From positions 96,001 through 160,000 of the IMG/VR virus record IMGVR_UViG_3300045988_154761: a stretch of DNA of 64,000 bases, one strand, 5' to 3'. The notes under the pieces were generated by a model. The model had not been told where the DNA came from, made no database searches, and was given only the letters and a program-made list of their open reading frames with translations. The stretch comes from a virus. The position numbers were made by a program, and so were the translations under genes. Position 1 is the first letter of the stretch. The number at the start of each line of letters is the position of its first letter. Shown piece by piece: positions 1-64,000 of the stretch.

Positions 1-252
1 GAAAAGCGTTTACAGGAAGCAACTAAGTATTTTAATCAGCAGATGGAAGCTCTTGGTATCACTCTTGATGCAGATGAAGTTCGTAAGGCTATTGAAGCCG
101 CTGTTTATGAGGTAAATCGTGAACTTCATGATGAAAAGTTGAAGGAGAGCCAGCTTCAGAATACCAATCCTGTTCCTTCGAATGACAAGATTGATAACAC
201 TGGTAATGTTATCCCTGATGAAGATACTGTAACTGAAGAAGCAGTAGGCTAA
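1..252 (+). CDS. hypothetical protein, 3' end of a gene starting upstream of the window
   Basis: frame 1 is open from nt 1 to TAA at 250-252. Confidence 0.55.
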   Translation, partial: EKRLQEATKYFNQQMEALGITLDADEVRKAIEAAVYEVNRELHDEKLKESQLQNTNPVPSNDKIDNTGNVIPDEDTVTEEAVG

Positions 253-287
253 GATAATTTTCCTTTCTTATCTTAATAAAGGTGTTG

Positions 288-316
288 TTGAGACGTAATT
301 ACTCAGCGTCTATAAA
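288..316 (+). promoter_or_regulatory. weak sigma70-like promoter candidate upstream of the tRNA island
   Basis: TTGAGA (288-293), 17 nt spacer, TATAAA (311-316); spacer flanked by inverted repeat GAGACG/CGTCT. Confidence 0.35.
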
Positions 317-387
317 TAAGTTAAGTAACGTGAGGTTTGTTGGTAAAATACGAAAGTCCTTTCGGGAATGGAAAACCAATATTATAT

Positions 388-465
388 GGGAGTATAGTTC
401 AACTGGTTAGAATGCTGCTTTTACACGGCGGAGGCTTACAGGTTCGAGTCCTGTTATTCCCACCA
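388..465 (+). tRNA. tRNA-Val(TAC)
   Basis: hand fold: acceptor GGGAGTA/TATTCCC, anticodon loop TTTACAC, T arm ACAGG-TTCGAGT-CCTGT, encoded CCA. Confidence 0.85.
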
Positions 466-488
466 TCAGACTTAAATTTAAACAAAAG

Positions 489-610
489 TTGACACTCACA
501 GCAAATTTATTTTATGTTTTTGGAATAACGTCGTGTAAGGTTCGACTCCTTATTAACAAATCCCTTGAGCAAGGAATAGTTAACCGTGGATGGCTAGAAA
601 AAAGTGTCAA
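489..610 (+). ncRNA. ACAGCAA closing-helix RNA element, copy E1 (tRNA-mimic core)
   Basis: TTGACAC (489-495) pairs with GTGTCAA (604-610); ACAGCAA at 498-504; core has T-arm-like TAAGG-TTCGACT-CCTTA plus hairpins. Confidence 0.6.
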
Positions 611-623
611 GATTGCTCATTAT

Positions 624-714
624 GGAGTAGTAAGCCTAATTGGTAAGGCACCAGTTTGCTAAATTGGTAGTAGCTTGAAAGAGCGTACTGGTTCGAGTCC
701 AGTCTACTTCGCCA
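624..714 (+). tRNA. tRNA-Ser(GCT)
   Basis: acceptor GGAGTAG/CTACTTC, loop TTGCTAA, long variable arm, T arm ACTGG-TTCGAGT-CCAGT, G73, CCA. Confidence 0.85.
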
Positions 715-1540
715 CTAAATCCTTGAAAGAAAAAGTATAACAAGGACTTTCTTTTAAAAACACAGCAATGACCCGCCACCTTGTTTGTATAAGGGGAAAC
801 CTGTGAGTTATAGTTAAAAGGTCTATAACATTTATATCCCCATTAGTGTAATGGAGCATTCTCGTTAACTGATGTTGAGTAAACACTAAGGTAGCTCTTT
901 AGCGATAACAGCCACATTGGGAGAGGAAGTTGGTTCGAATCCAATTATAGGGTCCAGTAACTACGATACCGTCTTATAAAGATGGAAGTTCGCCTAACAG
1001 ATGGAGTATCGCTTAATGTTAGGATGTGTATATGGCGCAACTAAGTTCAGACCGTCCAGAACCTACAACCATATTAGCGGTGACAGCTTGGAGAGACAGC
1101 AAATATGCGGCAACTGGTGTAATAATAAAAGTAGCCATGGACAATATTTTTATTATGTTTGGAGTTCGATTCTTCTCTGCCGCTCCAAAAGACAGAATGG
1201 TTAGATATTTCTTGATGTCTTTTCAAAAAACAAGAAATCCGTAAGATATAGTACGAAACTTATCTTGGAATACAGTTTAGCTGGTTACAATGTATTCGAC
1301 ACTAAACCGCCCTCCAAGTCTGATGGACTGGTAACAATAGAAAGACCGCTGTTTACTCAATCGGGTGCGTTAAGCCCTTATACAATAAACAAGACTGATG
1401 ATGAAAATGACCAAGATAATTGGGTGCAAGTTTGCTGAAATATTTCTGTAGACCTCTCCCTAATCGAACCGAGGGCAGATAAGTGGAAAGCTGGTCTGTC
1501 AGTAATCATTAGTTCTTGTTTTATGTACCTTTAATAAGAA
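715..1540 (+). other. ORF-free, GC-elevated, hairpin-rich block (unclassified structured RNA candidates)
   Basis: only short spurious ORFs; many 6-7 bp hairpins (CCGTCTT/AAGATGG, CCTAACA/TGTTAGG, GAATACA/TGTATTC); an orphan tRNA-like D arm (~845) and T arm plus CCA (921-957) that I could not join into a tRNA. Confidence 0.3.
1088..1188 (+). ncRNA. ACAGCAA closing-helix element, divergent copy E12
   Basis: TTGGA (1088-1092) pairs with TCCAA (1184-1188); ACAGCAA at 1096-1102; second helix GCGGC (1107-1111)/GCCGC (1179-1183). Confidence 0.4.
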
Positions 1541-1561
1541 TAAAAATAAAAAGGTGTTTTT

Positions 1562-1882
1562 ATGGATTACATTGATAAGCAGTTTGCTAAACGTGGGTAT
1601 AAATTAGTACGTCAAAATGAATATGGCGCTTATTATGAAAGAAAAGATAATAAGTTTAATTATACAAGTGAACTTTGTATTATAGCTAAAGCAAATGGTA
1701 AACATCTTATTCAGTGTTATGATGCCCAAGTAGTTTATGGTCATCCTGAAAAGGATTCTAATAACTATCGTGTTATGAATCAAGTTGATGGAATTGATGC
1801 TTCTCTTTCTTTTTGGATTTGGTTAAAGTTTCATCAGCTTAAACACAAATATAAGTGGGATAAGGTGAAGAAACATGATTAA
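1562..1882 (+). CDS. hypothetical protein (106 aa)
   Basis: ATG preceded by AAAGGTG; overlaps the next gene by 8 nt. Confidence 0.7.
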   Translation: MDYIDKQFAKRGYKLVRQNEYGAYYERKDNKFNYTSELCIIAKANGKHLIQCYDAQVVYGHPEKDSNNYRVMNQVDGIDASLSFWIWLKFHQLKHKYKWDKVKKHD

Positions 1883-2147
1883 GAAATATATTAAGAAGCC
1901 AGTTACCATTGAAGCTATTATTTGGGATGGTGCTAATGAAACTGAAATTATGGAGTTCGTTGGTGCTCATTGCTGTGTTACTACTCAGCATACTATTAAT
2001 GGTACTGTAACTAATCTTATCATTAATACTCTTGAGGGAGACTATTATGCGTCTGTTGGCGATTATATCGTTAAGGGAATTAAAGGTGAGTTCTATCCTG
2101 TTAAACCTGATATCATGAAATTGACTTATGATGAGGTTATGGAGTAA
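1875..2147 (+). CDS. hypothetical protein (90 aa)
   Basis: ATG preceded by AAGGTGA; TAATG junction with the next gene. Confidence 0.7.
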   Translation: MIKKYIKKPVTIEAIIWDGANETEIMEFVGAHCCVTTQHTINGTVTNLIINTLEGDYYASVGDYIVKGIKGEFYPVKPDIMKLTYDEVME

Positions 2148-2563
2148 TGGATACTTCTTCATTTAAAATTATTGGTCATTATTCTATTTGTACTGGTGAA
2201 GTAGGCGAGTTTGAAACCAATGATATTTTAAAAGATAAAGAATTTAATTATTGGTATAAGAAAGATTCTGAAACTATTAAATATCCTTGGGAGTCTCGTA
2301 TCTTAGATGCTACTCAAGTTTGGACTAATGCTGATTGTTATCAAGATAGTACATCAGGTAAATGGATTTATAGATGTATTCCTTATGATGGTTTAATTTT
2401 TACTCTAGAAGCTAATTCTATGACAGAATTAGTAGAACTTATTAGAGATTTTGTTGAGCCTCCTGTAGAGGTTTTTGAAGAGCTTATTAAAAGTCAAAAT
2501 TATACAATTTTTGCTAATCATTTCAAAGAAGAAATTTCTAATAAAGACTTGACAAAGATTTAA
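2147..2563 (+). CDS. hypothetical protein (138 aa)
   Basis: translationally coupled start (TAATG); TAA stop. Confidence 0.7.
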   Translation: MDTSSFKIIGHYSICTGEVGEFETNDILKDKEFNYWYKKDSETIKYPWESRILDATQVWTNADCYQDSTSGKWIYRCIPYDGLIFTLEANSMTELVELIRDFVEPPVEVFEELIKSQNYTIFANHFKEEISNKDLTKI

Positions 2564-2577
2564 AAATATGGTAAGAT
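2549..2577 (+). promoter_or_regulatory. sigma70/sigmaA-like promoter
   Basis: TTGACA 2549-2554, 17 nt spacer, TGG-TAAGAT 2569-2577. Confidence 0.5.
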
Positions 2578-2661
2578 AAATACATCTTAAGAGAAGAGAA
2601 AAATAAAAATTTCTTAAAAATATAACAAGCAAAAAAGCAAAAAGAAAATTTTAATAAATGG

Positions 2662-2690
2662 TTGACATCTTAAAGATGATATGCTATAAT
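2662..2690 (+). promoter_or_regulatory. sigma70/sigmaA-like promoter driving E2 and tRNA-Glu
   Basis: TTGACA 2662-2667, 17 nt, TGC-TATAAT (2685-2690). Confidence 0.7.
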
Positions 2691-2722
2691 AAGTGCATAA
2701 ATAAAACCTCCTGAATAATAAA

Positions 2723-2840
2723 GTAGACTCTTACAGCAAATTCTTAAAAAGGTTAACACAATTGTCTTGAAAACAATCATTAGCGAGTTCGATTCTCGTC
2801 AGAGGGCGCTCTGTGGTGAATAATACGCAAAAGAGTCTAG
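2723..2840 (+). ncRNA. ACAGCAA closing-helix element, copy E2 (tRNA-mimic core)
   Basis: TAGACTCTT (2724-2732) pairs with AAGAGTCTA (2831-2839); ACAGCAA 2733-2739; core has anticodon-arm-like ATTGT-CTTGAAA-ACAAT, T arm GCGAG-TTCGATT-CTCGT and capped hairpin CAGAG-GGCG-CTCTG. Confidence 0.65.
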
Positions 2841-2852
2841 GCTAATTAATTT

Positions 2853-2928
2853 GGTCGGTTAGTCAAGTGGGCTAAGACACTGGCCTTTCACGTCAGTAGC
2901 ACGGGTTCGAACCCCGTACCGACTACCA
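2853..2928 (+). tRNA. tRNA-Glu(TTC)
   Basis: acceptor GGTCGGT/ACCGACT, loop CTTTCAC, T arm ACGGG-TTCGAAC-CCCGT, CCA. Confidence 0.85.
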
Positions 2929-3102
2929 TTATTCAAATCAGAAATCCATTCTTATGATAGTGAGAGTAAGTTTTATCGGATTTAAATGAGGGGAACTTAA
3001 ATCTATCGAAGGGTTAAGAAATAATTGTTTGACGAAAAGTTGTTTCTCCTTTCTCTCTATCTGAGATGAATAATTTCCTTTCTGTAAGATGATATTTATA
3101 AA

Positions 3103-3236
3103 GTAGAGACTAACAGCAATTTTGAAAATATGTTAAAAAGCCAAACTCCCATTCTTCGGTTCGAATCCGAACGTCTTCAGTTGAAGTATGTAGCCAAGTG
3201 GTTTAAGGCAGGAGTCCATAACAACAATGTCTCTAG
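3103..3236 (+). ncRNA. ACAGCAA closing-helix element, copy E3 (tRNA-mimic core)
   Basis: TAGAGAC (3104-3110) pairs with GTCTCTA (3229-3235); ACAGCAA 3113-3119; core T arm TTCGG-TTCGAAT-CCGAA and D-arm-like GCC-AAGTGGTTTAA-GGC. Confidence 0.6.
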
Positions 3237-3243
3237 TATTTAT

Positions 3244-3386
3244 GCTCGTGTAACTCAGTTGGCAGAGTAGCGGCCTTGATGGAGTAGTATAAGAAATATG
3301 TCCTGTAAAGGAAGATGTGAGTTCAAATCTCATTTTCATCACAATTAAGCCGTTTGTCGAGAGTTCGAATCTCTCCACGGGCACCA
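3244..3386 (+). tRNA. tRNA gene with a 67 nt insertion in the anticodon loop (identity unresolved; Lys, Thr or other)
   Basis: acceptor GCTCGTG/CACGGGC, D arm ACTC-AGTTGGCA-GAGT, anticodon stem GCGGC (3270-3274)/GCCGT (3349-3353) separated by 74 nt, T arm GAGAG-TTCGAAT-CTCTC, CCA. Confidence 0.6.
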
Positions 3387-3421
3387 ATAGCAGAAATGCT
3401 TATTTTGTAATGACTTCAATA

Positions 3422-3486
3422 GTAGATGCTTACAGCAATTTTAATTGTACTTATCTGTTAAATAAGAATACACAAAAAGCGTCTAT
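3422..3486 (+). ncRNA. ACAGCAA closing-helix element, copy E4 (short form)
   Basis: TAGATGCTT (3423-3431) pairs with AAGCGTCTA (3477-3485, one G:U); ACAGCAA 3432-3438; lies in the leader of the endonuclease gene. Confidence 0.6.
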
Positions 3487-3508
3487 CCCCTTTCTAAATG
3501 GAGGAATT

Positions 3509-3916
3509 ATGTAGATAGAAAATAATCGAGATAGAGGTAGAGCAGGATTAAGTTTAGCTATTGCTTATTTTGGTAGCAATGGTTATACTGTTAATCTTCC
3601 TATTAATGATACTCAATGGTATGATTTAGTAATTGAAAAAGATGGTAAATTTGAAACTGTTTAGTGTAAATTCACGGGAAGTAAAGAGAATGAAGTTAAC
3701 TTGACTTCTTGTGGTGGCACAAATGGTTCAAGATATGATTCAGTTTTAAATCATCCTTTAGATTGGTTATTTTGTGCGGATAAAGATAAAAATCTTTATC
3801 TGATTCCGATGGAAGATTTAAGAAAAGCTGGAAATACAAAAGCTATTTCTTTAAGAAAAGCTCCCAATTCTAATAAGCAAGGTTTTAATACTTATACTTA
3901 TTTGGTAGAAATTTAA
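3509..3916 (+). CDS. PD-(D/E)XK endonuclease of the group I intron-associated / homing type; 2 in-frame TAG
   Basis: ATG after GGAGGAA; TAG at codon 2 and at 3662-3664; motifs YDLVIEKDG and V-TAG-CK match the D...(E/Q)xK core. Confidence 0.7.
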
Positions 3917-3918
3917 AT

Positions 3919-4003
3919 GGGTGAGTAGTGAATCGGCAAACACGACAGACTGTAAATTTGTTTCCTAACGGAGTAGAAGGGTCGGCACCTTCCTCACCCA
4001 CCA
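3919..4003 (+). tRNA. tRNA-Tyr(GTA)
   Basis: acceptor GGGTGAG/CTCACCC, loop CTGTAAA, long variable arm, CCA; atypical T loop GTCGGCA. Confidence 0.75.
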
Positions 4004-4026
4004 ATAAAATTTTTGTTTTAAAACTC

Positions 4027-4055
4027 TTGACAAAATGAAAATCTTATGCTATAGT
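4027..4055 (+). promoter_or_regulatory. sigma70/sigmaA-like promoter driving E5, E6 and tRNA-Leu
   Basis: TTGACA 4027-4032, 17 nt, TGC-TATAGT (4050-4055). Confidence 0.7.
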
Positions 4056-4132
4056 AAAAATATGATAAAGATACAAATTTATTTGTAAGCTAATTGTTCA
4101 TTTTTTATTGTTCATAAAAGCATTCCTTTCAG

Positions 4133-4263
4133 GTAGACTCTAACAGCAACTTTACAATCACAAATGCTATGGGTCTGTTTGTTGGAGGTTCGAATCCTTC
4201 ACTCCCGACCATCGGGAGTTAGCTCAACGGATAGAGCAATAGATTTTGTAAAAATGAGTCTAG
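4133..4263 (+). ncRNA. ACAGCAA closing-helix element, copy E5, enclosing a circularly permuted tRNA-like body
   Basis: TAGACTC (4134-4140) pairs with GAGTCTA (4256-4262); ACAGCAA 4143-4149; order is TCTGT, variable region, T arm GGAGG-TTCGAAT-CCTTC, ACTCCCG-A-CCA-T-CGGGAGT, D arm GCTC-AACGGATA-GAGC, ATAGA. Confidence 0.65.
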
Positions 4264-4324
4264 TCAATAAATTAATAAATTGACGCTCCTATTTTTCTAA
4301 TAGGCAAATATAAATTCCTTTCAA

Positions 4325-4442
4325 GTAGACACGTACAGCAAAATTACTTGATGCTTTAATATGGAAAATTAACGATAAGGTTCGACTCCTTAATCTTCTT
4401 TGGAAGATGCGTGGTTGCTGGAAATCAAAAAACGTGTCTAGG
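4325..4442 (+). ncRNA. ACAGCAA closing-helix element, copy E6 (tRNA-mimic core, related to E1)
   Basis: TAGACACGT (4326-4334) pairs with ACGTGTCTA (4432-4440); ACAGCAA 4335-4341; T arm TAAGG-TTCGACT-CCTTA and capped hairpin ATCTTC-TTTG-GAAGAT. Confidence 0.65.
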
Positions 4443-4457
4443 TTAAGTATTAATTAT

Positions 4458-4542
4458 GCAGGATTGGCGGAATTGGCAGACGCGACGGATTCAAGTCCCG
4501 TTTCCTAATGGAGTAAGAGTTCAAGTCTCTTATCCTGCACCA
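4458..4542 (+). tRNA. tRNA-Leu(CAA)
   Basis: acceptor GCAGGAT/ATCCTGC, loop TTCAAGT, long variable arm, T arm AGAG-TTCAAGT-CTCT, CCA; A31:C39 mismatch. Confidence 0.8.
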
Positions 4543-4991
4543 TAGTCTTGATGATAGACTAACAAAACATCATCCCCCAACGCCCGTCCGAAGTCTTGGA
4601 GTAGAGAACAAGTGAATGGTTCTCGAACGCAAAGTAAGCTGTCATAAGCTGAAAAAGGCTATAAGCCGCACATGGGTAGAACACAGATATATGGTGAGAG
4701 ATGTTAGGGTGCGAATGTAACATCAAAAGCCTACAGCGAAAAGCTATACGGAGAAGTCTGTGCCGTGTTTACGGGAATAGGTGGTTGCGTACCTATTCAA
4801 ACAAAAACTCTGATTACTGCAACTAAATCGGGGTAGGTATTGAGGTTATGGGTCATATAACCTTAAAACACAATAAGCCGAGCATACTGCTTATTGCTCC
4901 TAACGGGTGGTGCTGAGGATGAACAACAAAAGCCAAGTTATAGAGTTCTTGTAAAAAACTCTGTTGCTATTTGAAAGAATAGCTCAATTAT
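4543..4991 (+). ncRNA. unclassified ~450 nt GC-rich structured spacer (U1) between complete tRNAs
   Basis: no ORF; many hairpins (ATGTTA/TAACAT, ATAGGT/ACCTAT, GGTTAT/ATAACC, ATAAGC/GCTTAT, AGAGTT/AACTCT, GCTATT/AATAGC). Confidence 0.35.
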
Positions 4992-5067
4992 GGGCCTGTA
5001 ACTCAGTTGGGAGAGTGTCTGCTTTGCACGCAGGAAGTCGCAAGTTCAAGTCTTGTCAGGTCCACCA
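4992..5067 (+). tRNA. tRNA-Ala(TGC)
   Basis: acceptor GGGCCTG/CAGGTCC with G3:U70, loop TTTGCAC, T arm TTCAAGT, CCA. Confidence 0.85.
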
Positions 5068-5521
5068 TAAGAGTTAGTTGCTCTCTTAGAATAAAAAGCA
5101 CCGTATTAACACAAGTTTACGATAATTAACTGGCCCTCGTCTGCGGGTAAACAGCAGTTTTAGGCTACTATAAGCCGAAGTTTTAAGGGCAGTTTCTTTA
5201 AAAAACATGCATATGGTTTTTCTTGTTATCTCTTTTTTATCCTAAAAATAAGACGTAGCAGCATGACTTGAGGCTATACATCAAGCTCCTGAGACCGAAG
5301 AAAAAAAGCTTCCTGTATGTCAATGGGAAAATAATCTATCTGTTTCTTAATAACAGGTGGGAGGGAGTATTTTAGGTCGGCAAGACCATGAGAGGATAGC
5401 GCTGTTCTCTCAACCCTTTGCAAAGGTTGCTGATGGGTTTTCCAAACGGATGTGGAAATTAAATGAATGGAAGGGTATAATTCAGCCCAAAATCAGCTCT
5501 AAAATTCAAGAAAATATATTT
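5068..5521 (+). ncRNA. unclassified ~450 nt structured spacer (U2)
   Basis: only a spurious 65-aa ORF; three-way junction GCCCT/AGGGC enclosing CTGC-GGGTAAACA-GCAG and GGCT-ACTATA-AGCC near 5140-5205. Confidence 0.3.
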
Positions 5522-5599
5522 GGGTGTGTAGTTCAGTCTGGTCAGAACACTTGACTGTTAATCAAGGAGTCGAAGGTTCAAATCCTTCCATACCCGCCA
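5522..5599 (+). tRNA. tRNA-Asn(GTT)
   Basis: acceptor GGGTGTG/CATACCC, loop CTGTTAA, T arm GAAGG-TTCAAAT-CCTTC, G73, CCA. Confidence 0.85.
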
Positions 5600-5952
5600 A
5601 AAGTGGAGAGTGTAGGTTCGAGTCCTGCCCCGCTCGTGGGAAACCCTTGCAGGAAGCTGTTAGGTACAGCGCCACTTAGAATTTCTTTCACCTTATTACG
5701 CGAAATATGGGATTGAGATGTTGCTTTAGTCGGGTTCTTTTACAGCAGAAAATAAGAACGCACCTGTTTAATTGGGTTTTTCAGTTCAGTAAAAACAAGA
5801 AAAACCTCGGTTGTTTAGAAATTTTCTTCTGATATTGAATGAAAACAAATAGAGAATTCTCTCATTGCAATGCCGAAAGGTAGTAAGTTACGAATTTACC
5901 CATGATAAATTACGAACTTGCTACCGAGTAGGGATAAGAGAGAATTAAACAT
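5600..5952 (+). ncRNA. unclassified ~350 nt structured spacer (U3)
   Basis: ORF-free; AAGTGG (5601-5606)/CCACTT (5672-5677) closes a 77 nt module; 10 bp stem GTAGTAAGTT/AACTTGCTAC; CC-GAAA-GG tetraloop hairpin. Confidence 0.3.
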
Positions 5953-6028
5953 GCTTTGGTAGCTCAATTGGTAGAGCAGTGGACTGAAAATCCACGTGTA
6001 GCCAGTTCAATTCTGGCCTAAAGCACCA
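5953..6028 (+). tRNA. tRNA-Phe(GAA)
   Basis: acceptor GCTTTGG/CTAAAGC, D arm GCTC-AATTGGTA-GAGC, loop CTGAAAA, T arm GCCAG-TTCAATT-CTGGC, CCA. Confidence 0.9.
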
Positions 6029-6029
6029 T

Positions 6030-6113
6030 TGCTGGCGAGTGAAACGGATATATAAATCACGCTTGGCTCATACCCAAGTAATAGTGGGTTCGACTCCCAT
6101 GCTTCAGCAACCA
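6030..6113 (+). tRNA. tRNA with CAT anticodon (Met or Ile2 type), irregular acceptor and oversized D loop
   Basis: anticodon arm CTTGG-CTCATAC-CCAAG, D stem GTGA/TCAC with 14 nt loop, T arm GTGGG-TTCGACT-CCCAT, CCA; acceptor needs a bulge or a mismatch. Confidence 0.55.
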
Positions 6114-6137
6114 AAAAACAAAAGGAAGTAAATTCTA

Positions 6138-6443
6138 ATGACTGATTTTAAGACTTACATTTATTAGACAGCAAGTAATAAAAAGTTTGTTTATAGATGT
6201 CCTCATTGTAATAAAGGGATAATGCAAGTAGCAGAAATTAAAACTGTTAAAGATGAAACTAATATTTTATCTTGGAATTATACTTGTCCAGTTTGTAAGA
6301 AACAAATGGTTTCTATTGAAAAAGATGGTTGTTCTTCTTTTAAAAGTGTGTTCCCTCCAATGACTCAAATTAGTGATAAAGAATTTACTGATATTAAAAA
6401 GGATGTAGGAGAAAAAGGTATCTATCTGTTCTCTGAAATATAA
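6138..6443 (+). CDS. small zinc-ribbon protein (101 aa), 1 in-frame TAG
   Basis: ATG 6138 after AAAGGAAG; TAG at codon 10; CPHC...CPVC; the track ORF 6222-6443 is its 3' part. Confidence 0.6.
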
Positions 6444-6450
6444 AATAAAT

Positions 6451-6545
6451 GCTAGCGTACAGAAGTGGTCATAACTGCCATCACTTGAAATGATGTGTGA
6501 CGGCTTGTATCCGTCTCGTGAGTTCGAATCTTACCGCTAGTGCCA
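6451..6545 (+). tRNA. tRNA-Ser(TGA)
   Basis: acceptor GCTAGCG/CGCTAGT, anticodon arm CATCA-CTTGAAA-TGATG, long variable arm, T arm GTGAG-TTCGAAT-CTTAC, G73, CCA. Confidence 0.85.
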
Positions 6546-6565
6546 TTAAAAACGGAGTCTTTAAT

Positions 6566-6769
6566 ATGAAAATCTGGAATGGAAATGATTTTGAATATCT
6601 TGGTTATTTTGTAAAAAACAACAAGAAAGCTAAATATTTTGAGGTTTTTGACAAGAATGGCAATCTTCTTTTTAGACAAACTAATTGGGGTCATGCTTGT
6701 GTGACTTCAGTTAAACATAAGATTGAAGACTTTCATAAAAAATATAGACAGGAGATAAAAAATGAGTAA
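6566..6769 (+). CDS. hypothetical protein (67 aa)
   Basis: first ATG downstream of tRNA-Ser; the longer track ORF (6497) would overlap the tRNA. Confidence 0.6.
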   Translation: MKIWNGNDFEYLGYFVKNNKKAKYFEVFDKNGNLLFRQTNWGHACVTSVKHKIEDFHKKYRQEIKNE

Positions 6770-7277
6770 TAATAATTCAATCGAAATCGAACGTAAGTTT
6801 TTAATTTCTGGTTTTCCTAAAGTTGATTTTGACGAAGTTGGAATTGTTAAAACTATTTATATTAATATCAAATATAATTCTGATGGAAAAATTTTACAGG
6901 AAATTCGTATAAGACGTTGGTTTGAAAGTGGCAAAGGTTATCGTCCAGATACTCTTACTTTCAAATCTGGTGGTACTTTAACTCGCACTGAAATTGAAAC
7001 AAATCTTACAGATAATTCTTTGTTTGACTGTTTTAATGAACTTGGTTATAATCCTATTGTAAAAGATTATAGAGGTCTTTACAATAATGGTTATTTAATT
7101 GAATTCAATCTTGTAGATGGTGGAAGTGAGACTGCTTTCTATTATGCCGAAGTTGAATTCAATTCTGAGGAAGAAGCCAATAGTTTTGTTTGGCCTTTTC
7201 CTGAAGTATTTATTGAGGAAGTTACTAATAAGCCTGAATACAAAATGGCGAATTATTGGAAACGTACTCGTGGATAA
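6762..7277 (+). CDS. CYTH-domain (triphosphate tunnel metalloenzyme) protein
   Basis: N-terminal IEIERKFLI (ExExK signature) and YYAEVEF near the C-terminus. Confidence 0.75.
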   Translation: MSNNNSIEIERKFLISGFPKVDFDEVGIVKTIYINIKYNSDGKILQEIRIRRWFESGKGYRPDTLTFKSGGTLTRTEIETNLTDNSLFDCFNELGYNPIVKDYRGLYNNGYLIEFNLVDGGSETAFYYAEVEFNSEEEANSFVWPFPEVFIEEVTNKPEYKMANYWKRTRG

Positions 7278-7301
7278 GGACTATTATTTAGTCCTTTATT
7301 T
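7277..7301 (+). terminator. intrinsic terminator-like hairpin
   Basis: AGGACT/AGTCCT stem followed by TTTATTT. Confidence 0.5.
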
Positions 7302-7377
7302 GCTGGATTAGTTCAGTTGATAGAACGTATGATTTGTAATCATAATGTCAGGGGTTTGAGTCCCTTATCCAGCTCCA
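7302..7377 (+). tRNA. tRNA-Thr(TGT)
   Basis: acceptor GCTGGAT/ATCCAGC, anticodon arm TATGA-TTTGTAA-TCATA, T arm AGGGG-TTTGAGT-CCCTT, CCA. Confidence 0.85.
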
Positions 7378-7414
7378 TGAACTTTTTTATAAAATAAAAA
7401 AGAGGATTTTTATT

Positions 7415-7606
7415 ATGGACGAATTTTTAATCTCCGAAATCTTTGAGCTGATTAAAACTTTAAAGAAAGACAAGTATACCAAGTATACCATGAAAGATGT
7501 TAATACCATTTGCGATTTGCTTGGTATTGAATTATTTTGGTATCAAAAGTTTGTTCTTCTTCGTCAGCTTAATGATAAAAATTATATGAGGTATATATGC
7601 CGATAA
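7415..7606 (+). CDS. hypothetical protein (63 aa)
   Basis: ATG after AAAGAGGA; overlaps the next gene by 10 nt. Confidence 0.6.
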   Translation: MDEFLISEIFELIKTLKKDKYTKYTMKDVNTICDLLGIELFWYQKFVLLRQLNDKNYMRYICR

Positions 7607-7866
7607 GAAACGGAAACAATGATATTTATAGTGACATTTTCTTCCAATATTTGAATGAGAATGAAGAGAAGATGATTAATGAAACCGCTTCTAAGATGGA
7701 AGAACGAAATCCGATTCTTTATCCTAAAGATGTTTCAGTAGCAATTTTGAAATCCATCTATAGTGATTATAAGAAATATCTTTATGAGCACGGATATACT
7801 TTTAAGAAAGAATACTTAGAAGAATACTTTAAAAATTTATCAGAAGAAATTTTAAAAAGTACTTGA
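7597..7866 (+). CDS. hypothetical protein (89 aa)
   Basis: track ORF; its TGA stop lies inside the next promoter -35. Confidence 0.65.
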   Translation: MPIRNGNNDIYSDIFFQYLNENEEKMINETASKMEERNPILYPKDVSVAILKSIYSDYKKYLYEHGYTFKKEYLEEYFKNLSEEILKST

Positions 7867-7891
7867 CAAGATGATGAGTATGTGGTATACT
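7863..7891 (+). promoter_or_regulatory. sigma70/sigmaA-like promoter ahead of tRNA-Arg and tRNA-Gln
   Basis: TTGACA 7863-7868, 17 nt, TGG-TATACT (7886-7891). Confidence 0.7.
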
Positions 7892-7932
7892 TAAGATGTA
7901 GTTGAGATAAGAAATAAGTAAATCTTTGATAT

Positions 7933-8007
7933 GTGGACGTAGTTTAATGGCTAAAACGGTGGCCTCCGGTTCCGCAGATAGGGTTTCGATTACCCCCGTC
8001 CACTCCA
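7933..8007 (+). tRNA. tRNA-Arg(CCG)
   Basis: acceptor GTGGACG/CGTCCAC, loop CTCCGGT, T loop TTCGATT, CCA; one mismatch each in the anticodon and T stems. Confidence 0.7.
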
Positions 8008-8058
8008 GAAAAACAAATGTCTCTCTCTTGTAGACAGACAAGATTTCCTTTTTTGTGT

Positions 8059-8165
8059 ACTTCGTGGTGGTAACAGTACGATAAATAAAATAAGCCATGT
8101 CCTGTCGGACTCAGAAATGAGATGGATGTCCTCTGTGGAGAATCGGGATTCAGGGGCGAAGTACA
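8059..8165 (+). ncRNA. unclassified ~107 nt structured element between tRNA-Arg and tRNA-Gln
   Basis: 8 bp closing helix GTACTTCG (8059-8066)/CGAAGTAC (8158-8165); internal hairpins GTCC-TGTC-GGAC and CCAT...ATGG. Confidence 0.35.
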
Positions 8166-8172
8166 AAAATAT

Positions 8173-8246
8173 TGAGCATTAGAATAATGGTAGTTCATTA
8201 GGCTTTGACCCTAATGGTGGGGGTTCGAATCCCTCATGCTCAGCCA
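8173..8246 (+). tRNA. tRNA-Gln(TTG)
   Basis: acceptor TGAGCAT/ATGCTCA (U1:A72), anticodon arm TTAGG-CTTTGAC-CCTAA, G73, CCA. Confidence 0.85.
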
Positions 8247-8260
8247 ATTAAAGGAGATAT

Positions 8261-9232
8261 ATGGATATTTTAATTGATTAGTACACAAAAGAAGAGTTAT
8301 AGCAAATTTTAAATAATAGTTCTTCTTATTCTGACGCTTTAAGAAAATTAGGATATAATTCTACATCAAACGCTAATCGTCGGCATTTAAAGAGAATTAT
8401 AAAAGAAAAAAACTTAGAAGTTAATTTTCTTCCAAAGACATACATAAAGAAATTATCTGATGAAGAAATTTTCAAAGAAGATTCTCATGTTAGTTAGAGT
8501 TGTGTGCGAGAACATTTTTTAGCTTTAAATATAGTTGAGTATAAATGTTCTATATGTGGATAGGAACCGTTTTGGAATGGAAAACCTTTAACTTTAACAT
8601 TAGACCACATTAATGGTAAAAACCGAGATAACAGACTTGATAATTTAAGGTGGGTTTGTCCTAATTGCGATAGATAGCTTCCTATTTTTGGGCGGAAAAA
8701 TAAAACAGAGTTAAAAAAGAAGAAGTTAAAAAAATTTGATTTGGTAAAAAACAACAAACCAAAATCTTACAAAAAATATTTTAAAATTTACAAAGATAAC
8801 AAAAGATTTTGTTTGGGTTGTGGAAAAGAAATTACCAATAATTCTCTATATTGTTTTGATTGTGCTAATAAGCATAGAAGAAAACAAAAAGATAGACCAA
8901 CCAAAGAAGAGTTAGAAAAAATGTTAAAAGAAGAAAAGGGTAATTTTTCAAAAATAGCTAACCAATTTGGTATTTCTGATAATGCAGTTAGAAAATGGTG
9001 TAATAATTATGGTTTATCCTGTAAATCATCTGCTTATAAAGCACCAAAAAAAGAAAAACAACAACGAATTGAGAAACCTGTAAAGCAATTAGATTTAAAT
9101 GGTAATTTAATTAAAAGCTATTCTTCTATTAATCAAGCTTATGTTGAAACTAAAATAGAGCATATTTCTCAATGTGCGAACGGGTTAAGGAAAACAGCTC
9201 GGGGTTATAATTGGGAATTTGAAAAAGATTAA
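8261..9232 (+). CDS. HNH homing endonuclease with C-terminal HTH/NUMOD-like modules; 5 in-frame TAG
   Basis: ATG after AAGGAGA; frame checked end to end (TAG only); LDHINGKNRDNRLDNLRWVCPNCDR-TAG-LP; the track ORF 8741-9232 is its 3' part. Confidence 0.8.
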
Positions 9233-9251
9233 AAATTTTTTAACAATTAAC

Positions 9252-9373
9252 GTAGACGCTTACAGCAAACAATAATAAAATCAAATTCTATTAAAAAAGA
9301 TTTAGGGTATTGTTCCTTGCTAATTAGTTTATGATGCTTTCATGATTCTCCTTTGTTAGTATTATGCGTCTAG
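9252..9373 (+). ncRNA. ACAGCAA closing-helix element, copy E7
   Basis: TAGACGC (9253-9259) pairs with GCGTCTA (9366-9372); ACAGCAA 9262-9268; no T arm in the core. Confidence 0.55.
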
Positions 9374-9380
9374 TTTATAA

Positions 9381-9447
9381 GTGCCGTACCAAGGTTGGAG
9401 TCACTCGACGGAGGGCTTAAGAAGGGGTTCGAATCCCCCACGGTGCA
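9381..9447 (+). ncRNA. tRNA-like fragment (acceptor-like stem plus T arm, no foldable D or anticodon arms, no CCA)
   Basis: GTGCCGT/ACGGTGC stem and GGGG-TTCGAAT-CCCC; the middle 36 nt do not fold as a cloverleaf. Confidence 0.3.
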
Positions 9448-9503
9448 AGATTGAATTGTTTGGAGTACTACAAACAAGATGGTAAGTTATTGATGATTTA
9501 AAA

Positions 9504-9568
9504 GTAAACCCTTACAGCAATTTAACTATTTAATTTTTGCTTGAAAAAAGATTAAGGATAGGGTTTAG
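9504..9568 (+). ncRNA. ACAGCAA closing-helix element, copy E8 (short form)
   Basis: TAAACCCT (9505-9512) pairs with AGGGTTTA (9560-9567); ACAGCAA 9514-9520. Confidence 0.55.
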
Positions 9569-9584
9569 TCCTGTAATGTTGAAA

Positions 9585-9671
9585 GTAGACACTAACAGCA
9601 ATTAAAATAAAAATACTGGGAAATATATTTAATTGGAATAAATACTTTTTTAGATTTTTAAAGTGTCTAGG
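9585..9671 (+). ncRNA. ACAGCAA closing-helix element, copy E9 (short form)
   Basis: TAGACAC (9586-9592) pairs with GTGTCTA (9663-9669); ACAGCAA 9595-9601. Confidence 0.6.
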
Positions 9672-9680
9672 ATTTTATAT

Positions 9681-9816
9681 GGGGATGTATCTCAATTGGT
9701 CAGAGGGCCCGACTTATGTTTTAGTAGTTTAAAAGTAAAACTTTTAATGCAAGTGCAAGACTTGTCTAAAACACCAAATCGGGAAGTTGAGTGTTCGAGC
9801 CACTCCATTCCCACCA
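9681..9816 (+). tRNA. tRNA gene with a 59 nt insertion in the anticodon loop (Ile-UAU if excised at 37/38)
   Basis: acceptor GGGGATG/CATTCCC, D arm TCTC-AATTGGTCA-GAGG, anticodon stem CCCGA (9708-9712)/TCGGG (9779-9783) separated by 66 nt starting CTTATG, T arm GAGTG-TTCGAGC-CACTC, CCA. Confidence 0.65.
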
Positions 9817-9837
9817 ACGGTAGCAAATTCAAATAAA

Positions 9838-9907
9838 GTAGACTCTTACAGCAATTACTTAGAGACTTGTGATTTGGGATTACATATGTTTTGAAAAATG
9901 AGTCTAG
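9838..9907 (+). ncRNA. ACAGCAA closing-helix element, copy E10 (short form)
   Basis: TAGACTC (9839-9845) pairs with GAGTCTA (9900-9906); ACAGCAA 9848-9854. Confidence 0.6.
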
Positions 9908-9915
9908 CTTTATTA

Positions 9916-9992
9916 GCGCCTGTAGTCTAATTGGATAAAACCGCACTCTTCTAAAGTGTATCTTATGAGTTCGAATCTCGTCAGGCGTGCCA
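9916..9992 (+). tRNA. tRNA-Arg(TCT)
   Basis: acceptor GCGCCTG/CAGGCGT, anticodon arm GCACT-CTTCTAA-AGTGT, T arm ATGAG-TTCGAAT-CTCGT, CCA. Confidence 0.8.
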
Positions 9993-10018
9993 ATGAAGTT
10001 TCAAACTTCATTTAATTT
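9993..10018 (+). terminator. intrinsic terminator-like hairpin
   Basis: ATGAAGTT-TCA-AACTTCAT followed by a T-rich tract. Confidence 0.55.
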
Positions 10019-10022
10019 ATTA

Positions 10023-10333
10023 TTGCGGAGTAGTGTAACGGTTAGCACAGCGGTCTTGAATTAGGGACTCCTATTTGGAAACGAATAGGTAATAAAGAGG
10101 GCTAAAACGGTTGACATCTTATTATTAAGTTAGTAAGACTATCCCGTGCTAAATCAGTTCAAAAAACTGTAAATGTGTAGAGAGCATAGACTCTCCACCT
10201 AAACCGAAAGGCAAGGTGATAATGTGCTCCAGACTACAACGATTTTTATCGGCTATGGTGACATAGAGTAGCAAGCTAAAACCGTACCATTCTGAGTGGG
10301 TTAGATTGAGTTCGAATCTCAACTCCGCTGCCA
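10023..10333 (+). tRNA. split tRNA gene interrupted by a 220 nt group I-like intron; predicted spliced anticodon CTA (amber suppressor), alternative TGA
   Basis: 5' part TGCGGAG-TA-GTGT-AACGGTTA-GCAC-A-GCGGT-CT (10023-10055); 3' part CTAAA-ACCGT, 20 nt variable region, TTGAG-TTCGAAT-CTCAA-CTCCGCT-G-CCA (10276-10333). Confidence 0.55.
10056..10275 (+). ncRNA. group I-like intron candidate inside the split tRNA
   Basis: 5' exon ends in U, intron ends in G; P1 GGTCT (10051-10055) with GGACT (10064-10068) including the U:G pair; P10 TTAG (10060-10063) with CTAA (10276-10279); P2 CCTATT/AATAGG; R-like TCCAGACTACAA (10228-10239); GAAA-capped hairpin; the P3/P7 core was not resolved. Confidence 0.45.
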
Positions 10334-10438
10334 ATTTAAAAGTAAAGGGAACATTGGAGTAATTAACCAATGAGATAATGATACCTTCGCTGTCAAGCTT
10401 TACTTTTTTTAAATAAATCTGTGAAGGAGATTTTGTTT

Positions 10439-11410
10439 ATGCAAGGAAGTATTTATATTATTCATAATTCAATAAACGATAAAAAGTATATTGGATAGAC
10501 TTCAAGAACAGTTGAAATTCGTTGGAAAGAGCATTTACAAGAAGCTCAAAATTTAGATTGCCATTATGCAATTTATAATGCTATAAGAAAATATGGGGTT
10601 GAAAATTTTTGGGTAGAAGAAATAGAAAAATGTGAAACGAAAGATTTAGATGAAAGAGAAAAATATTGGATAAAATATTATAATTCTTTTAAAAAAGGTT
10701 ATAATTCAACTCTTCGGGGAACCACAAATTTCAATTGTTTTTATAATAAATTAACTTTTGAAAATTCAAACTGTGTTTTTGATTCAATAGAGAATTTTTC
10801 AAGAATATATAGTTAGTATCATAATATATCATTGAGTCAAGTAAAAGACAAAATATTAAGAGCAATAAATAATGATAAAACTTTTTATGGTAAAAAGCCT
10901 GTAATTTTAAATTGGGATGTAGATGTATCTTCAGATAAAGACAAAGAAAAATTTGTTAAATAGTTTGAAGATATATATTAGAATAAAAGTGTAAGATGTA
11001 TTGAACTTAAAAAAAATTTTAATACTGTTGGGCAAGCGGCAAAGTATTTTGTTGAAAAAGAAATATATACTGGAAAATCTAGTAATCCTCTTCAAGCTGT
11101 TACAGTTTTAATTACTAAATCAATAAAAGACAATAAAGCTTGTAAATCTTTGAATAATTATCACTTTAAATATACATAGAAAAATAAAAAGATATTAAAC
11201 AAATCCTCTTTAAATCCTTATCAAAAAGTTCCAGTAAAATGTAATGAATTGAATTTAGTTTTTAATTCATAGGTTGAAGCTGCTTAGTATATGATAGATA
11301 ACAAATTGTGGGATGTTAGTTTAAAAACTGCACGATTAAGAATAACTGACTTAGTAAATAATAAGATAGAAAAATATAAAGGTTATTCTTTTTGTAAAAT
11401 ACAAACTTAA
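10439..11410 (+). CDS. GIY-YIG homing endonuclease with repeated NUMOD/IENR-like DNA-binding modules; 7 in-frame TAG
   Basis: ATG after GAAGGAGA; all 323 codons checked, TAG is the only interruption; GSIYIIHNSINDKKYIG-TAG-TSRTVEIRWKEH, KYWIKYYNS. Confidence 0.85.
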
Positions 11411-11444
11411 ATTAAAAGACAAAAATTAAAGGAGACAAAAAATT

Positions 11445-11900
11445 ATGTGTGACAACTGCAAGAATGACATTTCCCGACCGTCTAACTCTTCCATTGCTTA
11501 TGGTGTTTATGAGAGTGGTGGCGTAGTCAAGGCTGAGGTAACTGATACTGCATTTGATGCAATGCATGTTATTACTCGTCTTTGTGAAAAGGCTGATATG
11601 AAGACTATTTCTCTTGAAGGCATTTGGGAGAACACTCTTCTTGAAAACAGCTATCGTGGTAAGGCAAAGGTAAACCATGCTGATGGTGATAAGTTCGTTG
11701 AGGACATTGGTAAGGAGTTTGCTCGTGGCAAGGCTCTTGAAAAGTATCATCGAGCATTTGACCGTAAGATTCTTGCAATGCTTCTTGATGCACGAGTTCT
11801 GGTTGCAACCATTGAACATTATTGTGCCAAGAAGAGTATCAACACTGAAAAGATTCCTTCGATTGAAGCGATTTCCAAGAAGCGCTTTGGTTGTAAGTAA
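11445..11900 (+). CDS. hypothetical protein (151 aa)
   Basis: ATG after AAAGGAGA; followed by a terminator. Confidence 0.75.
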   Translation: MCDNCKNDISRPSNSSIAYGVYESGGVVKAEVTDTAFDAMHVITRLCEKADMKTISLEGIWENTLLENSYRGKAKVNHADGDKFVEDIGKEFARGKALEKYHRAFDRKILAMLLDARVLVATIEHYCAKKSINTEKIPSIEAISKKRFGCK

Positions 11901-11952
11901 TCAATAATAAAAAGTAGTTCGTTTAAAATTTTCATAAATTCACTCCAAAAAG

Positions 11953-11984
11953 AGGAAGAGGTCAAATGGCTTCTTCCTTTTTTT
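11953..11984 (+). terminator. intrinsic terminator
   Basis: AGGAAGA (11953-11959)/TCTTCCT (11972-11978) followed by TTTTTT. Confidence 0.65.
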
Positions 11985-12016
11985 ACACGTTTTTGAAAGA
12001 AACTTTTAATAAACAC

Positions 12017-12045
12017 TTGACAAGAAAAAAGATGTATGGTAATAT
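12017..12045 (+). promoter_or_regulatory. sigma70/sigmaA-like promoter
   Basis: TTGACA 12017-12022, 17 nt, TGG-TAATAT (12040-12045). Confidence 0.7.
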
Positions 12046-12071
12046 TTAAACAAATAGAAAGGAGAGTTGAT

Positions 12072-12485
12072 ATGGCAATTAATAGTTCTATTACATATGG
12101 AGAAGTTGAGGAATTCTTCTCTACTCTTATGTCTCCTGAGATTCCTAAGATGCGTAAATATTATGTCTATGGGATGTATCAGAAAGAACAGGAAAATGAA
12201 AAGAAAGTTGCTGAGTTTGAAAAAGCCGCAGGAGGAACTAAGGGTACTTGGCGTTATTTTGGTACGATGATTGGCGAGGATATGTGTGTTCTTACCCTTA
12301 CTCAGCGTGAAGATACAGAATATTATTTTCCTGCTTATAAAGACAAAGACGGGAAAATTCATGTTGGTCTTGAAGGCTACAAAGAATTTGATTTTGCAGT
12401 TCTTGCTTGTGTAGCTTATAAGTATACAAATTCTACAAATTCAATTCCTTGGATTTGCAAATTAATTGATAAAGAGGTAAATTAA
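12072..12485 (+). CDS. hypothetical protein (137 aa)
   Basis: ATG 12072 after AAAGGAGAG; the longer track start (12036) lies inside the promoter. Confidence 0.7.
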   Translation: MAINSSITYGEVEEFFSTLMSPEIPKMRKYYVYGMYQKEQENEKKVAEFEKAAGGTKGTWRYFGTMIGEDMCVLTLTQREDTEYYFPAYKDKDGKIHVGLEGYKEFDFAVLACVAYKYTNSTNSIPWICKLIDKEVN

Positions 12486-12851
12486 ATGCGTAAGCTTAAT
12501 ACGATTCAGAAGAGGAACAACCTTAATACTGTGTATGCAGTAGATGAAAAGGGCATTGGTAATGCCAATCATGTTTACAATGTTGTTGTAACTGATGGTC
12601 AGGGTAATGAGACTCCCTATTCTATTGCTTTCCAGAATGGCCCTCGCAAGGAAATGGATTCAATTCATGGACTTCTTGACACAGACCTTCTTGAGATTGT
12701 TCGTGACCGTCTTCAGGGTTTTCAGTCTGGCGAGTTTGCTTGTCGTGAGAATGCGATTGCACTTACTCATCTCGAAGAGTGTTTGCTCTGGATGGACAAG
12801 AGAGTTGAAGACCGTGCAGAACGTGGAGTACTTGGTACTTCTAATAAGTAA
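12486..12851 (+). CDS. hypothetical protein (121 aa)
   Basis: abuts the previous stop; well-formed globular sequence, family not recognised. Confidence 0.7.
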   Translation: MRKLNTIQKRNNLNTVYAVDEKGIGNANHVYNVVVTDGQGNETPYSIAFQNGPRKEMDSIHGLLDTDLLEIVRDRLQGFQSGEFACRENAIALTHLEECLLWMDKRVEDRAERGVLGTSNK

Positions 12852-12856
12852 TTAAG

Positions 12857-13297
12857 ATGGATAGAAATAATCTTACTGTAATTAAAGGGGGGAAGGATGA
12901 AAATTCTTCTCCTTCTTTAGAAAATAGACCAATTCCAAAGTGCAAATTCTGTTCTCAGCCAATGATTGCTGGAGAGAAAGATACCTATTATTGCACTTGT
13001 AAGAATTATTTGTCTTATTTACGTTTATTAGAGCAAATGCAAAAGTTAGAAGAGACTTATAAAACCAATATGGCTACTTATCAATCTATTGCTCAAAAGC
13101 TTTTGCAGGACTCTGATTACTATAAAAAGGTAATTGCTCTTACAAGAAAGAGACAGGAAGAAGAAAAAGAAGAAAAAAATAATCCTAAGAAGCCAGTAAA
13201 GGTAATTGATTTTACAGAAATAAACAATAATAAAAACAAGACAAAAGCTGAGAACGATGATATTTTAGGATATTATTGGTTTCCTCCAATTAACTAA
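12857..13297 (+). CDS. hypothetical protein with N-terminal zinc ribbon and Lys/Glu-rich tail
   Basis: CKFC...CTC motif. Confidence 0.7.
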   Translation: MDRNNLTVIKGGKDENSSPSLENRPIPKCKFCSQPMIAGEKDTYYCTCKNYLSYLRLLEQMQKLEETYKTNMATYQSIAQKLLQDSDYYKKVIALTRKRQEEEKEEKNNPKKPVKVIDFTEINNNKNKTKAENDDILGYYWFPPIN

Positions 13298-13339
13298 ATT
13301 ATTAATAAAACAAAGTAAAAAGAAAGGAGACAAAGAAAT

Positions 13340-13621
13340 ATGCCCCAGTGGGAAAGATGGCAAGGAGAATTGCTTCACAGTCTCCAAGATATTACAACAT
13401 ATAGTCATTTAGGACTTGTATTTACTTTAATTCCAAACGATGAAATTTCTATAGACCAAGAAGAAAAAGATTTGCATTTGTCAATTAAAGCAATGGTTTA
13501 TAAGAAATATTATAATTCTATTTCGCCCCCAAGATGGACTTGGAATGATTCTTTAGCATCTGCAAAAAACAATTTAATGGTATTTATCAATGAATGGTTA
13601 AAGAGAAGGGGGTTATTGTAA
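13340..13621 (+). CDS. hypothetical protein (93 aa)
   Basis: ATG after AAAGGAGA. Confidence 0.65.
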   Translation: MPQWERWQGELLHSLQDITTYSHLGLVFTLIPNDEISIDQEEKDLHLSIKAMVYKKYYNSISPPRWTWNDSLASAKNNLMVFINEWLKRRGLL

Positions 13622-13992
13622 TACAAACGATGGAAAGTAATAATAAAAAGCTGCATGGTATTTTAGGATTAATTCTTAATGCTTTTTACTTTTTTATTGG
13701 AGCCCATTATTTAACTACTTGTCATACGACAAGTATATTGTCGTATATTGTTTTAGTAATAGCTTTCTCTGTTTATATTGGATATTGTTATACTTTTGGC
13801 GTTAAATGGGAGATTAAGCATATTCAATACAACGAAGAGAAAATTGAAAACATAGAAAAGAAAATTAAAACAATGGAGAAGAGTATCAATTATCTTATGG
13901 AACACTCTCCTTTAGATGAGGAAAAATATAATAGATATTTAGATATTTCTGAACAAGAGGGATTTGACCCAATTACACATCAGCGACTTTAA
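13594..13992 (+). CDS. membrane protein (2 predicted TM helices); start uncertain (13594 or 13630)
   Basis: hydrophobic stretches LGLILNAFYFFIGAHYL and ILSYIVLVIAFSVYIGYCY. Confidence 0.55.
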   Translation: MVKEKGVIVIQTMESNNKKLHGILGLILNAFYFFIGAHYLTTCHTTSILSYIVLVIAFSVYIGYCYTFGVKWEIKHIQYNEEKIENIEKKIKTMEKSINYLMEHSPLDEEKYNRYLDISEQEGFDPITHQRL

Positions 13993-14021
13993 AAAAATTT
14001 TGAAAAGTATGTAATAAGTAC

Positions 14022-14050
14022 TTGACAAAATGAAAGTTAAGTGCTATTAT
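14022..14050 (+). promoter_or_regulatory. sigma70/sigmaA-like promoter
   Basis: TTGACA 14022-14027, 17 nt, TGC-TATTAT (14045-14050). Confidence 0.7.
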
Positions 14051-14329
14051 ATAACTAAGCTAAAGGTAACACTTTAGCGAACTAGAAAAGGCTTAAGACA
14101 AGATGTAGCAAGCATTCAATAATTGATTTGGTTGTAAGGCGTTTCACCAACGCAGATTGCTACGACGAACTAAACTTGCTTAAAGGTAGCGGGAGCAATC
14201 CTCTAAAAGATTTCCGATGGTGGTTTGGAACTTCTATATTTGGAGTAAGAAGGTAAATGGATAAGGCAACATTCGTGTTAGCGTTTATCGTGTAGGAAAT
14301 TTTAGAGCAGATAAAAGAAGGGAAATACA
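14051..14329 (+). ncRNA. long (~280 nt) GC-elevated structured leader or ncRNA candidate
   Basis: ORF-free stretch between the promoter and the 14330 gene; helices GCTAAAG/CTTTAGC, GTAGCAA/TTGCTAC, TTGCT/AGCAA. Confidence 0.35.
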
Positions 14330-14692
14330 ATGTCTACTAAAATTTACGAAATCATTCCTTATGAAGTAGAAGCTTTGAAGTGGGAAAAAGATAATTGGAA
14401 CGAAGTTGTAGAATTCTTTAAAGCTCATAATACTGAAATTAAGAATATTATTAAATATTCTGAAAAGGCACTTGAAAGATTTAAAAATCTTAACAAAACT
14501 TGGTTTGAAAATAATCTTGATAATGAAGGTAGAAATGCTTTTGTTGCTTATAGACCAGAAGATGATTCTCATGATGAATATGAAGAATTTGTTGACCTTG
14601 GAGATTATTTTGTAATTGGAAAAGATGGTTTAGTTTATGTAAAACAGGGGCTCAATTTTGAAAAGATGTTTAGGGAGAAAGAAAATGTTTGA
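14330..14692 (+). CDS. hypothetical protein (120 aa)
   Basis: track ORF; ATG after GAAGGGAAA. Confidence 0.7.
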   Translation: MSTKIYEIIPYEVEALKWEKDNWNEVVEFFKAHNTEIKNIIKYSEKALERFKNLNKTWFENNLDNEGRNAFVAYRPEDDSHDEYEEFVDLGDYFVIGKDGLVYVKQGLNFEKMFREKENV

Positions 14693-15062
14693 AGTTAAGT
14701 TTCTTCGTCATAATAAAGCAAAATACAGAAGTAATGTTTCTCAAGAGTATTCTTTCAAGAAAACTTTTAATACTGTAACAGAGCTTATGCAGTATTTAGA
14801 TAAAGCTCCACGAACCTCTGTTTCAGTAGTTGATTATAGTGGTCTTAGTCATTCTGAATGGTATGCTTTTTGTCAAAAAAGACATCAGAAGATTTGGAAT
14901 GATAGACTTAAATATAAGAAAGAGCATCCTGAATTTTCTTGGATTGACCAATATCTTACACCTGAACATAAGAGATTAGAATTCTATAATTTGTTAAAAG
15001 GTGGAATGTCTGAACCTGCGCATAGACTTCCAAGGAAGTATTACAAGAAACATGATTTGTAA
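14685..15062 (+). CDS. hypothetical protein (125 aa)
   Basis: ATG 14685 after GGGAGA; overlaps the upstream stop by 8 nt. Confidence 0.7.
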   Translation: MFEVKFLRHNKAKYRSNVSQEYSFKKTFNTVTELMQYLDKAPRTSVSVVDYSGLSHSEWYAFCQKRHQKIWNDRLKYKKEHPEFSWIDQYLTPEHKRLEFYNLLKGGMSEPAHRLPRKYYKKHDL

Positions 15063-15081
15063 TTAAATTAACAAGTTGCTG

Positions 15082-15133
15082 CAAAGTTGTCAAGAAAAAA
15101 GTTTTTAGAACTTCTTGACAACTTTGTTTTTTT
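15082..15133 (+). terminator. intrinsic terminator whose 3' arm carries the next promoter -35
   Basis: 13 bp stem CAAAGTTGTCAAG (15082-15094)/CTTGACAACTTTG (15114-15126) followed by TTTTTTT. Confidence 0.65.
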
Positions 15134-15143
15134 ATGCTATACT
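15115..15143 (+). promoter_or_regulatory. sigma70/sigmaA-like promoter
   Basis: TTGACA 15115-15120, 17 nt, TGC-TATACT (15138-15143). Confidence 0.7.
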
Positions 15144-15175
15144 TTATTTATAAAAATATTCAAGGAGTTTTTGAA

Positions 15176-15421
15176 ATGGAAAAAACTTTTAATATTAAGT
15201 GTACCATGGAAGAAAGATGGATTGATTCTTTTCTTTCTATGTTACGTTATATGGAAGTCTGTGGAAAAATTGGACATTCTACTTTAATTGGTTTCTATAG
15301 TGATGGTGATGGAGATTTCCGACCTCTATTTGAGCCTGATGTACAATTTAATAGAGATGATGGCTATGTTCCTGAAAAGGATAGTGGCAAAATCCCTTCG
15401 AGGATTTATGATGCTGGCTAA
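15176..15421 (+). CDS. hypothetical protein (81 aa)
   Basis: ATG after CAAGGAG; the longer track start lies inside the promoter. Confidence 0.65.
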   Translation: MEKTFNIKCTMEERWIDSFLSMLRYMEVCGKIGHSTLIGFYSDGDGDFRPLFEPDVQFNRDDGYVPEKDSGKIPSRIYDAG

Positions 15422-15450
15422 AAGTTAGCCAAGATTGGAGACTTTAATGA

Positions 15451-15666
15451 TTGGAAGTATTGGAAAGTAAAACAGTTGTTCCTTTTACGCCAGAAGAATT
15501 TGCTGAAAGAGCACAAGAGATTGTAAATTTATGCCAAGGTGATGCAACTCTTTTAAATGGTTGGGGACATAGAGCGATGGATAGTTTAATGGAAGATGTG
15601 TTATGGTCTTTAGGTTTTGATAAGCGGATTGAAATTTTTGACCAGTTACGTCGGGTGAGGTATTAA
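15451..15666 (+). CDS. hypothetical protein (71 aa), TTG start
   Basis: TTG 9 nt after TTGGAGA; TAATG junction with the next gene. Confidence 0.5.
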   Translation: MEVLESKTVVPFTPEEFAERAQEIVNLCQGDATLLNGWGHRAMDSLMEDVLWSLGFDKRIEIFDQLRRVRY

Positions 15667-16214
15667 TGAAGCAACTTAGGAAAAATGTTTTTGAGACTAA
15701 TTCTTCAAGTGTTCATTCATTGAGTATTAGTAGTAAAGATAATTATGATTATACTCAGTTAGATGATTATATTGAAGAAGATTATGGCCACAATGGTTAC
15801 GGTAAGTATCTAAAATTAAATTTTGAAGCCTTTGGATGGGGTTGGGATTCTGATTTAGATGACAATAGCGCAATAGCTAAACTTGAATATATTTTAACTG
15901 CTATAACTTGTTTCCAAGGTTATAATGTTAATTGGAGCAGCAAAGAAGATAAAGAAGAAGCTATTAAAGAAGTTATGGAATCTGATGATTTCCAAAAGTT
16001 TGAAGATGATGTAAAGTACGCTCTTTCTAAGCATGATATTCACATTACAGGAATTGAAATTAGTCCTGATGAAGATGGTTATGTAGACCATCAAAGTCTT
16101 GATTATTATGTTTCTGATGGAATGTATTATATTTTTGCAAGAGATGGAATTACATTAGAAGATTATATTTTTAATAAATGTTATAGTTTGATTATCGACA
16201 ATGACAATCACTAA
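15666..16214 (+). CDS. FETNSSS-family protein, paralog 1 (function unknown)
   Basis: N-terminus MKQLRKNVFETNSSSVHSLSI; C-terminal GYVDHQS motif. Confidence 0.75.
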   Translation: MKQLRKNVFETNSSSVHSLSISSKDNYDYTQLDDYIEEDYGHNGYGKYLKLNFEAFGWGWDSDLDDNSAIAKLEYILTAITCFQGYNVNWSSKEDKEEAIKEVMESDDFQKFEDDVKYALSKHDIHITGIEISPDEDGYVDHQSLDYYVSDGMYYIFARDGITLEDYIFNKCYSLIIDNDNH

Positions 16215-16354
16215 CACAAAAATAAAATAAAATAAGATAGAATAAAAGTGAAATTTTATCGTATCAATTTTTATTAAAAAATTAACAATTTTTCTTGTTT
16301 TTTAATAAAAAAGCTGCAAAAACAGGGTGAAAAAACAATTAAGGAGTAATTAAA

Positions 16355-16561
16355 ATGTCTAATAATAATAGTTGTATGTTTAAGTGTAAGAAGAAGAACT
16401 CAATTGATGGAAAGATTTATCGTGTATATCAGATTATGCCTCTTCCTAATCAGTTTGGTGCTCTTGGTCTTGTGGGTATTATGTATTGTGAGCAGGACAA
16501 GAAGTTTGATGCTAATGATTTGAGCCAGTTTGAAATTATTGAAGAGATTTCCCTTCAGTAA
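16355..16561 (+). CDS. hypothetical protein (68 aa)
   Basis: ATG after AAGGAG. Confidence 0.6.
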   Translation: MSNNNSCMFKCKKKNSIDGKIYRVYQIMPLPNQFGALGLVGIMYCEQDKKFDANDLSQFEIIEEISLQ

Positions 16562-16598
16562 TTAAATCAAAAAACTAACGAAATAATTTAATAAACAC

Positions 16599-16627
16599 TT
16601 GACATTTACCTCTCCTTATGATATTCT
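16599..16627 (+). promoter_or_regulatory. sigma70/sigmaA-like promoter inside an anti-SD/SD hairpin
   Basis: TTGACA 16599-16604, 17 nt, TGA-TATTCT; spacer ACCTCTCCTTA (16608-16618) is complementary to TAAGGAGAGGT (16642-16652). Confidence 0.65.
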
Positions 16628-16658
16628 TTTAGTAGAAAAAATAAGGAGAGGTGTTTTT

Positions 16659-17453
16659 ATGAACCTTTGCAATCAGTATAATCGTTTCGTTCGTTTTGTT
16701 GGTGATATTCTCATTACTGACCCTTGTTATATTATCCGCGAAGACCGCAAGATGAATTATAATGCTTATCCTAAGATGGAAGATTATTATTCCAAATATA
16801 AGATTATTGGGGATGGACACAAAGGTTATCCTACTCCTGATATGTATGAAGATGTTATTTATATTGAAATGAAGAAACCTCTTCGTATCTACGACCTTCC
16901 TGAAAGTCATCGTACTCCTGAGAGAGAAGCGAAGCTTGTTGATGCTTATGAAACGTGGATTAGAGGGACAAGAACAAAAGACCCTAATATTCACGTGATT
17001 CCTCTTTCTCCCACTTACGAAACTGAAAATGAAGCTTACAACAAAGCTGTAGCAAAGTGGGATTCTGAACAGGAAGATGACTGGGGAAAGTGCTGCTGCG
17101 GAGAAGCCATGGAAAAGCTTGGCCTTAATACTTTTATCGTCTGCGACACTATTTATGGTGATTGGTCTTGCACTGTTTTTAATTCTTTGACCAAGGAAAA
17201 GATGGGAGAGTTCTGTGCTGATTCTGGTCAGGTTGGTATTTTCCTTATGAGCGAAGTTCTTAAATATAACCCTAATCTTGACCTTCCTAAGCATTGTGCT
17301 ACTATTATTAAAAATTTTGATGGACATGTTCGTGTCAACAAGAAGAATAATGGTAAGTATACTTATGATGGCGAAGAATATGATGATATTGTTGCAGAGG
17401 TTGAAGGTGTCAGCAACACCTTAAATTTCAAAAGTGCTCAGACTGGATTTTAA
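16659..17453 (+). CDS. hypothetical Cys-containing protein (264 aa)
   Basis: ATG 16659 after TAAGGAGAGG; the track start 16599 is the promoter -35. Confidence 0.75.
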   Translation: MNLCNQYNRFVRFVGDILITDPCYIIREDRKMNYNAYPKMEDYYSKYKIIGDGHKGYPTPDMYEDVIYIEMKKPLRIYDLPESHRTPEREAKLVDAYETWIRGTRTKDPNIHVIPLSPTYETENEAYNKAVAKWDSEQEDDWGKCCCGEAMEKLGLNTFIVCDTIYGDWSCTVFNSLTKEKMGEFCADSGQVGIFLMSEVLKYNPNLDLPKHCATIIKNFDGHVRVNKKNNGKYTYDGEEYDDIVAEVEGVSNTLNFKSAQTGF

Positions 17454-17462
17454 GGAGATAAT

Positions 17463-18098
17463 ATGAAGCAGATTAGACGTAATGTTTTTGAAACTAATAG
17501 TAGCTCAAGTCATTCTCTTGTAATTACGACTGATAATGAACATTATACGAGAAAAGAAATCAACGATGAGTTTTATCTTACCAGAGAGGGCAAGGTAAGA
17601 TTGTGGGAATCTTCTCTTGAGTTTTACCGTTCACCTTTTGATATGCTGACAACTTTTAAGGGTAAATTGAGATATGCTATTGCTTCTTCTAACGGCAATC
17701 TTGTAGATGAACTTCGAGAAATTTGCAAGAAGTATATTGATGGATTCATAGATTTTGAATTTGATACAAAAGATTATGTTTGGGATTCAAATGTTAAAGA
17801 TTATGTAGAAGCAAAAAGTCCTGTCCCCAACTATGGTGGTACTGATGACTATCAAATTGAGGGCTGGCTTAAGCATTATAATATTTCTCTTGAGGAATTT
17901 TTAATTAATAAGAGATATATTGTAGTTGTTGATGGCGATGAATACACCATTTATGACCACATCAAAAAATCGGGTCTTTTTGACACATCAAAAATTATTC
18001 ATGATAGTTATGCTGAAGAACAAGAAAAATGGCACAAGCAATATTTAGCTCAACTGGAAAAGGAGAAAAAAGATGCAGACTCCAAACATGAAGACTAA
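17463..18098 (+). CDS. FETNSSS-family protein, paralog 2
   Basis: MKQIRRNVFETNSSSSHSLVI; ATG after AAGGAGA. Confidence 0.75.
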   Translation: MKQIRRNVFETNSSSSHSLVITTDNEHYTRKEINDEFYLTREGKVRLWESSLEFYRSPFDMLTTFKGKLRYAIASSNGNLVDELREICKKYIDGFIDFEFDTKDYVWDSNVKDYVEAKSPVPNYGGTDDYQIEGWLKHYNISLEEFLINKRYIVVVDGDEYTIYDHIKKSGLFDTSKIIHDSYAEEQEKWHKQYLAQLEKEKKDADSKHED

Positions 18099-18522
18099 AC
18101 GCAAAATGAAGCGTTATGAATTATCTGACTATTTTCTTTCTTTAAATACAGCAGAACAAATTGTTCTTCTTACTGACGCAGGGTTTAAAGAGGGATTTTG
18201 GAGAGAATCTAAAAAGTCTGACCATTATTGGATGACTTATCATTTTTGTCTTTTCAACTCCAAAATAGAAAGAATTTCGTATGAATTTAGCTTTGATGTA
18301 GCAATTGACCTTGATGACCTTAAGTCTTGGAATGATTTTGATAATCTTGAAGTCATTGATGATGATTTTGGTCAGCCGTACAATGCTTTTTTCAAAGCTC
18401 AAGATAGTGGACATAGTTTTTCTTTTCTTGATATGATTATTAAGAAGTATGAAAATAAAATGAACAAACTGGTAGAATCCAAAATTTTAGAAGAGGTAAA
18501 ATTAAATGAAACAAATCCGTAA
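18073..18522 (+). CDS. hypothetical protein (149 aa)
   Basis: ATG after AAGGAGA; overlaps both neighbours. Confidence 0.65.
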   Translation: MQTPNMKTKRKMKRYELSDYFLSLNTAEQIVLLTDAGFKEGFWRESKKSDHYWMTYHFCLFNSKIERISYEFSFDVAIDLDDLKSWNDFDNLEVIDDDFGQPYNAFFKAQDSGHSFSFLDMIIKKYENKMNKLVESKILEEVKLNETNP

Positions 18523-18943
18523 AAACGTATTTGAAACGAATTCTTCTTCTACTCACACTCTTGCTATTTGTACCGAGGATGAATATAAAAAATGGCAAGA
18601 AGGTAAAATGCTTTTTAACAAATGGAATGAAACTTTTATTAAAAACTCCATTAATATTACTAAGCAAGATAAAGTAGAAGCTGAAGAAAGATATAACACA
18701 TATAAAGGGAAGTACTATAAAGACTGGTCTGAACTTACAGAGGCAGAAAGAGACGAGTATACTTATAATTATATTGCCCAGCAACGCAGACAGGAAAAGA
18801 GCTTTTCTTTTGAAGAGGATGGTTTGACCTATCAAGAATTTATGCAAGATTGTAGTAACGGGGGACTTGAAACCGAAACTTCTCGCTATACTTCCCCGAG
18901 CGGAGACAAGCTTGTTATTACTTGTGCTTATGGTTATAACTAA
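18506..18943 (+). CDS. FETNSSS-family protein, paralog 3 (shorter)
   Basis: MKQIRKNVFETNSSSTHTLAI. Confidence 0.7.
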   Translation: MKQIRKNVFETNSSSTHTLAICTEDEYKKWQEGKMLFNKWNETFIKNSINITKQDKVEAEERYNTYKGKYYKDWSELTEAERDEYTYNYIAQQRRQEKSFSFEEDGLTYQEFMQDCSNGGLETETSRYTSPSGDKLVITCAYGYN

Positions 18944-18992
18944 TAGTTAAAAATATTTTAATAGGTCAAGGAGATTATTTTTTATTAACTCC

Positions 18993-19021
18993 TTGACTTA
19001 TCTCTTTTTATAGAGTATAAT
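18993..19021 (+). promoter_or_regulatory. sigma70/sigmaA-like promoter flanked by hairpins
   Basis: TTGACT 18993-18998, 17 nt, TATAAT 19016-19021; upstream hairpin GTCAAGGAG (18966-18974)/CTCCTTGAC (18989-18997) overlaps the -35; the spacer pairs with the downstream SD. Confidence 0.65.
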
Positions 19022-19047
19022 TTAGTTACTCGAAAGGAGAGATGATT

Positions 19048-19446
19048 ATGCTCGAAGGAATTAATATTATTAGTACAGAAGTAACTAAAGATGTAGATGT
19101 TCCTCTTTTTATTTTTATTTGTGGAATTGCTTGTGTTTTAATGTTTTGTTCAATCCAACTTCTAAAAGTTGGTTTTGGAATTACAAAATCCACTTCGCAC
19201 AAACTTTTTAAAATTGTTTTTAACAGTTTAAATATTGTTATTTTAGGAGTTTGCTTATTCTTTTCTTCTATTATAGTAAGCAAAGCTCTTAATGATTGTT
19301 TTTTCAATCCAATTTATTATAATGAATACACTGTAACGATTTCCGATGAAGTTAGTTACAATGAATTTACTAAGAAATATGAAATTCTTGAATACAATGA
19401 AAAAGATAGCACTTATGTAATTAGGGAGAAAGAAAATGTCGATTGA
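19048..19446 (+). CDS. small membrane protein, tandem paralog 1 of 4
   Basis: MLEGINIISTE, TM segments, ...KYEILEYNEKDSTYVIREKEN; alternative ATG at 19042. Confidence 0.7.
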   Translation: MLEGINIISTEVTKDVDVPLFIFICGIACVLMFCSIQLLKVGFGITKSTSHKLFKIVFNSLNIVILGVCLFFSSIIVSKALNDCFFNPIYYNEYTVTISDEVSYNEFTKKYEILEYNEKDSTYVIREKENVD

Positions 19447-19822
19447 AAATAACCCAGCCATTGAAGTACTTAATACAGTTACAACTACAAGTAACGGAAA
19501 CATGTTTGTTCTTATTGTGTCTGTTGCTATTGTTGTTGTTGGAATTGCTGGTATATGCACATTTATTGTAGATTGGGTTAAAAGAAACGGGTCAATGGAT
19601 GGATTTTGTGCTATTGTTATCGCAACAATTATCTTCTGCGTGATTGCAGGATTCAATGTTTATGCAATGAAGCATCCAGTTGAAACTATTTCTTATGAAA
19701 TTAGATTTACTGACCCCGACCATTTTTCTTTAACTGATTATGAAAAACTTGAAGAAGACTATATTGTTTCCAGAAAAGGGAAAATTTACACATTAAAAGA
19801 AAGGGTTGACAAAGATGATTGA
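19436..19822 (+). CDS. small membrane protein, tandem paralog 2 of 4 (most divergent)
   Basis: AIEVLNT, TM segments, ...YIVSRKGKIYTLKERV; 11 nt overlap with the upstream gene. Confidence 0.65.
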   Translation: MSIENNPAIEVLNTVTTTSNGNMFVLIVSVAIVVVGIAGICTFIVDWVKRNGSMDGFCAIVIATIIFCVIAGFNVYAMKHPVETISYEIRFTDPDHFSLTDYEKLEEDYIVSRKGKIYTLKERVDKDD

Positions 19823-20171
19823 TGGTGTTAATCTAATTACTACTGAGACTATTTGTATTTCTGGTAGTTTTTTGAGTAATCTGTTTCCTGCTATTATTGG
19901 AGTCGTAGGCTGTATTGCTGCAATTGTTGTAGCAATTCTTTGTGTTAAGGAAGAAGAATGGGGAGCTTTCTTCTTTGGTTTATCTATGGGCTTTCTTTTA
20001 GCTTTGGTTGCTTTTTTCTGTTTCAAGGATGCCTTTAATCCAAGATATGAAGAGCGATATCTTGTCCAGTTAGATGATAAAATTTCTTCTGAATTTATTG
20101 ACAAATATGATATTGTAGAACGAAAAGATAATAATGTCTATATAATTAAAGAGAGGAATACAAATGATTAA
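19815..20171 (+). CDS. small membrane protein, tandem paralog 3 of 4
   Basis: MIDGVNLITTE...KYDIVERKDNNVYIIKERN; ATG 19815 chosen by paralog alignment. Confidence 0.7.
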   Translation: MIDGVNLITTETICISGSFLSNLFPAIIGVVGCIAAIVVAILCVKEEEWGAFFFGLSMGFLLALVAFFCFKDAFNPRYEERYLVQLDDKISSEFIDKYDIVERKDNNVYIIKERNTND

Positions 20172-20517
20172 GGGTGTTGAAGTTTTAACCTCCGAAATGG
20201 TTAGAACATCTCCTGAATTTGATGGTTTAATTTTTACTGGGGTTCTTTTTATAGGTTTCACCTTAGTTCTATTTTGTTATTTCATCGACTGCGTTAAAAA
20301 CAAACTTGGTTGGACAACTCTTGTTTGTGCTATAGGTGTTATTTTACTTAGTTTGGTTGCTGGTAAAATGTTTAGAAATGCTTTCTTTCCAACCTATGAA
20401 GAAAGATACATGGTACAATTAAAAGAAGAAGTTCCTTTAGATTTTATAAAGAATTATGAGATTCTTGAAGATAAAGGAAATGACATTTATATTGTTAGAG
20501 AGAAAGGAAACGAATAA
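20164..20517 (+). CDS. small membrane protein, tandem paralog 4 of 4
   Basis: MIKGVEVLTSE...NYEILEDKGNDIYIVREKG. Confidence 0.7.
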   Translation: MIKGVEVLTSEMVRTSPEFDGLIFTGVLFIGFTLVLFCYFIDCVKNKLGWTTLVCAIGVILLSLVAGKMFRNAFFPTYEERYMVQLKEEVPLDFIKNYEILEDKGNDIYIVREKGNE

Positions 20518-20519
20518 AA

Positions 20520-20690
20520 ATGAAGATTTATTGTGCATATGACCACCTGAATTGTGAGTCTGCTCCAAAGTCTCAGGAAGAGGTTCATGCTTGTGAATAT
20601 TATGGTTCTTACCTTTGTAATGCTTGTCCCTCTCGTTATGATGGTGACAAAGTAAAGAAGTATATGGAGGATAATCCTCGTGAACACTAA
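20520..20690 (+). CDS. small Cys-rich protein (56 aa), below the track cutoff
   Basis: ATG 20520 two nt after the previous stop; MKIYCAYDHLNCES...HACEYYGSYLCNACPSRYDG; TAA at 20688-20690. Confidence 0.5.
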   Translation: MKIYCAYDHLNCESAPKSQEEVHACEYYGSYLCNACPSRYDGDKVKKYMEDNPREH

Positions 20691-20937
20691 TGGAGTTAAA
20701 CTGTATAATGAACGTGTAACAAAAGAATTTCTTAAGTATCGCAAGGTTCATCGTATTTATTGCAGTGATTGTAATGTTGAAATGAAGCGAAGTGGAATGG
20801 TTTATGCTACTTATCCACCCCTTTATGAGTATGTATGTCCTAAGTGTAATCACAAAATGACTTCTTCTGTTATTTATCCTGCAATTGAAGAAGTTTGGGA
20901 AAATGAAGATGATATGAGAAGAGAGGTAATGGACTAA
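20680..20937 (+). CDS. zinc-ribbon protein (85 aa), GTG start
   Basis: GTG 8 nt after GGAGGA; CSDC...CPKC. Confidence 0.55.
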   Translation: MNTNGVKLYNERVTKEFLKYRKVHRIYCSDCNVEMKRSGMVYATYPPLYEYVCPKCNHKMTSSVIYPAIEEVWENEDDMRREVMD

Positions 20938-21896
20938 TGAGCAATATTAAGACTTATCAGAATGGCAACTATATGGTTTCCATCGACTTGGCAAATGGAA
21001 CCAAGACTCGTGAAAATGATTTGAGCTTTTTCAAGGCTGATTTTCCAGAGTGCTGTGATTATAAAATTACTAATAATTGCGCACAGGGTTGTAGCTTTTG
21101 TCATGAGAACAGTACTCCAAATGGTAAGCATGGTGACATTCTTGGTGAACAGGGTATCAAGGTTCTTGAAAGTTTCCATGAATACACCGAGCTTGCAATC
21201 GGAGGTGGAGACCCTCTTTCTCATCCTGATTTGATTCCTTTCCTTCGTAAGTGTAAGGAGCTGAATCTTATCCCTAACATGACTGTTCACCAGTTTTCCT
21301 TTATGAAGAATCAGGAGCTTATTGAACAGCTTGTTAATGAGAAGCTTATTTATGGTATTGGTGTCTCTCTTGTTGACCCTCTTCAGCCGCAGTTCCTTAA
21401 GACTATTTCTAAGTATCCTAATCTTGTTCTTCATGTTATTAATGGCATTGTAACGATGGATACTCTTCGTGCTCTTAAGAATCGTGGGCTTAAGATTCTT
21501 ATTCTTGGCTATAAGACTGTTCGTCGTGGTGAAGAGTATGTTAAGGAAGATTGGGCTAAGGAACTTGTAACAAATAAGCAGAAGGCAATCTATGATAATC
21601 TTGGTCGTATGATTGATGAAAAGTGGTTCTCTGTTATTAGTTTTGACAATCTTGCTATTAAACAGCTTGAGCCTAAACGTCTTATGTCTGAGGAAGATTG
21701 GAATACTATGTATATGGGCGAAGACTATGATAATATGTCTAGTGCTTCTATGTACATTGATGCAGTAGAAATGCAGTTTGCTTGTAACTCTTGTGATGTA
21801 AATCATCGTTATGATGTTGGCAATAAGACTGTTACTGAAATGTATCAATTCTTGAGAGATTTAAATGGAGGAAACAACGATGAAACAAATTCGTAA
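20937..21896 (+). CDS. radical SAM enzyme (substrate unknown)
   Basis: CAQGCSFC (CxxxCxxC) near the N-terminus and AIGGGDPLSHPD (GGE-like SAM motif). Confidence 0.8.
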   Translation: MSNIKTYQNGNYMVSIDLANGTKTRENDLSFFKADFPECCDYKITNNCAQGCSFCHENSTPNGKHGDILGEQGIKVLESFHEYTELAIGGGDPLSHPDLIPFLRKCKELNLIPNMTVHQFSFMKNQELIEQLVNEKLIYGIGVSLVDPLQPQFLKTISKYPNLVLHVINGIVTMDTLRALKNRGLKILILGYKTVRRGEEYVKEDWAKELVTNKQKAIYDNLGRMIDEKWFSVISFDNLAIKQLEPKRLMSEEDWNTMYMGEDYDNMSSASMYIDAVEMQFACNSCDVNHRYDVGNKTVTEMYQFLRDLNGGNNDETNS

Positions 21897-22464
21897 AAAC
21901 GTATTTGAAACTAATTCAAGTTCTTGCCATTCTCTTGTTATTTCAAAGGATAATTATGGTTCAGAACATATTCCAGCTTATTTAAATTTTAATGCAGATG
22001 AAGATTATGGTTGGGACACACGTTGCTACTCTTCCACAGAAGATAAGGCTTCTTATCTTTACACCGCCATGCTTAATTGTGATATGTTTGCTCAAGCGAA
22101 AGATTTTAAGCGTAAACTTGAAGAAGATTTTAAGATTAAAATTTTCGTTCCAGCCTATAAAAGAGAAAAAAGTACATATGGTGGTTGGGAATTTTGGGAT
22201 AATGGCGGTTCTGTAGACCATGCAGGAGAACTTGTTCCCTTCATTAATGAAATTCTTGAAGATGATGACAAGTTAAAGCGTTTTCTTTTCGACCCAAGAA
22301 GTTGTATTTATACTGGCAATGATAATGGTTGCGACCCTGATGATAATTGTTATGTTGCTGATGCAGATGAAAATGGCGAATATTACGATTGGCGCACCGA
22401 AAAAAATATTAAGCATCCTCTTTGGGACGGAGAACATTATGAATATTACTTTAAGGGGAATTAA
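21880..22464 (+). CDS. FETNSSS-family protein, paralog 4
   Basis: ATG 21880 after GGAGGA; MKQIRKNVFETNSSSCHSLVI; GGSVDHAG. Confidence 0.75.
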   Translation: MKQIRKNVFETNSSSCHSLVISKDNYGSEHIPAYLNFNADEDYGWDTRCYSSTEDKASYLYTAMLNCDMFAQAKDFKRKLEEDFKIKIFVPAYKREKSTYGGWEFWDNGGSVDHAGELVPFINEILEDDDKLKRFLFDPRSCIYTGNDNGCDPDDNCYVADADENGEYYDWRTEKNIKHPLWDGEHYEYYFKGN

Positions 22465-22466
22465 TA

Positions 22467-22841
22467 ATGACTAATACAGGTGATTATCATCCCGTTAAAG
22501 GGTATTGCAATGAAAAAGGCATTTGGTGTGAATATGCCAATATTAGAGGGTATTGTAGCTTAACTGCATGTTTAAAGCACAATCCTGTTCAATTGAATAA
22601 CGCATCTGATTTCAGCTTAAATTTTTCTCGCTCTGAAAAATCTAAGATGTTTGTTAAATTTGAGCTAAAAGAATTTAACATGGAGAAAAATTTCGATGAT
22701 ACAGTTAATTTAAATTTTACTCTACCTATTGTAAATCAGGATTCTAATGAAGAAACTGGTACTTTAAAAGTAAAAATTCCTCGTGCTAAATATGAATTCG
22801 AGGAAGGTGGAATTAAAATTTCTGTTTTAAAATCTGAGTAA
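22467..22841 (+). CDS. hypothetical protein (124 aa) with Cys-rich N-terminus
   Basis: CNEKGIWCEYANIRGYCSLTAC. Confidence 0.65.
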   Translation: MTNTGDYHPVKGYCNEKGIWCEYANIRGYCSLTACLKHNPVQLNNASDFSLNFSRSEKSKMFVKFELKEFNMEKNFDDTVNLNFTLPIVNQDSNEETGTLKVKIPRAKYEFEEGGIKISVLKSE

Positions 22842-22842
22842 A

Positions 22843-22870
22843 GGGTATAACTGGGTATAAAAGGGTATAA
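22843..22870 (+). repeat. three direct GGGTATAA repeats at exact 10 bp spacing
   Basis: copies at 22843-22850, 22853-22860 and 22863-22870, immediately upstream of ATG 22873. Confidence 0.8.
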
Positions 22871-22872
22871 TT

Positions 22873-23343
22873 ATGGTTGATATTAAGTGGCTTTAGACTC
22901 AAGAAGGATAGAAAGCTTATTAGACTTGGATAAGAAAGTTAGCAAATCGAGCAGAAGATAGAACAGATATTCCAATTTTAGTAGACACCAATGGAGAAAT
23001 TTAGGTTTGGGTAACAATAAATAAAAAATATCTATCTAAAGAGCAATTTGAAAAACTTTCTGACAAATCTGATGGTGAAATTACTACAAAATTAGAATTT
23101 AAAACAAAAGATATTATTATAAGAGAGCTTACTTCTATTGCAAAAAGTAGAGATGCTTTAGCGGATAATGAAGATGAAAGAGAACTTTTATGTCCCCTCG
23201 TTTCATTGTTTCAGGGAATAGAAGATGCTATTACTAATGATATTTGCTATAAAGCTCAAAATGCTAAACAGCTTTTTATAAACAATTTCGAAAAAAATTT
23301 AGGAAAAGACGAAAATAATTCTAATAACCTCTTGACAAACTAA
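22873..23343 (+). CDS. hypothetical protein (156 aa), 4 in-frame TAG
   Basis: frame checked line by line; TAG at codons 8, 13, 17 and 44; TAA stop at 23341-23343. Confidence 0.55.
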
Positions 23344-23360
23344 GATACATCTGTTATAGT
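23332..23360 (+). promoter_or_regulatory. sigma70/sigmaA-like promoter
   Basis: TTGACA 23332-23337, 17 nt, TGT-TATAGT (23355-23360). Confidence 0.7.
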
Positions 23361-23378
23361 ATCTATTGTCATAAGTAG

Positions 23379-23440
23379 TTAGACTCTCACAGCAAACTAC
23401 AAAAAACTTTTATTTTGAAAAAAGGACAAAAAGAGTCTAG
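23379..23440 (+). ncRNA. ACAGCAA closing-helix element, copy E11, in the 5' leader of the vWA protein gene
   Basis: TAGACTCT (23380-23387) pairs with AGAGTCTA (23432-23439); ACAGCAA 23389-23395. Confidence 0.6.
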
Positions 23441-23462
23441 TCCTTTAGAAAAGGAGAAAATT

Positions 23463-25181
23463 ATGTATAACTACAACAATCCTAACAAGAAGAATAACAC
23501 TAAGGCTTGGGCTCCTAAGCCTGAAAAGCCTGTTACTAAGTCCAACCGAGTTAGCCGTAAGGCTTCTTTCATGGACAAGGTTGAGAATACTGCTAAGGGT
23601 TACTACACTCAGATTGCAGTTCCTTCTCTTCCTGCTGATAAGCAGTACACTTCTAACGGTGCTATTGCATACAAGTCCTCTGGTTCTGCTCTTCTTGACA
23701 TCAACACTTCCATCTCTGCTCTTCGTAGCCTGCCCGATGGTGATATTGTGAAGAAGTTCCGTGCAGCTTATTGTGAGAATCCTCGTCTCGCTATTCGTTG
23801 GCTGTTCTATGCTGGCGATATCCGTGAGGGTCAGGGTGAGCGCCGTCTCTTCCAGATTTGCCTTAAGGATATGATGAACAATGGTGGTGCTCAGATTGTG
23901 GCGAACCTGATTCCTATGATTCCTGAGTATTCTCGTTGGGATTATATCTATGTTGTCATGGATAATCCTACTACTAAGCCTGTTGTTCGTGAACTGATTC
24001 GTAAGCAGTGGAAGGAAGATATGGCTAATATGAAGAAGGGCAAGTCCATTAGCCTTATGGCGAAGTGGCTTGATAGTGCTTCTTCTCACAGCCATGATAC
24101 TCGTAAGCGTGGTCTTAAGACTATGGATATGCTCGGTCTGACTGAGCGTGAGTATCGCAAGGGTCTGTCTGCTCTTCGTAAGCACCTTGACGTTGTTGAG
24201 CGTAAGATGTCTTCTCAGAATTGGCAGAGCATTGATTATGAGACTGTTCCCTCTAAGGCAAACCTTAATTACAATAAGGCTTTCCTTCGTAATGATGAGG
24301 AGCGCCGTCGTGCCTATCTGAACGCTCTTACTAAGGGCGAGGCAAAGATTAATTCTTCTGTATCTAATCCTTGTGACATTGTTCACAAGTATTGCGAGAA
24401 TGATTGGGGTACTTCTCCTCATTCTTATGATGCCGCCCTTGAAGGCATGTGGAAGGCTCTTCCCAATCTTGTAACCGATGATAGTTCCACTATTGTTGTT
24501 GCCGATGGCTCTGGTTCTATGTGCGCTACTGTTGGTCGTACTCGTATGACTGCTCTTGAGGTTGCTAACTCTCTTGCAATTTACTTTGCAGAGCGTGCTA
24601 AGGGTGCATATAAGGGTCGTTACATTACTTTCTCTGCACGTCCTCAGATGGTTAATGTTAATCATGACTCTTTGCGTGCAAATCTTAGGGAAGCTGCTCG
24701 TCATAGTGAGATTGCTAATACCAACCTTGAAGCAGTATTTGACCTGATTCTTGATACTGCAATTAAGAATCATTCTCCTCAGAGTGATTTGCCAAAGAAT
24801 ATTCTGATTATCAGTGATGGTGGTTGGGATTCTATGGTAAATATTCGTACTCTTAATACTGGCAGTGGTTATGGTTATTGGGGCTATAACAGCACTCGTG
24901 CTACTGCTAAGGAAGCTCCTGCTTTCCTTAAGTCCATTGAGCAGAAGTACAAGAACGCTGGATATGAGATGAGCAAAATTTGTTATTGGAATGTTTGCGG
25001 AAACGGTACTACTGGTAACGGTCTTCCCATGACTAAGAATGATTATGGTATCATGGTCAGCGGGTTTAGTATCCAAACTTTGAAAATGATTCTCAGCGGC
25101 AAGACTAATCCTTGGGATGCACTTATGGAAGTGGTTTTGGATAAGCGTTACGACAAGATTGAAGAGCTAGCTTTTAAGTAA
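23463..25181 (+). CDS. DUF2828-like protein: helical N-terminal region plus C-terminal vWA domain with MIDAS
   Basis: ATG 23463 after AAGGAGA; NGAIAYKSSGSALLD, RLAIRWLFYAGDIREGQGERRLF, VVADGSGSM (DxSxS). Confidence 0.7.
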   Translation: MYNYNNPNKKNNTKAWAPKPEKPVTKSNRVSRKASFMDKVENTAKGYYTQIAVPSLPADKQYTSNGAIAYKSSGSALLDINTSISALRSLPDGDIVKKFRAAYCENPRLAIRWLFYAGDIREGQGERRLFQICLKDMMNNGGAQIVANLIPMIPEYSRWDYIYVVMDNPTTKPVVRELIRKQWKEDMANMKKGKSISLMAKWLDSASSHSHDTRKRGLKTMDMLGLTEREYRKGLSALRKHLDVVERKMSSQNWQSIDYETVPSKANLNYNKAFLRNDEERRRAYLNALTKGEAKINSSVSNPCDIVHKYCENDWGTSPHSYDAALEGMWKALPNLVTDDSSTIVVADGSGSMCATVGRTRMTALEVANSLAIYFAERAKGAYKGRYITFSARPQMVNVNHDSLRANLREAARHSEIANTNLEAVFDLILDTAIKNHSPQSDLPKNILIISDGGWDSMVNIRTLNTGSGYGYWGYNSTRATAKEAPAFLKSIEQKYKNAGYEMSKICYWNVCGNGTTGNGLPMTKNDYGIMVSGFSIQTLKMILSGKTNPWDALMEVVLDKRYDKIEELAFK

Positions 25182-25196
25182 GTTTTAAATATGAAA

Positions 25197-25230
25197 GGGG
25201 AAGAGAATTATTCTCTTCTCCTTTTTATTT
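25197..25230 (+). terminator. intrinsic terminator
   Basis: GAAGAG/CTCTTC stem followed by CTTTTTATTT. Confidence 0.6.
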
Positions 25231-25244
25231 ATAAAGGAGATATA

Positions 25245-26477
25245 ATGTCTTAGTATATTAGTTAGGTTTCATCTTTAATGGAACAATGGGATTTTGATAA
25301 AAATACTGTTTAGCCTAATGAAATAACAACAGGAGCGCATCAAAAAGTATTTTGGAAATGTCCTGTTTGCAAAGGTAAATGGAGTAATATTCCCCATACA
25401 GCAGGAAAAAATAGTTGCCCATATTGTAATAAAAGAAAAGTTTTAAAAGGTTTTAATGATTTAAAAACTAAAAATCCAGAATTACTTTGTGATTGGGATT
25501 ATTCTTTAAATCAAATTTTACCAGAAGAAGTTACTTTTTATTCAAATAAGAAAGTTTTTTGGAGATGTCACAAATGCGGATATTCATGGGAAGCAACTAT
25601 TAATAGTAGGACAAGACTTCATGCAGGATGCCCAAATTGTGCAAAAGGACATAAAACGAGTTTTCCCGAACAAGCAATATTTTTTTATTTAAGTAAACAT
25701 TTCTTTTGTATTAACAATTATAAATATGATAATACAAAAAAAGAAATAGATATATATATTCCATCTTTGCGTATCGGAATAGAATATAATGGAAGTTATT
25801 ATCATTCAAAATCTTAGACTAAGGATGAGAAAAAGAAAAAAGATTTGCAAAATTTAGATATTTAGTTAATTACAATAAAAAATAGCAAAGAGGACAAAAA
25901 CAACAACAATCTTATAGAACATAAATTAAATGATTCTTCTTTAGAATGGGCCATAAAACAACTTTTAAAAAATTTATATCTGGAAGATAATATTTCTTTA
26001 AACAAAGATTATCAAGATATTTTAAAATAGTATAAACAAAAAGAATATCAAAATTCTTTGGGAGAATTATATCCAAATTTATTAGAAGAATGGGATTATG
26101 ATAAAAATGTTTTAAATCCTTTATTAATATCTCCAAATTCTAACAAAAAAGCTTGGTGGAAATGTAAAAAATGCGGACGCAGTTGGCAAGCTGCTATTAA
26201 TAGTAGAACCCCTCCTCGTAGTAATGGTTGTAAAAAATGCGTGGGAGTTTATGAAAAAGCTGTTCTTTGTTTAGAAAACAGAAAAATTTATATCGGACTT
26301 AACAAACTTTGTAAAAAGTTAAACGTTTCAAGTGGAGCAATAACAACTTGCATAAAAAGAAGTAAAAACAAAATCGGACATTGTAAAGGATATCATTGGA
26401 AAATATATATTTTACATAAAGAGAAAAATTTTTCTTGGCCTTTCTCTGATGAGTTAACTTACGAAAGAGAGGGGTAA
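25245..26477 (+). CDS. homing-endonuclease-like protein: repeated treble-clef zinc ribbons flanking a nuclease-like core; 6 in-frame TAG
   Basis: ATG after AAGGAGA; frame checked; three W(D/E)xDKN...W.C..C...W......R.....C..C modules; EIDIYIPSLRIGIEYNGSYYH core; the track ORF 26058-26477 is its 3' part. Confidence 0.65.
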
Positions 26478-26493
26478 TTCCCTCTCTTTTTTT
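26466..26493 (+). terminator. intrinsic terminator overlapping the stop codon
   Basis: AGAGAGGG/CCCTCTCT followed by TTTTTTT. Confidence 0.65.
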
Positions 26494-26504
26494 GTTGTTT
26501 TCTA

Positions 26505-26533
26505 TTGACAAGCAAGAAAAATTGTGTTATCCT
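26505..26533 (+). promoter_or_regulatory. sigma70/sigmaA-like promoter
   Basis: TTGACA 26505-26510, 17 nt, TGT-TATCCT. Confidence 0.55.
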
Positions 26534-26575
26534 TTATATACAATCATAAGCATATTAAGTGAAAGGTGTATTATT

Positions 26576-26818
26576 ATGGGCTATTTTCGTAATTTAACTA
26601 ATGCAGAACTTTGGTCGGCTTGTTCAGAGCTAAAAGAGATTGAAAAAAAGAATCCTCCAAAAAACAAAGAGAATTGGCCTATTAAGTACGGAAGCTATTT
26701 TTCTAAGGCAGTAGATTATTATGACCATTTCGTATCTATGCCAGTTACAGTAGCAGTAAGCGAACTTAAATTTGAGGTAGAAAGACGAGGTATTATTAAT
26801 GACTGTAAAAGAGTATAA
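26576..26818 (+). CDS. hypothetical protein (80 aa)
   Basis: ATG 26576 after GAAAGGTG; the track start 26492 precedes the promoter. Confidence 0.6.
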   Translation: MGYFRNLTNAELWSACSELKEIEKKNPPKNKENWPIKYGSYFSKAVDYYDHFVSMPVTVAVSELKFEVERRGIINDCKRV

Positions 26819-27230
26819 TGAATGGCGTAAAGAGTTTGGTCGTGTTCAAGTTTTACTTTATGCTTTTCCTAATGTTTTAAAGAAAATTGGCAATGAAGAT
26901 TTAATCAAAGAACTTAAGATTTTAGGTTATGATGAGCATACTCTTGACTTTCTTAACTCAGCTATGGATGCTTGGGAGAAAGTTGAAAAAGAAGAGCTTA
27001 TGAAAGATATGAATGTTCAACCTGACCCAGATACTATTCCAGTTCCTAAGAAAGCACCTGTTGCACCTGAAGAGCCTAAAAATCCTTCTATTTCTAATTA
27101 TCATTTTCAACCTGCTTGGTGTAGTAATTGTATTCATAGTTGGGGAATAGACTGTTTTAGAGACCCTCTAAATGATATACCTTGTCCTAATTATAGAAGA
27201 GACCCGCCCGATGGAGGTTTTTACGGATAA
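26799..27230 (+). CDS. hypothetical protein (143 aa)
   Basis: track ORF; overlaps both neighbours. Confidence 0.65.
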   Translation: MTVKEYNEWRKEFGRVQVLLYAFPNVLKKIGNEDLIKELKILGYDEHTLDFLNSAMDAWEKVEKEELMKDMNVQPDPDTIPVPKKAPVAPEEPKNPSISNYHFQPAWCSNCIHSWGIDCFRDPLNDIPCPNYRRDPPDGGFYG

Positions 27231-28171
27231 TGAGAGTTTTATCTTTGTTTGATGGTATTAGTTGCGGTCATCTTGCACTTGAGAGAGCTGAAATTAAGAT
27301 TGATTCTTATGATGCTTATGAAATTGAAAAGAACGCAATTAAAGCTACAGAAACAAATTTCCCTGATGTGATTCAGCATGGAGATGTAACCATAGAAGAT
27401 TTTACCAAATATAAAGGTAAAATTGATTTACTTATTGGGGGTTCACCTTGTACAAATTTGAGCATGGCTGGTAATGGTCAAGGATTAAAAGGTTCTCAAA
27501 GTAAATTGTTTTATGAATATGCTCGTGCAATAAAAGAAGTCCAACCCAAATATTTTTTACTTGAAAATGTAATTATGAAAAAAGAATGGGAAGATATTAT
27601 TACAAATATTCTTGGAGTAGAACCCATTGAAATTAATTCTTCTCTTGTTTCAGCACAGAACAGACGTAGACTTTATTGGACTAATATCCCTAATGTAACA
27701 CTTCCCGAAGATAAAAATATTACTCTGGAAGATATTCTTGAAGATATTGAATTTCCCAATCCTGCGGCAATTAGAGGTCGTAGATTAAATAAAGCCACTA
27801 TTGTTGGTCGCAGATTAGATAAAAACGGGCATAGAAAAGATACTGATAAAACAATTCCTATTACACAATGTCTCGAAGTCCGCGCTACAAACACAGACAA
27901 ATCAAATTGTCTCACTACTGTAGACAAGGATAATGTTCTTACGCCACTTCCTATTGGTAGACATCCAGATGCTTTTAAAAATAATTTACCTTTTAGATAT
28001 TATACTACTAAAGAAATGTGTCGTTTACAGACTGTTCCTGATGATTTTCTTAATATGATTCCAGATAGTGCAGCAAGAAAGGCATTAGGTAATGGATGGA
28101 CAGTAGATGTAATTGCTCATATTTTTAGTTTTCTTCCAGATGAATATAAAGAGGACAAAATAAATGATTAA
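27230..28171 (+). CDS. dcm: DNA (cytosine-5)-methyltransferase
   Basis: motifs LFDGISCG (I), GGSPCTNLS (IV), ENV (VI), QNRRRLYW (VIII), GNGWTVDV (X). Confidence 0.9.
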   Translation: MRVLSLFDGISCGHLALERAEIKIDSYDAYEIEKNAIKATETNFPDVIQHGDVTIEDFTKYKGKIDLLIGGSPCTNLSMAGNGQGLKGSQSKLFYEYARAIKEVQPKYFLLENVIMKKEWEDIITNILGVEPIEINSSLVSAQNRRRLYWTNIPNVTLPEDKNITLEDILEDIEFPNPAAIRGRRLNKATIVGRRLDKNGHRKDTDKTIPITQCLEVRATNTDKSNCLTTVDKDNVLTPLPIGRHPDAFKNNLPFRYYTTKEMCRLQTVPDDFLNMIPDSAARKALGNGWTVDVIAHIFSFLPDEYKEDKIND

Positions 28172-28346
28172 GATTGGTGAAAAAGAATTTGTTAATGGAG
28201 ATATCTATTACAATCCTTTCTTTGGGGATTTGTGGATAATTCAAAATAACACCGAGATACGTAAAATCAATGACACGTATACTACTGATGTTAACGATGT
28301 TGTTGGCTTTGTGCATGTAGGTCACATTGATTTAGAGGTTAATTAA
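28164..28346 (+). CDS. hypothetical protein (60 aa)
   Basis: track ORF; 8 nt overlap with dcm. Confidence 0.55.
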   Translation: MIKIGEKEFVNGDIYYNPFFGDLWIIQNNTEIRKINDTYTTDVNDVVGFVHVGHIDLEVN

Positions 28347-28712
28347 ATGAGCTACGATATTAGTTATAGAGTCCAATGTAAAGATAACCCTAAACTTTGG
28401 GCTGATGTTGGAAACTGTGAAGCAAATATAACTTACAATTTGAGAGAAATGATTCAAAAGTCAACAGGTTTAGAATGGAAGAACGAAGAAGATAACGGTC
28501 TTGTAAAAGATGTTATTCCATTTATCATTCATGGCTTAGAAGAACTTGAAAGATTTCCAGATAAATATAAACAGTATGAATCTCCTAATGGATGGGGAAC
28601 AATCAGTGGATGTAAGAGCTTCTTTACTCGATGTATTTTAGATTGGACTAATTTTACAGAAGATAGTTGGACTTCTCCTTATAAAGACATTGTTCATTTT
28701 TGGATTGTATGA
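28347..28712 (+). CDS. hypothetical protein (121 aa)
   Basis: starts directly after the previous stop. Confidence 0.7.
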   Translation: MSYDISYRVQCKDNPKLWADVGNCEANITYNLREMIQKSTGLEWKNEEDNGLVKDVIPFIIHGLEELERFPDKYKQYESPNGWGTISGCKSFFTRCILDWTNFTEDSWTSPYKDIVHFWIV

Positions 28713-28909
28713 AATCAAATCAATATTTAATAAATCTAAATTTGGCAAATTGTTTATTTTATTTATATTATTTTATTTTAATTGGAATGGCAGGATTAGA
28801 TAATTCCACTGGAGAAATATTAACTCCTTTTTGTTTATTTATAAGTGGTTGTTTATTTATGATTGCTGTTCATTTTTTCAAACTTTATTTAAAGGACAAA
28901 GAAAAATGA
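28709..28909 (+). CDS. small membrane protein (66 aa)
   Basis: ATGA overlap with the upstream stop; two hydrophobic segments. Confidence 0.55.
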   Translation: MKSNQYLINLNLANCLFYLYYFILIGMAGLDNSTGEILTPFCLFISGCLFMIAVHFFKLYLKDKEK

Positions 28910-29133
28910 CGATTGAAAGACTAAGAGATATTCTCAATGATGTAGCAAACGGTGCAAATTGGGAACTATACAAAAACTCATTAGTAGTAATTAGCGTAGA
29001 AGATTCTAGAAACACTGTGGGAAGTAGACCTTACACAAAAGTTCGCTCAGTAGGCATGGGCTTTGATTGGGAAACAGGTCAATTTAGAATTGAACCTGAA
29101 AATAAATTAATGGAGGTTAGTAAAAGAAAATGA
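28906..29133 (+). CDS. hypothetical protein (75 aa)
   Basis: ATGA overlap with the upstream stop. Confidence 0.6.
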   Translation: MTIERLRDILNDVANGANWELYKNSLVVISVEDSRNTVGSRPYTKVRSVGMGFDWETGQFRIEPENKLMEVSKRK

Positions 29134-29402
29134 ACACTACTCAAGTTGCTTTGTGCATCATTCTTGCTATCGGAGTTTTAACAATTTTCTTTTTAGCAGG
29201 AACTATTATTGGTGGTATCCACGCTTATTCAAAAGCTTTTGCAGAAGCCGAAGAAACTCATAAAAATTTAGATGAGGCTAAAGAAAGTCTTATTAAATCT
29301 TTAGAGGGGAAAGCAGAAGCACAAAAAGAACTTATTGAATCCTATGAAGAGCTGGTAAAAACTCTTCAAGAAAAAAATAATAAACCCTTGACAGGAAACT
29401 AA
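29130..29402 (+). CDS. membrane-anchored coiled-coil protein (90 aa)
   Basis: N-terminal TM helix VALCIILAIGVLTIFFLAGTIIGGI followed by a Lys/Glu-rich helix. Confidence 0.65.
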   Translation: MNTTQVALCIILAIGVLTIFFLAGTIIGGIHAYSKAFAEAEETHKNLDEAKESLIKSLEGKAEAQKELIESYEELVKTLQEKNNKPLTGN

Positions 29403-29416
29403 TCTTATGGTATATT
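29388..29416 (+). promoter_or_regulatory. sigma70/sigmaA-like promoter of the large ncRNA
   Basis: TTGACA 29388-29393, 17 nt, TGG-TATATT (29411-29416). Confidence 0.7.
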
Positions 29417-29422
29417 AAGATT

Positions 29423-30195
29423 GTCCCAAGGGAAAGGACGAAAAAAGTGCGGAAGAGATTCCCATTGGTTTGCACTACTCGGGCCTGATAGACAAATCAC
29501 GCTCTTACCTGTAAGACACACAATTGAATATTCAATAATAGCTGAGATGCAATGACTTCGAAAGAAGCACCCTTCATAGGAATAGGAACTATGAAGATAC
29601 TAAGAGCATCTAGCTCTCCACCTGAAAGTTAATGGTGGAAAATTCTTGCAAGAATCACGAAATCCTACCCTCCGAATTCTTGCTCGGTGGTGCAGGTTGA
29701 TTGCCAACTAAAGATGTTGGACAAAGAGCGAGATACCTTTTAAGTGTAATGGTTAGAGGCTTATAGTAGGGTGAATACACCTATTCCCTACAAATGACTT
29801 GCTGGTGAAGAGTATCAGCCAAAGAGCGTCGCATTGTCCAGAGTACTGTAGTATAGGACCAAAGGCTCGTAGTGAGTCCAGATGCTAGGACCAGAGGCTC
29901 ATAGTGAGGCGAACGTTGTCTATTCCTCACCTTTAATAAGAATCCGATGGGGGTCGGAGCGCTTATTATCGTATTTGAATAACCTACGGGTAGGTTGTTC
30001 GCAGTTTTACAGAAGACTTGTAGATTTATAATCACTTGTCCGTCGAAATGGATAGCCGCAAACGGGAAAGTTTCAATGAGTGTAGGAAGTAATGTAACGG
30101 GGAATAACTTCCAAGTCTTCACAATTTATTGAATTAGCTAATTTAATAAAAGGTCTCATAATTAATTTAATATTGATTATGAGACTTTTATTTTT
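29423..30195 (+). ncRNA. large (~770 nt) structured noncoding RNA candidate with its own promoter and terminator
   Basis: no plausible ORF (only a 113-aa antisense one); visibly higher GC than the flanks; many helices (CTTCATAG/CTATGAAG, CCAAC/GTTGG, AACCTA-CGGG-TAGGTT, GGAAGT/ACTTCC, GTGAGG/CCTCAC); internal duplicated module GGACCA(A/G)AGGCTC(G/A)TAGTGAG. Confidence 0.6.
30153..30195 (+). terminator. intrinsic terminator of the large ncRNA
   Basis: 10 bp stem GTCTCATAAT (30153-30162)/ATTATGAGAC (30177-30186) followed by TTTTATTTTT. Confidence 0.75.
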
Positions 30196-30211
30196 ATAAT
30201 AGAGGTGTAAC

Positions 30212-30730
30212 ATGGAAAACATTTGGAAAACGTCATTGGAAAATAAGAAGAAAGAATGGAAGACGGTACTCGAAAATAAGAAGAAAGAACTTTCTGAGAT
30301 TAACAAAGATTTAAACAATCTTACGAGAAAATCTTATGATGAATATATTATGAAAGAACTCGCTCCAAAGCTGATTGGAAAATGTTATATTCATCAGGGA
30401 CATTATATTATGATTATTCAACCTCCTAAGTTGTTAGAAGGAAGATGTGATGTTAACTATTCTTCTTCATGGGGTTGTATTGAAATTAACAATTTTGAAG
30501 ATGAAACACCTTATGGTTGTTATACAGATTCAGAAATTGATGTAGCTCCTTATTATAATGAAGACATTGATTTGTTTTTCCTTTTAAATTATCCGAAAAA
30601 TTTTGACCATTTTCAACCTATTTCTCGTGATGAATTTAATGTAAGAATGGATGAAGCGGTTAGGAAATCTAGGGAACTAATTGAAAAAATGGAGAAAAAT
30701 ATTACTCCTCGTAAATTTTATAGATTTTAA
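30212..30730 (+). CDS. hypothetical protein (172 aa) with duplicated N-terminal ENKKKE(W/L) motif
   Basis: ATG after AGAGGTG. Confidence 0.7.
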   Translation: MENIWKTSLENKKKEWKTVLENKKKELSEINKDLNNLTRKSYDEYIMKELAPKLIGKCYIHQGHYIMIIQPPKLLEGRCDVNYSSSWGCIEINNFEDETPYGCYTDSEIDVAPYYNEDIDLFFLLNYPKNFDHFQPISRDEFNVRMDEAVRKSRELIEKMEKNITPRKFYRF

Positions 30731-30746
30731 GAAAGGGGAATAAAAT

Positions 30747-31757
30747 ATGTTTTTTAAGAAGCCAGAAAAAAAGATTATTCTCGAATATGACTCTTACCCT
30801 GCATCTAGTGTAGATTTTGAAGAATCTTCCAGCGAATCTTACACGAATAATCTTCCTAACCACATAATTATCGACAATCATATTTGGGAATATGAAAAAA
30901 TGGAAGATGTACCTTTTCCTGTTGGAGAAGATTGGGAATGGATTGATTGTTACAAGGCTCTTTATAAGACCTATTATGAAAAAATAAAATATGTAGGTCC
31001 AAGTAGAAAGTTCGTATATGAACTTAACAAAGTTTATGCCTTACCAGAAGGAGAAGAAGAATTTAGCAAAGTGGATTACTGTGGCAATGGTTTTCATGCT
31101 TGCTTAACTGTAAAAGATGCTCTGAAATGGTATAATTATATTTCATATGTTTCAAATTATGGTTATACTTATTCTGTTAGTGTTAAATTAACCGTTGTTG
31201 CAAAAGCAAAACTTTTGGTTAATAAAAAAGATTTATCAAACTGCTATGGAAAGCAAAATCTTGATAAAGGCAAAATTGTTGGTAAAGCGATTGTATTAAC
31301 TGGTTTTGTTAGTCCAGAAGAAGTTTACTCTAATCGAGAACAAGATATGTATTGGACCAGTAGTATTCTTAATAGTAATGCTTGCGATTATTTAAAATCT
31401 GCTTGTAAAACTAAAGAGGTTAGTTTAAACACTCTCGAAAAACTGACAAAAAATCTTAATATCACTCTCTTTGATTATAAAAAAATGCTTAATCTTGTTG
31501 AGAATGGCAAACATTTTGATATGACTTATGCTCAATGTATGTTTGATGTATATATTGACGAAGATAAAAAAGTTTCTCAGTGTTTAAACATGAATTATGG
31601 TCATGTATTGGCAGAAGAAATCATCAGCCATCTTGATTATCGACTTGCTATAATTGCTATAAAATTGGCTGACAATGATGATGCTTATAACAGAAGTTTA
31701 TCCGTAGCAGAAAAGATGCAAATTCTTTATTCTCATCAGATGCTTTCTAAAAAGTAA
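30747..31757 (+). CDS. hypothetical protein (336 aa)
   Basis: ATG after AAAGGGGAA; family not recognised. Confidence 0.75.
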   Translation: MFFKKPEKKIILEYDSYPASSVDFEESSSESYTNNLPNHIIIDNHIWEYEKMEDVPFPVGEDWEWIDCYKALYKTYYEKIKYVGPSRKFVYELNKVYALPEGEEEFSKVDYCGNGFHACLTVKDALKWYNYISYVSNYGYTYSVSVKLTVVAKAKLLVNKKDLSNCYGKQNLDKGKIVGKAIVLTGFVSPEEVYSNREQDMYWTSSILNSNACDYLKSACKTKEVSLNTLEKLTKNLNITLFDYKKMLNLVENGKHFDMTYAQCMFDVYIDEDKKVSQCLNMNYGHVLAEEIISHLDYRLAIIAIKLADNDDAYNRSLSVAEKMQILYSHQMLSKK

Positions 31758-31769
31758 ATTAATAAGTAG

Positions 31770-31798
31770 TTGACAAACTCGAAAGAGTATGTTAATAT
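31770..31798 (+). promoter_or_regulatory. sigma70/sigmaA-like promoter of the hairpin sRNA
   Basis: TTGACA 31770-31775, 17 nt, TGT-TAATAT (31793-31798). Confidence 0.7.
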
Positions 31799-31804
31799 AA
31801 TAAT

Positions 31805-31930
31805 AAGAACTGTGGTACAATTTACCTCCTTATAATAGACTGAATTTGCTAATAAGGCCACCTCCTTTTTCGTATTTTGTTCATGTTTGTTTCCTCCAAA
31901 AACAAATTTTGTACCACAGTTCTTTTTTAT
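31805..31930 (+). ncRNA. ~125 nt hairpin RNA (sRNA or attenuator) carrying three CCUCC motifs
   Basis: 16 bp perfect arms AAGAACTGTGGTACAA (31805-31820)/TTGTACCACAGTTCTT (31909-31924) followed by a T-run; CCTCC at 31825-31829, 31861-31865 and 31893-31897; the predicted TSS coincides with the 5' arm. Confidence 0.55.
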
Positions 31931-31952
31931 TCCTTTGTAAAGGAGCTTGTTA

Positions 31953-32177
31953 ATGAGATTGAATGATGTATCTCTAATAAGTTTTGCTCTTTATCTTTTA
32001 TGCGGGTTTGCCGTAACATATAATGTTTATAATTGTCCTGCTAATAAAAATGATAAAGAAGTAACCTTGTTGCATTATTTAACTTTGATTTTTTGCTGGC
32101 CTATTGCTCTTGTTATGGCAGCAATTTATTGGTTTAAGATTCAAAGTGAAATAAGAAAACAGAAGAAAATTAAATAA
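31953..32177 (+). CDS. small membrane protein (74 aa)
   Basis: ATG 7 nt after AAAGGAG; two hydrophobic helices. Confidence 0.6.
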   Translation: MRLNDVSLISFALYLLCGFAVTYNVYNCPANKNDKEVTLLHYLTLIFCWPIALVMAAIYWFKIQSEIRKQKKIK

Positions 32178-32182
32178 AACTC

Positions 32183-32211
32183 TTGACAACAGACTCTTTT
32201 TGGTTTATACT
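32183..32211 (+). promoter_or_regulatory. sigma70/sigmaA-like promoter inside an anti-SD/SD hairpin
   Basis: TTGACA 32183-32188, 17 nt, TATACT 32206-32211; AGACTCTTTT (32191-32200) pairs with AAAGGAGTCT (32232-32241). Confidence 0.65.
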
Positions 32212-32248
32212 ATTGATAGTAAATTAGACTGAAAGGAGTCTTTTCTAT

Positions 32249-33070
32249 ATGTGCAAATGGTGTGAGAATTATAGATTCACTATTAACGCTACGAGCAAAA
32301 AGAATCTTATTAACCATGGTGATTTTTATGTTCATGTTAATTATTGTCCTGTATGTGGTACTTTACTAAATGAAAATCTCAAAAAGGACAATGATTTAAA
32401 CAAACGCTATATTATTCGTATTAAGCCTAATGTAACAGGACTGGGTGTCCCTGTAAATGGACAAAACTATTATTATACTGCGGAAGGTATGACCCGCGAA
32501 GAGGTCATTTTTGAAACAAAAAATGAAGCTTGTCCTTTTAAGACTTACTTCGAAGCAAAATGCACTGCTGATTGGTTTTTCAATGAAGAAGATTATGAAA
32601 TTGAAGAAATTGTAAGCCCTAATACACCAAAAGAATCCTCAACAAAAAAAAGCAAAGAGCGAGTTTATTTTGCTAAAATTAAAGTTCCTATTGGAAGCAA
32701 AGAAGACCAAGAAAGAAAAGTTTTTTATAAGGGGGCCACTCATTTTGGTGATAAACCTATCCTTACAGATGAAGATGGAGCAAAATATTTTAGCTCTACC
32801 AAAGCTCTTAAAGAAGAATTGGATTGGTTTTATAAACCAGAAGATTATATTGTTATTTTCAAAGATATTGTCAAAATGGAATTGCCTGACCATAAAGATG
32901 AAAAGAAAGAAAAACTTCCTCATTTTACGAAGGAAGATTTTTACTATAAGTCTGATTCTGGTAGTGTAATTAGTACAATTTACGATAGAAACACGAACAA
33001 AAAATACGAATTTTCTTCTAAGACAATTGATAAATTTAATCAAATCATAGATAAACTTAACAGTTTATAA
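32249..33070 (+). CDS. hypothetical protein (273 aa) with N-terminal zinc ribbon
   Basis: CKWC...CPVC. Confidence 0.75.
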   Translation: MCKWCENYRFTINATSKKNLINHGDFYVHVNYCPVCGTLLNENLKKDNDLNKRYIIRIKPNVTGLGVPVNGQNYYYTAEGMTREEVIFETKNEACPFKTYFEAKCTADWFFNEEDYEIEEIVSPNTPKESSTKKSKERVYFAKIKVPIGSKEDQERKVFYKGATHFGDKPILTDEDGAKYFSSTKALKEELDWFYKPEDYIVIFKDIVKMELPDHKDEKKEKLPHFTKEDFYYKSDSGSVISTIYDRNTNKKYEFSSKTIDKFNQIIDKLNSL

Positions 33071-33096
33071 TTAAAACAAAGTAAAGGAATGATAAT

Positions 33097-33591
33097 ATGA
33101 TTAGTCCGACATATGGACGAGTAAATATGAAACAAATAGCCAAAATTATTTTTGACTATATTAGAGAACGTACAGATGTAGCAGAACATAATCATATTGT
33201 CATTGGTACTGATAGTCAAAATCACAAAGATGAAACAAAAGCCGTCATTGTCATTGCTGTCTATACCGATGGCAAAGGTGGTAAGTTCTTCTATGAGATT
33301 CAAAAACTACCCATTATTTTAAATTTAAAGGTTAAAATTCACAAAGAAACTGAATTAAGCATTGCTTATGCTGACCAGTTAATTGATGAATTAACAACTT
33401 TGTCTATTCAAGAGAATTTTAACTATGAAAAGTATACTAGCATTGGGATTCATGTAGATGCTGGATATGCTGGACCAAGTGGTCAAGTAATTCCAGAAAT
33501 TGTTGGATGGTTGAAAGGTGCTGGTTACGAACCAACTGTTAAACCAGATAGTTTTGTAGCAAGTACGATTGCAGACAGGATTAGTAAATGA
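33097..33591 (+). CDS. YkuK/DUF458-family RNase H-like protein
   Basis: IVIGTDSQ, HVDAGYAGPSG and GYEPTVKPDSFVAS...ADR match B. subtilis YkuK as I recall it. Confidence 0.8.
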   Translation: MISPTYGRVNMKQIAKIIFDYIRERTDVAEHNHIVIGTDSQNHKDETKAVIVIAVYTDGKGGKFFYEIQKLPIILNLKVKIHKETELSIAYADQLIDELTTLSIQENFNYEKYTSIGIHVDAGYAGPSGQVIPEIVGWLKGAGYEPTVKPDSFVASTIADRISK

Positions 33592-33890
33592 AAAGTTCAA
33601 AAGATTTTTATTCTAATTGTTTACTTGAAGTTATTAAAGCTAAAATAAAAAATCCTAAAATTAAAATAATGTATCTTCCTGCTTTCTTGAATGAAGTTCC
33701 TTGCCCACATTGGATGTGGCTTGATGAGGAAGGAGAGCATGATTTTCATTACAAAGAATGCTTACCTTGGTATAAATGGGTTTGGCATAAAGGTCATATA
33801 AGGACAGTTCATCGAGGTTGTTATAAAGGCTGTATTAACCAGATGATTGAAAAGAAATACTACAAAGGAGAAAAACAAAATGGCAACTAA
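33588..33890 (+). CDS. hypothetical protein (100 aa)
   Basis: ATGA overlap with the upstream stop. Confidence 0.65.
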   Translation: MKSSKDFYSNCLLEVIKAKIKNPKIKIMYLPAFLNEVPCPHWMWLDEEGEHDFHYKECLPWYKWVWHKGHIRTVHRGCYKGCINQMIEKKYYKGEKQNGN

Positions 33891-34065
33891 ATGTTTTTGT
33901 GATAGATGCGGAATGCCTATTTCAAGTCTTTTCAATATGAAGGTTTTGAAAATTAAAAGACATTTTGAACGAGGCGGCGAAATTTGGGATGATTTTCAAT
34001 CTTATGATTTATGTAGTGATTGTTTAAAGAAAGTGGATGAATTTCTTCAAGAAAGTAAAATTTAA
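33880..34065 (+). CDS. zinc-ribbon protein (61 aa)
   Basis: ATG 33880 after AAAGGAG; CDRC...CSDC. Confidence 0.6.
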   Translation: MATKCFCDRCGMPISSLFNMKVLKIKRHFERGGEIWDDFQSYDLCSDCLKKVDEFLQESKI

Positions 34066-34080
34066 AAATACTTTCAAATA

Positions 34081-34398
34081 ATGGGAAAAGAAGCCATGAA
34101 AAATTTTAAAAATAAACTTCTTGGTTTTTGGTATTATATTAAATTCTATTATATTCATCCTAATAAACCTTATATGGATAAATTAAAACGAGCAAGTGAA
34201 GTAATGAAAGCAAGTCCTTATTCATATAAGCAGTGGGCTGAATTTTTAAATAGGTCAGAAAAAGATGTAAGAAAAATTTTTCATAAGAGATTTTTCTTAA
34301 CATGGAGAGATTACCAAATTATTGCAAATAAAACTAATACTACAGTAGCATATTTAATGCAAGGGACTACTGCTAGTATATATATTAAAAGGAGTTAA
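34081..34398 (+). CDS. hypothetical protein (105 aa)
   Basis: track ORF. Confidence 0.6.
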   Translation: MGKEAMKNFKNKLLGFWYYIKFYYIHPNKPYMDKLKRASEVMKASPYSYKQWAEFLNRSEKDVRKIFHKRFFLTWRDYQIIANKTNTTVAYLMQGTTASIYIKRS

Positions 34399-34404
34399 TT
34401 TAAA

Positions 34405-34788
34405 GTGAATTTGAAGAAAAGCTATACTTATTATATTGTATATATGGGCTTGAAACCTGAAGCAACTATTACAACTTATGGTAATGAAGAACGCACTCTT
34501 GATAAAGAGATTGACAGCATGGATGATATTGTTGCAATTCAAACAAAGCTCAATGAAGAATACGGCTTTGCTGATTGCGTAATTATGTTTTATAAACTCC
34601 TTAGAACTTCTTATAACACTGTTCAGAATAATCCTAGTGGTATGGCTGATATGATGAGCGCTATGGCAGGAATGATGGGTAGTGGACTTCCTCAGACTGC
34701 TACAAAAGTTTCTGCTGAAGCTGAAGTAAAGGATGAAAAAAATGTCGAAGAAGCAAAGGAAGAAGATACGACAAGCAAAATTCAGTGA
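34405..34788 (+). CDS. hypothetical protein (127 aa), GTG start uncertain
   Basis: GTG 10 nt after AAAGGAG. Confidence 0.5.
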   Translation: MNLKKSYTYYIVYMGLKPEATITTYGNEERTLDKEIDSMDDIVAIQTKLNEEYGFADCVIMFYKLLRTSYNTVQNNPSGMADMMSAMAGMMGSGLPQTATKVSAEAEVKDEKNVEEAKEEDTTSKIQ

Positions 34789-35131
34789 TTATCAATACAA
34801 CGATAGCGACCCTCGTTTTAAAGTTTTATTTCGCAATGGAGATTGGCTTGTAATTAAATTTATCAATGATGGAGCTTTTTATTCTTACTGCTTAAATTGT
34901 AGAGAATATCTTCATGCTACCTCCACTTTGTCTAATTCAGAATTTATTACAAGATACTCTCTTGAAAGAGAATTTACTTATTGCCCTTATTGCGGAAGTA
35001 AAAATCTTAAAGATAAAAAATCAGCAAAAAAGAAAAATTATTCTTATCTAATTGAAGAAAAAGCTATCCAATACAAAGACTTACCAGAAGAATTAAAATT
35101 GTATCCTTATAAAATTGGTAAGAAAACTTAA
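34733..35131 (+). CDS. zinc-ribbon protein (132 aa)
   Basis: CLNC...CPYC. Confidence 0.6.
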   Translation: MKKMSKKQRKKIRQAKFSDYQYNDSDPRFKVLFRNGDWLVIKFINDGAFYSYCLNCREYLHATSTLSNSEFITRYSLEREFTYCPYCGSKNLKDKKSAKKKNYSYLIEEKAIQYKDLPEELKLYPYKIGKKT

Positions 35132-35138
35132 TAACCAC

Positions 35139-35167
35139 TTGACAACTCTCTTTGCTTGTAGTATTAT
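35139..35167 (+). promoter_or_regulatory. sigma70/sigmaA-like promoter inside an anti-SD/SD hairpin
   Basis: TTGACA 35139-35144, 17 nt, TATTAT 35162-35167; CAACTCTC (35143-35150) pairs with GAGAGTTG (35192-35199). Confidence 0.65.
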
Positions 35168-35206
35168 ATAAATACAAATCGAAAAAGTAAGGAGAGTTGT
35201 TAAATT

Positions 35207-35743
35207 ATGTTTACTAAACAGGAATATCTTGAAGAATATAAAAACAATAATAAAAAAGCCAACATTACTAAACTTTTTGGCTATATTGAGGAACGTCTTG
35301 ACCATAATTCCAGTTTAGGCTGTAACGTGGCTTGTTTTGAAAATTTCCAGCTCAGTCCGACTTTATGGAAAATTCTAACCAATGATAAACAATTTAAAGT
35401 GATTTGTAAATGTAGAGGATACGACCTTGCTTTTCAGAAGAATGAAGATGGTTCTTGGGTTGATATTACCAGCGCCAAAGCAAAAGAAAACGCAGAAATT
35501 TGGAATCAGCTTTTTAAAGATAATGATGTAAGTTATTTCTTTAATGTTATTATGGGGCGTCTTTTTGCTGTTGGTCGTAAAAAGAACATCAAACATCCTT
35601 ATTATACTATTCATAAAGATTGCTGTAGTTCTATTGTTTGGGAATTGGCAAACAATAAAACTTTTCTTGAAAAGATTGTTGAAAATGGATGGGACTTTGA
35701 TTGTGGTCCTGATTCTATTCCTTATATTCAAATTAAGGGATAA
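35207..35743 (+). CDS. hypothetical protein (178 aa)
   Basis: ATG after AAGGAGAG. Confidence 0.7.
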   Translation: MFTKQEYLEEYKNNNKKANITKLFGYIEERLDHNSSLGCNVACFENFQLSPTLWKILTNDKQFKVICKCRGYDLAFQKNEDGSWVDITSAKAKENAEIWNQLFKDNDVSYFFNVIMGRLFAVGRKKNIKHPYYTIHKDCCSSIVWELANNKTFLEKIVENGWDFDCGPDSIPYIQIKG

Positions 35744-35768
35744 TTAAATAATATGTGTAGGAGAGAAA

Positions 35769-35984
35769 ATGTATATTCCAAAAAGTGATAGATAGATATC
35801 TTTACTTCCTTTTACTGGCTGTGATGAAAAGAAATGCCCATGGAAGGATTGTGTAAGACATCCTGAAAGTGGATTTACCTATAATTCCATGGGACATTTA
35901 TCTTATCTTTGTAAAAAATTTAAAGAAGTCCCGAAAGAAGTTGAAGAAACGAAGGAGAAAGAAACAAAGACAAATGATTCTTAA
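35769..35984 (+). CDS. small Cys-containing protein (71 aa), 1 in-frame TAG
   Basis: ATG after TAGGAGAG; TAG at 35793-35795; frame checked to TAA at 35982-35984. Confidence 0.45.
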
Positions 35985-36330
35985 AATTATTATTAACCTT
36001 TGGCGATTTGTTTTTATTCTGGATGTTTTAGTTTTCTTTTATCTTGTCAGAGAAGTTACAAAATATGTAAACGATTTCTTTGACGCGAGAAATGTTAAGA
36101 TTGAAGTATCCAATACTGGTTCTGTAATTCCAATTATTCAAATTCTTATTCTAAGTGCTCTTCCAATCATTAATATTATTTTAGGTTGGACATGGATATT
36201 TAATTACGAAAAATTTATGAAATTAGCTTGCATTAAACTAAATGAACATCTTTATAAGATGGGCATCATTTCTGATGAATTAAAAGATGAATTTTATTAT
36301 AAAGTAATTAAAGATTTTGAAGGGTCTTAA
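35974..36330 (+). CDS. membrane protein (118 aa)
   Basis: internal ATG of track ORF 35869; hydrophobic N-terminus; 11 nt overlap with the previous gene. Confidence 0.5.
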   Translation: MILKIIINLWRFVFILDVLVFFYLVREVTKYVNDFFDARNVKIEVSNTGSVIPIIQILILSALPIINIILGWTWIFNYEKFMKLACIKLNEHLYKMGIISDELKDEFYYKVIKDFEGS

Positions 36331-36335
36331 TTGAT

Positions 36336-36824
36336 ATGAAAACTGAAAAAGAAGTAATTCCTGCTCAAGAAAAAACATATTGGGTTGCAGATGACGGTCG
36401 TAGATTTTCTACCGAAGAAGAATGTTTCGCTTATGAAAAAAGAGCAAGTATTCGTGATGTAATGGTTGAGCGCTCCTTCTTGGTTCCTAACCTTTACGAA
36501 GATAAAGTAGAGTTTTGGTTTATTTTAGGCGAAGAAGCTACTCCTACTTATCTTATTAGTTATATCGAATATTTTTTAAGAATTTATATCAGCACTTGGC
36601 AAAAAAAGACTTTAACTCAAGCTTGTTTAGAACAGAAAAAAGACCAGAAGTATTATCTTATCGGTTTAAAAATTGATAATAACGGAGATAATTCTACTTT
36701 TGAAGTTCTTACCATTGATTCCGCAGAAGAAGAAACAAAAGAAGCCATCACTGATTACGAAAAAATCTTGAAAGAATACTCTGCTCTTAGAGAAAGATTA
36801 GCTGTATTCCCAAACTCAATTTAA
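36336..36824 (+). CDS. hypothetical protein (162 aa)
   Basis: track ORF. Confidence 0.7.
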   Translation: MKTEKEVIPAQEKTYWVADDGRRFSTEEECFAYEKRASIRDVMVERSFLVPNLYEDKVEFWFILGEEATPTYLISYIEYFLRIYISTWQKKTLTQACLEQKKDQKYYLIGLKIDNNGDNSTFEVLTIDSAEEETKEAITDYEKILKEYSALRERLAVFPNSI

Positions 36825-36831
36825 TAAACAC

Positions 36832-36860
36832 TTGACAACTCCTTTTAAGTTTGGTATACT
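36832..36860 (+). promoter_or_regulatory. sigma70/sigmaA-like promoter inside an anti-SD/SD hairpin
   Basis: TTGACA 36832-36837, 17 nt, TATACT 36855-36860; CAACTCCTTT (36836-36845) pairs with AAAGGAGTTG (36884-36893). Confidence 0.7.
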
Positions 36861-36901
36861 TTAAACATGAAGTGAATCCATTGAAAGGAGTTGTTTAATA
36901 A

Positions 36902-37240
36902 ATGTATAATCGTAATTTTCATAATAAAATTGGTTCGGATAAAATCAAGCTCACTTTCCACTCTCGTGACCGTGGTTTGGAAAGATTGGGTATTAAGAAT
37001 GAAAGAGAGCTTCGTCAGTTAGCTTGCAATGCTCGTAACAAAGGTATCAATCTTGATGCTTTAACTATTTACAATTATGAAAAGAATGGGCTAACCAGTG
37101 AAGAAATGTATGCTTTTAAGCGTCGTTTCCATACCAAGTCTAACAGTGAACGTATTTATTACCACAAAGGTTTTGTCTTTGTATTCGCTGGTAAAAATGC
37201 TTGCACACTTAAAACTGTAATCGAATTAAAAAATATTTGA
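36902..37240 (+). CDS. hypothetical protein (112 aa)
   Basis: ATG after AAAGGAG. Confidence 0.7.
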   Translation: MYNRNFHNKIGSDKIKLTFHSRDRGLERLGIKNERELRQLACNARNKGINLDALTIYNYEKNGLTSEEMYAFKRRFHTKSNSERIYYHKGFVFVFAGKNACTLKTVIELKNI

Positions 37241-37249
37241 GGTGAAATT

Positions 37250-37654
37250 ATGAATTATAAAACTGGAAATAATGTAGTAGAAAACAAAATTGTTACCTAT
37301 TATCCTGTTCTTGTAGTTAAGTTTAATCAATATAAATGTGCTTATTATATTAAACGCGACCTTTTGTATTCTGTTCCTAATTATTTTTTCACTCAAGACA
37401 CAGAAGAAGATAATATTCTTTGCGCGAATTCTGAGGGAGGAGCTTTGGCATTGGTTGGAGAATTTAAATCTGACCCAAACAGCGAAAGTTTAATTAACAC
37501 TTTCGTTAAAGCAGTTAAATCTTATAATAATCCCATCCATCTCCCAGAGGCTCCTCAATATATTGAACATTACTTTTCTGTTATTTGCAAAAAGCACGTT
37601 TTTACTACTTCTCTAATGGACAATAAATATCATACTTCCCCTGAAAATTTTTAA
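37250..37654 (+). CDS. hypothetical protein (134 aa)
   Basis: ATG after GAGGTGA. Confidence 0.7.
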   Translation: MNYKTGNNVVENKIVTYYPVLVVKFNQYKCAYYIKRDLLYSVPNYFFTQDTEEDNILCANSEGGALALVGEFKSDPNSESLINTFVKAVKSYNNPIHLPEAPQYIEHYFSVICKKHVFTTSLMDNKYHTSPENF

Positions 37655-37665
37655 GGAGATAAATT

Positions 37666-38175
37666 ATGGATAATTATGAAGCTATGAAGCCATGGGAGCA
37701 TGGAAAGATTGTTGAAATTCATCATGATATCAAGTCTCTTTCTGTGTATCCTATCGTTTATGAAAACAAAGACCTTTATGTATGCCGAGTATCAGGTTCT
37801 ACAGAAGTAATTATAATTAGAAAAAATTCTTATCAAAATTACGTCTTTGAATCTCACGAAAAGTATATGAGTTGGAGACAAAACAACCCTCTTGCTAGTC
37901 TTAATAGCAGACATTTCTTTGTATATATCCCCAAGGATGGGAAAATTTCTTTCGCTGATAATTTTCCTGTTAGAGATTCTCTTGATGAAGCATTGGCTAA
38001 AGCTGAACACGCTTATGATGAAGAGGAGAAATCTTTTAAGCGTTTGCAAACCAGCTTTGAATATTATGCCAATAGAATTGAAGACACAAAAGAAACTTTA
38101 AGACAGAAAATGTCACGTATTGAAAATATTAAGGCTCAAATTGCGGAAAGGGATAAGAATAAAAATGGTATTTAA
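37666..38175 (+). CDS. hypothetical protein (169 aa)
   Basis: ATG after AAGGAGA. Confidence 0.7.
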   Translation: MDNYEAMKPWEHGKIVEIHHDIKSLSVYPIVYENKDLYVCRVSGSTEVIIIRKNSYQNYVFESHEKYMSWRQNNPLASLNSRHFFVYIPKDGKISFADNFPVRDSLDEALAKAEHAYDEEEKSFKRLQTSFEYYANRIEDTKETLRQKMSRIENIKAQIAERDKNKNGI

Positions 38176-38497
38176 TATTACTGATAACGGTCTTGCTCAT
38201 TCTAATATGGAAACCTATTATTGTATTGGTATTCCTCGCAAGAAGCTTCCTCTTAATTATGGTGAATCACCTTCTTATGGTTTTGCTAATAGAGGTTGGG
38301 CAAATATCCCTTATCTCATTGCAGAACAATTTACTCTTTCTTGTTATTCTTTTGATACCGAAAAAGATGCTAAGGAATGGTGGAGTAAGAACAAGAAGTT
38401 TTTCCTTGAAAACAAAACTTATACCAAGGAATATGACTTTAATTATGCGAAGATTATCAAGGTAGAAATTGGTAGTAAGTATACTATCATGCATTAA
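38165..38497 (+). CDS. hypothetical protein (110 aa)
   Basis: internal ATG of track ORF 38120; overlaps the upstream stop. Confidence 0.55.
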   Translation: MVFNITDNGLAHSNMETYYCIGIPRKKLPLNYGESPSYGFANRGWANIPYLIAEQFTLSCYSFDTEKDAKEWWSKNKKFFLENKTYTKEYDFNYAKIIKVEIGSKYTIMH

Positions 38498-38508
38498 AGG
38501 AGAATATT

Positions 38509-38895
38509 ATGCTTCCTCTTAAGAATCACCCTGCTTACTATATTACTATTAAGGCTAATCGAGATTCTGAAATTAAAACTCTTTTTGCAGGAGAAGATTA
38601 TCTTGGTCTTGCTGGCTTCTTTGTTGATTTTGATAAGGCAAGACGTTTTAATTGTCCCCTTTCAGCAGAAAAGTGGTTTAAATTTCATTTTGATGAGGAA
38701 ACCCTTCCTCCTGAATATTATGACTGGACAAGCATTACCATTGAAGAGCTTAAGCTCGTTCCTGTTATGAATATCTATCTTTCCAAAGAAGATACTGTTA
38801 CTAACAATGCAACTCTTGAAACTACCAAGAAGCGTACATATAATAAGAAGAAAAAGGTAGATGTTCCTATTACAGAACCTTATAAAGAAGTATAA
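38509..38895 (+). CDS. hypothetical protein (128 aa)
   Basis: ATG after AAAGGAGA. Confidence 0.7.
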   Translation: MLPLKNHPAYYITIKANRDSEIKTLFAGEDYLGLAGFFVDFDKARRFNCPLSAEKWFKFHFDEETLPPEYYDWTSITIEELKLVPVMNIYLSKEDTVTNNATLETTKKRTYNKKKKVDVPITEPYKEV

Positions 38896-38921
38896 TTCAT
38901 AAAAATTTAACAACTTAAATA

Positions 38922-38950
38922 TTGACAAGTATCTTTTTTTATGTTAAACT
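38922..38950 (+). promoter_or_regulatory. sigma70/sigmaA-like promoter enclosed by a 14 bp inverted repeat
   Basis: TTGACA 38922-38927, 17 nt, TAAACT 38945-38950; GACAAGTATC (38924-38933) pairs with GATACTTGTC (38964-38973). Confidence 0.6.
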
Positions 38951-39026
38951 AATAATAGAAAAGGATACTTGTCCTTTATTTTAATTTAAATAAATCTGTT
39001 GAAATACACAGAAGAATGGAGATAAT

Positions 39027-40058
39027 ATGGCAACTGTTTAGTATCATTATGGTAAAAATAATTCTTTGCTTCGTTGGTATCATCCTATTGTAAGAGGTGT
39101 GACTTATAATAATGTGGTGGTAATTGATTGGCCTAAGAGTGAACTAAAGAGCGCAAGTATTGATATGTGTACGCAACCAAAGCTTAGTCCTGAAAAGATG
39201 TATAGTCTTTATGGGTATAAGCCAGACGTTGTTACAAACGCTTTCTTTTTTGATACTGCAAGCGGAACTTCTATCTGGAATTTGAAAAGTAATAATACCA
39301 TTTATGCTCAGGATGGTAATTTCTCTAATGGTTGGGGTATTACAAATTCTGGAAAGATTATGAATGGCGTATTTAATAATGGTGTTGGTTGGAGAGATTT
39401 TGGCACAGAATATCCTGCTTTGTTTAAAAATAAACAACCTCAATCTGTAAAAAACTATGCTGACATTGATTATGAAGCCAAAAGACAGATGTTCGGTTGG
39501 ACAAAGACAGATGGTAATCCTAAAAACGAAAAGTATTTTATTGTTTCTGTTGTATCTGGTGGTATGAAACTTTCCGTTGCTCAGAATCTTATTAAATCTC
39601 TTTTTCCTGATGTAGATTATTGTTGCAATCAAGATGGCGGAAATTCTACTTACACAAACTTTGAAGGAAAGCGTCTTTCTGCGTCTGGTTGGTTAAGACC
39701 TGTTGATTCTATTCTTGCTTTCTGGCTTCGCTCTAATGCTGAAAGAGAAAAAGCAGAAATAGAAGAAAAAAAGCAAGACAAGGCTAACAAGAAAGAAGAA
39801 AACCGTCCTAAGAAAACTGGTTATCGTTGTCAGTTAGGAGCATTTAGTAATTCAACTCGCGCAATTACTTATAGAAATGAAATTAGAACTCTTACTGGCG
39901 TAATTGATTATTCAACTGCTTTTTGTATTCAAGACCCCAAGACCAAGCTCTATAAAGTTCAAGTAGGATTCTTTGCTAAAAAATCTGGCGCTGAAAAAGT
40001 TAAAGCTGATTTAGCTGAAAAGGGATATAATTGTTATATCTGCTATGTGGAGGAATAA
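39027..40058 (+). CDS. putative cell-wall lysin: phosphodiester-glycosidase (NAGPA/DUF2233)-like domain plus C-terminal SPOR domain; 1 in-frame TAG
   Basis: ATG after GGAGATA; TAG at codon 5; VVTNAFFFD and NQDGGNSTY motifs; C-terminal YRCQLGAFSN...YKVQVGFF SPOR-like repeat. Confidence 0.65.
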
Positions 40059-40061
40059 ACA

Positions 40062-40445
40062 ATGTCTACCATATTTACTATGCGAGAAATAACTGAAAAA
40101 TTAGATAAAATAGCTCAAGATTATAATTCGTTAATTATTTCAGCTTATCAAAATAATGATGAGTAGAAACAAAAGTATTACAAGGCGGAATTCTACAGGT
40201 TAACTTTTGCTTCATCCGAATTGAAGAAATTTGAAGATTGGGGATTCTGTGCTATAACTTATATTCCTATCTTCCAAAGATGGGCTTGTCTATTCCCTAG
40301 AAACTATAAATATATAGGTGGCAGAAGCTATCCTTATTCCGAAGATGACCCTCCTATTCTTTTTGTTAGTGGAGTGGTTGACGGAATTTTAGACGAATAT
40401 TTATATAAGGAGTACACTCAAGGACATGAACGAGAAGAAGTATGA
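40062..40445 (+). CDS. hypothetical protein (127 aa), 1 in-frame TAG
   Basis: ATG 4 nt after the lysin stop; TAG at 40164-40166; frame checked. Confidence 0.55.
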
Positions 40446-40446
40446 A

Positions 40447-40731
40447 GTGATTTCTGATATTACCTCTCCTATTGATTAGGAAATTGCAGATTTTATTCAA
40501 CGTATTATTGACAACGATGAAACTCTGGCTACTTTAACTGATACTTTCTTTATCAGTTATGATTATGAATATGAAAATGTTTATATTTGTACTACCTATC
40601 CACAGTATTTAACTGTAATTAATCACCAACTTTTTAAAGATTTGTGTGATATAATTAATGAGTATTATGGATTTTCTGTCTTTGTTAGAAAAGTTGACTC
40701 AATTATTAGCATTAAATCCAAGGAAAACTAA
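40447..40731 (+). CDS. hypothetical protein (94 aa), GTG start, 1 in-frame TAG
   Basis: 94 codons interrupted only by one TAG; start assignment tentative. Confidence 0.4.
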
Positions 40732-40751
40732 CAATTTAATTTAATAAATAG

Positions 40752-40780
40752 TTGACAACACCTCTCTTTTATGGTATATT
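40752..40780 (+). promoter_or_regulatory. sigma70/sigmaA-like promoter inside an anti-SD/SD hairpin
   Basis: TTGACA 40752-40757, 17 nt, TATATT 40775-40780; CACCTCTCTTTT (40759-40770) pairs perfectly with AAAAGAGAGGTG (40794-40805). Confidence 0.7.
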
Positions 40781-40810
40781 AACTATACTAAAAAAAAGAG
40801 AGGTGCTTTT

Positions 40811-41371
40811 ATGTTTAAAATTTTGTGTATTGTTGGCGGATTCTTTTTTATTGCACTTGTTGTATTTGTTTGTCATTTTGCTTGTATTATTTATAAAGAT
40901 GAAGATGATGGATACAAAAATACAATAATTGATTGGATTAAACAATATCACAAAGATTGGCGTAATTGGGCGCATTTAAAGTTTAACGAATGGAAAAAAT
41001 ATTATATTTTAGCTCCTGATGAATGGAGATTAACATGGTTTTCTCCTAAGCGAACCATTAGAGATAAAAAAGGTCTTTGGGATACAGTTTATATTAACTT
41101 TGGTTTTATTGGAAATATTAGATATGTCCTTTTTAAGCATAACATGGACAATAAGTATGAAAAGAATAAAGCTGCTCAAAGTTCTCAAGATAATTTAAGA
41201 TATGTTCTTGAAGCTGTTCAAGGAGATATTGATAAAATTCAAAAGAAAGCCGAAGAAGAAATTAATAAAGCCAAAGAAGAAACAAATAAGATTCGAGAAT
41301 CTTATTTAAACGAAGAATCTTATTTAAATAAAGAAATTGAATTAAAATCTACTGATAAATGGGAGAATTGA
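40811..41371 (+). CDS. membrane-anchored protein, paralog of 41373-42002
   Basis: N-terminal TM helix; shared VYINFGFIGNIRY motif and C-terminal coiled coil. Confidence 0.7.
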   Translation: MFKILCIVGGFFFIALVVFVCHFACIIYKDEDDGYKNTIIDWIKQYHKDWRNWAHLKFNEWKKYYILAPDEWRLTWFSPKRTIRDKKGLWDTVYINFGFIGNIRYVLFKHNMDNKYEKNKAAQSSQDNLRYVLEAVQGDIDKIQKKAEEEINKAKEETNKIRESYLNEESYLNKEIELKSTDKWEN

Positions 41372-41372
41372 T

Positions 41373-42002
41373 ATGCCACTATTAAAAATTGCTATGATTT
41401 TACTTTTAGTTGCTTTAGCAGGATTTTTTATTTCGTTTCTTTGGTATCTTTTGCTTGGCCCACTTATTTTTAAAGGAATCTTTAAGGCTGATTTAGATGA
41501 TATCAATGAAAAGCGCAAAGGCGAAGAATGTACCAAGATGGATTTTGATAAGTGGTACGACATTTTTTGTTTAAACAATGAGAAATGGAATTTGGGCTGT
41601 CTTCCGTATTGTCGTCTTGATACAACAAGACAAAGATTTGGAGAAATTATTATTACTTCAAATTATTGGAATCATAATTATTGTGTTAAAAATATTTATG
41701 TGGATTTTGGTTTTATTGGCAATCTAAAATATTCTCGTTGGCGTCATAAATATCTTAAAAATAAAAAGACCCAAGAAATTCAAGAAAGAGAAGTAAAAAA
41801 TCTTAAATTTATTCTTGAAAGCGCTCAGGAAGATATTGAAATTCTCAAAAAGCAATCCAAAGAAGAAATTAGCCAAGCAGCAGAAACCACTAAAAAAGTC
41901 AAAGAGAATCTTGACAAACAAAAGTTACGAAAGATGAAAACAGGGTATGATAATGACCCTCCAATGTACTCCATCTTTAGATATGATGACGTAGAGTTTT
42001 AA
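41373..42002 (+). CDS. membrane-anchored protein, paralog of 40811-41371
   Basis: N-terminal TM helix; IYVDFGFIGNLKY; coiled-coil tail. Confidence 0.7.
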   Translation: MPLLKIAMILLLVALAGFFISFLWYLLLGPLIFKGIFKADLDDINEKRKGEECTKMDFDKWYDIFCLNNEKWNLGCLPYCRLDTTRQRFGEIIITSNYWNHNYCVKNIYVDFGFIGNLKYSRWRHKYLKNKKTQEIQEREVKNLKFILESAQEDIEILKKQSKEEISQAAETTKKVKENLDKQKLRKMKTGYDNDPPMYSIFRYDDVEF

Positions 42003-42049
42003 ATAAAAGATTTCTTTTATTTAATTAAAAATGTTAAGGAGAACAATTA

Positions 42050-42271
42050 ATGTTTATTACTTGGAATAATACTTTGGTTAACGCTGATAATATTTCTTAT
42101 ATGATGGCTAAAAACAAAACTATTTTATTTGCTCTGCAAAGTAGAAATTATCTTATTGAATATGGAAGTGAAGATTTGGCAAAAAAAGCTCTTTCTAAGG
42201 TTCGTGTTGCTATTGCCAAAGGTTCTTCTATTGTAGACATCTCTGAAAGCAAAATTCAGGAGGTAATCTAA
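42050..42271 (+). CDS. hypothetical protein (73 aa)
   Basis: ATG after AAGGAGAA. Confidence 0.6.
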   Translation: MFITWNNTLVNADNISYMMAKNKTILFALQSRNYLIEYGSEDLAKKALSKVRVAIAKGSSIVDISESKIQEVI

Positions 42272-42580
42272 ATGATTATTAGTTACGATAACCAAATTAT
42301 CAATTTGTATATGGGTTGGAGAGCTATTCATCTTGACGCTGGAGGCTTTGATATCGCATATCCGCTGGATACACCAACTTATACTATCACTATCGAGCTT
42401 AACGATAAATCTTCTTGCAATTTGGGTGTTTTTGGAGAAAATGAGCTTTGTTTGGCAAAAATGATGATAGATAAAATTAAAGAGGGTTTAGCTAATAATA
42501 CTTCTTTCCTTGACCTTGATGATTACTTGAAAATGTGGAAGAAGAAATTAGAAAAAGAAAAGGAAACTAAGAATGGATAA
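42272..42580 (+). CDS. hypothetical protein (102 aa)
   Basis: starts directly after the previous stop. Confidence 0.65.
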   Translation: MIISYDNQIINLYMGWRAIHLDAGGFDIAYPLDTPTYTITIELNDKSSCNLGVFGENELCLAKMMIDKIKEGLANNTSFLDLDDYLKMWKKKLEKEKETKNG

Positions 42581-43262
42581 TGGATTTAATTTAAAAAAAG
42601 ATAGAATTACTTTTGACTGTATGTCAGAAGATATGCAAATGAGTGATGCAGGATTTAACGCCCTTATGGGATGTACTATCCTGTGGGGATTGATTTGTAA
42701 TTTCTTCATCTGTATGTTCCTTGAAACACAAGTCTTTAGCTTTGTATTGTCTCATCCTCTTCTCTTTATTCTAGGTTATTTCGCTCTTGCTTTTCTCGGG
42801 GCTATGATTACTAGTGGCACAGAAAACGCTGTAGTTGCTTTCCTTGGGTTTAATCTTATTTGTTTACCCATTGGAGCACTTCTAAGCGTTTATGTGGGCC
42901 AGTATACAGCGTTGAGTATTAGCTATGTATGTCTTCTTACTGCTATTATTGTAGTAATTATGATTATTGTTAGTACAGTATTTCCAGAGTATTTTTGTTC
43001 TCTTGGACATATCCTTCTTGTATCTTTAATTAGTATTATTTTTATTGAGGGAGTTTTAGTATTCTTCCTTGGATACGAAGGTCATGTAATTGATTATCTT
43101 GTAGTAGCACTGTTTTCTCTTTATATTGGGTATGATTGGTATTGTTCTCAGAGCTATGCTGCTACACCTTATAATGCCATCAGTTGTGCAACAGACCTTT
43201 ATCTTGATATTATTAATATCTTTGTTCGTTTGCTTGCAATTCTTGGCAAGAAAAAAGATTAA
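42573..43262 (+). CDS. Bax inhibitor-1/YccA-like multi-pass membrane protein
   Basis: 6-7 hydrophobic helices and C-terminal ATDLYLDIINIFVRLLAILG, typical of the BI-1 family. Confidence 0.65.
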   Translation: MDNGFNLKKDRITFDCMSEDMQMSDAGFNALMGCTILWGLICNFFICMFLETQVFSFVLSHPLLFILGYFALAFLGAMITSGTENAVVAFLGFNLICLPIGALLSVYVGQYTALSISYVCLLTAIIVVIMIIVSTVFPEYFCSLGHILLVSLISIIFIEGVLVFFLGYEGHVIDYLVVALFSLYIGYDWYCSQSYAATPYNAISCATDLYLDIINIFVRLLAILGKKKD

Positions 43263-43266
43263 ATAC

Positions 43267-43295
43267 TTGACAACTCCTTATTTTTTTGGTATTAT
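43267..43295 (+). promoter_or_regulatory. sigma70/sigmaA-like promoter inside an anti-SD/SD hairpin
   Basis: TTGACA 43267-43272, 17 nt, TATTAT 43290-43295; ACAACTCCTTA (43270-43280) pairs with TAAGGAGTTGT (43310-43320). Confidence 0.7.
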
Positions 43296-43325
43296 TTAAG
43301 TATCAAGAATAAGGAGTTGTTTTTT

Positions 43326-43583
43326 ATGGAAAAGAAAAAGTATACTTACGATTTAACTTTTGAGGAAGTCCTTGAAGAAATTTGGTTTGAAGATTGTTGG
43401 TATTAGGGTAATAATTTTGGTGATGGTACTATCATTTATGCCAATGTTGATAAAGAACTTTGCATGAATACTTTTGGTGGAGCTATGGGTGGACATACTC
43501 ATCACCTTATTCTTACTGAGAGAATTTATGAACAAATGTATCGTCGTGTATATACTCAACCTGATGCTGAAAGGAGAGCGTAA
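43326..43583 (+). CDS. hypothetical protein (85 aa), 1 in-frame TAG
   Basis: ATG after TAAGGAG; TAG at 43404-43406; frame checked to TAA at 43581-43583. Confidence 0.55.
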
Positions 43584-43978
43584 TGTTATATCATCTCTCT
43601 CGTGACCCCAATCTTACTATATTAACTCCACAAATTCCAGAGACAGCAATTCCTTATAATGAGGATGTATCTATTCCAAGAGTTTGCTTTGCTCCTACTA
43701 TTGAAGGTTGTCTTTCAGCTTTGGGAGATATTGGCATGGAGTATTATGTTTATACTCCTGTTAATCAAAAGCTCAAAGGTTACTCTTGCAGAAGTCATGT
43801 ATGTGATGCTCCCGCTACAGGAGAAAGATGGATTAGAAAACCTGTTGCAGTTAAAAAGATTGGAAAAATCAAATCTCGTGATACAGGTATTTCCAAGCCT
43901 ATGACTATTAAATATAAAGGTCGTACAGAACAGATTTGGTATCTTAAGTATGTCTATAAATGGAAGGAGCGCTATTGA
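43583..43978 (+). CDS. hypothetical protein (131 aa)
   Basis: TAATG junction. Confidence 0.7.
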
Positions 43979-44292
43979 TGGAGCGTATTAAAAAGGGACG
44001 TAAACCCCCTACTCGTGATAAGAGAGAGAACTGTGGTATTGTAACTTCTCTTCTTGATGCCAATGGTAATAATATTATCACTGGTAATCTTTATGAGTTT
44101 AAAAGTCAGAAGTATCATTATATGGGAAAGGTTTTTTATAATAGATATCAGAAGGCTTTTGGTATTTTTATGGGGTGCTGGTATGGAGATAGGAATCCTA
44201 ACAATCCCGAAAACTATGGCAAGTTTGTAGCCATCCCTAAAGATAATGGCATGAAGAATCAAATTTTTCCTGTTGAAGAAATGGAGGTTTAA
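43978..44292 (+). CDS. hypothetical protein (104 aa)
   Basis: TGATG junction; ATG after GGAAGGAG. Confidence 0.65.
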   Translation: MERIKKGRKPPTRDKRENCGIVTSLLDANGNNIITGNLYEFKSQKYHYMGKVFYNRYQKAFGIFMGCWYGDRNPNNPENYGKFVAIPKDNGMKNQIFPVEEMEV

Positions 44293-44293
44293 T

Positions 44294-44500
44294 ATGAAAA
44301 TCACACACGTTAAATCCAAAGTTGTCTTACCAGAAGAAAACTATTGGTATGACATTAATTATAACACAGAAATTGCAACTTGTTCTCATTGTAACCGTAG
44401 AGGAAAAATTAGACTCAAAATTACTAAGGAGGGTGTCTACGCAATCAGTAATCCTTATTGTCCCGCTTGTGGAGCTTTTATGAAAAACGGCTGTAATTGA
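44294..44500 (+). CDS. zinc-ribbon protein (68 aa)
   Basis: ATG after TGGAGG; CSHC...CPAC. Confidence 0.6.
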   Translation: MKITHVKSKVVLPEENYWYDINYNTEIATCSHCNRRGKIRLKITKEGVYAISNPYCPACGAFMKNGCN

Positions 44501-44508
44501 GGTATAAT

Positions 44509-44811
44509 ATGTCAAAAATTGTTTGTGCTGCTATTAAATTTACAAGCAAAGCAGATGAAGACAACATTATTGTTCTTCCTTGTATTCGTCATGGTGATGG
44601 ATACAAGCAGTTTGTTTATCTTAATTTTGTATTAGCTGGAAATTATTCTCGTGGCGATTGGAACAAAGAAGAAGGTTTTGTTGACAGCGATGGAAAATTT
44701 CATTCAAGAGAAGAAGCTTTTAAAATTGTAAAAGATTCTCTTCCTGCTTCTCTTATTTACTTTAAAGAACAGCATAAAGAAACCGAACTTTACTCGGAGG
44801 ACTTATATTAA
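44509..44811 (+). CDS. hypothetical protein (100 aa)
   Basis: ATG after TGAGGT. Confidence 0.65.
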   Translation: MSKIVCAAIKFTSKADEDNIIVLPCIRHGDGYKQFVYLNFVLAGNYSRGDWNKEEGFVDSDGKFHSREEAFKIVKDSLPASLIYFKEQHKETELYSEDLY

Positions 44812-45080
44812 TGAATAATAAAAAACATCCTGATACCGTTTCTTATGATGTCTATGAACAAGTTGCGTGGGAGAGAGACCTCGTAGAAGACCAGTTGAAT
44901 ACACTTGGGTTTGGAGTAGGTAGTAAAGTAACATGCAGGAAGAAACTTGTAGCTACATATCAAAAAGACGGACGCTATAATGTTGCTCGAACCTTTGAGG
45001 TTTGTTCTGAATGTGGAGAACAGTTACATTCAGATATGAATTTCTGTCCTTATTGCGGAAGGAAAATTTTAGATGACTAA
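44811..45080 (+). CDS. hypothetical protein (89 aa) with C-terminal zinc ribbon
   Basis: TAATG junction; CSEC...CPYC. Confidence 0.65.
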   Translation: MNNKKHPDTVSYDVYEQVAWERDLVEDQLNTLGFGVGSKVTCRKKLVATYQKDGRYNVARTFEVCSECGEQLHSDMNFCPYCGRKILDD

Positions 45081-45450
45081 TAATATTTTTGCTATGCCTA
45101 TTGGTCTTAGAGGGACAAGCACTGTTTGGCATAACGACACTAAAATTGGTATTTGTTTAACTTCTAATAATTCTCCTTTGCTTGGAAACTTTGTTCCTTT
45201 AAATGAAATTTCTGTTATGGATAATAAAGGGGATAATCCGTTGTCTGAAAATGAACTTAAAACCATTACAGAAATTAGAACAGATATTTATGAAATTAGC
45301 CCTGAACATGAGAGATATATGTTACTTAATGCAGACGAAGAAATTTATCTTGGGGAAAGAATAATTCATTTATTTTATCTTTCTCATCGTGATGAATTTC
45401 TTGTAGTTGGTATTAATTATTCCATTGCTGACCCTGAAAAAATTTGTTAA
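45073..45450 (+). CDS. hypothetical protein (125 aa)
   Basis: 8 nt overlap with the upstream gene. Confidence 0.65.
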   Translation: MTNNIFAMPIGLRGTSTVWHNDTKIGICLTSNNSPLLGNFVPLNEISVMDNKGDNPLSENELKTITEIRTDIYEISPEHERYMLLNADEEIYLGERIIHLFYLSHRDEFLVVGINYSIADPEKIC

Positions 45451-45457
45451 TAAACCC

Positions 45458-45486
45458 TTGAAATAATCCTTTTATTTTGATATAAT
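45458..45486 (+). promoter_or_regulatory. sigma70/sigmaA-like promoter
   Basis: TTGAAA 45458-45463, 17 nt, TATAAT 45481-45486; inverted repeat TTTTGATA/TATCAAAA straddles the -10. Confidence 0.6.
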
Positions 45487-45520
45487 TACTGTATCAAAAT
45501 TGAAAGGAGATAAAGCTGAT

Positions 45521-46345
45521 ATGAGCTTTTATCTGAAAGAAACCACAACTAACTCTTATGTTCAGTTTGTTGGTAATCAGTACAGCTATATTTCAAATCC
45601 TGACAAGAAACATTTGTTTAAGGATGTTGACAAAGCTGCCAACATTGTTCTCAATCATTCTCTTGTTGACAAGTTTTTGTCAAATCGCGTATTTTCCATC
45701 TATCACGCCGAAACTGGCAATCTGGTATATGATAAACTTGTCTCTAATGTGGCAAATAAAGGATTGATTCTCTCAAGTGTTTCTAAAGCGGTTCTTAACT
45801 TGCAAGAAAGCTTAGGTGAAGCACCTGTCACAAATGAGAATCCTATCGAAATGAAATTTAAAGATTCAGTTTTGCCTGTTGTTTCTCATTCCAATTGCGC
45901 AAAAGCAATGATTGATGGTGATGAACTTCCTGTCAAAGATTCAACCAAAAGATATCAAGCAAGCGAATATTCCAGAAATAAGATTCTTCCTCCTTTGGAA
46001 GCCATGTCAAAAACTTTTGAAAATATCACTTCTGCTATTAATTCTCTTCCGTCCAATGAAGACTTAGCTACACAACTGGGTGATTACAATGCTCAGGTAG
46101 TTGATATTCTTCATTATATCGAGTTCTCTCACCTTGATGCTTGCAATGGTTATCTTATCTTTAAAAAGCTTCAAGATGTCCTTATTGCAAGACGTACTGT
46201 TAAGGAACAAATGGAAATTATCAACAAGCTTGAAAATTGCGGTTTGATTGTTGAAAAAATTAATGCCGCTAACAATCGAGCTAAGAAAACACTTGAAGAA
46301 TCTCGTTCCTATTGTCCTCGTAGTGACATTGATATTTTTGATTAA
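45521..46345 (+). CDS. hypothetical protein (274 aa)
   Basis: ATG after AAAGGAGA; the track start 45500 lies in the leader. Confidence 0.7.
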   Translation: MSFYLKETTTNSYVQFVGNQYSYISNPDKKHLFKDVDKAANIVLNHSLVDKFLSNRVFSIYHAETGNLVYDKLVSNVANKGLILSSVSKAVLNLQESLGEAPVTNENPIEMKFKDSVLPVVSHSNCAKAMIDGDELPVKDSTKRYQASEYSRNKILPPLEAMSKTFENITSAINSLPSNEDLATQLGDYNAQVVDILHYIEFSHLDACNGYLIFKKLQDVLIARRTVKEQMEIINKLENCGLIVEKINAANNRAKKTLEESRSYCPRSDIDIFD

Positions 46346-46372
46346 AGTTTTTGATTAAAATTTAATAAACAC

Positions 46373-46401
46373 TTGACAGCTTCTTTCTTACTTGCTATAA
46401 T
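46373..46401 (+). promoter_or_regulatory. sigma70/sigmaA-like promoter inside an anti-SD/SD hairpin
   Basis: TTGACA 46373-46378, 17 nt, TATAAT 46396-46401; 14 bp pairing of 46376-46389 with 46414-46427 (contains AAAGGAG). Confidence 0.7.
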
Positions 46402-46433
46402 GTAGCTACAGTAAAGAAAGGAGCTGTTATTTT

Positions 46434-46676
46434 ATGAAAAAGATTGATAAAGTCCTCTGCTATTCTCAGGAAGATTTAAGAAAAGATATCGTCAAGGCTC
46501 TCTTTGGTGAGAATGCAATTCTTGGCGGAGACTATGTTGATTTTCATTACACACCTGAAAATGATGCTGGTCTTGTTGTTAAATTTTATGATAAAGACTC
46601 GCCTTTTATATCTAAGACCTTTATTATTAGAATTGAAGATGCCGACAACAAGGAAGTTACAAAGGAGGAAATCTAA
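46434..46676 (+). CDS. hypothetical protein (80 aa)
   Basis: ATG after AAAGGAG. Confidence 0.65.
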   Translation: MKKIDKVLCYSQEDLRKDIVKALFGENAILGGDYVDFHYTPENDAGLVVKFYDKDSPFISKTFIIRIEDADNKEVTKEEI

Positions 46677-46798
46677 TGGCTAATAAACCTGATTAAATTT
46701 TAATTCTGATTCTATTGCTACTGAAAAAGAAAGAGCGCGTAATAATTATTACAATTACTGGATTTAAAATAAATTAATTTAAAAAGGAGAAAACTATA

Positions 46799-47239
46799 AT
46801 GCCTAAATCTCGTATGGCACGCAATTTTAAAGCTCGAAAGGGTATTTCTCGTAATTACACACTTCTTGCTCGTCAAAAGGAGTTTCCCAAGTTGACCTGT
46901 AAAAAGAACCTTCCTACTCCTGATACTAAAGATAGTGACAATCCTAATAATGTTAAGTACATTCTTAAGGAAAATGATACTCAATGCGCTATCTTCTCTA
47001 CAGAGCTTAAATCTCAGAATAATCATAAAGACTCTCTTTATTTGATTGTAGGCGCTCTTACTGGTGCTCTTCTTCTTACTGAAAAGGAGATTGAAGAGTA
47101 TTTTGATTTAACCCCTATGATTGATAAGAAACTCACTCTTAAGGACGCTCCTTATAAGAACACTGGTGTTAAGATTGAGTATGACACAAATGATATTCCT
47201 ACAGATATTGTTGATTTCAAGGGTGCTCCCATTAAGTAA
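46799..47239 (+). CDS. hypothetical protein (146 aa)
   Basis: ATG after AAAGGAGAA. Confidence 0.7.
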   Translation: MPKSRMARNFKARKGISRNYTLLARQKEFPKLTCKKNLPTPDTKDSDNPNNVKYILKENDTQCAIFSTELKSQNNHKDSLYLIVGALTGALLLTEKEIEEYFDLTPMIDKKLTLKDAPYKNTGVKIEYDTNDIPTDIVDFKGAPIK

Positions 47240-47250
47240 AGGAGAATAAT

Positions 47251-48936
47251 ATGAAAAAGAATGATTTCCCCACTAACCCCGTAGCTTTTGCTCAATATGT
47301 TTGGGAAAATATTGAAATTAAAGACATATTAGTTGATAGATTTGGAAAATTTTGGAAAGTAACTTCTTATAAAATTTGCAATGGTCGTAAAATAAGAATT
47401 GAAATTCGTTGTATTAGGGACTCTGGCACAGACTACAAAAATGAAGGTTGCAAAAAATTAACTCGTTACGACCTTGCTAGCAAATATTATTTTTATATTA
47501 ATAATATTGCTGTTAAGATTCCTGATGTTGAAGATTGGGATGTTAAAACTTTCGTCCAAAATTATAATACGCTTTGGTATATTCTTGATACAATGGTTCC
47601 TATTACAAAAGAAGAAACAACAGATATGTATGCTTTGTTTCTTTTAACTCAAGAAGCAGATAAGATTTACGAAGAAAAAGACAAAAAGATTTCTACTATT
47701 AGGGATTTAAATGAATTAAAGAACAAATTTGAAAAACGTGATTATTATGATGGAGACAAGATTCGAGAAAAATGTGTTAATTGTCTCCCAAAAGAGGACA
47801 CAAAAATGACAGAAAACGAAAAAAATTACTTCCTTAAAAATAAGGAAAAAACGGGTGTCGATAACCAATTAAAATCCGCATTTTATTCGCAGGAAGATTT
47901 GGATGCCGCTATTGAAAAAATTGGTGACTTCCTTGAAACCCATACAAATACTGCTAAAAACAAGTGTAAAGAATCCGTTAAGAAATTTGCTGGCTTATCT
48001 GATGAAGATTTAGATGAAATTTGTACACGAGTGGTGGACACTTTTTATTCGGCTTCCGATTTTTCTAAGAAAACTTTCGACGAATTTAAGAGTTGGATGA
48101 AAGAAAAGTACAAGGATTACACAAAAGAAGTTAAAGAAGAACCTAAAACTAAGACTGAAACTGTTAAAGTAAACAATAATCAGTCTGTTATTACCGTTGA
48201 TAATAATGATACGGATACTGGAACGCATAAGGTTGATAATATTGACAAATTATTCCCTAATTTTAATAAATATTTTAATAACAACACCAATACAAAAGAT
48301 GATGATAAGGAAGTAGATGATAAGGAAGTAGATGATTTCATTAACAGACCTTTCCATATCGGAGATATTGTAATTGATAAAAATGGAAACGTAGGTTATA
48401 TTTCTGAAATTTGTTCCAGAGACAATACTTGGTTTTATTATTATGTTCCTGTTGTTATTAAATCTAACCATATCACTTTTAAGGTTCAAAAACCTCTCGA
48501 TTCTACCCTTGAGAATTATATTCAAATTGGAGCATGGGATTTAACTTATAGTGGAGCAAGAAAAAATCTCTCTGGCTTTAAAGAATTTAAGAATTTATCT
48601 TTAACTTATAACAAGGAACTCCCCGAAGAACTTCTTAAAGAATTTCTTGACAGAAACAAAGAATCCCTTAGTAAAAAGAAGACCGATGAAAAAGATAATA
48701 ATACATCTACAACAGATAATGCAACACCTCCATCCAGCAGAAAAGTTGTTAGTGCTGATTCACTTCCTAATTATCTTAGTAAGCTTCATCTTACTGATTC
48801 TGCTTATAGCTATGAAGTAAATACTAAACTTACTACCGACATTGTTCGTAAGCTGAATGAAGTTATCGAAACTCTTGATGATATTATTCGGTATCTTCAA
48901 GAAGAAGAACACAAGAGACAGCTTGAAGAAAGATAA
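47251..48936 (+). CDS. large hypothetical protein (561 aa) with low-complexity acidic linker
   Basis: ATG after AAGGAGAA; contains the DDKEV tandem repeat. Confidence 0.75.
   Translation: MKKNDFPTNPVAFAQYVWENIEIKDILVDRFGKFWKVTSYKICNGRKIRIEIRCIRDSGTDYKNEGCKKLTRYDLASKYYFYINNIAVKIPDVEDWDVKTFVQNYNTLWYILDTMVPITKEETTDMYALFLLTQEADKIYEEKDKKISTIRDLNELKNKFEKRDYYDGDKIREKCVNCLPKEDTKMTENEKNYFLKNKEKTGVDNQLKSAFYSQEDLDAAIEKIGDFLETHTNTAKNKCKESVKKFAGLSDEDLDEICTRVVDTFYSASDFSKKTFDEFKSWMKEKYKDYTKEVKEEPKTKTETVKVNNNQSVITVDNNDTDTGTHKVDNIDKLFPNFNKYFNNNTNTKDDDKEVDDKEVDDFINRPFHIGDIVIDKNGNVGYISEICSRDNTWFYYYVPVVIKSNHITFKVQKPLDSTLENYIQIGAWDLTYSGARKNLSGFKEFKNLSLTYNKELPEELLKEFLDRNKESLSKKKTDEKDNNTSTTDNATPPSSRKVVSADSLPNYLSKLHLTDSAYSYEVNTKLTTDIVRKLNEVIETLDDIIRYLQEEEHKRQLEER
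48301..48336 (+). repeat. 15 bp tandem repeat (2.4 copies) inside the 47251 gene
   Basis: GATGATAAGGAAGTA repeated, encoding DDKEVDDKEVDD. Confidence 0.85.
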
Positions 48937-48951
48937 TTAAATACTTATAAT

Positions 48952-48996
48952 AAACTTGTTTATCTTATATCGGATAAACAAGTTTATTTTTATTTT
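48952..48996 (+). terminator. intrinsic terminator
   Basis: 13 bp stem AAACTTGTTTATC/GATAAACAAGTTT followed by a T-run. Confidence 0.75.
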
Positions 48997-49005
48997 AGAT
49001 TGTAC

Positions 49006-49034
49006 TTGACACCTTGACTTTTATGTGTTATACT
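49006..49034 (+). promoter_or_regulatory. sigma70/sigmaA-like promoter
   Basis: TTGACA 49006-49011 (a second TTGACT at 49014), 17 nt, TGT-TATACT (49029-49034). Confidence 0.65.
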
Positions 49035-49075
49035 ATATATGGGTTAATAGACTATTAAAGAAAGGAGATATTATT

Positions 49076-50041
49076 TTGAAAGAATTTCAAGAATTTAAAG
49101 ATTTAGAATAGTTTTATTTAAAAGCACAAGAGATATTTAAAGATAGAAAAAGAGTGGATAGTTACAAAGAAATGTGTAAGCTTTTAGATGAACCTTGTTA
49201 TGCTTCACCTTCTTGTAAAGAACGTCAAAAAATACAATTTACCACTTGGAAAAAATGTTTTACATGGCGCAAATCAAAATAGAAGTTTATTAATATTAAA
49301 ATGATTCCGAAAGAAATTTTTGACGAAAATCTTTAGGAACTTAAGATTAAACGAGAAGAAAAATCAAAAGCGCAATCTGAAAAAACTCTTCAAAATTATA
49401 TTAAGAATTATAAACTTAATCATTTATTAACTGGAAGATGGCCTTCTCGTCCCTGCTCTTGGGATAAGAGAGGTGTATATATAGTTTATAATAAATCTAA
49501 CAAAAATTCTTACAAAGGTCCTGTTTGTTATATTGGTAGTACTGCTGTTGCTTTTTATAAAAGATTTAATAACCATTTACATCCTTCTCAAACCATGTCT
49601 CAAGAAATAAGAGATTTAATGGAAGAGAAAGATACTCATATTAACTTTTTGTGGTTCGCTCCTGATGATGCAACAGAAGATGAAATACATGAGGAAGAAG
49701 CCGAGTTCTGGTCTATATATCAGAAAAAAGGATATCATATGCTTAATAAGCATATTCCTCAATATCATAGAACTTTAAAAAATCCTAATAAAAAGAAAAT
49801 TGCTCCCCATGGTTCTTATTTAACAGATAAAGACTGGGTTCAATATAAAAAGATTAGTGCGAAAATTCCTTCTGACAAGATTCCACTTTTAATTAAATTC
49901 TTACAAAAAGATTTGAAATTAGAATTTTCAGAAGATTTTAATATGTGGACTGAACCTGACATGATTCCCAAAATACAAAAGTTTGTAGAAGAAAATAAAA
50001 AGAAAGTAGAAATACGAGAGGTTGATAAAGATGACGAATAA
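49076..50041 (+). CDS. GIY-YIG-domain endonuclease-like protein with an N-terminal domain shared with the next gene; TTG start, 3 in-frame TAG
   Basis: TTG 8 nt after AAAGGAGA; frame checked; GVYIVYNKSN...VCYIGSTAVAFYKRFNNHL...EAEFWSIYQKKGYHMLN. Confidence 0.65.
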
Positions 50042-51392
50042 TTAGCTTTATAAAAAATGCCAATAGAAATTAAAGAATGTTACAGAGGTAGAATCTTATA
50101 AAGCTATGTGTGCTTTATTAAATGAAGAATACTTCAAGTACAAGAAAAGTAAAGATAGATAGCTTGAAGTTTGGAAAACCTGTTTTAGCTATGATTTACT
50201 TAAAAGTGGTAAGTTTATTAATATTAGACTTCTTTCGGAATCAGAACATTTCCAGACCCTTACGGAACTGTTTAAAACAGATTCCATTTCTTACTCCCTT
50301 TGTGGCTTGCTTAACCAATATAGTGATGAAACAAATGAAAGTATTGTTTATATAACTAAATCTGAACTTGCTTTTTGTTTAGGATTTTTTAATGAATCTT
50401 ATAGCACAGTAAAAAAATATCCTGAAGTGTATTCTTATCAAGTTGAAAATGATATTTTAGCCCTTAGAAATAGTCGATATCCGTTTATTAAAGAACATAA
50501 AGATTCTATTAAAGGTTGGAGAAAAGTAAAAGAAAATTCTTCTAAACCATCTAATGACACTCTTCAAAAAGTAGAAGATTTTACTATCCATTATTCATCT
50601 AATTATGAATATAAAGTTGAAAATGCCTTAAAGAATCTTGCTGATAGTGGTTATATTACTTTACATGAAGTCTATATGGGTGCTTTTGTTGATGATAACT
50701 TTAACTGGATTCCTAATATAGACAATATTTCAAATAAAGATGGCAGATATTATTTTAAAAGTGATGAAACAACTACTTTGGTTATTCCATATAAAGATAG
50801 AGAGCTTACACCAGAAGAAGAAGTTAAATATATTCAAATTACCAATGAAATTTTCAGACAAATGAATCTTGATGGAATTCAAGATGTTTTTAAACAAAAT
50901 AAACAACTTAAATTTAGACAACAATTATTTCCTCAATTACTTTCTAATATGGGATGCTTATATATTTATAAAGCATATCGTATTGGATTTTCTTCTGAAC
51001 ATATTGGAGACAAAGAAACAAAAGTAAAAACTAAATTACAATCTACTTTTGATATAGCTTCTTTAAAGAAAGCATTAGCAGATAATAATAGTACAGCTAC
51101 TAAAGCCAATCTTAAAAATGCTCAAAAACGTATTGAAGATAATATTTCTTCTAAGCATACTTTAGGTAATACTTTATCTGAAAGTCAAAAATTAGAACAA
51201 GAATATTCTACTTTTATATTAAAAAAGTTATCAAAAGAATTACTTAATATAGATGTTGATTCCTATTTTCCATCCACTTCTGATTCTTCTAACGCAATTC
51301 AATTTATTAATTCAAAGAAAAAAGCTATTTTTAACAATAGTTTACGACGTTTAAATAATAAAAGATAGTATGATGAAAAAGCTCAAAAATAA
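50031..51392 (+). CDS. hypothetical protein (453 aa) sharing a ~60-aa N-terminal domain with 49076; 4 TAG read as sense
   Basis: ATG 50031 overlaps the upstream gene by 11 nt; TAG at 50043, 50064, 50160 and 51366; first TAA at 51390-51392. Confidence 0.55.
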
Positions 51393-51418
51393 ATTCCTTT
51401 ATTTTACTACCCAAAATC

Positions 51419-51611
51419 CAAAAACGTACATTTTAAAAAATTGATGATTTTTTAAACCCTTATTTTATATGGCTTTAAATGAGGTCAGGTCAAAATTTGT
51501 CTGTAGATATATTATATATTATTCTTAGGACGAATTTTGACCTGACCCTCTTAAAACCCTTATATTTACTGTATTTAAAAATTTGCTAAAATTTCAAAAT
51601 GTACGTTTTTG
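51419..51611. repeat. 193 bp nested inverted-repeat element
   Basis: outer 16 bp perfect arms CAAAAACGTACATTTT (51419-51434)/AAAATGTACGTTTTTG (51596-51611); inner 15 bp arms GGTCAGGTCAAAATT (51483-51497)/AATTTTGACCTGACC (51533-51547); direct repeats AAACCCTTAT. Confidence 0.8.
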
Positions 51612-51779
51612 AAAAAGTCCCTCAACAGGAGAGTTTCTAACTTCATACTTCGCTTACGCTCGTATTCACTAAGAAACTCTATCATTTCTGCAAACTTTAT
51701 TTCTATAACTTTTATTTCAACAATTCATATATAAATAAGTAATACTTCCATGTTTCATTTAAAAACCACACGACAGAAA

Positions 51780-52015
51780 ATGAAAGAAAGGTTAGAGTTT
51801 GTTGAAGTGAGCCTTGCGAACGATTACAAACTCTTATTCCTTTCTTCATTTGGCAGTCGTAACCGCGAGAGGATGTTTGCATTATGAAAGAGAGAGCATT
51901 AGCGACGGACGGAGCGTAATGCGACCATCTTTCATAATGATACAAACACCGCATCACGGTGGATTATCGGCGAAGCACCATTGTAATGAAATACCATTAC
52001 AATGAAGCGCCTTCG
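51780..52015. ncRNA. GC-elevated, strongly structured noncoding segment (strand unknown)
   Basis: 12 bp stem CATTATGAAAGA (51880-51891)/TCTTTCATAATG (51928-51939); 10 bp stem CATTGTAATG (51979-51988)/CATTACAATG (51995-52004); ~20 bp imperfect stem 51781-51802/51826-51848. Confidence 0.4.
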
Positions 52016-52078
52016 TAATAATAAATTATTACTCAAAAACACCTTTCGTAATAATAACAAGAAATCTTTATTAAACTA

Positions 52079-52107
52079 TTGACTTTTTGCTCTATATCTG
52101 TTATTAT
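52079..52107 (+). promoter_or_regulatory. sigma70/sigmaA-like promoter
   Basis: TTGACT 52079-52084, 17 nt, TGT-TATTAT (52102-52107). Confidence 0.65.
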
Positions 52108-52245
52108 ATCTATGCTGAGAAAGATAATTGATAAAATATAAATATCTTTCTTTCGTAACGCCAAAATTCTGGAAGTTCTTATGTGAAGTGGAGTGCTTGC
52201 ACGAACACTGAACTTAGAACTTCCCCTGTAAATGAAGTTTGTATT

Positions 52246-52572
52246 ATGAAGTCTATTTTGCTTAATAAAAATATGATGAGTACTTTAAAAGATAAAAAAT
52301 ATAAGATTACTTCTCTTAAGCATGTTAATCCTAATAATACTTCTGTTCTTGCTCATTATAAGTGTAATGTGTTTAAAGATAACGTTGACAGAATGTATAT
52401 CTTCTTTAAAGTGTCTTGTAATAATATTACTTCTTCTATTCTTTGTGAAGACCTTAATTTGGGTATTTGTATCATTAATGACCCTATTTCCTTTAAAACT
52501 CTTATGAAGTGTTTTAATGAGAATGCTTATTATTTTTTAAAAAGAAAATATCCTGAAAATAAGAAAAAATAA
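52246..52572 (+). CDS. hypothetical protein (108 aa), paralog of 52616-52933
   Basis: start ATTATGAAGTCTAT is shared with the next gene; the track GTG start 52183 is rejected. Confidence 0.6.
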   Translation: MKSILLNKNMMSTLKDKKYKITSLKHVNPNNTSVLAHYKCNVFKDNVDRMYIFFKVSCNNITSSILCEDLNLGICIINDPISFKTLMKCFNENAYYFLKRKYPENKKK

Positions 52573-52615
52573 GAAATATAAAATATAAATATTCTTTTAA
52601 AAGAAAGGTAATATT

Positions 52616-52933
52616 ATGAAGTCTATGAAGCTTAATACCTCTGCTAAGTATAAAAACAATAAGTTCCAGATTAAGTATCTTAAATATAAGAGATATAATA
52701 TGGTCTTATTTGCCACTTACTCTACAGGATATAATAACAATAATATCTTTTTACATAGATATGAACCTTTTATCTATTTTGATAGAACTTCAAGAACTCT
52801 TCATTATGTAAGTGATATTGACTATATTACTTACTATGGAGCTGATATTAACATTAGACCTCTTATGATTCGTTTTGGTATTAATGCTTGGAGATATCTT
52901 ACTCAGGAATATAATGAGAATAATCGTGAGTAA
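52616..52933 (+). CDS. hypothetical protein (105 aa), paralog of 52246-52572
   Basis: MKSMKLN...; GC-rich hairpin CGTGAG-TAATG-CTCACG spans its stop. Confidence 0.65.
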   Translation: MKSMKLNTSAKYKNNKFQIKYLKYKRYNMVLFATYSTGYNNNNIFLHRYEPFIYFDRTSRTLHYVSDIDYITYYGADINIRPLMIRFGINAWRYLTQEYNENNRE

Positions 52934-52983
52934 TGCTCACGTAACAATAATGTGCTTGATTAAAAAATAAAGGATGTGTAATT

Positions 52984-53460
52984 ATGGGTTCTATTCTTAC
53001 TCATACGTTTGGTACTTATACTGTATTTCGTACTATTCATTCTATCTATGAGAATACTAATGAGGTCGCTCCTTGTATCGTAGCTTTTACTCCTTGTGAT
53101 GATATGATGTTAAGTACTATTACTATGGAGTATGAACTTCAAGATGTATTCGATACTTTTGATTATCTTTTGAAAAATCAGTTTGACTCTTTTGCTAAAT
53201 GCGAGCAACGCTCGCGCGTTGAATCTGCTATTTATGATGGTAATTCTTCTCCTTTGAATATCTCTGAACTTGTTGATGAAGTTATTGAAATTATGGAAAA
53301 GAATTATAATTTTTATAGATGTAGTATTGAAATTGTTAAGTCTGTTGAAGATGTTTACCTTGAAGAACTAACTGGTATTAGGAGCAGCGCTCCCGCGCTA
53401 ATTCGTGATATCAATAAGACTAAGGAAATTCGTAAAGTAGATATTAAATTTGTTGATTGA
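52984..53460 (+). CDS. hypothetical protein (158 aa)
   Basis: ATG after AAAGGATG; TGA stop; contains two GC-rich hairpins. Confidence 0.7.
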   Translation: MGSILTHTFGTYTVFRTIHSIYENTNEVAPCIVAFTPCDDMMLSTITMEYELQDVFDTFDYLLKNQFDSFAKCEQRSRVESAIYDGNSSPLNISELVDEVIEIMEKNYNFYRCSIEIVKSVEDVYLEELTGIRSSAPALIRDINKTKEIRKVDIKFVD

Positions 53461-53565
53461 GAGCAGTGCTCCCGCACTAATGGTATGGTTACTGACAAAG
53501 ATAAAGCTAAGGCTAAGAAGTTAGAAGAGGAATATAACTCTAAAAAATAAGGAGCAAATTAAATT

Positions 53566-54057
53566 ATGATTACTTATTTTAAATTCAAAGATATGATTGA
53601 TATTGCTTATCATAGTAATAATGATACTTTGTATTTTTCTTTTTCTGATGATTATCTTCAAAAACATTCTCCTTTTAAGAATTCTAAGGACTATATGCTT
53701 GAATATGAAAAGCGTACCACTGATAATCTTGATGACTTAGAAAATAATATTGTCAGTATTATTCTTAAGTTACATCCCAATGATATCTTTGGTTATAACT
53801 CTGGTTGCTATGTTGAATATTTTATTAGTAAATTCAATAAAAAAATTGGGATTAATGACTATGACTGGGATAGCTTCTTGAGAGTCTTTAAGAAACAACC
53901 TTTGCTTAAGTTTACTAAACTTATGATTGATAACAGTGATGATATCAATGATGAGTATGCTGTTATTTCAGCTTTATATCTCATGTGCAAGAATCCTAAC
54001 TTTGCTACATTGGCAGATGCAGGGTTTAAGTTTGTTAATATGACAGGAGAGAATTAA
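53566..54057 (+). CDS. hypothetical protein (163 aa), paralog of 54060-54581
   Basis: shared C-terminal pattern L.KFT.L......D..YAVIS.LY..C...........GFK. Confidence 0.7.
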   Translation: MITYFKFKDMIDIAYHSNNDTLYFSFSDDYLQKHSPFKNSKDYMLEYEKRTTDNLDDLENNIVSIILKLHPNDIFGYNSGCYVEYFISKFNKKIGINDYDWDSFLRVFKKQPLLKFTKLMIDNSDDINDEYAVISALYLMCKNPNFATLADAGFKFVNMTGEN

Positions 54058-54059
54058 AA

Positions 54060-54581
54060 ATGTCTGAACGTGTTTATAATTTTCAGGATATTCTTTATTT
54101 TAATTATTATACCGAAGAAGATAGCGAACATCACTTGATTGTTGATAATTTGGCTATTGATATGACTTGGGAATATTCTCGTGAAAATGCTCCTTATGAT
54201 TTGCTTGCGTCCTGCAAACGGGGTGATTTGAGTAATGCTGTTGAATTTTGTAATCGTGTAGACAATGTTGTTTATAGAGGGTATAAGTATAATCAAGATA
54301 GCAGTGTTACTTTTACTACTGGCGTTACTCTTTTGAATTTTACACAGACTGTTCAAGATGCTATTGATAATAAGAATGGTTGGACTATGAAGACTCTGGC
54401 TGAGTTGTTTGAATCTCTTCCTTTGTCTAAGTTTACTTCTCTTATTCAAGTTTGTAGTGACGGATTTTTTCTTGATAGTACTTATGCTGTTATCTCTTGC
54501 CTATATACTTTATGTAATGGCTTGAGTGTTCCTTTGGTTACTGAGAGCGGGTTTAAGTTGGAAAAGTTTACTATTTCCTAA
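54060..54581 (+). CDS. hypothetical protein (173 aa), paralog of 53566-54057
   Basis: see the previous entry. Confidence 0.7.
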   Translation: MSERVYNFQDILYFNYYTEEDSEHHLIVDNLAIDMTWEYSRENAPYDLLASCKRGDLSNAVEFCNRVDNVVYRGYKYNQDSSVTFTTGVTLLNFTQTVQDAIDNKNGWTMKTLAELFESLPLSKFTSLIQVCSDGFFLDSTYAVISCLYTLCNGLSVPLVTESGFKLEKFTIS

Positions 54582-54624
54582 GTGATATTAAAGATTCTTT
54601 TAAATTATTTAAGGAGATACTTTT

Positions 54625-55437
54625 ATGAAGTGGTTTGTTGATGGATATATTCTCAATATTCATTTTGTTTATGATGCATTATCTGATACTTTAACTTTTG
54701 ACGGACAGAGCAACAGTATTGGTTTAATTGGCGATAAAAGTCATGTGTGTGACGTTGTGAAAGAAAAAATTTATTGCGGTACTAAGTATGTACGTGATGT
54801 TGAAATTAGTAGCGTTGACGTTACTATGGAGAATTTTGCTTTTAATACTGCTAAGACTGTCACTATTACTAAGGCTATGCAGATTAATAATTTTGTAAAT
54901 ACTTTATATAGTAGATGGCAGAAACTCGGAATAATTAGGTCTCTTGAAAATCCTATCAATGAATCTTGGACCGATTATTATAATTATTGTAAATGGTACA
55001 CTTCTTTAGTAACTACCTTTAGTAATTTTATTGTGCAAAACTATATTAAAGTACAGGGTCAGAAGCCTTTGAAAGATATTGATGGCGGCATCAATAAATG
55101 GCTTGCTTATATTAAAGAGAAGTATAGACTTGATTTATATGGAAGATATGATAAGTCCTTTAATAAAATTATGAATATTGAAGATTTCTTTAAAACTTTG
55201 ATGTTCTTCTGTTCTGATTTTAAAATTTCTGGCTACATTGATGGCGGCAACGCCATCGTTTCGCCTATCGTTGATACAGAAAATAGAAAAAAGTATGTTC
55301 TTCCTTTACGTTATGGTAAAGTCGCTGATATTCCTGCTTCTTTTTTGGAAACTCTTTCTAACTTGGAAAATTCAGATAATTATACAGAAGAAGAATTTTT
55401 TGTTGTTGATAGTATTGATTTTCCTGTAAAAAAGTGA
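54625..55437 (+). CDS. hypothetical protein (270 aa)
   Basis: ATG after AAGGAGA. Confidence 0.7.
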   Translation: MKWFVDGYILNIHFVYDALSDTLTFDGQSNSIGLIGDKSHVCDVVKEKIYCGTKYVRDVEISSVDVTMENFAFNTAKTVTITKAMQINNFVNTLYSRWQKLGIIRSLENPINESWTDYYNYCKWYTSLVTTFSNFIVQNYIKVQGQKPLKDIDGGINKWLAYIKEKYRLDLYGRYDKSFNKIMNIEDFFKTLMFFCSDFKISGYIDGGNAIVSPIVDTENRKKYVLPLRYGKVADIPASFLETLSNLENSDNYTEEEFFVVDSIDFPVKK

Positions 55438-55455
55438 AGAGGTGTATAATTGTAA

Positions 55456-56043
55456 ATGAACAAGAAAGAAAATAAATATCGCTTACGCGATGAGTATATT
55501 AAACATAAAAAAGAACAGTTTGAGAAAAATCTTGAAAGGGCTTTTGATGAAAATAATTTACATGTAGTTATTTTTACTGATAATCAGCAGTCTTCTTGTT
55601 ATGGGCATCATGAGTACTGTGATATGTATGGTGGTTGTGATAACACTTGGAGAGATAACATTAGAAATTTATTGACAGGAAAACTTAAATATTATAAGAT
55701 GACTGTTAATAAGTGGATTACTTATAAATGTGATTGTGGTTGTAATACTTTTTATATTTATAAGGATTGGTTTGTGTGTTCTGAATGTTTTTCTGAACAT
55801 ATTATGAATGACTTTGTTATTACTTATAAAACTAAAGAAGATGCTGAAAAAGTAACTATGCCGATGACTGGAACAGTTGGAATGAATACATGGCATAGAT
55901 TTGGTTTAATTAGTAAATATGAGTTTGATAAATTTATGAAGAACTGTACTAACCCTGAACAAGTTGTATACTAGCAAATAAATTTACCAGAAGTATACTA
56001 GCAAATAAATTTACCAGAACAGGAGGTTTTTGGTAATGGATAA
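55456..56043 (+). CDS. zinc-ribbon protein, paralog of 56036-56800; extended through 2 TAG codons
   Basis: the track ORF ends at TAG 55972-55974; reading TAG as sense gives VYQQINLPE twice and a TAA at 56041-56043. Confidence 0.55.
55966..56019 (+). repeat. 27 bp perfect tandem duplication, each copy carrying a TAG
   Basis: GTATACTAGCAAATAAATTTACCAGAA at 55966-55992 and 55993-56019. Confidence 0.9.
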
Positions 56044-56800
56044 GATTACTTATTTAAGAAAGACTAAAGAGAAAATTGAAAATGATTATCTTGAAAAGCT
56101 TAATGAACTTGATAAAAGTTTTAAGAGTGATAATGTCATGATTACTGTTTATATTGAGAAGATTATTTTTGAAAATCTTGATTATAAGGTCAATAATGGT
56201 GACTTAGAACTTGATAATTATGATTTGAAGACATTGCTGAGAGGAAAGTTGCGCTTTCCTATTAATAGTCGCTATGCTGATGGAAAATATGTTACTCAGT
56301 GGTTTGTGGATAGATGTCCTAAGTGTGGTTGCTATTTATATTATCCTAAATACAATCCTAATTTTGGATATACTGGGGTATGTGCTAATTGTTTTGAGGA
56401 AAGAATTTTAGAGAGATTAAAAGCTATTAATTTTCCTACTGAAAAGTCTGGTCAGCTTGTGAATTATAAGTATTACACTGTTGCTGGTACTATGAATAGA
56501 AATGAACTTGAACAGTTTATGAGTGAACTTGGGATTGAAAAGTATTGCAATGGCACTTTAATGAGTATTGATAAGGATTTAAATATATTAGAATTAGGTG
56601 ATATTATTGATAGTGGCAATGCTATCAGTTCGTGTAGCATTGATAGTGACAATAAAGAAAAAGACACTTCTGAAAAGGACACTTCTGAAAAGGACACTTC
56701 TGAAAAAGATATTTCTGCTCGTGATGATATTGAAAAAACCATGAAGAATTTCTTTGGTAATATTTGGGATAATCTTTATCAAGATAAACAATCTTCCTAA
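56036..56800 (+). CDS. zinc-ribbon protein with C-terminal EKDTS repeats, paralog of 55456
   Basis: ATG after AGGAGG; CPKCGC...CANC. Confidence 0.7.
   Translation: MDKITYLRKTKEKIENDYLEKLNELDKSFKSDNVMITVYIEKIIFENLDYKVNNGDLELDNYDLKTLLRGKLRFPINSRYADGKYVTQWFVDRCPKCGCYLYYPKYNPNFGYTGVCANCFEERILERLKAINFPTEKSGQLVNYKYYTVAGTMNRNELEQFMSELGIEKYCNGTLMSIDKDLNILELGDIIDSGNAISSCSIDSDNKEKDTSEKDTSEKDTSEKDISARDDIEKTMKNFFGNIWDNLYQDKQSS
56657..56716 (+). repeat. 15 bp tandem repeat, 4 copies, in-frame (EKDTS)
   Basis: GAAAA(A/G)GACACTTCT x3 plus one degenerate copy. Confidence 0.85.
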
Positions 56801-56934
56801 AGGGTAATAAGAAAAATGGAGTGAAATATAGCTAACAAGATTCTTGTGAAAGGTTGAATAAATTACAAGAAAGTTGTAAAGTTTGAGAGTGAATTATTGT
56901 TAAACGATAATTTTGTTTGAGAAAAAACGTAATC

Positions 56935-57003
56935 TGGAACGTTATGGTACATTTGGAACATTTAAAGGAATGTTTGGAACATTCTTGGAATATTTGGTAC
57001 ATT
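56935..57003 (+). repeat. array of six 9 bp direct repeats TGG(A/T)A(C/T)(A/G)TT (iteron-like)
   Basis: copies at 56935, 56945, 56954, 56975, 56986 and 56995 in an intergenic region. Confidence 0.75.
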
Positions 57004-57185
57004 AGCTCTGACGTACCGAAGGCCAATTTTGCCCATTTTCCTATTCTGGTGCTCTTTTAGATAAGGAGAGGTAGGCACAAACACAATTCTTTTTTCAAAA
57101 AAAATTTACAAAAAGTTCATAATCTGTTCACAATTTAAACAAACTGCCCTCAAATGTAAGAATTGTTACAATCTGTAATAACTTC

Positions 57186-57214
57186 TTGACAACACCTCCT
57201 TCCTATGTTATAAT
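57186..57214 (+). promoter_or_regulatory. sigma70/sigmaA-like promoter
   Basis: TTGACA 57186-57191, 17 nt, TGT-TATAAT (57209-57214); followed by a ~165 nt leader. Confidence 0.7.
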
Positions 57215-57381
57215 ACTCTCATGGTTGTATAAAGTAGGTAATAAACATTATTGCCAACGACCTAAGCGTTAAGGGTGAGTAATCTATTAAGAATCCGTAT
57301 CTTAATATAAGTTATTCATCATATAGACTTAAGGAAGGAAAGAGCTTTGCCTTAATCAAGGTTAAGCCAAAAAAGCGATAA

Positions 57382-58296
57382 ATGAAAAACAAGAAATATA
57401 CAATTAAATATAGCAAGCCTAACCATAGCAACACAAACACAAACACAAACACCCCCACACATGAAGCACAGCTCACAAATACACATCCTCTAATTAAGAC
57501 AAGTATTTGTAAAGCGATTGCAACTTGTCTCACATTCAGTTTAGTGGTAAGTATAGTAGGGTATGCTCAAGCCTTAAATAAAACAGGCAAAGATAATACT
57601 TCAACCTTGAGTGAAACTGAAATCTCATCTCCTCATTATATTGCCATTAAAAACTTTCAAACACACAAAGAAAATTATTGGGACATAAACAACATTGGAA
57701 ATGTTAGTCCTGATAGAATTTTTTATGTGGACATGAGTAAAATGGTTGAGAATAATGCTGAAAATAATGATGAACCTGTTTATATTTTTTCAGACATGAG
57801 CGTACAGTATTCCGAAGGTCAAATTTCTGAAAGCAAGACTTCTGAACCTGAACATACAGAACCTAAGACCTCAACTTATCGCTACGCATATTTAATTCAT
57901 CTGACTGATTCTGAACGTTATACAGTTTATTCTGTTTTAGCAGGAGAAGTTGGAAATGCTTCTTATCGAGATAAACTTTTAGTAGCTCAATGTTTTTATG
58001 ATGGCTTAGTATATAATAAATGTACTCCTAAACAGTTAGCCAATAGTCAATATGATGGCTATAAAGATTTTAACAAATTTAAGGAAGAGTGTATTAAATG
58101 TAACAAAAACTATTATGAAGACATTGTAAAAGCTGTTGAAGAAGTTTTTGATAAGGGTAATGTTCCAGTAGATGAATTTATTCTTTATTTTTATGGTTAT
58201 AAAGGCTATACTTCTAAATGGCATGAAACTCAAAAATTAGTTGAACAAACAGATGTACATAAATATTTTGCTCAGTGGAAGGAACCGCAAATATAA
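57382..58296 (+). CDS. membrane-anchored protein with possible SleB-like cell-wall hydrolase domain
   Basis: NTNTNT low-complexity N-terminus, TM helix, C-terminal region SERYTVYSVLAGEVGNAS...LLVAQCFYD reminiscent of Hydrolase_2. Confidence 0.45.
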   Translation: MKNKKYTIKYSKPNHSNTNTNTNTPTHEAQLTNTHPLIKTSICKAIATCLTFSLVVSIVGYAQALNKTGKDNTSTLSETEISSPHYIAIKNFQTHKENYWDINNIGNVSPDRIFYVDMSKMVENNAENNDEPVYIFSDMSVQYSEGQISESKTSEPEHTEPKTSTYRYAYLIHLTDSERYTVYSVLAGEVGNASYRDKLLVAQCFYDGLVYNKCTPKQLANSQYDGYKDFNKFKEECIKCNKNYYEDIVKAVEEVFDKGNVPVDEFILYFYGYKGYTSKWHETQKLVEQTDVHKYFAQWKEPQI

Positions 58297-59102
58297 TGGG
58301 AAAATTTTAGGATTTAACAGGTCAAACTTTTGGAAACTTAAAAGTAATTGGTAAAACAACTGACCCAATAAAAAGTAAAAAAGGCAAGGGAGTATATTGG
58401 GATTGTGAATGTAAATGTGGAAAAATTACACAAGTTCACACAAGAGATTTAAAAAGTAACCATATACAATCTTGTGGTTGTTCTTACAGACCTGAACATA
58501 ACGATTATGAAGAATATGATGAAAACACTTATAAATTCTGGAATCGTGAACATACTGATTATTTTTTAAGTGACAAAAAAAATCTACAGAAGATTTTAAA
58601 TTATTATTGGAGAAAAGATTCTCTTGGATATTGGCTAACTCGAAAAATAATTAACGGAGAAAGGAAAATTATTAGACTCCACAAATATTTAAAAGATATT
58701 GATGACCCTAAAATTGTTGTTGACCACAAAGACGGAAACAAAGACAATAATAGGGACAATAATCTCAGAATAACCACCCAACAAAACAATACTTTAAATA
58801 AAAGTATTAGAACTGATAATAGTTCAAATATTTGTGGTGTAGAATTCATCAAAAGAATTAATCGTTGGAAAGCCACTATACAATATTCAGGTAAAAGAAT
58901 TACTTTAGGAGAGTATCCAAATTTTGACCAAGCCAAATTTGCCCGTTATTATGGAGAAGTCCAAATATTCAAAGAATTTGCTAGAGATTATGAAAGCAAA
59001 ATAAATTATCTAAAAGAAAATAAAGATGGAAATAAAGATATTATAGAAAAGCTTACAAAAAGAATTAAAAAGTATTATGATATCGAATGTGAAAACATCT
59101 GA
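58296..59102 (+). CDS. HNH endonuclease with AP2-type DNA-binding domain; 1 in-frame TAG
   Basis: TAATG junction; TAG at codon 5; VVDHKDGNKDNNRDNNLRITTQQNN and RWKATIQYSGKRITLGEY; TGA stop at 59100-59102. Confidence 0.75.
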
Positions 59103-59520
59103 TTGTTTTAATTTGTAAGCAAGCTTAGGACTTGAGTACGGTCTGAATATAATTTGGATATATTTTAATTCTAAAATATGGCAAATTTAATTTAGACTGA
59201 AAAGTAATAATAATTATAATTAAATTAAAAGAAAAAGCAAAAGAAATAGGAAAAAATAAAAAAATAAATAGTCAAAAGGCTATTAATAATTTAATTATAA
59301 TACATTACAAATACAAAAGTACAAAGCTACTAAAAATTAGTAGTATACTTTTACCTAAATGATGATGCAACAAAAAACAGAACGAAATTTATAAGTAATT
59401 AATATATAATTAATCCATAATTTTGTTTAGTTGTATATCTATTGCTCAAGTATGCTTTATATGACCTAATGATGTCTGTAGTAAGTCAAGAAATATTATT
59501 AGTGAAATACTATTAAACTC

Positions 59521-59549
59521 TTGACAAGCTACAGGCATTTTGTTATAAT
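59521..59549 (+). promoter_or_regulatory. sigma70/sigmaA-like promoter
   Basis: TTGACA 59521-59526, 17 nt, TGT-TATAAT (59544-59549). Confidence 0.7.
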
Positions 59550-59585
59550 AATTAATGTAAAGAGATGTAAAGAGAGGTGTATGTA

Positions 59586-60074
59586 ATGCCGAGAGGTAGA
59601 CCGAGGAAGAAGCCATTGCCTACAACTGATACTGTCGCAACAAACTCTAGTGGGGATGTTGTAAAGGAAGCCTCTAGTGAGACTACCAAGACAGAAGATG
59701 TTAATGAAATGGGAGTAGAAGTAGAGTCTGTAAATAAGGGCAGACCCAAGAAGGATGATGATAACACCCCCTCTTCTAAAAGAAGAGAGGATACACCTCG
59801 ATGTGTATGTTGCAAAGAACCTGTTTATTCAGGGCGTAGATTAAATCTATCTTTGCTTACAACACTTGCATCTTATCATTTTGCTGTAGAGGAAATGCAG
59901 CCTTACATTTGTAGTAGATGTGCTTCTGATTTAGGTGAGGTTATTAATAAATGGCTTATTAATCATGGAGCAGAAGTTAAACCATACTACAAGCCAGAAT
60001 ATATGGCTAAGAAGTATGATGAGAATTTAAATAATCCAAACAAAAATTCTAAGGAGGATAATTTAAATGGCTGA
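59586..60074 (+). CDS. AT-hook plus Cys4 zinc-finger DNA-binding protein
   Basis: ATG after AGAGAGGTG; PRGRPRKKP and KGRPKK AT-hook cores; CVCC...CSRC. Confidence 0.65.
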   Translation: MPRGRPRKKPLPTTDTVATNSSGDVVKEASSETTKTEDVNEMGVEVESVNKGRPKKDDDNTPSSKRREDTPRCVCCKEPVYSGRRLNLSLLTTLASYHFAVEEMQPYICSRCASDLGEVINKWLINHGAEVKPYYKPEYMAKKYDENLNNPNKNSKEDNLNG

Positions 60075-60366
60075 AACCAGTATTGATTTTATTCATGGAG
60101 AAGATGTTGCAGTATGGAGTTCTGATTATTTCACTGTAATTAGAACTATGGAGGAATATCTCAAGAATTATCCTGACGAAGTAAGCATTGTATCTGATTA
60201 CAGTGACAGTGATGGGCAGAACAGATGTTTGACTATTAAGATTCCTGCTAAGTGGATGAGGAATCCTAAGCCTCCCAAGAGTCGCAATTTGACTGAGGAA
60301 CAGAGAGAAGCCATGGTAGAACGTGGCAAGAGAATTGCTGCTTCAAGATGGGGAAACAAGGAATAA
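60067..60366 (+). CDS. hypothetical protein (99 aa)
   Basis: 8 nt overlap; last + strand gene. Confidence 0.65.
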   Translation: MAETSIDFIHGEDVAVWSSDYFTVIRTMEEYLKNYPDEVSIVSDYSDSDGQNRCLTIKIPAKWMRNPKPPKSRNLTEEQREAMVERGKRIAASRWGNKE

Positions 60367-60401
60367 CAAGTAGATACAATTATAAATATGTAGATATAAG
60401 A

Positions 60402-60433
60402 AGACCTAACTTTCATAAGTTGGGTCTTTTTTG
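60402..60433 (+). terminator. intrinsic terminator ending the + strand block
   Basis: AGACCTAAC/GTTGGGTCT stem followed by TTTTTT. Confidence 0.7.
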
Positions 60434-60579
60434 TTTTGCTTGGTGGACTTATAAATAAATTATCTATATTTGAGCTTCAATTTTGAAAGATGGAAGTAAG
60501 GTGGTGTAATTTAATGGTGGAAATTGAAATTGATTTTGAGATGAAATTTATAAAGAATTGTTTATAAATGAAATGGGGG

Positions 60580-60975
60580 AATATTTGCTGAATATTTCTT
60601 GGGAAGAGTTATGAGAAGCGAAGCGGGAAAAAGGGAGCTCCTCGGTGGTTTAAAAAGACTTCCCCCCGTTGCGCTTTAAAAAGGGTGGGTGGGTTGGGAG
60701 ATTAAAGTGAGAGAGAAACATAGTGGGACCTTCGCATCCGACGAACCTAAAAAAGTTTTGCCCTTTGACGAGGGTTTATTGAAAAGAAGGCGTTTTTCCT
60801 TTCGATTACCAATTTTTAATTTTCTGGGGTGGTGGTGGGGAAAACCAAAAAATTTCCCCCGTGGAAATTAGAAAAAATCTCCCCTTGAATAAGGAAAAAA
60901 TTCCCCATTAAAAGGGAAATAGATTCTCACTGAGTAAGAATCTTAACTTATAGCCACTGAGTAACTATAAGTGCT
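60580..60975. repeat. G/C-run-rich convergent intergenic region: G4-type motifs, AAAAAAT(T/C)TCCCC repeats, twin hairpins
   Basis: GGGTGGGTGGGTTGGG 60683-60698; GGGGTGGTGGTGGGG 60826-60840; A-run plus TCCCC units at 60652, 60847, 60871 and 60893; hairpins 60922-60942 and 60947-60971 share the loop CACTGAGTAA. Confidence 0.75.
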
Positions 60976-61011
60976 AAGAAGTCTAACCCACCCTCCCTAC
61001 CAAGACTTCAC

Positions 61012-61461
61012 TTAACGGACACAAATTGAACCAATGTCTTCATAACGAACGACTTTGTATTCTTCTCGATTATTGTCACGAAGATGAATTTCCTGAAGTC
61101 GTTCATTCCATGTTACATAATCACACCACATATCAGTGCCATCTTTAAGATAAACCTGAGTCACTGGATGCTCCCTCCTTATTTTCTTCCAAAAATATTT
61201 TTGTTGTTCACAGAAATGCTCATATTCATATTTTTCATCCCTTCGACGGTATTCCTCGTAATACTTTTTAGCCATAGCTAAAGAATCAATAGACTTACCA
61301 TCTTTGAATTTTCTTGCTGCTAAGATTGAAGTTTCATCCATTTTAGCAATTCCAATGAATGTGAGAATTGTAATAGGAATTACAATAAACCAAAACAAAG
61401 GAACTCCTGCAAACAGACGAATTAGAATTGCAATGGGAAGACCAATTGCGAAGTAAGCCAA
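61012..61461 (-). CDS. membrane-anchored hypothetical protein (149 aa), TTG start
   Basis: track ORF; two N-terminal hydrophobic helices. Confidence 0.6.
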   Translation of the reverse strand: MAYFAIGLPIAILIRLFAGVPLFWFIVIPITILTFIGIAKMDETSILAARKFKDGKSIDSLAMAKKYYEEYRRRDEKYEYEHFCEQQKYFWKKIRREHPVTQVYLKDGTDMWCDYVTWNERLQEIHLRDNNREEYKVVRYEDIGSICVR

Positions 61462-61494
61462 AGTATCACAACCTTTCTTTAATTTTGATTATAC

Positions 61495-61821
61495 TTAGGT
61501 TTCATCAGTAATTTTCCCTCCTCTCTTTTCTTTAACTACCTGAGCATAATCCATTTCATAACACCAAATAGAGCCATTGTCATACAAAGGCTTGACAGTG
61601 ACATTATCGGGATTTAACAAATTATCTCTAACATGATTTACTTCCTTCATAGAGAAGAAATAACGAGCGGTTTCATCCTTACGCTTGCGCATACAAACTT
61701 TGTTGAAATGACAGATACACTCTGTAAAGTAAGAGTCAAGCATTTCAGACATGACTTCGGCAAAAATAGCAGCAGAAGAGACAGGAATAGTATTGTTGTT
61801 AAGATTCTTTTTCATAACCAT
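61495..61821 (-). CDS. hypothetical protein (108 aa)
   Basis: ATG at 61819-61821 after GAAAGGA; the longer track start is rejected. Confidence 0.6.
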   Translation of the reverse strand: MVMKKNLNNNTIPVSSAAIFAEVMSEMLDSYFTECICHFNKVCMRKRKDETARYFFSMKEVNHVRDNLLNPDNVTVKPLYDNGSIWCYEMDYAQVVKEKRGGKITDET

Positions 61822-62037
61822 AAATCCTTTCTTAAATAAATAGTTTGATTGTTGAGGTTGATTTGTAAGAAAGGGGAGATTTCTCTCCCCAATCTTATTT
61901 TGCTCTACCAATGAGCCACAGGATTGCGATTGCAATCTCAAAACAAAGTAACACACCTTCGATGGTTATACACTTCACCTCCTTTCATTAAATTTTAAAG
62001 AATTTACATATACACCATCTCCTTTCTTATTATAACA

Positions 62038-62739
62038 TTAATGCTGCTGGAATACAACAGTTTTCACCTTCTTATTCCAACATTTCTGACAAACTGTACA
62101 AGTGACAGTCTTATCATGCTGATTAGGACAAGTCGTATAATTCTTGGGGAATTCAGGGTTCTTAGACTTGTCCTTGAAATCAACATAAGCCACAGGAAGA
62201 TTATACGGATTAGGAACAACCCAATCTTTATCCCATGCAGAGAAGATAACATTTAAGTTTTTGGGAAGCTTTTCATTTTCAGAAAGCCATTCGTTCACGA
62301 TAAAATACTTCTTCGTAAATGCCATAAACTTAATCTTGGGATTCTTCAAAGCAATGTTAACCATTCCATCGAAGAAATCGTAATCAGGAATATCACCAGC
62401 ATCGAAAAATCTGCAAAGACCAAGACCAGAATGTTTGAGCTTGAAATCAACCTGATTCCAGAAATCCTCGTGGTCGTTGTTATAAATACGAAGATTGCGC
62501 AGATATGAAGCCTGAACAACCGCAATCTGCTGACAACCTTTCATACAATAACAACCATCCTTCTTACAAGGAGCATCTTCACGACAACAACAAGTCGGAA
62601 CTGCCAAATCAATGACTCCCATCCCAGTCTTGGAGTTCTTGGTAGTCATGTGAATCTCATTCGTTCTCATAGAGAGATGCTGAATGTATTCCTCACGAGA
62701 CATGGTGAATTCCTTCTTGTTGTTAACAGATTTAGCCAT
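62038..62739 (-). CDS. Cys-rich protein, possibly GP88-like family
   Basis: ATG after AAAGGAAG; PTCCCREDAPCKKDGCYCMKG and a C-terminal CxxC; family call from memory only. Confidence 0.5.
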   Translation of the reverse strand: MAKSVNNKKEFTMSREEYIQHLSMRTNEIHMTTKNSKTGMGVIDLAVPTCCCREDAPCKKDGCYCMKGCQQIAVVQASYLRNLRIYNNDHEDFWNQVDFKLKHSGLGLCRFFDAGDIPDYDFFDGMVNIALKNPKIKFMAFTKKYFIVNEWLSENEKLPKNLNVIFSAWDKDWVVPNPYNLPVAYVDFKDKSKNPEFPKNYTTCPNQHDKTVTCTVCQKCWNKKVKTVVFQQH

Positions 62740-62794
62740 AGTTAAAACTTCCTTTCAAAAATAAAATGTTTGTCGGTATGTTAGGGACTATATG

Positions 62795-63325
62795 TTAGCA
62801 ATACTCATGGGTGGTTTTATTTTCATCCATAGCACTGATTGCCTTAGTAGAAAGGCATAAAAAGTCTTCGTTTGTAAAAGTATGAAGTTGATTTTGTGCT
62901 TTGTGCTTGGCATCGTCAAAACTTTTTGCTTCAACGACAACTTCGAGAGTACCTTTAATTTCAAGGTTAACTTCATACTTTTGAAGTTTAGAAGACAGCT
63001 TAAGTTCTGTTGCATAATACTCTTTAAGAGTTCTTGTCGCAGAAGCAAAGCTAGACCCAAAAGCAAGACCAGTCCAAAGAGTAATGTTTCTCTTAAGGTC
63101 AACAATCCAATAGACAGTAGGATGTTCAAGCTCTTCCTTCATTTCAGATTGCTCCTTGAGATACTTCATAAAGTCCCGAAGATACTCATACATATAGGCT
63201 TCTTTGATATGTTTGCCATCATACTGAGAAGTAGGCAAAGAAATGTTGTCATAATACTCAGGGTCTCCAAAAGCAATCATGACAACGGGCTTATTGATAT
63301 GGTCTCCACAGAAATAAGTTAACAT
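62795..63325 (-). CDS. hypothetical protein (176 aa)
   Basis: ATG at 63323-63325 after AAGGAG, TAATG junction with the upstream gene. Confidence 0.65.
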   Translation of the reverse strand: MLTYFCGDHINKPVVMIAFGDPEYYDNISLPTSQYDGKHIKEAYMYEYLRDFMKYLKEQSEMKEELEHPTVYWIVDLKRNITLWTGLAFGSSFASATRTLKEYYATELKLSSKLQKYEVNLEIKGTLEVVVEAKSFDDAKHKAQNQLHTFTNEDFLCLSTKAISAMDENKTTHEYC

Positions 63326-63651
63326 TACGCACACTCCTTTTCAATTTCTTTGATGTGAGACAGCATGGAATTTGTAGCAGGAACAAAGTTATGGATATAA
63401 GAAAGCGCATAGTGATTTTTCCAATCACGACTATCCCAAATCCATTTGATAGAAAGTTTTCCAGTTTCGGGGTTGTAGATAGTCATGATTCCAAGACATC
63501 TTTCAGGACTTTCATCAAGGATATCAACTTTGTACGGGTAAAACTCGATATAATATCTATGTTCTACGTTTGCCCAAGGGATAAAGATTTTAAACTTGCC
63601 ATACTCATTTTCGAGGTTGGTACGAACAGAATGAAGATTTAAAGTTGACAT
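63325..63651 (-). CDS. hypothetical protein (108 aa), paralog of the partial gene at 63696
   Basis: ATG after AAAGGAG. Confidence 0.65.
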   Translation of the reverse strand: MSTLNLHSVRTNLENEYGKFKIFIPWANVEHRYYIEFYPYKVDILDESPERCLGIMTIYNPETGKLSIKWIWDSRDWKNHYALSYIHNFVPATNSMLSHIKEIEKECA

Positions 63652-63695
63652 AATTATACTCCTTTCAAATTTAACCTACTTGATTTAAGATAACC

Positions 63696-64000
63696 TTATT
63701 CATACTCCCTTTCTAACTGTCTAATAATGCCTTCCAAATTTTCCACGACTCTCTGAAAACAATAAAAATAAGATTCATCCCAATGATAACATCTTTTCTT
63801 ATTGTCACGGACACAGGTAACTTTAAGAGATTCTATTTCTTCAATCCATGTAACATGAATATTATAAGAATCTCTTGGAAGCGTATCATCCCGCTCACCG
63901 ACAAAGTTGTACTGATATGGTGTAAACTGGATAAGATAACGATGATGAATATTTGTTTCATGGGACCAAATCTTGATATCACCATAAATAGATTCGACAG
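63696..64000 (-). CDS. hypothetical protein, 3' part (start lies beyond the window), paralog of 63325-63651
   Basis: open - strand frame ending ...IIRQLEREYE, stop complement at 63696-63698; shares the HRY.I.F.PY pattern. Confidence 0.55.
   Translation of the reverse strand, partial: VESIYGDIKIWSHETNIHHRYLIQFTPYQYNFVGERDDTLPRDSYNIHVTWIEEIESLKVTCVRDNKKRCYHWDESYFYCFQRVVENLEGIIRQLEREYE

Follow-up and report, generated by a model that had tools for sequence, protein, structure and literature searches.

Synteny, co-occurrence and gene fusion link a family of proteins with an invariant N-terminal tail to a radical SAM enzyme. Together they form a previously unstudied cassette that is widespread in large phages and occurs in some bacteria. 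The region described here is best explained as an expanded, dispersed copy of this cassette of one radical SAM enzyme and at least one tailed partner; it lies in the window, the whole 64 kb stretch of DNA that was analyzed. We propose, with a probability of roughly 0.45, that the tail enters the active site of the radical SAM enzyme, where it would be modified, and that in long-type partner proteins it completes the partner's own active site.

Tailed proteins and their neighbors in the window

Four genes of the window (p1 to p4, Table 1) encode proteins with a common N-terminus, as a preliminary description of the sequence had stated. Any two of them share 16-17 of the first 19 residues, and the remainder of the four proteins is 27-37% identical. 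The N-terminus is MKQLRKNVFETNSSSVHSL in p1, which also contains FGWGWD, GYVDH and IIDNDN; MKQIRRNVFETNSSSSHSL in p2, with GGTDDY and VVVDGDEY; and MKQIRKNVFETNSSSCHSL in p4, with DYGWD, GSVDH and TGNDN. The common tail of p3 is followed by a C-terminal domain that is unrelated to the long type and terminates in YTSPSGDKLVITCAYGYN. A six-frame scan located F-E-T-N-S-S-S at exactly four sites in the window, all at these N-termini. Between 5 and 11 of the 19 tail codons differ synonymously per pair (DNA alignment, codon count), and the differences include serine TCN/AGY switches, each of which requires two base changes. Such synonymous differences indicate that the peptide itself is under selection and that the similarity does not stem from recent duplication or gene conversion, in agreement with the earlier proposal, and the view that the four genes are ancient paralogs under protein-level selection is supported.

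Table 1. Features of the region, with strand and basis of assignment.
Feature	Position	Strand	Basis
p1, long-type tailed partner protein, 182 aa	15666-16214	+	ORF, motif, C-terminal clustering
p2, long-type tailed partner protein, 211 aa	17463-18098	+	ORF, motif, AlphaFold
p3, short-type tailed partner protein, 145 aa	18506-18943	+	ORF, motif, hhalign
Tail codons	15666-15722 (p1), 17463-17519 (p2), 18506-18562 (p3), 21880-21936 (p4)	+	DNA alignment, codon count
Stretch between p3 and radical SAM gene	19042-20937	+	outside conserved unit
Four tandem two-TM paralogs	19042-20517	+	paralogy
Small Cys-rich or zinc-ribbon ORFs	20520-20690, 20680-20937	+	homologs only in L001
Radical SAM enzyme, 319 aa	20937-21896	+	PF04055, phrog_16999, linkage
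p4, long-type tailed partner protein, 194 aa	21880-22464	+	ORF, motif, phrog_28997

The tail has the consensus M-x2-3-[IV]-R-x3-F-E-T-N-S-S-S-x-H-S. Each of the residues R, F, E, T, N, S, S, S and H is present in 146-149 of 149 family representatives, with the Glu at residue 10 or 11 in 141 of the 149 (logo). R-x3-F-[EA]-T-N-S-S-S-x-H lies within about 20 residues of Met1 in all 149 representatives, and the four window proteins all carry it within the same limit. No tail position has a conserved Gly in the logo of these representatives, and the tail contains neither Gly nor Cys. In the AlphaFold models, residues 1-15 of p4 are predicted as coil and residues 1-10 of p2 have an average pLDDT of only 48; residues 11-20 reach 78-86, and part of the tail may be packed against the protein body.

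Behind the tail, the proteins fall into different types. Long and short types align over about the first 40 residues only (hhalign), and many further C-terminal types carry the same tail, which is thus a portable module on at least two unrelated C-terminal domains. p1 groups with the long type by its C-terminal part (sequence clustering), and its orthologs, at 90-97% identity, occur in phage contigs of roughly 150-220 kb. Homology of p2 to the p4 type spans the entire protein (hhalign 99.9%, E 1e-37). p4 matches phrog_28997, a group of phage proteins with no annotated function, over residues 3-168 (E 5.8e-23) and is 39% identical to Ma-LMM01 gp130; p1 and p3 match phrog_28997 through the tail only, and p2 has no match to it in the PHROG profile search. 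Long-type partners have an invariant D-H and a G-N-D-N or D-G-D-E motif, which look like a metal or ligand site; the short type has none of these candidate ligand motifs. Two motifs that had been ascribed to all four proteins hold in part: G-x-(V/T)-D-(H/D) is found in p1, p2 and p4, and L-E-(D/E)-(F/Y)-(I/L)-x-N-K in p1 and p2 and in degenerate form in p4, with neither present in p3.

At 50% identity the family forms 4125 clusters, and Pfam, NCBIfam and PADLOC contain no model of it. The preliminary description could not place it, and no curated library assigns it to a known family. The partner proteins measure about 100-320 aa, and those modeled are confident folds (pLDDT 92.5 for p2 and 92.2 for p4); a Foldseek search with these two models, as had been suggested, returned no neighbor in the PDB.

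In the window, two long members and a short one are followed by six unrelated genes, then by the radical SAM gene and a further long member. The radical SAM gene is on the same strand as p3 and 2 kb further downstream, and the start of p4 overlaps its 3' end by 17 nt. A second ATG of the p4 ORF lies upstream at 21865, and the start at 21880 is favored by the fixed distance between motif and Met1 across the family and by a GGAGG 8 bases upstream. The preliminary description had included four membrane paralogs and the Cys-rich or zinc-ribbon ORFs at 20520, 20680 and 22467 in the cluster. These genes are present, but they are not part of the conserved unit: their homologs occur only in a close relative (L001), which marks the membrane paralogs and Cys-rich proteins as passengers specific to one lineage. 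L001, the closest relative, is likewise the only other locus with the genes at 16599 and 18073.

Linkage and fusion of the tailed family to the radical SAM enzyme

The gene at 20937 had been described as a CxxxCxxC radical SAM enzyme, and this was confirmed. By its [4Fe-4S] ligand motif and its PF04055 score (41.3 bits; cutoff 29.5), the protein belongs to the radical SAM superfamily. It contains C48-x3-C52-x2-C55-H-E, GGGDPLSHP, ILILGYKxxRRG, SFDNLAIKQL and YMGED, and matches phrog_16999 (E 1.9e-37). In an alignment of 22 diverse homologs, C48, C52 and C55 are invariant and no other Cys is conserved, so a SPASM/twitch domain is lacking. The homologs have a GGE-like GGG(D/N/E)P and a GxIxGxxE-like VxHVINGI motif, and YxNGN, CxxxCxxCHE, LILGYK and SFDNL are hallmarks of the clade. 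All NCBIfam matches are far under cutoff. The best of the weak matches are NrdG (24.6 bits; cutoff 126.1), PflA (15.6 bits; cutoff 231.75), PqqE, SkfB and HxsC, which act on proteins or peptides; those to TIGR04053, PqqE and SkfB cover the N-terminal cluster region only. PqqE and SkfB are also the top PDB sequence matches.

Loci retrieved through the tailed family alone contain a radical SAM homolog within 6-8 kb in 79 of 80 cases from IMG/VR and, as a single copy, in 22 of 28 cases from genomes. In the reverse test, 66 of the 76 loci retrieved through the enzyme contain a tailed protein (64 with the strict motif and two with the variant YETNSSIxH); five of the 76 are cut off upstream. Among 62 enzyme lineages, all with the enzyme, 57 have the tailed family, always on the same strand, and no other family is conserved in their neighborhoods. 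In a phage collection, the 24 Lak and Microcystis phage records with the tailed family are the same as those with the enzyme. Usually a long member is followed by a short member and then by the radical SAM gene, and outside the window the short type mostly lies directly upstream of that gene; a single enzyme is accompanied by 1 to 9 tailed proteins. The link to the enzyme made in the preliminary description is thus conserved in very distant lineages. Rather than a housekeeping family with no conserved linkage, an outcome that had been allowed for, the tailed proteins are an unannotated family in conserved linkage. RNA-repair genes are recurrent neighbors (RlaP, CCA-adding enzyme, AAA_33 plus HD kinase, RNA ligases, Macro, NADAR) and give a weak hint of RNA or nucleotides as the substrate.

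In at least 120 clusters the long member is fused to the enzyme, as in gp146c of Salmonella phage Arash, which consists of a long-type domain (hhalign 98.8%, E 1e-16) and PF04055. The length and coverage of all 120 clusters listed are consistent with the fused form, and 115 of them retain T-N-S-S-S-x-H-S at the N-terminus. Glu10 is always Ala in fused forms. Hundreds of lineages have such a fusion of long domain and enzyme, with no further tailed protein in the vicinity.

The motif had been suggested to be either a catalytic site or a targeting or cleavage signal. A signal, whether for capsid targeting as in the T4 internal proteins or as a cleaved RiPP-like leader, is very improbable given this distribution. 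T4-type internal protein loci are also clusters of divergent phage paralogs with a conserved N-terminus, and several precursor genes upstream of one radical SAM gene are the classic RiPP layout. The tail, however, accompanies the radical SAM enzyme, and in fusions it belongs to the enzyme itself. It is invariant in phages that differ in morphotype and infect hosts as unrelated as cyanobacteria, Bacteroidota, Bacillota and Salmonella, and also in an operon on a Thermoguttaceae chromosome. No prohead protease, capsid, peptidase or exporter gene is linked to the family in the 62 enzyme lineages, and the putative cores would be folded domains of 100-300 aa. In a term search of the virion proteome table of PMC10585845, Arash gp146c had no match, which argues weakly in the same direction. 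The role of the tail is thereby narrowed to an element that works with the radical SAM enzyme.

Proposed role of the tail

Under the reading that we prefer, the flexible N-terminal tail would insert into the open side of the radical SAM barrel, and the 5'-deoxyadenosyl radical would take a hydrogen from the T-N-S-S-S core, most likely from one of its serines, leaving the tail post-translationally modified. In long-type partners the modified tail may then complete an active site with the putative metal site, like a protein-derived cofactor. Parallels would be the formylglycine that anSME makes in sulfatases or the glycyl radical that activases install. One enzyme would mature all four paralogs of the window. 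The approximately 40-residue alignment of long and short types, the many C-terminal types, the 1-9 copies per enzyme and the pair of tailed genes ahead of the enzyme in the usual operon mark the tail as a separate module. We count the linkage and fusion of the two families, the coil prediction, the lower pLDDT and the fixed distance from Met1 for modification, as well as the single-cluster CxxxCxxCHE motif and the weak matches to protein- or peptide-acting enzymes. The replacement of Glu10 by Ala in fusions fits a recognition residue that is superfluous once the tail is tethered.

Other observations count against modification. Gly and Cys, the usual targets of protein-directed radical SAM enzymes, are missing from the tail. 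Radical SAM enzymes for two-electron oxidation or cross-linking of peptides mostly have auxiliary clusters, and the present enzyme has none. Most recognition motifs need fewer invariant residues than the nine of the tail, and residues 11-20 are possibly packed on the body, given their pLDDT. The widespread, self-contained fusions suit an enzyme made of two domains better than an enzyme joined to its substrate.

These fusions bear on the main rival, a two-part holoenzyme, which we consider less probable. The tailed proteins would here be interchangeable specificity or co-catalytic subunits, not substrates. The tail would dock in the barrel and contribute Asn, Ser and His for binding or acid-base chemistry, the body, which varies, would bring in an external substrate such as a metabolite, a nucleotide or a base of RNA or DNA, and several paralogs would provide one radical enzyme with several substrate specificities. 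The fused form is self-sufficient, and RRE, TRAM and flavodoxin domains are similarly found fused to other radical SAM enzymes. The invariant D-H and GNDN/DGDE of the long type, suggestive of a ligand or metal site, the recurrent RNA-repair genes and a tail conservation beyond that of a typical recognition motif also agree with a holoenzyme. It is harder to reconcile with the usual operon, in which the identical tails of two different proteins would compete for one active site, and with the short type, which has no candidate ligand motif. The Ala in place of Glu in all fused forms argues against a catalytic Glu, and we are aware of no radical SAM enzyme whose active site is completed by an N-terminal peptide of a partner.

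Consecutive enzymes of a pathway likewise show operon linkage and fusion. The proteins could be separate enzymes of one small-molecule or nucleic-acid modification pathway, with the motif an active-site loop of the tailed protein that makes no contact with the radical SAM enzyme; we consider this unlikely. The radical SAM enzyme would make or alter a compound, and the tailed proteins, as metal-dependent hydrolases or transferases, would carry out an earlier or later step. The conserved polar residues (E, N, S, S, S, H, D-H, N-D-N) resemble catalytic ones, and transporter, protease and immunity genes are not linked in the 62 lineages. However, the tail persists in the short type and in many other C-terminal types that lack D-H/NDN, which makes its function independent of the putative site; its residues 1-10 are predicted to be disordered, and no other conserved neighbor in the 62 lineages would supply or consume a metabolite.

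As to the product of tail modification, we suggest only tentatively that the enzyme gives T-N-S-S-S-x-H a protein modification or protein-derived cofactor of a kind not known before, such as an aldehyde derived from serine, a cross-link or a radical. If so, the partners would be a new enzyme class, with a fold unseen in the PDB, used by large phages of many hosts, and the matured enzymes might serve in conflicts with the host over RNA or nucleotides.

Comparison with known systems

As with anSME/AtsB and the Ser- or Cys-type sulfatases, a radical SAM gene lies beside the proteins that it would mature, with a short invariant Ser-containing motif near the N-terminus as the candidate target. In the mature sulfatases the modified residue acts with metal-binding Asp, His and Asn, and a similar arrangement is proposed here. 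Unlike anSME, our enzyme has no SPASM domain or auxiliary clusters, and unlike sulfatases, the partners have a fold with no PDB neighbor and so are not of the alkaline-phosphatase type. The four window proteins have neither the (C/S)-x-(P/A)-x-R motif nor a sulfatase Pfam match. A sulfatase/formylglycine system was rejected on motif, Pfam match and fold, and the SPASM/twitch peptide-modifying enzymes, anSME among them, because no Cys beyond the three cluster ligands is invariant.

The PflA and NrdG activases, to which the enzyme has weak profile matches, are also small single-cluster radical SAM proteins with CxxxCxxC-H-x and a partner encoded alongside, and they act on a protein loop, as proposed here. 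Unlike glycyl radical enzymes, which have about 600-800 aa, the partners have 100-250 aa and contain neither R-V-x-G-[FWY] nor a conserved tail Gly. An activase/glycyl radical enzyme pair was rejected on the NrdG score (24.6 against 126.1 bits) and the missing glycine radical loop.

One radical SAM gene with 1-9 upstream paralogs of conserved N-terminus also recalls the RiPP maturases (PqqE/PqqA, SkfB, SCIFF, HxsBC/HxsA). Unlike in those systems, the would-be precursors are folded proteins, RRE, SPASM, protease and exporter are lacking, and the conserved part is the likely site of action and not a discarded leader. A RiPP precursor and maturase cluster was rejected on the confidently folded partners of 100-320 aa and the lack of any further conserved family in the 62 lineages.

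The borosin OphMA resembles the fusions (Arash gp146c and at least 120 clusters) in that a modifying enzyme is joined to the peptide that it would modify, self-modification being hypothetical here; OphMA is a SAM methyltransferase with a C-terminal substrate peptide, whereas the fusions combine a radical SAM enzyme with an N-terminal tail. The capsid-targeting sequences of T4-type internal proteins are likewise short conserved N-terminal peptides on divergent phage paralogs. Those sequences belong to one lineage and are cut by the prohead protease, whereas the tail described here is linked to a radical SAM enzyme and is invariant in phages unrelated to one another and in some bacteria.

The tailed proteins and their genomic setting

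A radical SAM enzyme and a family of proteins that share an invariant N-terminal tail are functional partners, and together they form a widespread, uncharacterised radical SAM two-component system that is sometimes fused into one protein. The window holds one such cassette, and its four tailed open reading frames, p1 to p4, are present as claimed in a preliminary description. In a six-frame scan of the window, F-E-T-N-S-S-S was found at exactly four sites, each lying 8-9 residues past an ATG with a ribosome-binding site in front of it.

Features of the cassette (the enzyme and its tailed partners) in the window
Feature	Position	Strand	Type or domain
Tailed ORF p1	15666-16214	+	Long type
Tailed ORF p2	17463-18098	+	Long type
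Tailed ORF p3	18506-18943	+	Short type
Radical SAM enzyme	20937-21896		PF04055 above cutoff; C48-x3-C52-x2-C55
Tailed ORF p4	21880-22464	+	Long type

The near-identity described for the first 19 residues (tail peptide, for example MKQIRKNVFETNSSSCHSLV) was borne out, with 16-17 of 19 identical per pair and 27-37% identity over the rest of the proteins. The many synonymous differences that had also been reported amount to 5-11 of these 19 codons per pair, including serine TCN/AGY switches, so the tail is conserved as a peptide and not as DNA. Two downstream motifs ascribed to all four proteins are found in p1 and p2, are partly kept in p4 and are absent from p3.

The window has a G+C content of 32%, and nearly all of its genes lie on the same strand. 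It is closely related to IMG/VR phage contigs of 214-220 kb and to a contig of 123 kb that was binned with a Clostridium MAG; megablast of the region against 50,697 deposited phage records returned no match, near-identical or otherwise. Window positions 388-9992 carry thirteen tRNA genes (Val, Ser x2, Glu, Tyr, Leu, Ala, Asn, Phe, Thr, Arg x2 and Gln), all on the + strand with short ORFs between them; the cassette lies ~6 kb further downstream. A C5 cytosine DNA methyltransferase is encoded at 27230-28171; the product of 39066-40058 (330 aa) bears a peptidoglycan-binding SPOR domain at its C-terminus.

The four proteins had been described as not placeable, and p1-p4 are indeed without an informative match in Pfam, NCBIfam, PHROGs and PADLOC; PHROG 28997 (function unknown) is the sole full-length profile match, for p4 only. 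No recurrent Pfam family was found among 69 relatives or among ten unusually long members, and neither the long-type nor the short-type profile matched a PDB sequence. A profile search covering 1.84 billion representative proteins recovered 4125 clusters (50% identity) at E <= 1e-3 and 424 at E <= 1e-10. The tail is an invariant module at the N-terminus, and it is portable. Each of the nine fixed residues of R-x3-F-E-T-N-S-S-S-x-H occurs in 146-149 of 149 representatives, and in 141 of these the Glu occupies position 10 or 11. The long types are homologous along their full length (hhalign 99.9%) and share an invariant D-H as well as a motif that reads G-N-D-N or D-G-D-E, whereas the short type, with the C-terminus Y-T-S-P-x-G-D-x-x-V-A-F-G-x-Y-G-Y-D, could be aligned with them only across approximately the first 40 residues in a profile comparison. 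The same tail is also found on many other C-terminal types.

AlphaFold models of p4 and p2 were confident (pLDDT 92.2 and 92.5), with residues 1-15 as coil and residues 1-10 as the least confident. A Foldseek search of both models against the PDB, the database to which the absence of a known fold refers, gave no neighbour (best E 0.3-0.5, TM <= 0.19). The tailed-protein motifs bear what we take to be likenesses to several known families: HAD motif I/IV (F-D-x-D-G-T ... G-D-x-x-N-D), PIN (D-T-N), Toprim (E ... DxD), calcineurin-type GNH(D/E), Ntn-hydrolase self-cleavage at Asn-Ser, the flavodoxin phosphate loop and pyruvoyl enzymes. All seven were rejected, as none of these folds was returned by Foldseek and the motifs do not follow the required order.

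Linkage of the tailed family to a radical SAM enzyme

The enzyme has no conserved Cys outside the cluster ligands, and all of its matches to named NCBIfam families fall far below their cutoffs. Its proposed clustering with the tailed proteins is retained in other genomes. With loci fetched by peptide patterns from conserved motifs, by which canonical members are favoured, a single-copy enzyme homolog was present in 22 of 28 genome loci (drawn from 185,579 species genomes) retrieved through the tailed family alone, and a homolog was present in 79 of 80 IMG/VR loci retrieved likewise. In the reverse test, 64 of 76 new loci fetched via the enzyme encoded a tailed protein with the strict motif, in almost every case just upstream of the enzyme and on the same strand. 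Among the remainder, two loci carry the variant Y-E-T-N-S-S-I-x-H and five are broken off upstream. Three others, Christensenellaceae MAG contigs (L147, L156 and L170), have another context, in which a member of the enzyme's clade is encoded after an ATP-grasp protein (292 aa) and an S33 alpha/beta-hydrolase (309 aa), and no tailed protein is encoded within 6 kb of it; these may represent a different use of that clade.

All loci were collapsed into 62 enzyme lineages at a radical SAM identity of at least 65%. Only the enzyme (62/62) and the tailed family (57/62) are widely shared, and the 119 tailed members in those 57 lineages are all co-oriented; the next real shared family, an AAA_33/HD kinase, reaches 7/62. 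The 24 deposited Lak and Microcystis phage records with the tailed family are the same as those with the enzyme, the Ma-LMM01 pair being gp130 (tailed) and gp128 (enzyme, annotated 'Fe-S oxidoreductase'). Most often the genes run long, short, radical SAM and are separated by a few bases; the window has two long genes and a short one, then six unrelated genes, then the radical SAM gene and a further long one. Many of the 'genome' loci are MAG contigs and possibly mis-binned phages. Three Thermoguttaceae MAGs share the operon, in one case in a 453-kb contig amid ordinary cellular genes. Two enzyme homologs (L018:3629-5704, 691 aa; L050:10611-12710, 699 aa) contain a LAGLIDADG-type intein, which in L018 sits inside the G-G-G-N-P-L SAM-binding motif.

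Neighbouring genes and fused forms

The membrane paralogs and the Cys-rich or zinc-ribbon ORFs (20520, 20680 and 22467) had been regarded as parts of the same cluster. The paralogs, four in tandem at 19042-20517 with two predicted TM segments each, share a conserved C-terminal domain (N-P-x-Y-E-E-R-Y-x-V-Q-L ... Y-x-I-x-E). When co-conservation was tested, both groups, and also genes 16355, 16599 and 18073, had homologs only in the closest relative (L001); all of them are insertions in the window's lineage. The observation made in the preliminary description is confirmed, and its interpretation stands in part, with the enzyme link kept and the membrane and Cys-rich genes removed.

The gene at 23415-25181, just downstream of the cassette, has a TROVE/Ro-like architecture: its 588-aa product combines a vWA domain with DUF2828 and DUF7788. 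In other lineages, genes found repeatedly close to the cassette encode RlaP, a CCA-adding enzyme, a vWA-TerF protein, RNA ligases, an AAA_33 + HD kinase, Macro and NADAR. Because of this TROVE/Ro-like protein and the recurrence of RNA-repair genes elsewhere, gene content suggests that the cassette tends toward an RNA-repair neighbourhood. A cysteine desulfurase-like gene occurs near the cassette in 4 of 62 lineages; in one phage contig (L034:6077-7183, Aminotran_5) it lies directly upstream of the tailed-protein/radical SAM pair, and it may support Fe-S cluster assembly.

A Foldseek search against BFVD returned one uncharacterised phage protein and a weak match to a 461-aa 'Radical_SAM domain' protein, and it was through this weak match that fusion proteins were found. 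In Salmonella phage Arash gp146c (L191:3512-4942, OQ632216), a radical SAM domain comes after a long-type domain (hhalign 98.8%, E 1e-16) in which G-Y-I-D-H and G-G-N-D-N are present; the protein is wrongly annotated as 'methyltransferase'. It offers a cultivable, genetically tractable example. A search with gp146c gave 726 clusters, the best 120 of which are 435-570 aa long with 92-100% query coverage; 115 of these 120 start with R-x-G-F-A-T-N-S-S-S-x-H-S, in which Ala always replaces Glu. The sampled fused loci encode no second tailed protein, so the minimal unit is one long domain plus the enzyme. E-T-N-S-S (15693-15707 in p1, with equivalents in p2-p4) also fits the bacterial N-glycosylation sequon D/E-x-N-x-S/T; this candidate was rejected on the change of Glu to Ala in all fused forms, and the match is probably a coincidence. 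In Thermus phage phiYS40, gp162-gp161 (L192:2515-4532) pair a 317-aa protein starting MRRLKEVRLTSMTNSSSASM with a divergent radical SAM gene, whose start it overlaps by 4 nt. Only the T-N-S-S-S core is kept in gp162, with no significant homology past the motif, and phiYS40 is probably a carrier of the pair, offered as a lead only.

Proposed role of the tail and comparison with known systems

We infer from these sequence comparisons that the tail interacts with the active site of the radical SAM enzyme. Our favoured model, to which we assign a confidence of 0.45, is that the tail would be modified by the enzyme. It is preferred because a single enzyme serves between one and nine tailed proteins whose bodies are unrelated, because the tail is terminal and flexible, because the weak affinities of the enzyme are to protein- or peptide-directed radical SAM enzymes, and because Glu is dispensable in the tethered tail of fused forms. 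The main rival, which is somewhat less likely, is a two-part enzyme, in which the tail serves as an arm for docking or catalysis while an external substrate is chosen by the bodies; frequent, self-sufficient fusions and recurrent RNA-repair neighbours argue for it, but the two tailed proteins of the usual operon would compete if both were subunits, which favours tail modification. Independent pathway enzymes fit the data less well and are improbable, and a targeting or leader signal, likewise a poorer fit, is very improbable. If tail modification holds, the modified tail of the long types could act together with the D-H and N-D-N residues, in the manner of a protein-derived cofactor.

The pair is large (~4100 partner clusters at 50% identity and ~6800 enzyme clusters at 90% identity) and spans phages of Bacillota, Bacteroidota (including Lak megaphages), cyanobacteria, Salmonella and probably Thermus, as well as some bacterial chromosomes. 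The nine-residue invariant tail provides a sharp handle, and Arash, Ma-LMM01 and probably phiYS40 are cultivable carriers; the chemistry and role are therefore open to mass spectrometry and phage genetics. Source annotations of the pair go no further than 'hypothetical protein' or 'radical SAM protein', and thousands of 'hypothetical protein' calls can now be assigned to a defined two-component system. No description of it was found in the full-text literature with motif strings or with radical SAM combined with phage, megaphage, Ma-LMM01 or Arash; gp146c is not discussed in the Arash paper, and there is no curated model or solved structure for either the pair or the partner family.

Radical SAM enzymes with dedicated protein partners have been a repeated source of new chemistry, including formylglycine, glycyl radicals and peptide cross-links. 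The layout is similar to that of anSME and its sulfatases, but the enzyme here is without a SPASM domain or auxiliary cluster and its partners are without the C/S-x-P-x-R motif. It is likewise similar to that of glycyl-radical activases and their enzymes, although the partners have no glycine loop. Radical SAM RiPP clusters with several precursors are also arranged in this way, whereas short precursors, an RRE domain, a protease and an exporter are absent here. The theme of a radical SAM enzyme plus a dedicated protein partner is known, and the partner family is new.

Follow-up and report, generated by a model that had tools for sequence, protein, structure and literature searches.

In phage T4, SD-occluding hairpins precede e (lysozyme), soc, 49 and I-TevI and are relieved by an internal promoter (SD, Shine-Dalgarno); gp55-dependent late promoters (TATAAATA) delay translation of these few genes until late (PMC3014915). 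Read-through RNA carries both arms of the hairpin and is untranslated, whereas RNA from the internal promoter lacks the 5' arm and is translatable. Related in layout are the PeSL (promoter-early stem-loop) cassettes of the T4-like phages RB49, phi1, PST and nt-1, whose stem-loop has been shown to terminate or attenuate transcription (PMC2839356, PMC4122927). PeSLs are short, local, G/C-rich hairpins that lie upstream of the -35 or just downstream of the -10, overlap either box, or fit between the two; their hosts are Gram-negative. The RNase III sites between early genes of T7 and SP82 likewise form long, interrupted hairpins in polycistronic RNA, but we know of no promoter embedded in these.

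The DNA analysed here, a window of 64 kb by which we mean the whole stretch studied, originates from an uncultivated phage, probably of the human gut. This lineage, of roughly 216 kb, apparently treats TAG as a sense codon. The window contains nine strong + strand promoters of the TTGACA-17-TAnnnT type, each inside a predicted RNA hairpin in which a segment of the -35/-10 spacer is complementary over 12-18 bp to a segment 20-40 nt further 3', with the arms about 19-41 nt apart. In eight of the nine cassettes the 3' arm doubles as the SD of the gene that follows. The exception, at 38922, adds to the eight sites of the original prediction, whose arm pairs are all present in the sequence at the positions it gave; redrawn as gapless arms, they become slightly longer. 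The cassettes and one adjoining hairpin are:

16599..16661, + strand: cassette 1; -35 TTGACA 16599-16604, -10 TATTCT 16622-16627; 5' arm 16608-16619 (ACCTCTCCTTAT), 3' arm = SD 16641-16652 (ATAAGGAGAGGT), then GTTTTT and ATG 16659; dG -22.1, z -4.8; orthologues in relatives
18964..18998, + strand: second hairpin just 5' of cassette 2 (predicted fold); GGTCAAGGAG 18964-18973 with CTCCTTGACT 18989-18998, then TATCTCTTTTTAT
18993..19050, + strand: cassette 2; -35 TTGACT 18993-18998, -10 TATAAT 19016-19021; 5' arm 18998-19009, 3' arm = SD 19034-19045, without T-tract; ATG 19048
32183..32251, + strand: cassette 3; -35 32183-32188, -10 TATACT 32206-32211; 5' arm 32191-32204, 3' arm = SD 32228-32241, then TTTCTAT; ATG 32249; preceding gene ends 32177; z -3.2, duplex -18.1
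35139..35209, + strand: cassette 4; -35 35139-35144, -10 TATTAT 35162-35167; 5' arm 35142-35157, 3' arm = SD 35185-35200; ATG 35207; preceding gene ends 35131; dG -25.1, z -5.8
36832..36904, + strand: cassette 5; -35 36832-36837, -10 TATACT 36855-36860; 5' arm 36835-36848, 3' arm = SD 36881-36894; ATG 36902; preceding gene with tandem stops TAATAA 36822-36827; dG -25.0, z -4.6
38922..38990, + strand: cassette 6; -35 38922-38927, -10 TAAACT 38945-38950; 5' arm 38925-38942, 3' arm 38955-38972 (AAAAGGATACTTGT-type), then invariant CCTTTATTTTAATTT; dG -23.9, z -6.0
40752..40813, + strand: cassette 7; -35 40752-40757, -10 TATATT 40775-40780; 5' arm 40757-40770, 3' arm = SD 40794-40807, then CTTTT; ATG 40811; preceding gene, with in-frame TAG, ends 40731; z -6.1
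43267..43328, + strand: cassette 8; -35 43267-43272, -10 TATTAT 43290-43295; 5' arm 43270-43285, 3' arm = SD 43305-43320, then TTTTT; ATG 43326; preceding gene ends 43262; z -5.6
46373..46436, + strand: cassette 9; -35 46373-46378, -10 TATAAT 46396-46401; 5' arm 46376-46389, 3' arm = SD 46414-46427, then TATTTT; ATG 46434; dG -27.7, z -5.9

The repeated unit comprises a stop in an A/T-rich stretch, a sigma-70-type promoter, an overlapping stem-loop, an SD and an ATG; a conserved TTTAATAAACAC (tandem stops) lies 5' of the -35 at several cassettes. PeSL cassettes have the same order, A/T-rich stop, sigma-70-type promoter with overlapping stem-loop, SD and start codon, are likewise repeated between small genes of unknown function, and are sites of indels and replacements. 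In PeSLs, however, the SD is not an arm and the start site is not enclosed, whereas both apply here, with the arms 19-41 nt apart instead of forming a local hairpin. As in T4, the SD is predicted to be paired in read-through RNA and the promoter is placed so that its own RNA drops the 5' arm. Unlike T4, the cassettes use host-type promoters with consensus -35 and -10 and place the 5' arm within the spacer; the design is found at nine sites of the 64 kb and again in several phage clades, its hairpin is followed by a U-tract, and the temporal logic would be the opposite. Intrinsic (Rho-independent) terminators have a stable hairpin with a U-rich tract directly after it at the end of a transcription unit; the cassettes resemble them in part, but here interrupted stems span a whole promoter and three sites lack the U-tract. 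The PeSL cassettes and the T4 genes e, soc, 49 and I-TevI already show the principle; what is new is the geometry and its systematic use. In an Rfam scan of the window, tRNAs were the sole matches at gathering score and the cassettes matched no family.

Folded as read-through segments, the cassettes reach -20.5 to -27.7 kcal/mol, with z-scores of -2.8 to -6.1 against a background of dinucleotide shuffles; five promoter-led control genes without the hairpin feature gave z-scores of -1.3 to +0.9. Duplex energies among the 35 promoter-like sites of the window fall into two groups, with -14.7 to -22.6 for the nine cassettes and -9.8 or weaker for all other sites, save an intragenic one at 45666 (-13.0). 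A duplex energy of -17 was reached by 0.6% of 3000 random positions. The original prediction held that the arms vary among sites yet stay complementary to their own partner, and this is what we find at the eight SD-type sites: cognate arms pair at -20.3 kcal/mol versus -11.6 for non-cognate ones, the best partner of each 5' arm is its own 3' arm (8/8), and none of 100,000 permutations matched the observed cognate total. Similar values were obtained for a set of 21 different cassette types that spans several phage clades and was chosen beforehand for strong duplexes (cognate -22.0, non-cognate -11.7, own partner best in 18). When 73 gene starts were ranked blind to promoters, by how well the SD region complements the 70 nt upstream, the top eight were exactly the eight reported genes. 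The hairpins are confined to promoters, and their association with these is confirmed as genuine and far beyond chance.

The arm pairs also carry a strand signal. Under symmetric scoring they contain 82 G.U versus 18 A.C (13 versus 1 in the window alone), an asymmetry that supports an RNA helix formed in + strand RNA; if the spacer drifts towards A/T under mutation pressure and the SD stays fixed, some of the G.U excess could arise from that. In 13 related phage contigs (80-99% aa identity) the hairpin is kept at all orthologous sites, and several cassettes show compensatory changes within orthologues. These include a CG<->UA change in cassette 4, where one pair varies as GU/AU/GC, double changes at two pairs of cassette 6 and a UA<->CG change in cassette 7. 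In the inner helix of cassette 9, GCUAU/GUAGC varies as GUUAU/GUAAC. Cassette 2 (18993) is the weakest site (z -2.8, duplex -14.7, nine Watson-Crick and three G.U pairs); its pairing is broken in relatives, where the site is poorly maintained, and its SD stays unmasked in a longer folding context. Variable columns in relatives amount to 0/54 at the -35, 3/54 at the -10 and 32% in loops, which points to selection on the promoter hexamers. The design, with arms of other sequence, also occurs in further clades of uncultivated phages. At least one of the clades with the design comes from a human-gut-type assembly. SPO1 and Enterocloster phage PMBT24 (32% GC, the same as this phage), which share the promoter and SD types, served as negative controls: the architecture is absent from SPO1, its one match at -17.8 being a local leader hairpin, and PMBT24 has nothing beyond -13.3.

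At the eight SD-type sites the -10 lies between the arms and the 3' arm begins 9-20 nt past it. Placed by standard sigma-70/sigma-A geometry about 7 nt past the -10, the predicted start falls 2-14 nt 5' of the 3' arm and, at every one of these sites, downstream of the 5' arm, in agreement with the claim that transcripts from the embedded promoter hold the SD arm only. The companion claim, that read-through RNA sequesters the SD, is borne out by the predicted folds at seven of the eight sites, where the SD has an unpaired probability of 0.002-0.15 in read-through RNA versus 0.36-0.60 in own-promoter RNA. That translation of each gene would be tied to its own promoter could hold for the first gene of the downstream operon but not for later cistrons, whose SDs are free. 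Every computational test able to refute the original interpretation favoured it.

The analysis shows the architecture with its statistics, conservation, covariation, strand asymmetry and thermodynamic predictions; where transcripts start, and that they end at the hairpin or are hidden from ribosomes in vivo, is inferred. The cassettes are, somewhat more probably than by an even bet, composite terminator/promoter/ribosome-site units of about 65-80 bp, whose hairpin would both attenuate read-through and mask the SD, and we propose that they separate successive co-directional operons in a phage early-type region. From 5' to 3', each unit runs from the stop codon or codons of the preceding gene, amid A/T-rich sequence, through a -35 of consensus type to a 17-nt spacer that holds the pyrimidine-rich 5' arm, complementary to the SD; the loop contains the -10 and the predicted start and forms a small inner helix of its own, and after it come a purine-rich SD arm, a short U-rich tract and the start codon. 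In upstream-derived RNA, pairing of the arms would give a long and almost uninterrupted hairpin with Us after it, where part of transcription would be terminated or attenuated. Transcripts reading on would have their SD sequestered, so that the first gene of the next operon would not be translated from them. The embedded promoter would give a leader of 20-35 nt with the 3' arm only, and thus a free SD. As the promoter lies inside the hairpin and the far arm is the ribosome-binding site, RNA from upstream would be either stopped or untranslatable.

Several features resemble terminators. Over the 10 nt that precede the ATG, cassette genes have 5.9 T versus 2.8 in other genes, which are A-rich there (p = 7e-5). 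At least four U within 8 nt past the stem are found at 6/9 cassettes, and U-tracts are poor at the other three (18993, 35139, 36832). An inner helix is present in 8/9 loops (mean z -1.8), whereas control loops are mostly unstructured (most z +0.4 to +1.0); cassette 8 folds into a nearly continuous 23-bp hairpin with a 5-nt loop and U6. At 38922 no start codon follows the 3' arm, the next gene, at 39027, having its own SD; hairpin and invariant T-tract are kept here while the ribosome site is absent. This site and the specificity of the T-rich tract to cassette genes strengthen the alternative offered in the original prediction, a terminator made of hairpin and T-run, and termination may be the primary role of the hairpins. 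It may also be weak, because the stems are interrupted and the arms widely spaced, unlike in the five textbook terminators of the window. The U-tracts measure just 4-6 nt since the start codon follows. A consensus terminator scanner is silent on the cassettes because their loops exceed 8 nt, and from 32 to 48.9 kb the terminator scan picked up none of the conventional kind in intergenic + strand sequence. Conventional terminators do precede three promoters without a hairpin:

11947..11984, + strand: conventional short-loop terminator, just 5' of hairpin-less promoter 12017
26463-26490: conventional terminator before hairpin-less promoter 26505
48949-48988: conventional terminator before hairpin-less promoter 49006

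Pure translational gating, the first option of the original prediction, in which nothing is terminated and the SD is hidden on read-through RNA so that the first gene is translated solely from its own promoter, could turn early genes off once promoters are shut or prevent build-up along the array. It agrees with the identity of SD and 3' arm in 8/9 cassettes, the restriction of SD-directed hairpins to promoters, the strong predicted accessibility switch, the three sites without a good U-tract and the T4 precedent, which operates in this way (PMC3014915). We nevertheless consider it rather unlikely, given the T-rich tract specific to cassette genes, the inner helices that compact the hairpin, the hairpin and conserved T-tract at 38922 without a ribosome site, the lack of other terminators between these operons and the free SDs of downstream cistrons. 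Less likely still is processing of the RNase III type, on the model of the early region of T7 or the early mRNA of SP82, by which a host double-strand RNase would cut read-through hairpins and so divide polycistronic RNA into units with a protective stem at their end, perhaps freeing the SD as well. The outer and inner helices with the internal loop add up to ~17-25 bp, similar in helix size to known RNase III substrates. Cleavage of SP82 phage early RNA by B. subtilis RNase III, as reported in work cited in PMC4838370, would also fit. Yet processing leaves both the place of the promoter inside the hairpin and the U-tract unexplained; no conserved cleavage motif is seen, the arm sequences varying freely, and SPO1, a close relative of SP82, is without the architecture.

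The cassettes could, finally, act at the DNA level without RNA function, as a recombination or mobility repeat (PeSL-like, MITE-like) or as a cruciform or protein site at the promoter. They do match one another as a repeat family, and at the two cassettes examined for breakpoints, 43267 and 46373, relatives do show them: different genes follow exactly after 43267, by deletion in L082/83/86/87 and replacement in L080/L084, and in L027 a breakpoint falls inside the 3' arm at 46373. In a second clade, cassettes that are almost identical stand ahead of many different genes. The arms, however, differ among copies and are still complementary, and the cassettes are therefore not a fixed protein site; a MITE-like element or protein-recognised inverted repeat was rejected, as arm sequences differ among copies and co-vary. 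Moreover, T.G mismatches are tolerated ~4.5 times as often as A.C, a bias that a DNA duplex or cruciform would not favour, the changes within orthologues are compensatory, and loops of 19-41 nt disfavour cruciform extrusion. A purely DNA-level role is thus very improbable, and the repeated cassettes would serve as breakpoints for gene gain and loss as a by-product of the composite units favoured above.

More tentatively, and with somewhat less than even confidence, several uncultivated, apparently Firmicutes-infecting phage clades, the present lineage among them, may use one hairpin/promoter insulator as attenuator and translational mask, with early operons expressed solely from their own promoters and the cassettes as portable gene-swap junctions. 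What T4 does at a few late genes would then operate across a whole genome and from host-type promoters, an arrangement of which we found no description for phages of Gram-positive hosts. If so, ~70 bp would unite terminator, promoter and ribosome site and insulate neighbours at the RNA and protein level, which would explain how long co-directional early arrays without ordinary terminators escape cumulative expression, and early genes could be silenced after promoter shut-off. It would also provide a compact ready-made insulator part for Firmicutes synthetic biology and a sequence signature by which promoters, the limits of operons and junctions of recombination could be recognised in uncultivated phages with such hosts.

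Some other promoters differ from the cassettes. Those at 14022, 23332, 29388 and 31770 lead into long leaders or non-coding RNA and lack a hairpin both within them and ahead of them, a point against the composite-unit reading. The hairpin just 5' of cassette 2 contains the -35 of that cassette in its 3' arm, and at promoters 15115 and 59521 the end of a hairpin is the -35. The former is a variant of the design:

15088..15188, + strand: variant at promoter 15115; hairpin TGTCAAGAA 15088-15096 / TTCTTGACA 15112-15120

Here the -35 is the 3' arm of the hairpin and the T-run (CTTTGTTTTTTT) lies inside the spacer, and the SD region of gene 15176 shows a weak pairing (-13.5) with 15102-15119.

The cassettes analyzed here are plus-strand promoters lying inside an RNA hairpin, whose 5' arm is in the spacer between -35 and -10 and whose 3' arm lies downstream. 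All eight sites of the original prediction, each combining promoter, hairpin and Shine-Dalgarno sequence (SD), were found in the sequence as claimed, and we added a ninth (window coordinates of the promoters):

16599, plus strand, cassette with the next gene's SD as 3' arm
18993, plus strand, cassette with SD arm, -35 variant TTGACT
32183, plus strand, cassette with SD arm
35139, plus strand, cassette with SD arm
36832, plus strand, cassette with SD arm
38922, plus strand, ninth site, 3' arm not a ribosome site
40752, plus strand, cassette with SD arm
43267, plus strand, cassette with SD arm; hairpin of 23 bp, 5-nt loop, U6
46373, plus strand, cassette with SD arm

Apart from 18993, the eight reported promoters have TTGACA as -35, and in all of them a spacer of 17 nt leads to a TAnnnT -10, frequently with an extended TG. 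Their 5' arm is a pyrimidine-rich stretch of the spacer, at some sites beginning within the ACA of the -35, and its reverse complement occurs 19–41 nt downstream as a purine-rich stretch, which includes AAGGAG or GAGAGG and lies 4–9 nt upstream of the ATG. The arms pair without gaps over 12–16 bp. Read-through RNA, which arrives from upstream and contains both arms, folds at these sites with -20.5 to -27.7 kcal/mol (z = -2.8 to -6.1), compared with z-scores from -1.3 to +0.9 for the promoter-led genes 12017, 15115, 26505, 49006 and 59521. The equivalent promoter-spanning hairpin at 38922 reaches -23.9 kcal/mol (z -6.0). Judged from sequence, the cassettes are a real, conserved architecture acting at the RNA level, with a predicted function.

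Anti-SD-like spacers and SDs could pair by chance or through their shared consensus, an explanation ruled out by three comparisons. Duplex energies between spacer and downstream segment were bimodal among the 35 promoter-like sites of the window: the nine cassettes had -14.7 to -22.6 and the remaining sites -9.8 or weaker, with the single exception of an intragenic site (-13.0); only 0.6% of random positions reached -17. When every 5' arm was paired with every 3' arm, cognate pairs averaged -20.3 and non-cognate pairs -11.6 (sd 2.8), and the cognate 3' arm was the best partner in 8/8 cases, a result equaled in 0/100,000 permutations. Arm sequences are thus site-specific and co-vary, which confirms that they are unlike from site to site yet complementary. 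Finally, a promoter-blind ranking of 73 plus-strand genes, by pairing of the SD region with the upstream 70 nt, placed the eight reported genes at the top, followed by a gap; SD-directed long-range hairpins thus occur only where a promoter sits between the arms. Base composition is also ruled out, since Enterocloster phage PMBT24, with an equal 32% GC and an equal promoter and SD consensus, has an embedded hairpin at none of its roughly two dozen consensus promoters.

In 13 contigs from related phages (80–99% protein identity), a strong hairpin was present at every orthologous site they carry. Orthologues of 38922 show two kinds of double change at neighboring pairs, AU<->GC and GC<->AU, along with several CG<->UG changes; those of 35139 a CG<->UA change and another pair found as GU, AU and GC; and those of 40752 a UA<->CG change. 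Pairing was kept in all variants at 20 of the 37 variable pairs, and double changes were present at six of the 37. One recombinant copy (L027) accounts for four of the breaks and site 18993, whose hairpin is not maintained in relatives, for two. Variable columns were nearly absent from the -35 (0/54) and -10 (3/54), against 32% in loops, 27% in the tail and 18–23% in the arms; this implies selection on the promoters and freedom of the arms to vary provided that pairing holds.

A purely DNA-level role of the cassettes is a rival explanation, as is processing of their hairpins by RNase III. Among 73 distinct arm pairs, G.U outnumbered A.C by 82 to 18 with both scored alike (p = 6e-11, orthologues being non-independent), and by 13 to 1 in the nine window sites. 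Neither a DNA hairpin nor an antisense RNA would tolerate such G.U-type mismatches, and this asymmetry disfavors both a DNA cruciform and antisense RNA. Most G.U pairs have the U of the 5' arm facing the G of the SD. As a caveat, A/T pressure on the spacer while the SD stays fixed would favor the same outcome.

Assuming transcription to start about 7 nt past the -10, the start falls 2–14 nt upstream of the 3' arm at the eight SD-type sites, giving predicted leaders of 20–35 nt that never include the 5' arm. The promoter geometry thus predicts at all eight what had been proposed, namely that transcripts from the embedded promoter contain the SD arm only. In these transcripts, the predicted unpaired probability of the SD is 0.36–0.60; with a start 60 nt further upstream it falls to 0.002–0.15 at 7/8 sites, so that the proposed sequestration on read-through RNA is predicted everywhere except at 18993. 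The further proposal, that translation of each gene is tied to its own promoter, is supported in a narrower form, as direct masking would be limited to the first cistron of an operon. Masking could spread down the operon by translational coupling, because many downstream genes overlap the gene before them or directly adjoin it.

The alternative outcome considered for read-through RNA, termination at the hairpin and a following T-run, finds support in the tails. The 10 nt upstream of the ATG contain on average 5.9 T in cassette genes versus 2.8 in the 64 other genes (p = 7e-5), which are A-rich there. In 8/9 loops, the -10 region and the start region form an inner helix of 4–7 bp (mean z -1.8), so that the whole structure is one long hairpin, interrupted and with a small apical loop; the equivalent segment at 15 other promoters is mostly unstructured. 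Loop length and helix register vary from site to site. Site 38922 combines its hairpin with an invariant CCTTTATTTTAATTT, and the gene behind it, which has its own SD, begins 55 nt further on. A conserved mini-ORF after this hairpin was ruled out, as its TTG start is CTG in relatives that retain the hairpin. No conventional intergenic terminator was found on the plus strand between 32 and 48.9 kb of the window, and the upstream gene ends 4–50 nt ahead of each cassette -35. The hairpin-less promoters 12017, 26505 and 49006 lie directly downstream of textbook terminators, and a hairpin with the -35 as its 3' arm is present at promoters 15115 and 59521 and directly ahead of 18993. Against termination stand the poor U-tracts at 18993, 35139 and 36832 and the cassette stems, which fall short of those in the window's five conventional terminators.

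We favor a dual-function insulator as the mechanism. On read-through RNA, hairpin and U-tract would attenuate transcription, and the hairpin would hide the SD on RNA that continues; the embedded promoter would yield an open mRNA with a short leader. Termination is needed because of site 38922, the U-tracts and the absence of other terminators; masking is needed because the 3' arm is the SD, the promoter lies inside rather than after the hairpin, and three sites lack a U-tract. The original interpretation holds, termination being no less likely than masking and both of them predicted.

The masking principle is common to the cassettes and the T4 genes e, soc, 49 and I-TevI, in which late promoters are located within the sequence for the 5' strand of a helix that occludes the SD (PMC3014915). 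The cassette idea is shared with the PeSLs of T4-like phages, which consist of a stop codon, an A/T-rich stretch, a promoter with an overlapping terminating stem-loop, an SD and an ATG, are repeated between small genes and mark indels (PMC2839356, PMC4122927). Unlike both, the window's cassettes use one hairpin that spans the -10 and start site with the SD as an arm, have host-type promoters and are employed systematically. Our literature search on phages of Gram-positive hosts, incomplete in coverage, found no precedent. By sequence, the cassettes are a variation on known kinds of element, their function being predicted.

Breakpoint behavior like that of PeSLs is also present in the window's phage and its relatives. 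Four relatives lack gene 43326–43583, which directly follows cassette 43267, and have the cassette joined to the next gene instead; two others carry an unrelated gene in its place (all among L077–L089). In L027, cassette 46373 is broken inside the 3' arm. In these cases, the cassettes mark breakpoints of gene content.

Pattern scans of IMG/VR (TTGACAACTCC...GGAGTTGT and TTGACAACCTC...GAGGTTGT), in which complementarity is forced by construction, gave many matches that also had a correctly spaced -10 and an ATG behind a T-rich tail. They comprised further loci of the window's clade and other contigs of 48–381 kb from several samples, including a second group (48–100 kb) with a near-identical cassette repeated before many different genes. 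Across all fetched loci, the energy distribution was bimodal, with 21 distinct cassette types. PMBT24 is the nearest cultured relative of the second group (35% identity in one protein); megablast of L126, a contig of that group, against GenBank phages gave no match. Promoters of the SPO1 host-takeover module have local leader hairpins instead, one of which was the sole strong match. A 381 kb contig carries a compact cassette (L141, 432–476) with a loop of about 12 nt around the -10, then U6 and ATG, and a 184 kb contig a promoter-spanning hairpin followed by T9 without a gene start (L181, ~3286, minus strand), which looks like a pure embedded terminator.

The window has 32% GC, at least 13 tRNA genes at 0.4–10 kb and mostly small plus-strand genes without known function; a PHROGs search assigned none to the genes behind cassettes, and an Rfam search of the window returned only tRNAs. 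Megablast of 30–40 kb against GenBank phages found no match and no close relative. Relatives are IMG/VR contigs of 108–221 kb, and one window protein matched on ENA assembly LIJU14-1_SAMEA2338626, apparently a human-gut sample.

This phage seems to use TAG as a sense codon. The 83 plus-strand genes end in TAA (66), TGA (16) or TAG (1). Gene 39027–40058 has an in-frame TAG at codon 5 (39039–39041), kept in 14/14 genomes, TAG 43404–43406 aligns to CAG (Gln) in relatives, and another lies in frame at 40477–40479. Several long frames, at 8252–9232, 10382–11410, 25182–26477 and 49010–51392, are open only with TAG as sense; TAG-rich genes lie outside cassette-led operons. Relevant to TAG decoding are extra tRNA-like genes with possible introns at 9681–9816, 10025–10329, 3244–3386 and 838–956, with Rfam tRNA matches at 9681–9813 and 3278–3341; ARAGORN, with introns allowed, made four more tRNA calls, one of them carrying a CTA anticodon and an intron of 219 nt (weak). 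Promoter 29388 (29388–30190) precedes about 750 nt without a standard-code plus-strand ORF and then a strong terminator (30149–30189), the stretch representing either a long non-coding RNA or a gene that TAG codons conceal; in relative L025, an ATG comes after this same leader.

Promoter 31770 (31770–31930) leads a structured RNA of about 120 nt (-33.1 kcal/mol, z -7.4), closed by a 16-bp stem followed by a U-run and without an Rfam match. Its three mostly unpaired anti-SD-like CCUCC motifs (~31823, 31860, 31893) are kept even in the most divergent relative. This RNA is a candidate for acting in trans on SD sequences. The motif TAGACTCTnACAGCAAA, with variants, occurs at 489, ~2720, ~3120, ~4350 and ~23385, downstream of promoters in the tRNA region and also just upstream of gene 23463–25181, a match to phrog_850 'RNA-binding protein'. 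The spacer of consensus promoter 57186 is anti-SD-like, ACACCTCCTTCC, with no partner nearby; AAGGAAGGAAAG, some 130 nt downstream (~57331) and ahead of gene 57382–58296, may be its partner, and downstream of that gene there is an HNH-like DHKDGNKDNN motif at ~58720.

Follow-up and report, generated by a model that had tools for sequence, protein, structure and literature searches.

A divergent Ro60-like phage protein and its linked ACAGCAA RNA elements point to a new branch of the Ro60/Y-RNA system

Ro60/Y RNA particles are conserved from bacteria to humans, and their function is still debated. A precedent in phages is that of phiLo, whose Ro60 binds two Y-like RNAs (Yrl1 and Yrl2) encoded directly upstream of its gene (PMC12135203). 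Besides phiLo, the closest known kind is the bacterial or mycobacteriophage Rsr protein with its YrlA RNA (PMC4201824, RF02553). Canonical Y RNAs carry the Ro60-binding motif on their 5' strand: GNCGAA(N)G in bacteria and GGUCCGA in animals (PMC4201824). For the DUF2828/DUF7788 protein family, our search of the literature found no defined RNA partner. A single member of this family has been discussed in a paper, CKA15_055 of the Listeria phage CKA15: it gives an HHpred match to Rsr, the protein was found in purified particles, and abundant non-coding RNAs nearby were speculated to be Y RNAs (PMC12282133).

We analysed a 64-kb stretch of viral DNA (hereafter the window) that encodes a 572-aa protein of this family, together with 11 copies of a small RNA element built on the heptamer ACAGCAA. 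In several respects the arrangement is that of a Ro60/Y RNA pair. The protein joins a helical part to a vWA domain with its MIDAS, and the candidate partner-RNA genes adjoin the protein gene and share its strand. The RNA is closed by a terminal stem in which its two ends pair, and a conserved motif comes directly after this stem on the 5' strand, (R)CAGCAA taking the position of GNCGAA or GGUCCGA in canonical Y RNAs. The gene is also found near tRNA genes, and in the phage LMSP-25 near RtcB and RNA-ligase genes as well. On the other hand, the motif that follows the AGRCRC helix is not the canonical one: the Y RNAs of phage ET08, which has a canonical Ro60, show GGCCGAG and GGCCGAAGG where the elements have (R)CAGCAA. 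Neither is the copy number usual (11 in the window, upstream arrays of 2–4 in other phages), and many copies, only 50–70 nt long, contain one anticodon-loop-like hairpin and no tRNA elbow. As the protein family, in addition, has no TROVE sequence match (see below), we are dealing with a divergent sister system rather than with an ordinary Ro60/Y RNA pair. Altogether, the best explanation is that the 572-aa ORF encodes a divergent Ro60-type protein, of which the ACAGCAA elements are most likely the cognate, Y-RNA-like partners; such a pairing suggests that the Ro60/Y-RNA particle system has a further, new branch.

A Ro60-like fold in a DUF2828/DUF7788 protein

The original prediction announced an ORF of 572 aa, DUF2828-like, helical in its N-terminal region and ending in a vWA domain that carries the MIDAS motif DGSGS. 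All this is confirmed, at the positions given in Table 1. The protein matches Pfam DUF2828 (PF11443; E 5.8e-32, 111.5 bits for a cut-off of 29), Pfam DUF7788 (PF25043; E 2.6e-32, 112.3 bits for a cut-off of 27.1) and PHROG 850 (E 4.6e-116). Its disordered N-terminus, with a conserved KxWAPKPEK, is followed by TROVE-like helices (approximately aa 72–335) and by the vWA domain (aa 343–547), in which D348, S350, S352, T420 and D452 are invariant in 51 homologues, so that the MIDAS is complete. The family is large: of 8,000 candidates that were scored, at least 4,966 are homologues at E <= 1e-5, and 695 cultured phage genomes have members. Relatives are annotated in the databases either 'RNA-binding protein' or, as is the case of those from cluster L mycobacteriophages, 'Ro-like RNA binding protein'. 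DUF2828 proteins are also mentioned in plant papers.

The likeness to Ro60, also part of the prediction, stands for the fold and for the MIDAS but not for the Pfam TROVE signature. A fold search with the AlphaFold model had been set beforehand as a check, and in the PDB it returned ten Ro60/TROVE chains as the only matches at E <= 1e-3. These Foldseek matches (E 8.9e-8 to 2.9e-5, probability 1.00) run over the full length of the protein, with about 550–610 aligned columns, and the best of them is 9KOP, the Ro60 of the Thermus phage phiLo (8.9e-8). The model is moderately confident (pLDDT 67, pTM 0.50), with TM values of 0.34–0.52 to the Ro60 chains. The fold thus conforms to that of Ro60, a helical repeat part with a vWA cap, the closure of the ring being at most predicted. 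Among the fold matches from giant viruses are related DUF2828/DUF7788 proteins.

At the sequence level the relationship is confined to the vWA part. Pfam vWA_Ro60 matches 22 of the 51 family members, and hhalign against the ET08 Ro60 gives a probability of 90.5% (E 1.4e-6) around the MIDAS, at positions 340–404, collinear in both proteins. By contrast, Pfam TROVE (PF05731) gave no match at E <= 1, neither with the window protein nor with the homologues (0/51), while the positive control, gp220 of ET08, matched it at 4.7e-49. Sequence and profile searches of the PDB with the window protein found no Ro60 chain either. The kinship is therefore visible only by fold search and by profile comparison of the vWA domain.

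The ACAGCAA element and its leader copy

One copy of the element precedes the protein gene (Table 1). It was originally described as lying between a consensus promoter and the ORF, and as the only copy outside the tRNA island; both descriptions hold, since the order of near-consensus promoter, element and start codon is as announced, and ten of the 11 elements are in the island with no other convincing copy elsewhere. The predicted transcription start (about 23367) is 12 nt 5' of the element, whose 3' end is 22 nt before the ATG; an A-rich tract separates its internal hairpin from the 3' arm. With a leave-out covariance model, made of 42 elements from other phages (the window and its close relatives were excluded), this leader copy is the best match of the 64 kb, at 43 bits (E 1.8e-8).

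Table 1. Transcription unit of the 572-aa gene and tRNA-island copies of the element (positions in the window)
Feature	Position	Strand	Remarks
Promoter TTGACA-17 nt-TATAGT	23332..23360	+	sigma-70-type, extended TG; 11/12 consensus matches
Leader ACAGCAA Y-like RNA module	23379..23440	+	helix, MFE fold, covariance-model hit
Closing helix of leader element, 5' arm UAGACUCU	23380-23387	+
ACAGCAA of leader element	23389-23395	+
Internal hairpin CAAAA/UUUUG of leader element	23400-23404 and 23413-23417	+	loop AACUUUUA, Lys-UUU-like
Closing helix of leader element, 3' arm AGAGUCUA	23432-23439	+	followed by conserved G at 23440
Spacer, leader element to ATG	23441..23462	+
Shine-Dalgarno AAGGAG	23451-23456	+	ATG at 23463
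572-aa Ro60-like protein, DUF2828/DUF7788	23463..25181	+	PHROG 850 'RNA-binding protein'
MIDAS motif DGSGS, aa 348-352 (D348-G-S350-G-S352)	24504..24518	+
Intrinsic terminator	25193..25225	+	15-bp stem then T run; strong; end of the one-gene transcription unit
Island copy, UUGACACU/AGUGUCAA helix, ACAGCAA	489..610	+	insert with T-arm-like GGUUCGACUCC
Island copy	2724..2839	+	insert: AUUGU-CUUGAAA-ACAAU (Ser-UGA anticodon-loop mimic) and T-arm-like hairpin
Island copy, UAGAGAC/GUCUCUA helix	3104..3235	+	insert with T-arm-like CGGUUCGAAUCCG
Short island copy	3423..3485	+	insert CUUAU-CUGUUAA-AUAAG, Asn-GUU anticodon-loop mimic
Island copy, YrlA-like tRNA-mimic insert (T arm, acceptor-like hairpin, D arm)	4134..4262	+	z -4.8
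Island copy, UAGACACGU/ACGUGUCUA helix	4326..4440	+	T-arm-like hairpin in insert
Island copy, UAGACGC/GCGUCUA helix	9253..9372	+
Short island copy, UAAACCCU/AGGGUUUA helix	9505..9567	+
Island copy, in neither model's training set	9586..9669	+	36.1 bits, E 3e-7
Short island copy	9839..9906	+	insert UGUGA-UUUGGGA-UUACA, Pro-UGG anticodon-loop mimic

ACAGCAA occurs 22 times in the window for 8.3 +/- 3.1 expected, with 14 copies of the + strand within positions 1–10,000 plus the one at 23389. The composite pattern TAGA-N5-ACAGCAA-N35-65-GTCTA has four matches (23380–23439 among them), and none in 100 shuffles. The 11 elements with a complementary closing helix are all on one strand. Two weak minus-strand hits of the model, 35579–35636 and 47469–47523, were discarded as due to chance: they contain ACAGCAA without the helix consensus, and are located inside ORFs of the + strand.

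Each element follows the same order: an 8-bp covarying closing helix, ACAGCAA, a U-rich tract, and a variable insert. The consensus of the helix is 5'-W-A-G-R-C-R-C.../...G-Y-G-Y-C-U-W-G-3', and the almost invariant, single-stranded (R)CAGCAA with its U-rich tract comes directly after it on the 5' strand. In 47 non-redundant short elements aligned in register, seven pairs forming the core of the helix are about 99% paired. The 108 distinct hits fitted to the model show little or no variation in CAGCAA and in the 3' terminal G; as the element sets were seeded by an exact ACAGCAA and a required complementary helix, this apparent invariance and this percentage are inflated. The 47 short elements show double-sided changes at all nine pairs of the helix, with a covariation score of 0.64 versus 0.21 in shuffles and at most 0.18 when the partner strand is slid; the 108 hits give the same picture of the helix. 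Besides, the MFE structure of every window copy (11/11) includes the closing helix and leaves ACAGCAA unpaired, so that the two ends of the RNA do pair into a terminal stem around the module. No family of Rfam 15 covers the module in the leader and island scanned, and for the leader, hits at E <= 10 were noise only, with no YrlA match. The element is apparently an undescribed small structured RNA.

The same data bear on two readings that would deny the element a function of its own in partnership with the protein. Its several copies and inverted ends (TAGAC...GTCTA) evoke a MITE-like miniature mobile element with terminal inverted repeats. This origin is extremely improbable: the arms vary between copies while remaining complementary within each, which is the covariation of an RNA and not the conservation of terminal inverted repeats; moreover the strand bias is absolute, the inserts are mutually unrelated, and no target-site duplication was seen by eye in the flanks. 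Hardly more convincing is the idea that the elements are decayed tRNA fragments, or signals of transcript processing or termination, devoid of a dedicated function. The tRNA-like arms of the inserts and the interleaving of the elements with tRNA genes would fit, but we hold it for very improbable, because phages of Firmicutes, Proteobacteria and Actinobacteria, with proteins of no more than about 30–55% identity, share the near-invariant CAGCAA, the conserved helix with its compensatory changes, and the 3' G. In addition no U tail comes after the helix, and tRNA has nothing equivalent to the motif part of the element.

The position of the leader copy raises another question. It is possible, if unlikely, that this copy acts mainly in cis, the protein binding the closing helix/ACAGCAA of its own 5' UTR and repressing translation by favouring a hairpin that UCCUUU (23441–23446) can form with AAAGGA (23450–23455), which overlaps the Shine-Dalgarno. 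The element indeed lies downstream of the predicted transcription start and upstream of the Shine-Dalgarno, the last element ends 20–60 nt before the start codon in many related phages, and, once the closing helix is enforced in constraint folding, the MFE structure covers the Shine-Dalgarno with a 6-bp hairpin immediately 3' of the helix. However, the Shine-Dalgarno is predicted to be paired (0.7–0.97) without this constraint too; there is thus no computed evidence for a switch in the leader, and a switch by sequestration of the Shine-Dalgarno finds no support in thermodynamic modelling. Folded without constraint, the entire leader does not differ notably from shuffled sequences (z -0.5), and the leader sequence is identical or nearly so among all close relatives, so that covariation is unable to test the hairpin. 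As for their placement, the elements are downstream of the gene in SEP9, JoeDirt and Mushroom, and ten of the 11 window copies are 13–23 kb away. The leader position is therefore not a feature of the family, and cis-regulation is not the general role of elements that occur upstream of the gene, downstream or far from it. Autoregulation would nevertheless be compatible with a partner RNA of the Y type, as an extra role of the leader copy.

Linkage of the element to the protein gene

The original prediction proposed to look for co-occurrence of the protein family and the motif in related phages. They do travel together, through hundreds of phages, whichever of the two is taken as the starting point, and always on the same strand. 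With this and the fold search, the hypothesis came through both of the checks set for it beforehand. Starting from the protein, 80 viral loci contained 160 model hits at E <= 1e-3, all on the strand of the gene; 97 of these hits are within 500 nt upstream of it, and 146 within 2 kb upstream or 1.5 kb downstream. At least one hit was found in 68 of the 80 viral loci, and 62 bacterial or MAG loci added 32 hits, again all on the gene strand. The 12 viral loci and the approximately two thirds of bacterial/MAG loci without a model hit in the locus DNA examined may have more divergent RNAs, or RNAs located elsewhere. Starting from the RNA, the gene is present in 35 of 80 loci, mostly less than 100 nt away and on the same strand in all 35. 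All five cultured phages tested, LMSP-25, Mushroom, Tsamsa, SEP9 and JoeDirt, have elements adjoining the gene. Their hosts are respectively Listeria, Salmonella, Bacillus, Staphylococcus and mycobacteria. At the opposite, 50 kb of ET08, which has the canonical TROVE Ro60 and canonical Y RNAs, gave no element hit at E <= 5.

Many elements belong to tRNA islands far from the gene, so that part of this linkage could reflect a shared tRNA-island context. Pushed further, this leads to a different reading, in which the elements are bound or used by another factor of the island, for instance an enzyme of processing, modification or repair, and the DUF2828 gene is a mere resident of the neighbourhood. 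Most window copies are among tRNA genes; of the 45 RNA-seeded loci that lack the gene, 36 are too, and in LMSP-25, Mushroom and Tsamsa tRNA arrays border the gene itself. Nevertheless we judge this improbable. The distance between element and gene is typically under 100 nt and their strand is always the same (35/35 loci; 160 and 32 hits), 15 of the 35 gene-bearing RNA-seeded loci have no tRNA in the locus DNA, and ET08, with tRNAs and a canonical Ro60, is devoid of the element. Furthermore, no other protein family is conserved beside the gene, the best neighbour cluster reaching 24 of 80 loci. Some neighbours are specific to lineages: a radical SAM protein, an aminotransferase, an adenylosuccinate-synthetase-like protein and a Band 7 protein. 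As for the window, no RNA-repair enzyme appeared among the 20 ORFs scanned with Pfam, most of which had no Pfam match at all.

tRNA-like inserts and a possible role of the particle

The presence of tRNA-like modules in several elements, another point of the original prediction, is borne out. With the YrlA model (RF02553), the window segment 4157–4255 scores 40.6 bits and the JoeDirt element 39.8 bits. The former value is under the gathering threshold of 69, but a scan of this kind gives the published YrlA of ET08 no more than 37.4 bits, which indicates that this threshold is strict for phage members. As in YrlA, the domain so detected is a permuted tRNA-like one (T arm, acceptor-like hairpin, D arm), and it is present in some long copies: 4134–4262 in the window, 7480–7610 in JoeDirt and about 10420–10550 in Mushroom. 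Short copies, that of the leader included, have a single hairpin without tRNA-like domain. Anticodon-loop-like hairpins occur in 56 of 148 elements, versus 17 +/- 3.6 in shuffles; Lys-UUU mimics are the commonest, and Pro-UGG, Ser-UGA, Asn-GUU, Cys-GCA and others are also found.

These features suggest how the particle might work. The protein would recognise the helix-junction module, i.e. the closing helix and ACAGCAA, from which the variable insert would project outward, whether it is a T-arm, a mimic of an anticodon stem-loop or an entire YrlA-like tRNA elbow. During infection, the insert might then tether enzymes that recognise tRNAs, or act as a decoy for them. The mRNA of the protein would carry the copy at 23379–23440 as its 5' leader, so that the protein and one partner RNA are made together; this leader RNA could afterwards be cut out, or act as a binding site on the mRNA. 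As a more speculative and frankly doubtful step, one may imagine a modular display particle, whose constant handle (closing helix and ACAGCAA) presents interchangeable tRNA parts, either as a decoy or sponge for host defence nucleases targeting tRNAs or as a recruiter of repair enzymes. The protein being in the virion of at least some phages (CKA15_055, PMC12282133), it could be active from the very start of infection.

If the pairing of protein and element holds, a second, very large protein family would be linked to its own class of candidate partner RNAs, a class combining a sharply defined putative recognition module with a swappable tRNA-like cargo. This would give a handle on what phage tRNA islands contain beyond tRNAs, and small anticodon-loop mimics may have a part in the contest over host defences that target tRNAs. 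Members exist in tractable phages (Felix O1-like, P100/A511-like, cluster L mycobacteriophages, SEP9, Tsamsa), which makes the hypothesis directly testable, and the covariance model can annotate hundreds of intergenic RNAs that currently bear no annotation.

Other structured RNAs, small or large, are known to be interleaved with phage tRNA genes, such as ROOL, GOLLD, drum and skipping-rope (Rfam). The element resembles them in this respect, and ROOL and drum co-occur with it in LMSP-25; it differs by its module, which has no Rfam 15 match and is tied to one protein family. The most abundant transcript region of CKA15 was considered as evidence for expression of the elements and was rejected, as it maps onto the ROOL RNA. 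In LMSP-25 we newly identified three ACAGCAA elements directly upstream of the gene, within a 1.56-kb segment that spans the elements, ends at the gene start, and shares 97.5% DNA identity with CKA15.

The ACAGCAA element as a conserved RNA family

The word ACAGCAA occurs 22 times in the window against 8.3 expected, 15 of these copies being on the + strand within the tRNA island or the leader of the Ro-like gene. It belongs to a longer module, 5'-(G)UAGAC-NNN-N-ACAGCAA-(U-rich)-[variable insert]-(A-rich)-NNN-GUCUA-G-3', present in 11 copies, in which the NNN triplets vary from copy to copy and complementarity is kept inside each of them. The composite pattern gives four matches in the window and none in 100 shuffles; folded alone, all 11 copies have the closing helix in their minimum-free-energy fold and leave ACAGCAA unpaired.

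Features of the Ro-like gene unit and copies of the module (window coordinates)
Feature	Position	Strand	Remark
Promoter TTGACA-17-TATAGT, near-consensus	23332-23360	+	11/12 matches, extended TG
Leader element	23379-23440	+	
Shine-Dalgarno AAGGAG	23451-23456	+	then ATG at 23463
Ro-like ORF, 572 aa	23463-25181	+	DGSGS = residues 348-352
Intrinsic terminator, strong	25193-25225	+	
Module copy	489-610		
Module copy	2724-2839		
Module copy	3104-3235		
Module copy	3423-3485		
Module copy	4134-4262		
Module copy	4326-4440		
Module copy	9253-9372		
Module copy	9505-9567		
Module copy	9586-9669		
Module copy	9839-9906		
Module copy (leader)	23380-23439		

The module was compared among 80 viral loci encoding homologues of the Ro-like protein (44-97% identity). 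ACAGCAA is found directly upstream of the gene in most of them, frequently as 2-4 tandem copies, and these loci together with the window hold 443 copies on the gene strand versus 127 on the opposite strand. In an alignment of 47 non-redundant short elements, all in register, pairing at the seven core positions of the closing helix is about 99%, a figure partly due to construction because the elements were chosen for an exact ACAGCAA and a complementary helix; this selection does not account for the register, the compensatory changes or the slide control. Double-sided changes occur at all nine pairs tested, e.g. AAGACACU/AGUGUCUU, AAGGCGCA/UGCGCCUU, GAGAGACC/GGUCUCUC, UCGACCCU/AGGGUCGA and GGGGCGCG/UGCGCCCC, and the covariation score, 0.64, falls to 0.21 in shuffles and to 0.18 or less on sliding the partner. 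The 108 distinct matches of a first covariance model (R1) show little or no variation in CAGCAA and the 3' G, and give the helix consensus A-G-R-C-R-C / G-Y-G-Y-C-U. A second model (R2), trained without any sequence of the window and its close relatives, finds the leader copy as the top match of the whole window (43 bits, E 1.8e-8). No Rfam 15 family covers the closing-helix/ACAGCAA module.

The variable inserts resemble parts of tRNAs, as the original prediction held for several elements. Long copies carry T-arm-like hairpins, and the insert of 4134-4262 is a complete permuted tRNA-like domain reaching 40.6 bits with the YrlA model; in the same kind of scan the published YrlA of mycobacteriophage ET08, which has a canonical Ro60, reaches 37.4 bits. 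Many short copies contain a single hairpin, whose stem has 4-5 bp and whose 7-nt loop, YU-NNN-R-N, has the anticodon-loop signature. Such anticodon-loop-like hairpins, T loops included, are found in 56 of 148 elements versus 17 +/- 3.6 in shuffles; loops of the Lys-UUU, Pro-UGG, Ser-UGA, Asn-GUU, Cys-GCA and Ser-GCU types are seen repeatedly. The loops CUGUUAA (3423-3485) and CUUGAAA (2724-2839) recur as the anticodon loops in tRNA-Asn and tRNA-Ser-UGA of this phage, respectively. The elements form a structured RNA family made of a constant handle and a variable tRNA-like cargo.

The Ro-like gene and its product

The predicted succession of promoter, element and ORF is found with all its parts in place, and the terminator makes the Ro-like gene a one-gene unit with the element in its 5' leader. 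The leader copy folds with a Lys-like hairpin, CAAAA-AACUUUUA-UUUUG, of 8-nt loop. When the closing helix is enforced, a 6-bp hairpin beside it covers the Shine-Dalgarno; since this sequence is predicted to be paired in the unconstrained ensemble also, constraint folding gives no evidence for a switch in the leader. In other phages elements also lie downstream of the gene or far away. The leader copy may be excised from the transcript; its use in autoregulation appears to us rather unlikely.

The protein belongs to the Pfam families DUF2828 and DUF7788 and to PHROG 850 ("RNA-binding protein", 4.6e-116), with at least 4,966 homologues at E <= 1e-5 among 8,000 candidates scored, and members in 695 cultured phage records. 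Its AlphaFold model, of moderate quality (pLDDT 67, pTM 0.50), matches in the PDB at E <= 1e-3 solely ten Ro60/TROVE chains, over about 550-610 aligned columns, the first being the Thermus phage phiLo Ro60 (9KOP); plain vWA domains begin only at E 1.6e-3. The Ro60 resemblance first proposed is supported by this model: the modelled protein has a Ro60 fold. The MIDAS residues are invariant in 51 homologues, Pfam vWA_Ro60 matches 22 of 51 members, and the family profile aligns with the ET08 Ro60 at 90.5% probability, at positions 340-404 in either protein. Pfam TROVE matched none of the 51 members, so that the helical part is Ro60-like by its predicted fold, not by sequence. The Ro-like nature of the family is already known at the level of annotation: some relatives are named "Ro-like RNA binding protein", and for the Listeria phage protein CKA15_055, detected in purified virions, an HHpred match to Rsr is reported (PMC12282133).

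Residues 1-57 (23463-23633) are Lys/Asn-rich and predicted to be disordered; they include a peptide, K14-x-W16-A-P18-K-P20-E21, nearly invariant among close and mid-distance homologues, which may be a docking motif. In one clade (loci L025, L031, L035 and L064, ~9920-10000) the last pre-gene element has an extended outer helix, whose 5' flank (CUCCA, UCUCCA or CCUCCA) is complementary to the 3' flank (GGGA, GAGA or GAGG) and also to the downstream Shine-Dalgarno UGGAGG; this pairing could be an anti-Shine-Dalgarno arrangement.

Coupling of element and gene

The co-occurrence of the RNA motif and the protein family was found from both sides. Starting from the protein, R1 gives 160 matches at E <= 1e-3 in 68 of the 80 viral loci, every one on the gene strand; 146 of them stay inside a span from 2 kb upstream to 1.5 kb downstream, and 97 fall in the last 500 nt before the gene. 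Starting from the RNA, a search of IMG/VR with an RNA-only pattern gave 80 loci, 35 of which contain the protein gene, always on the strand of the motif and mostly less than 100 nt off; 36 of the 45 others lie among tRNA genes (mean 7.2 tRNAs per locus). The two contexts of the window, beside the gene and among tRNA genes, are thus reproduced. Bacterial and MAG contigs, chiefly of Clostridia, add 32 matches, all on the gene strand.

The pair is present in the five cultured phages examined. Three elements directly precede the gene in Listeria LMSP-25, where the order is tRNA array, Ro-like gene, then genes for RtcB, RNA ligase and phosphoesterase; in Bacillus Tsamsa two elements, the first immediately preceded by a consensus promoter, lie between the tRNA array and the gene. 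The elements are just downstream of the gene in Salmonella Mushroom (Felix O1-like; four, interleaved with tRNAs, one with a YrlA-like insert), in Staphylococcus SEP9 (three) and in mycobacteriophage JoeDirt (three, one of which is YrlA-like at 39.8 bits, GCAGCAA replacing ACAGCAA). The genomic coupling of RNA and protein is strict, two-way and strand-specific.

Lineage-specific neighbours of the gene (L025 7759-8925, L030 8787-9704, L029 15637-16755) include an adenylosuccinate-synthetase-like protein (PurZ-like?), a Band 7/SPFH protein and a class V aminotransferase. In Mushroom (L082, 9540-13600 of the locus) the annotation table assigns the tRNA genes and the Ro-like gene to opposite strands, and ARAGORN and Rfam assign them to the same one; the strand column of these rows appears unreliable.

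A probable Ro60/Y RNA variant and its surroundings

Together we rate the system as a variant of the Ro60/Y RNA ribonucleoprotein, in which the element is probably the cognate Y-like partner of the Ro60-like protein. Ro60 contacts mostly a motif on the 5' strand of the Y RNA stem (PMC4201824, PMC12135203). By analogy with Ro60 and the phiLo Ro60, the protein would bind the helix/ACAGCAA handle, the tRNA-like cargo might then tether or decoy tRNA-recognising factors, and the leader copy would guarantee that the protein is expressed together with one partner RNA. That the particle serves as decoy or display seems, as such, quite improbable. The ET08 Ro60, a canonical TROVE + vWA_Ro60 protein, served as control: its published Y RNAs differ in having GGCCGAG and GGCCGAAGG immediately after the terminal stem, and R2 has no match at E <= 5 in 50 kb of ET08, so the ACAGCAA class accompanies the DUF2828-type Ro-like protein, not canonical Ro60.

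In the searchable literature, nearby RNAs were suggested as possible Y RNAs for one Listeria phage only (PMC12282133); the module, its covariation, the tRNA-part cargo and the family-wide coupling to DUF2828 are undescribed in Rfam 15 and searchable papers. The abundant transcript named for that phage maps to a ROOL RNA instead of the ACAGCAA elements. A ROOL match of LMSP-25 (L081 6422-6973; 88.5 bits, E 1e-16, slightly under the gathering score), about 1 kb upstream of the Ro-like gene, corresponds to CKA15 26,236-26,727, the region of the unexplained most abundant transcript (PMC12282133). The same tRNA island has a drum RNA (3935-4033; 50.2 bits, over threshold).

The window seems to come from a large phage genome. 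Most of its ORFs have no Pfam match, and its closest public record is a 123-kb contig, also in IMG/VR, of a human-gut "uncultured Clostridium sp." MAG. Its tRNA island (1-10,400) has 13 tRNAs by ARAGORN and a few extra tRNA-like matches by Rfam, among them 9681-9813, 3278-3341 and 6038-6100 (all +), one with a ~60-nt insertion in the anticodon region. Between tRNA-Leu and tRNA-Ala, 449 nt without ORF (4543-4991, +; G+C 0.44, above the surroundings) matched no family in the Rfam scan, fold much better than shuffles (z -3.3, 0/100) and are a candidate large structured RNA; the adjoining 5068-5521 is not significant (z -1.45). Five ORFs, 8261-9232, 10421-11410, 22873-23343, 25191-26477 and 49025-51392, are open only with TAG as sense (3-7 in-frame TAGs apiece), and three resemble homing endonucleases (HNH+NUMOD1; GIY-YIG; three DUF4379 treble-clef fingers). 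A CUA anticodon is absent from the 13 tRNAs that ARAGORN calls. In-frame TAG is absent from most remaining ORFs, including the Ro-like gene, which is itself flanked by two of the TAG-containing ORFs.
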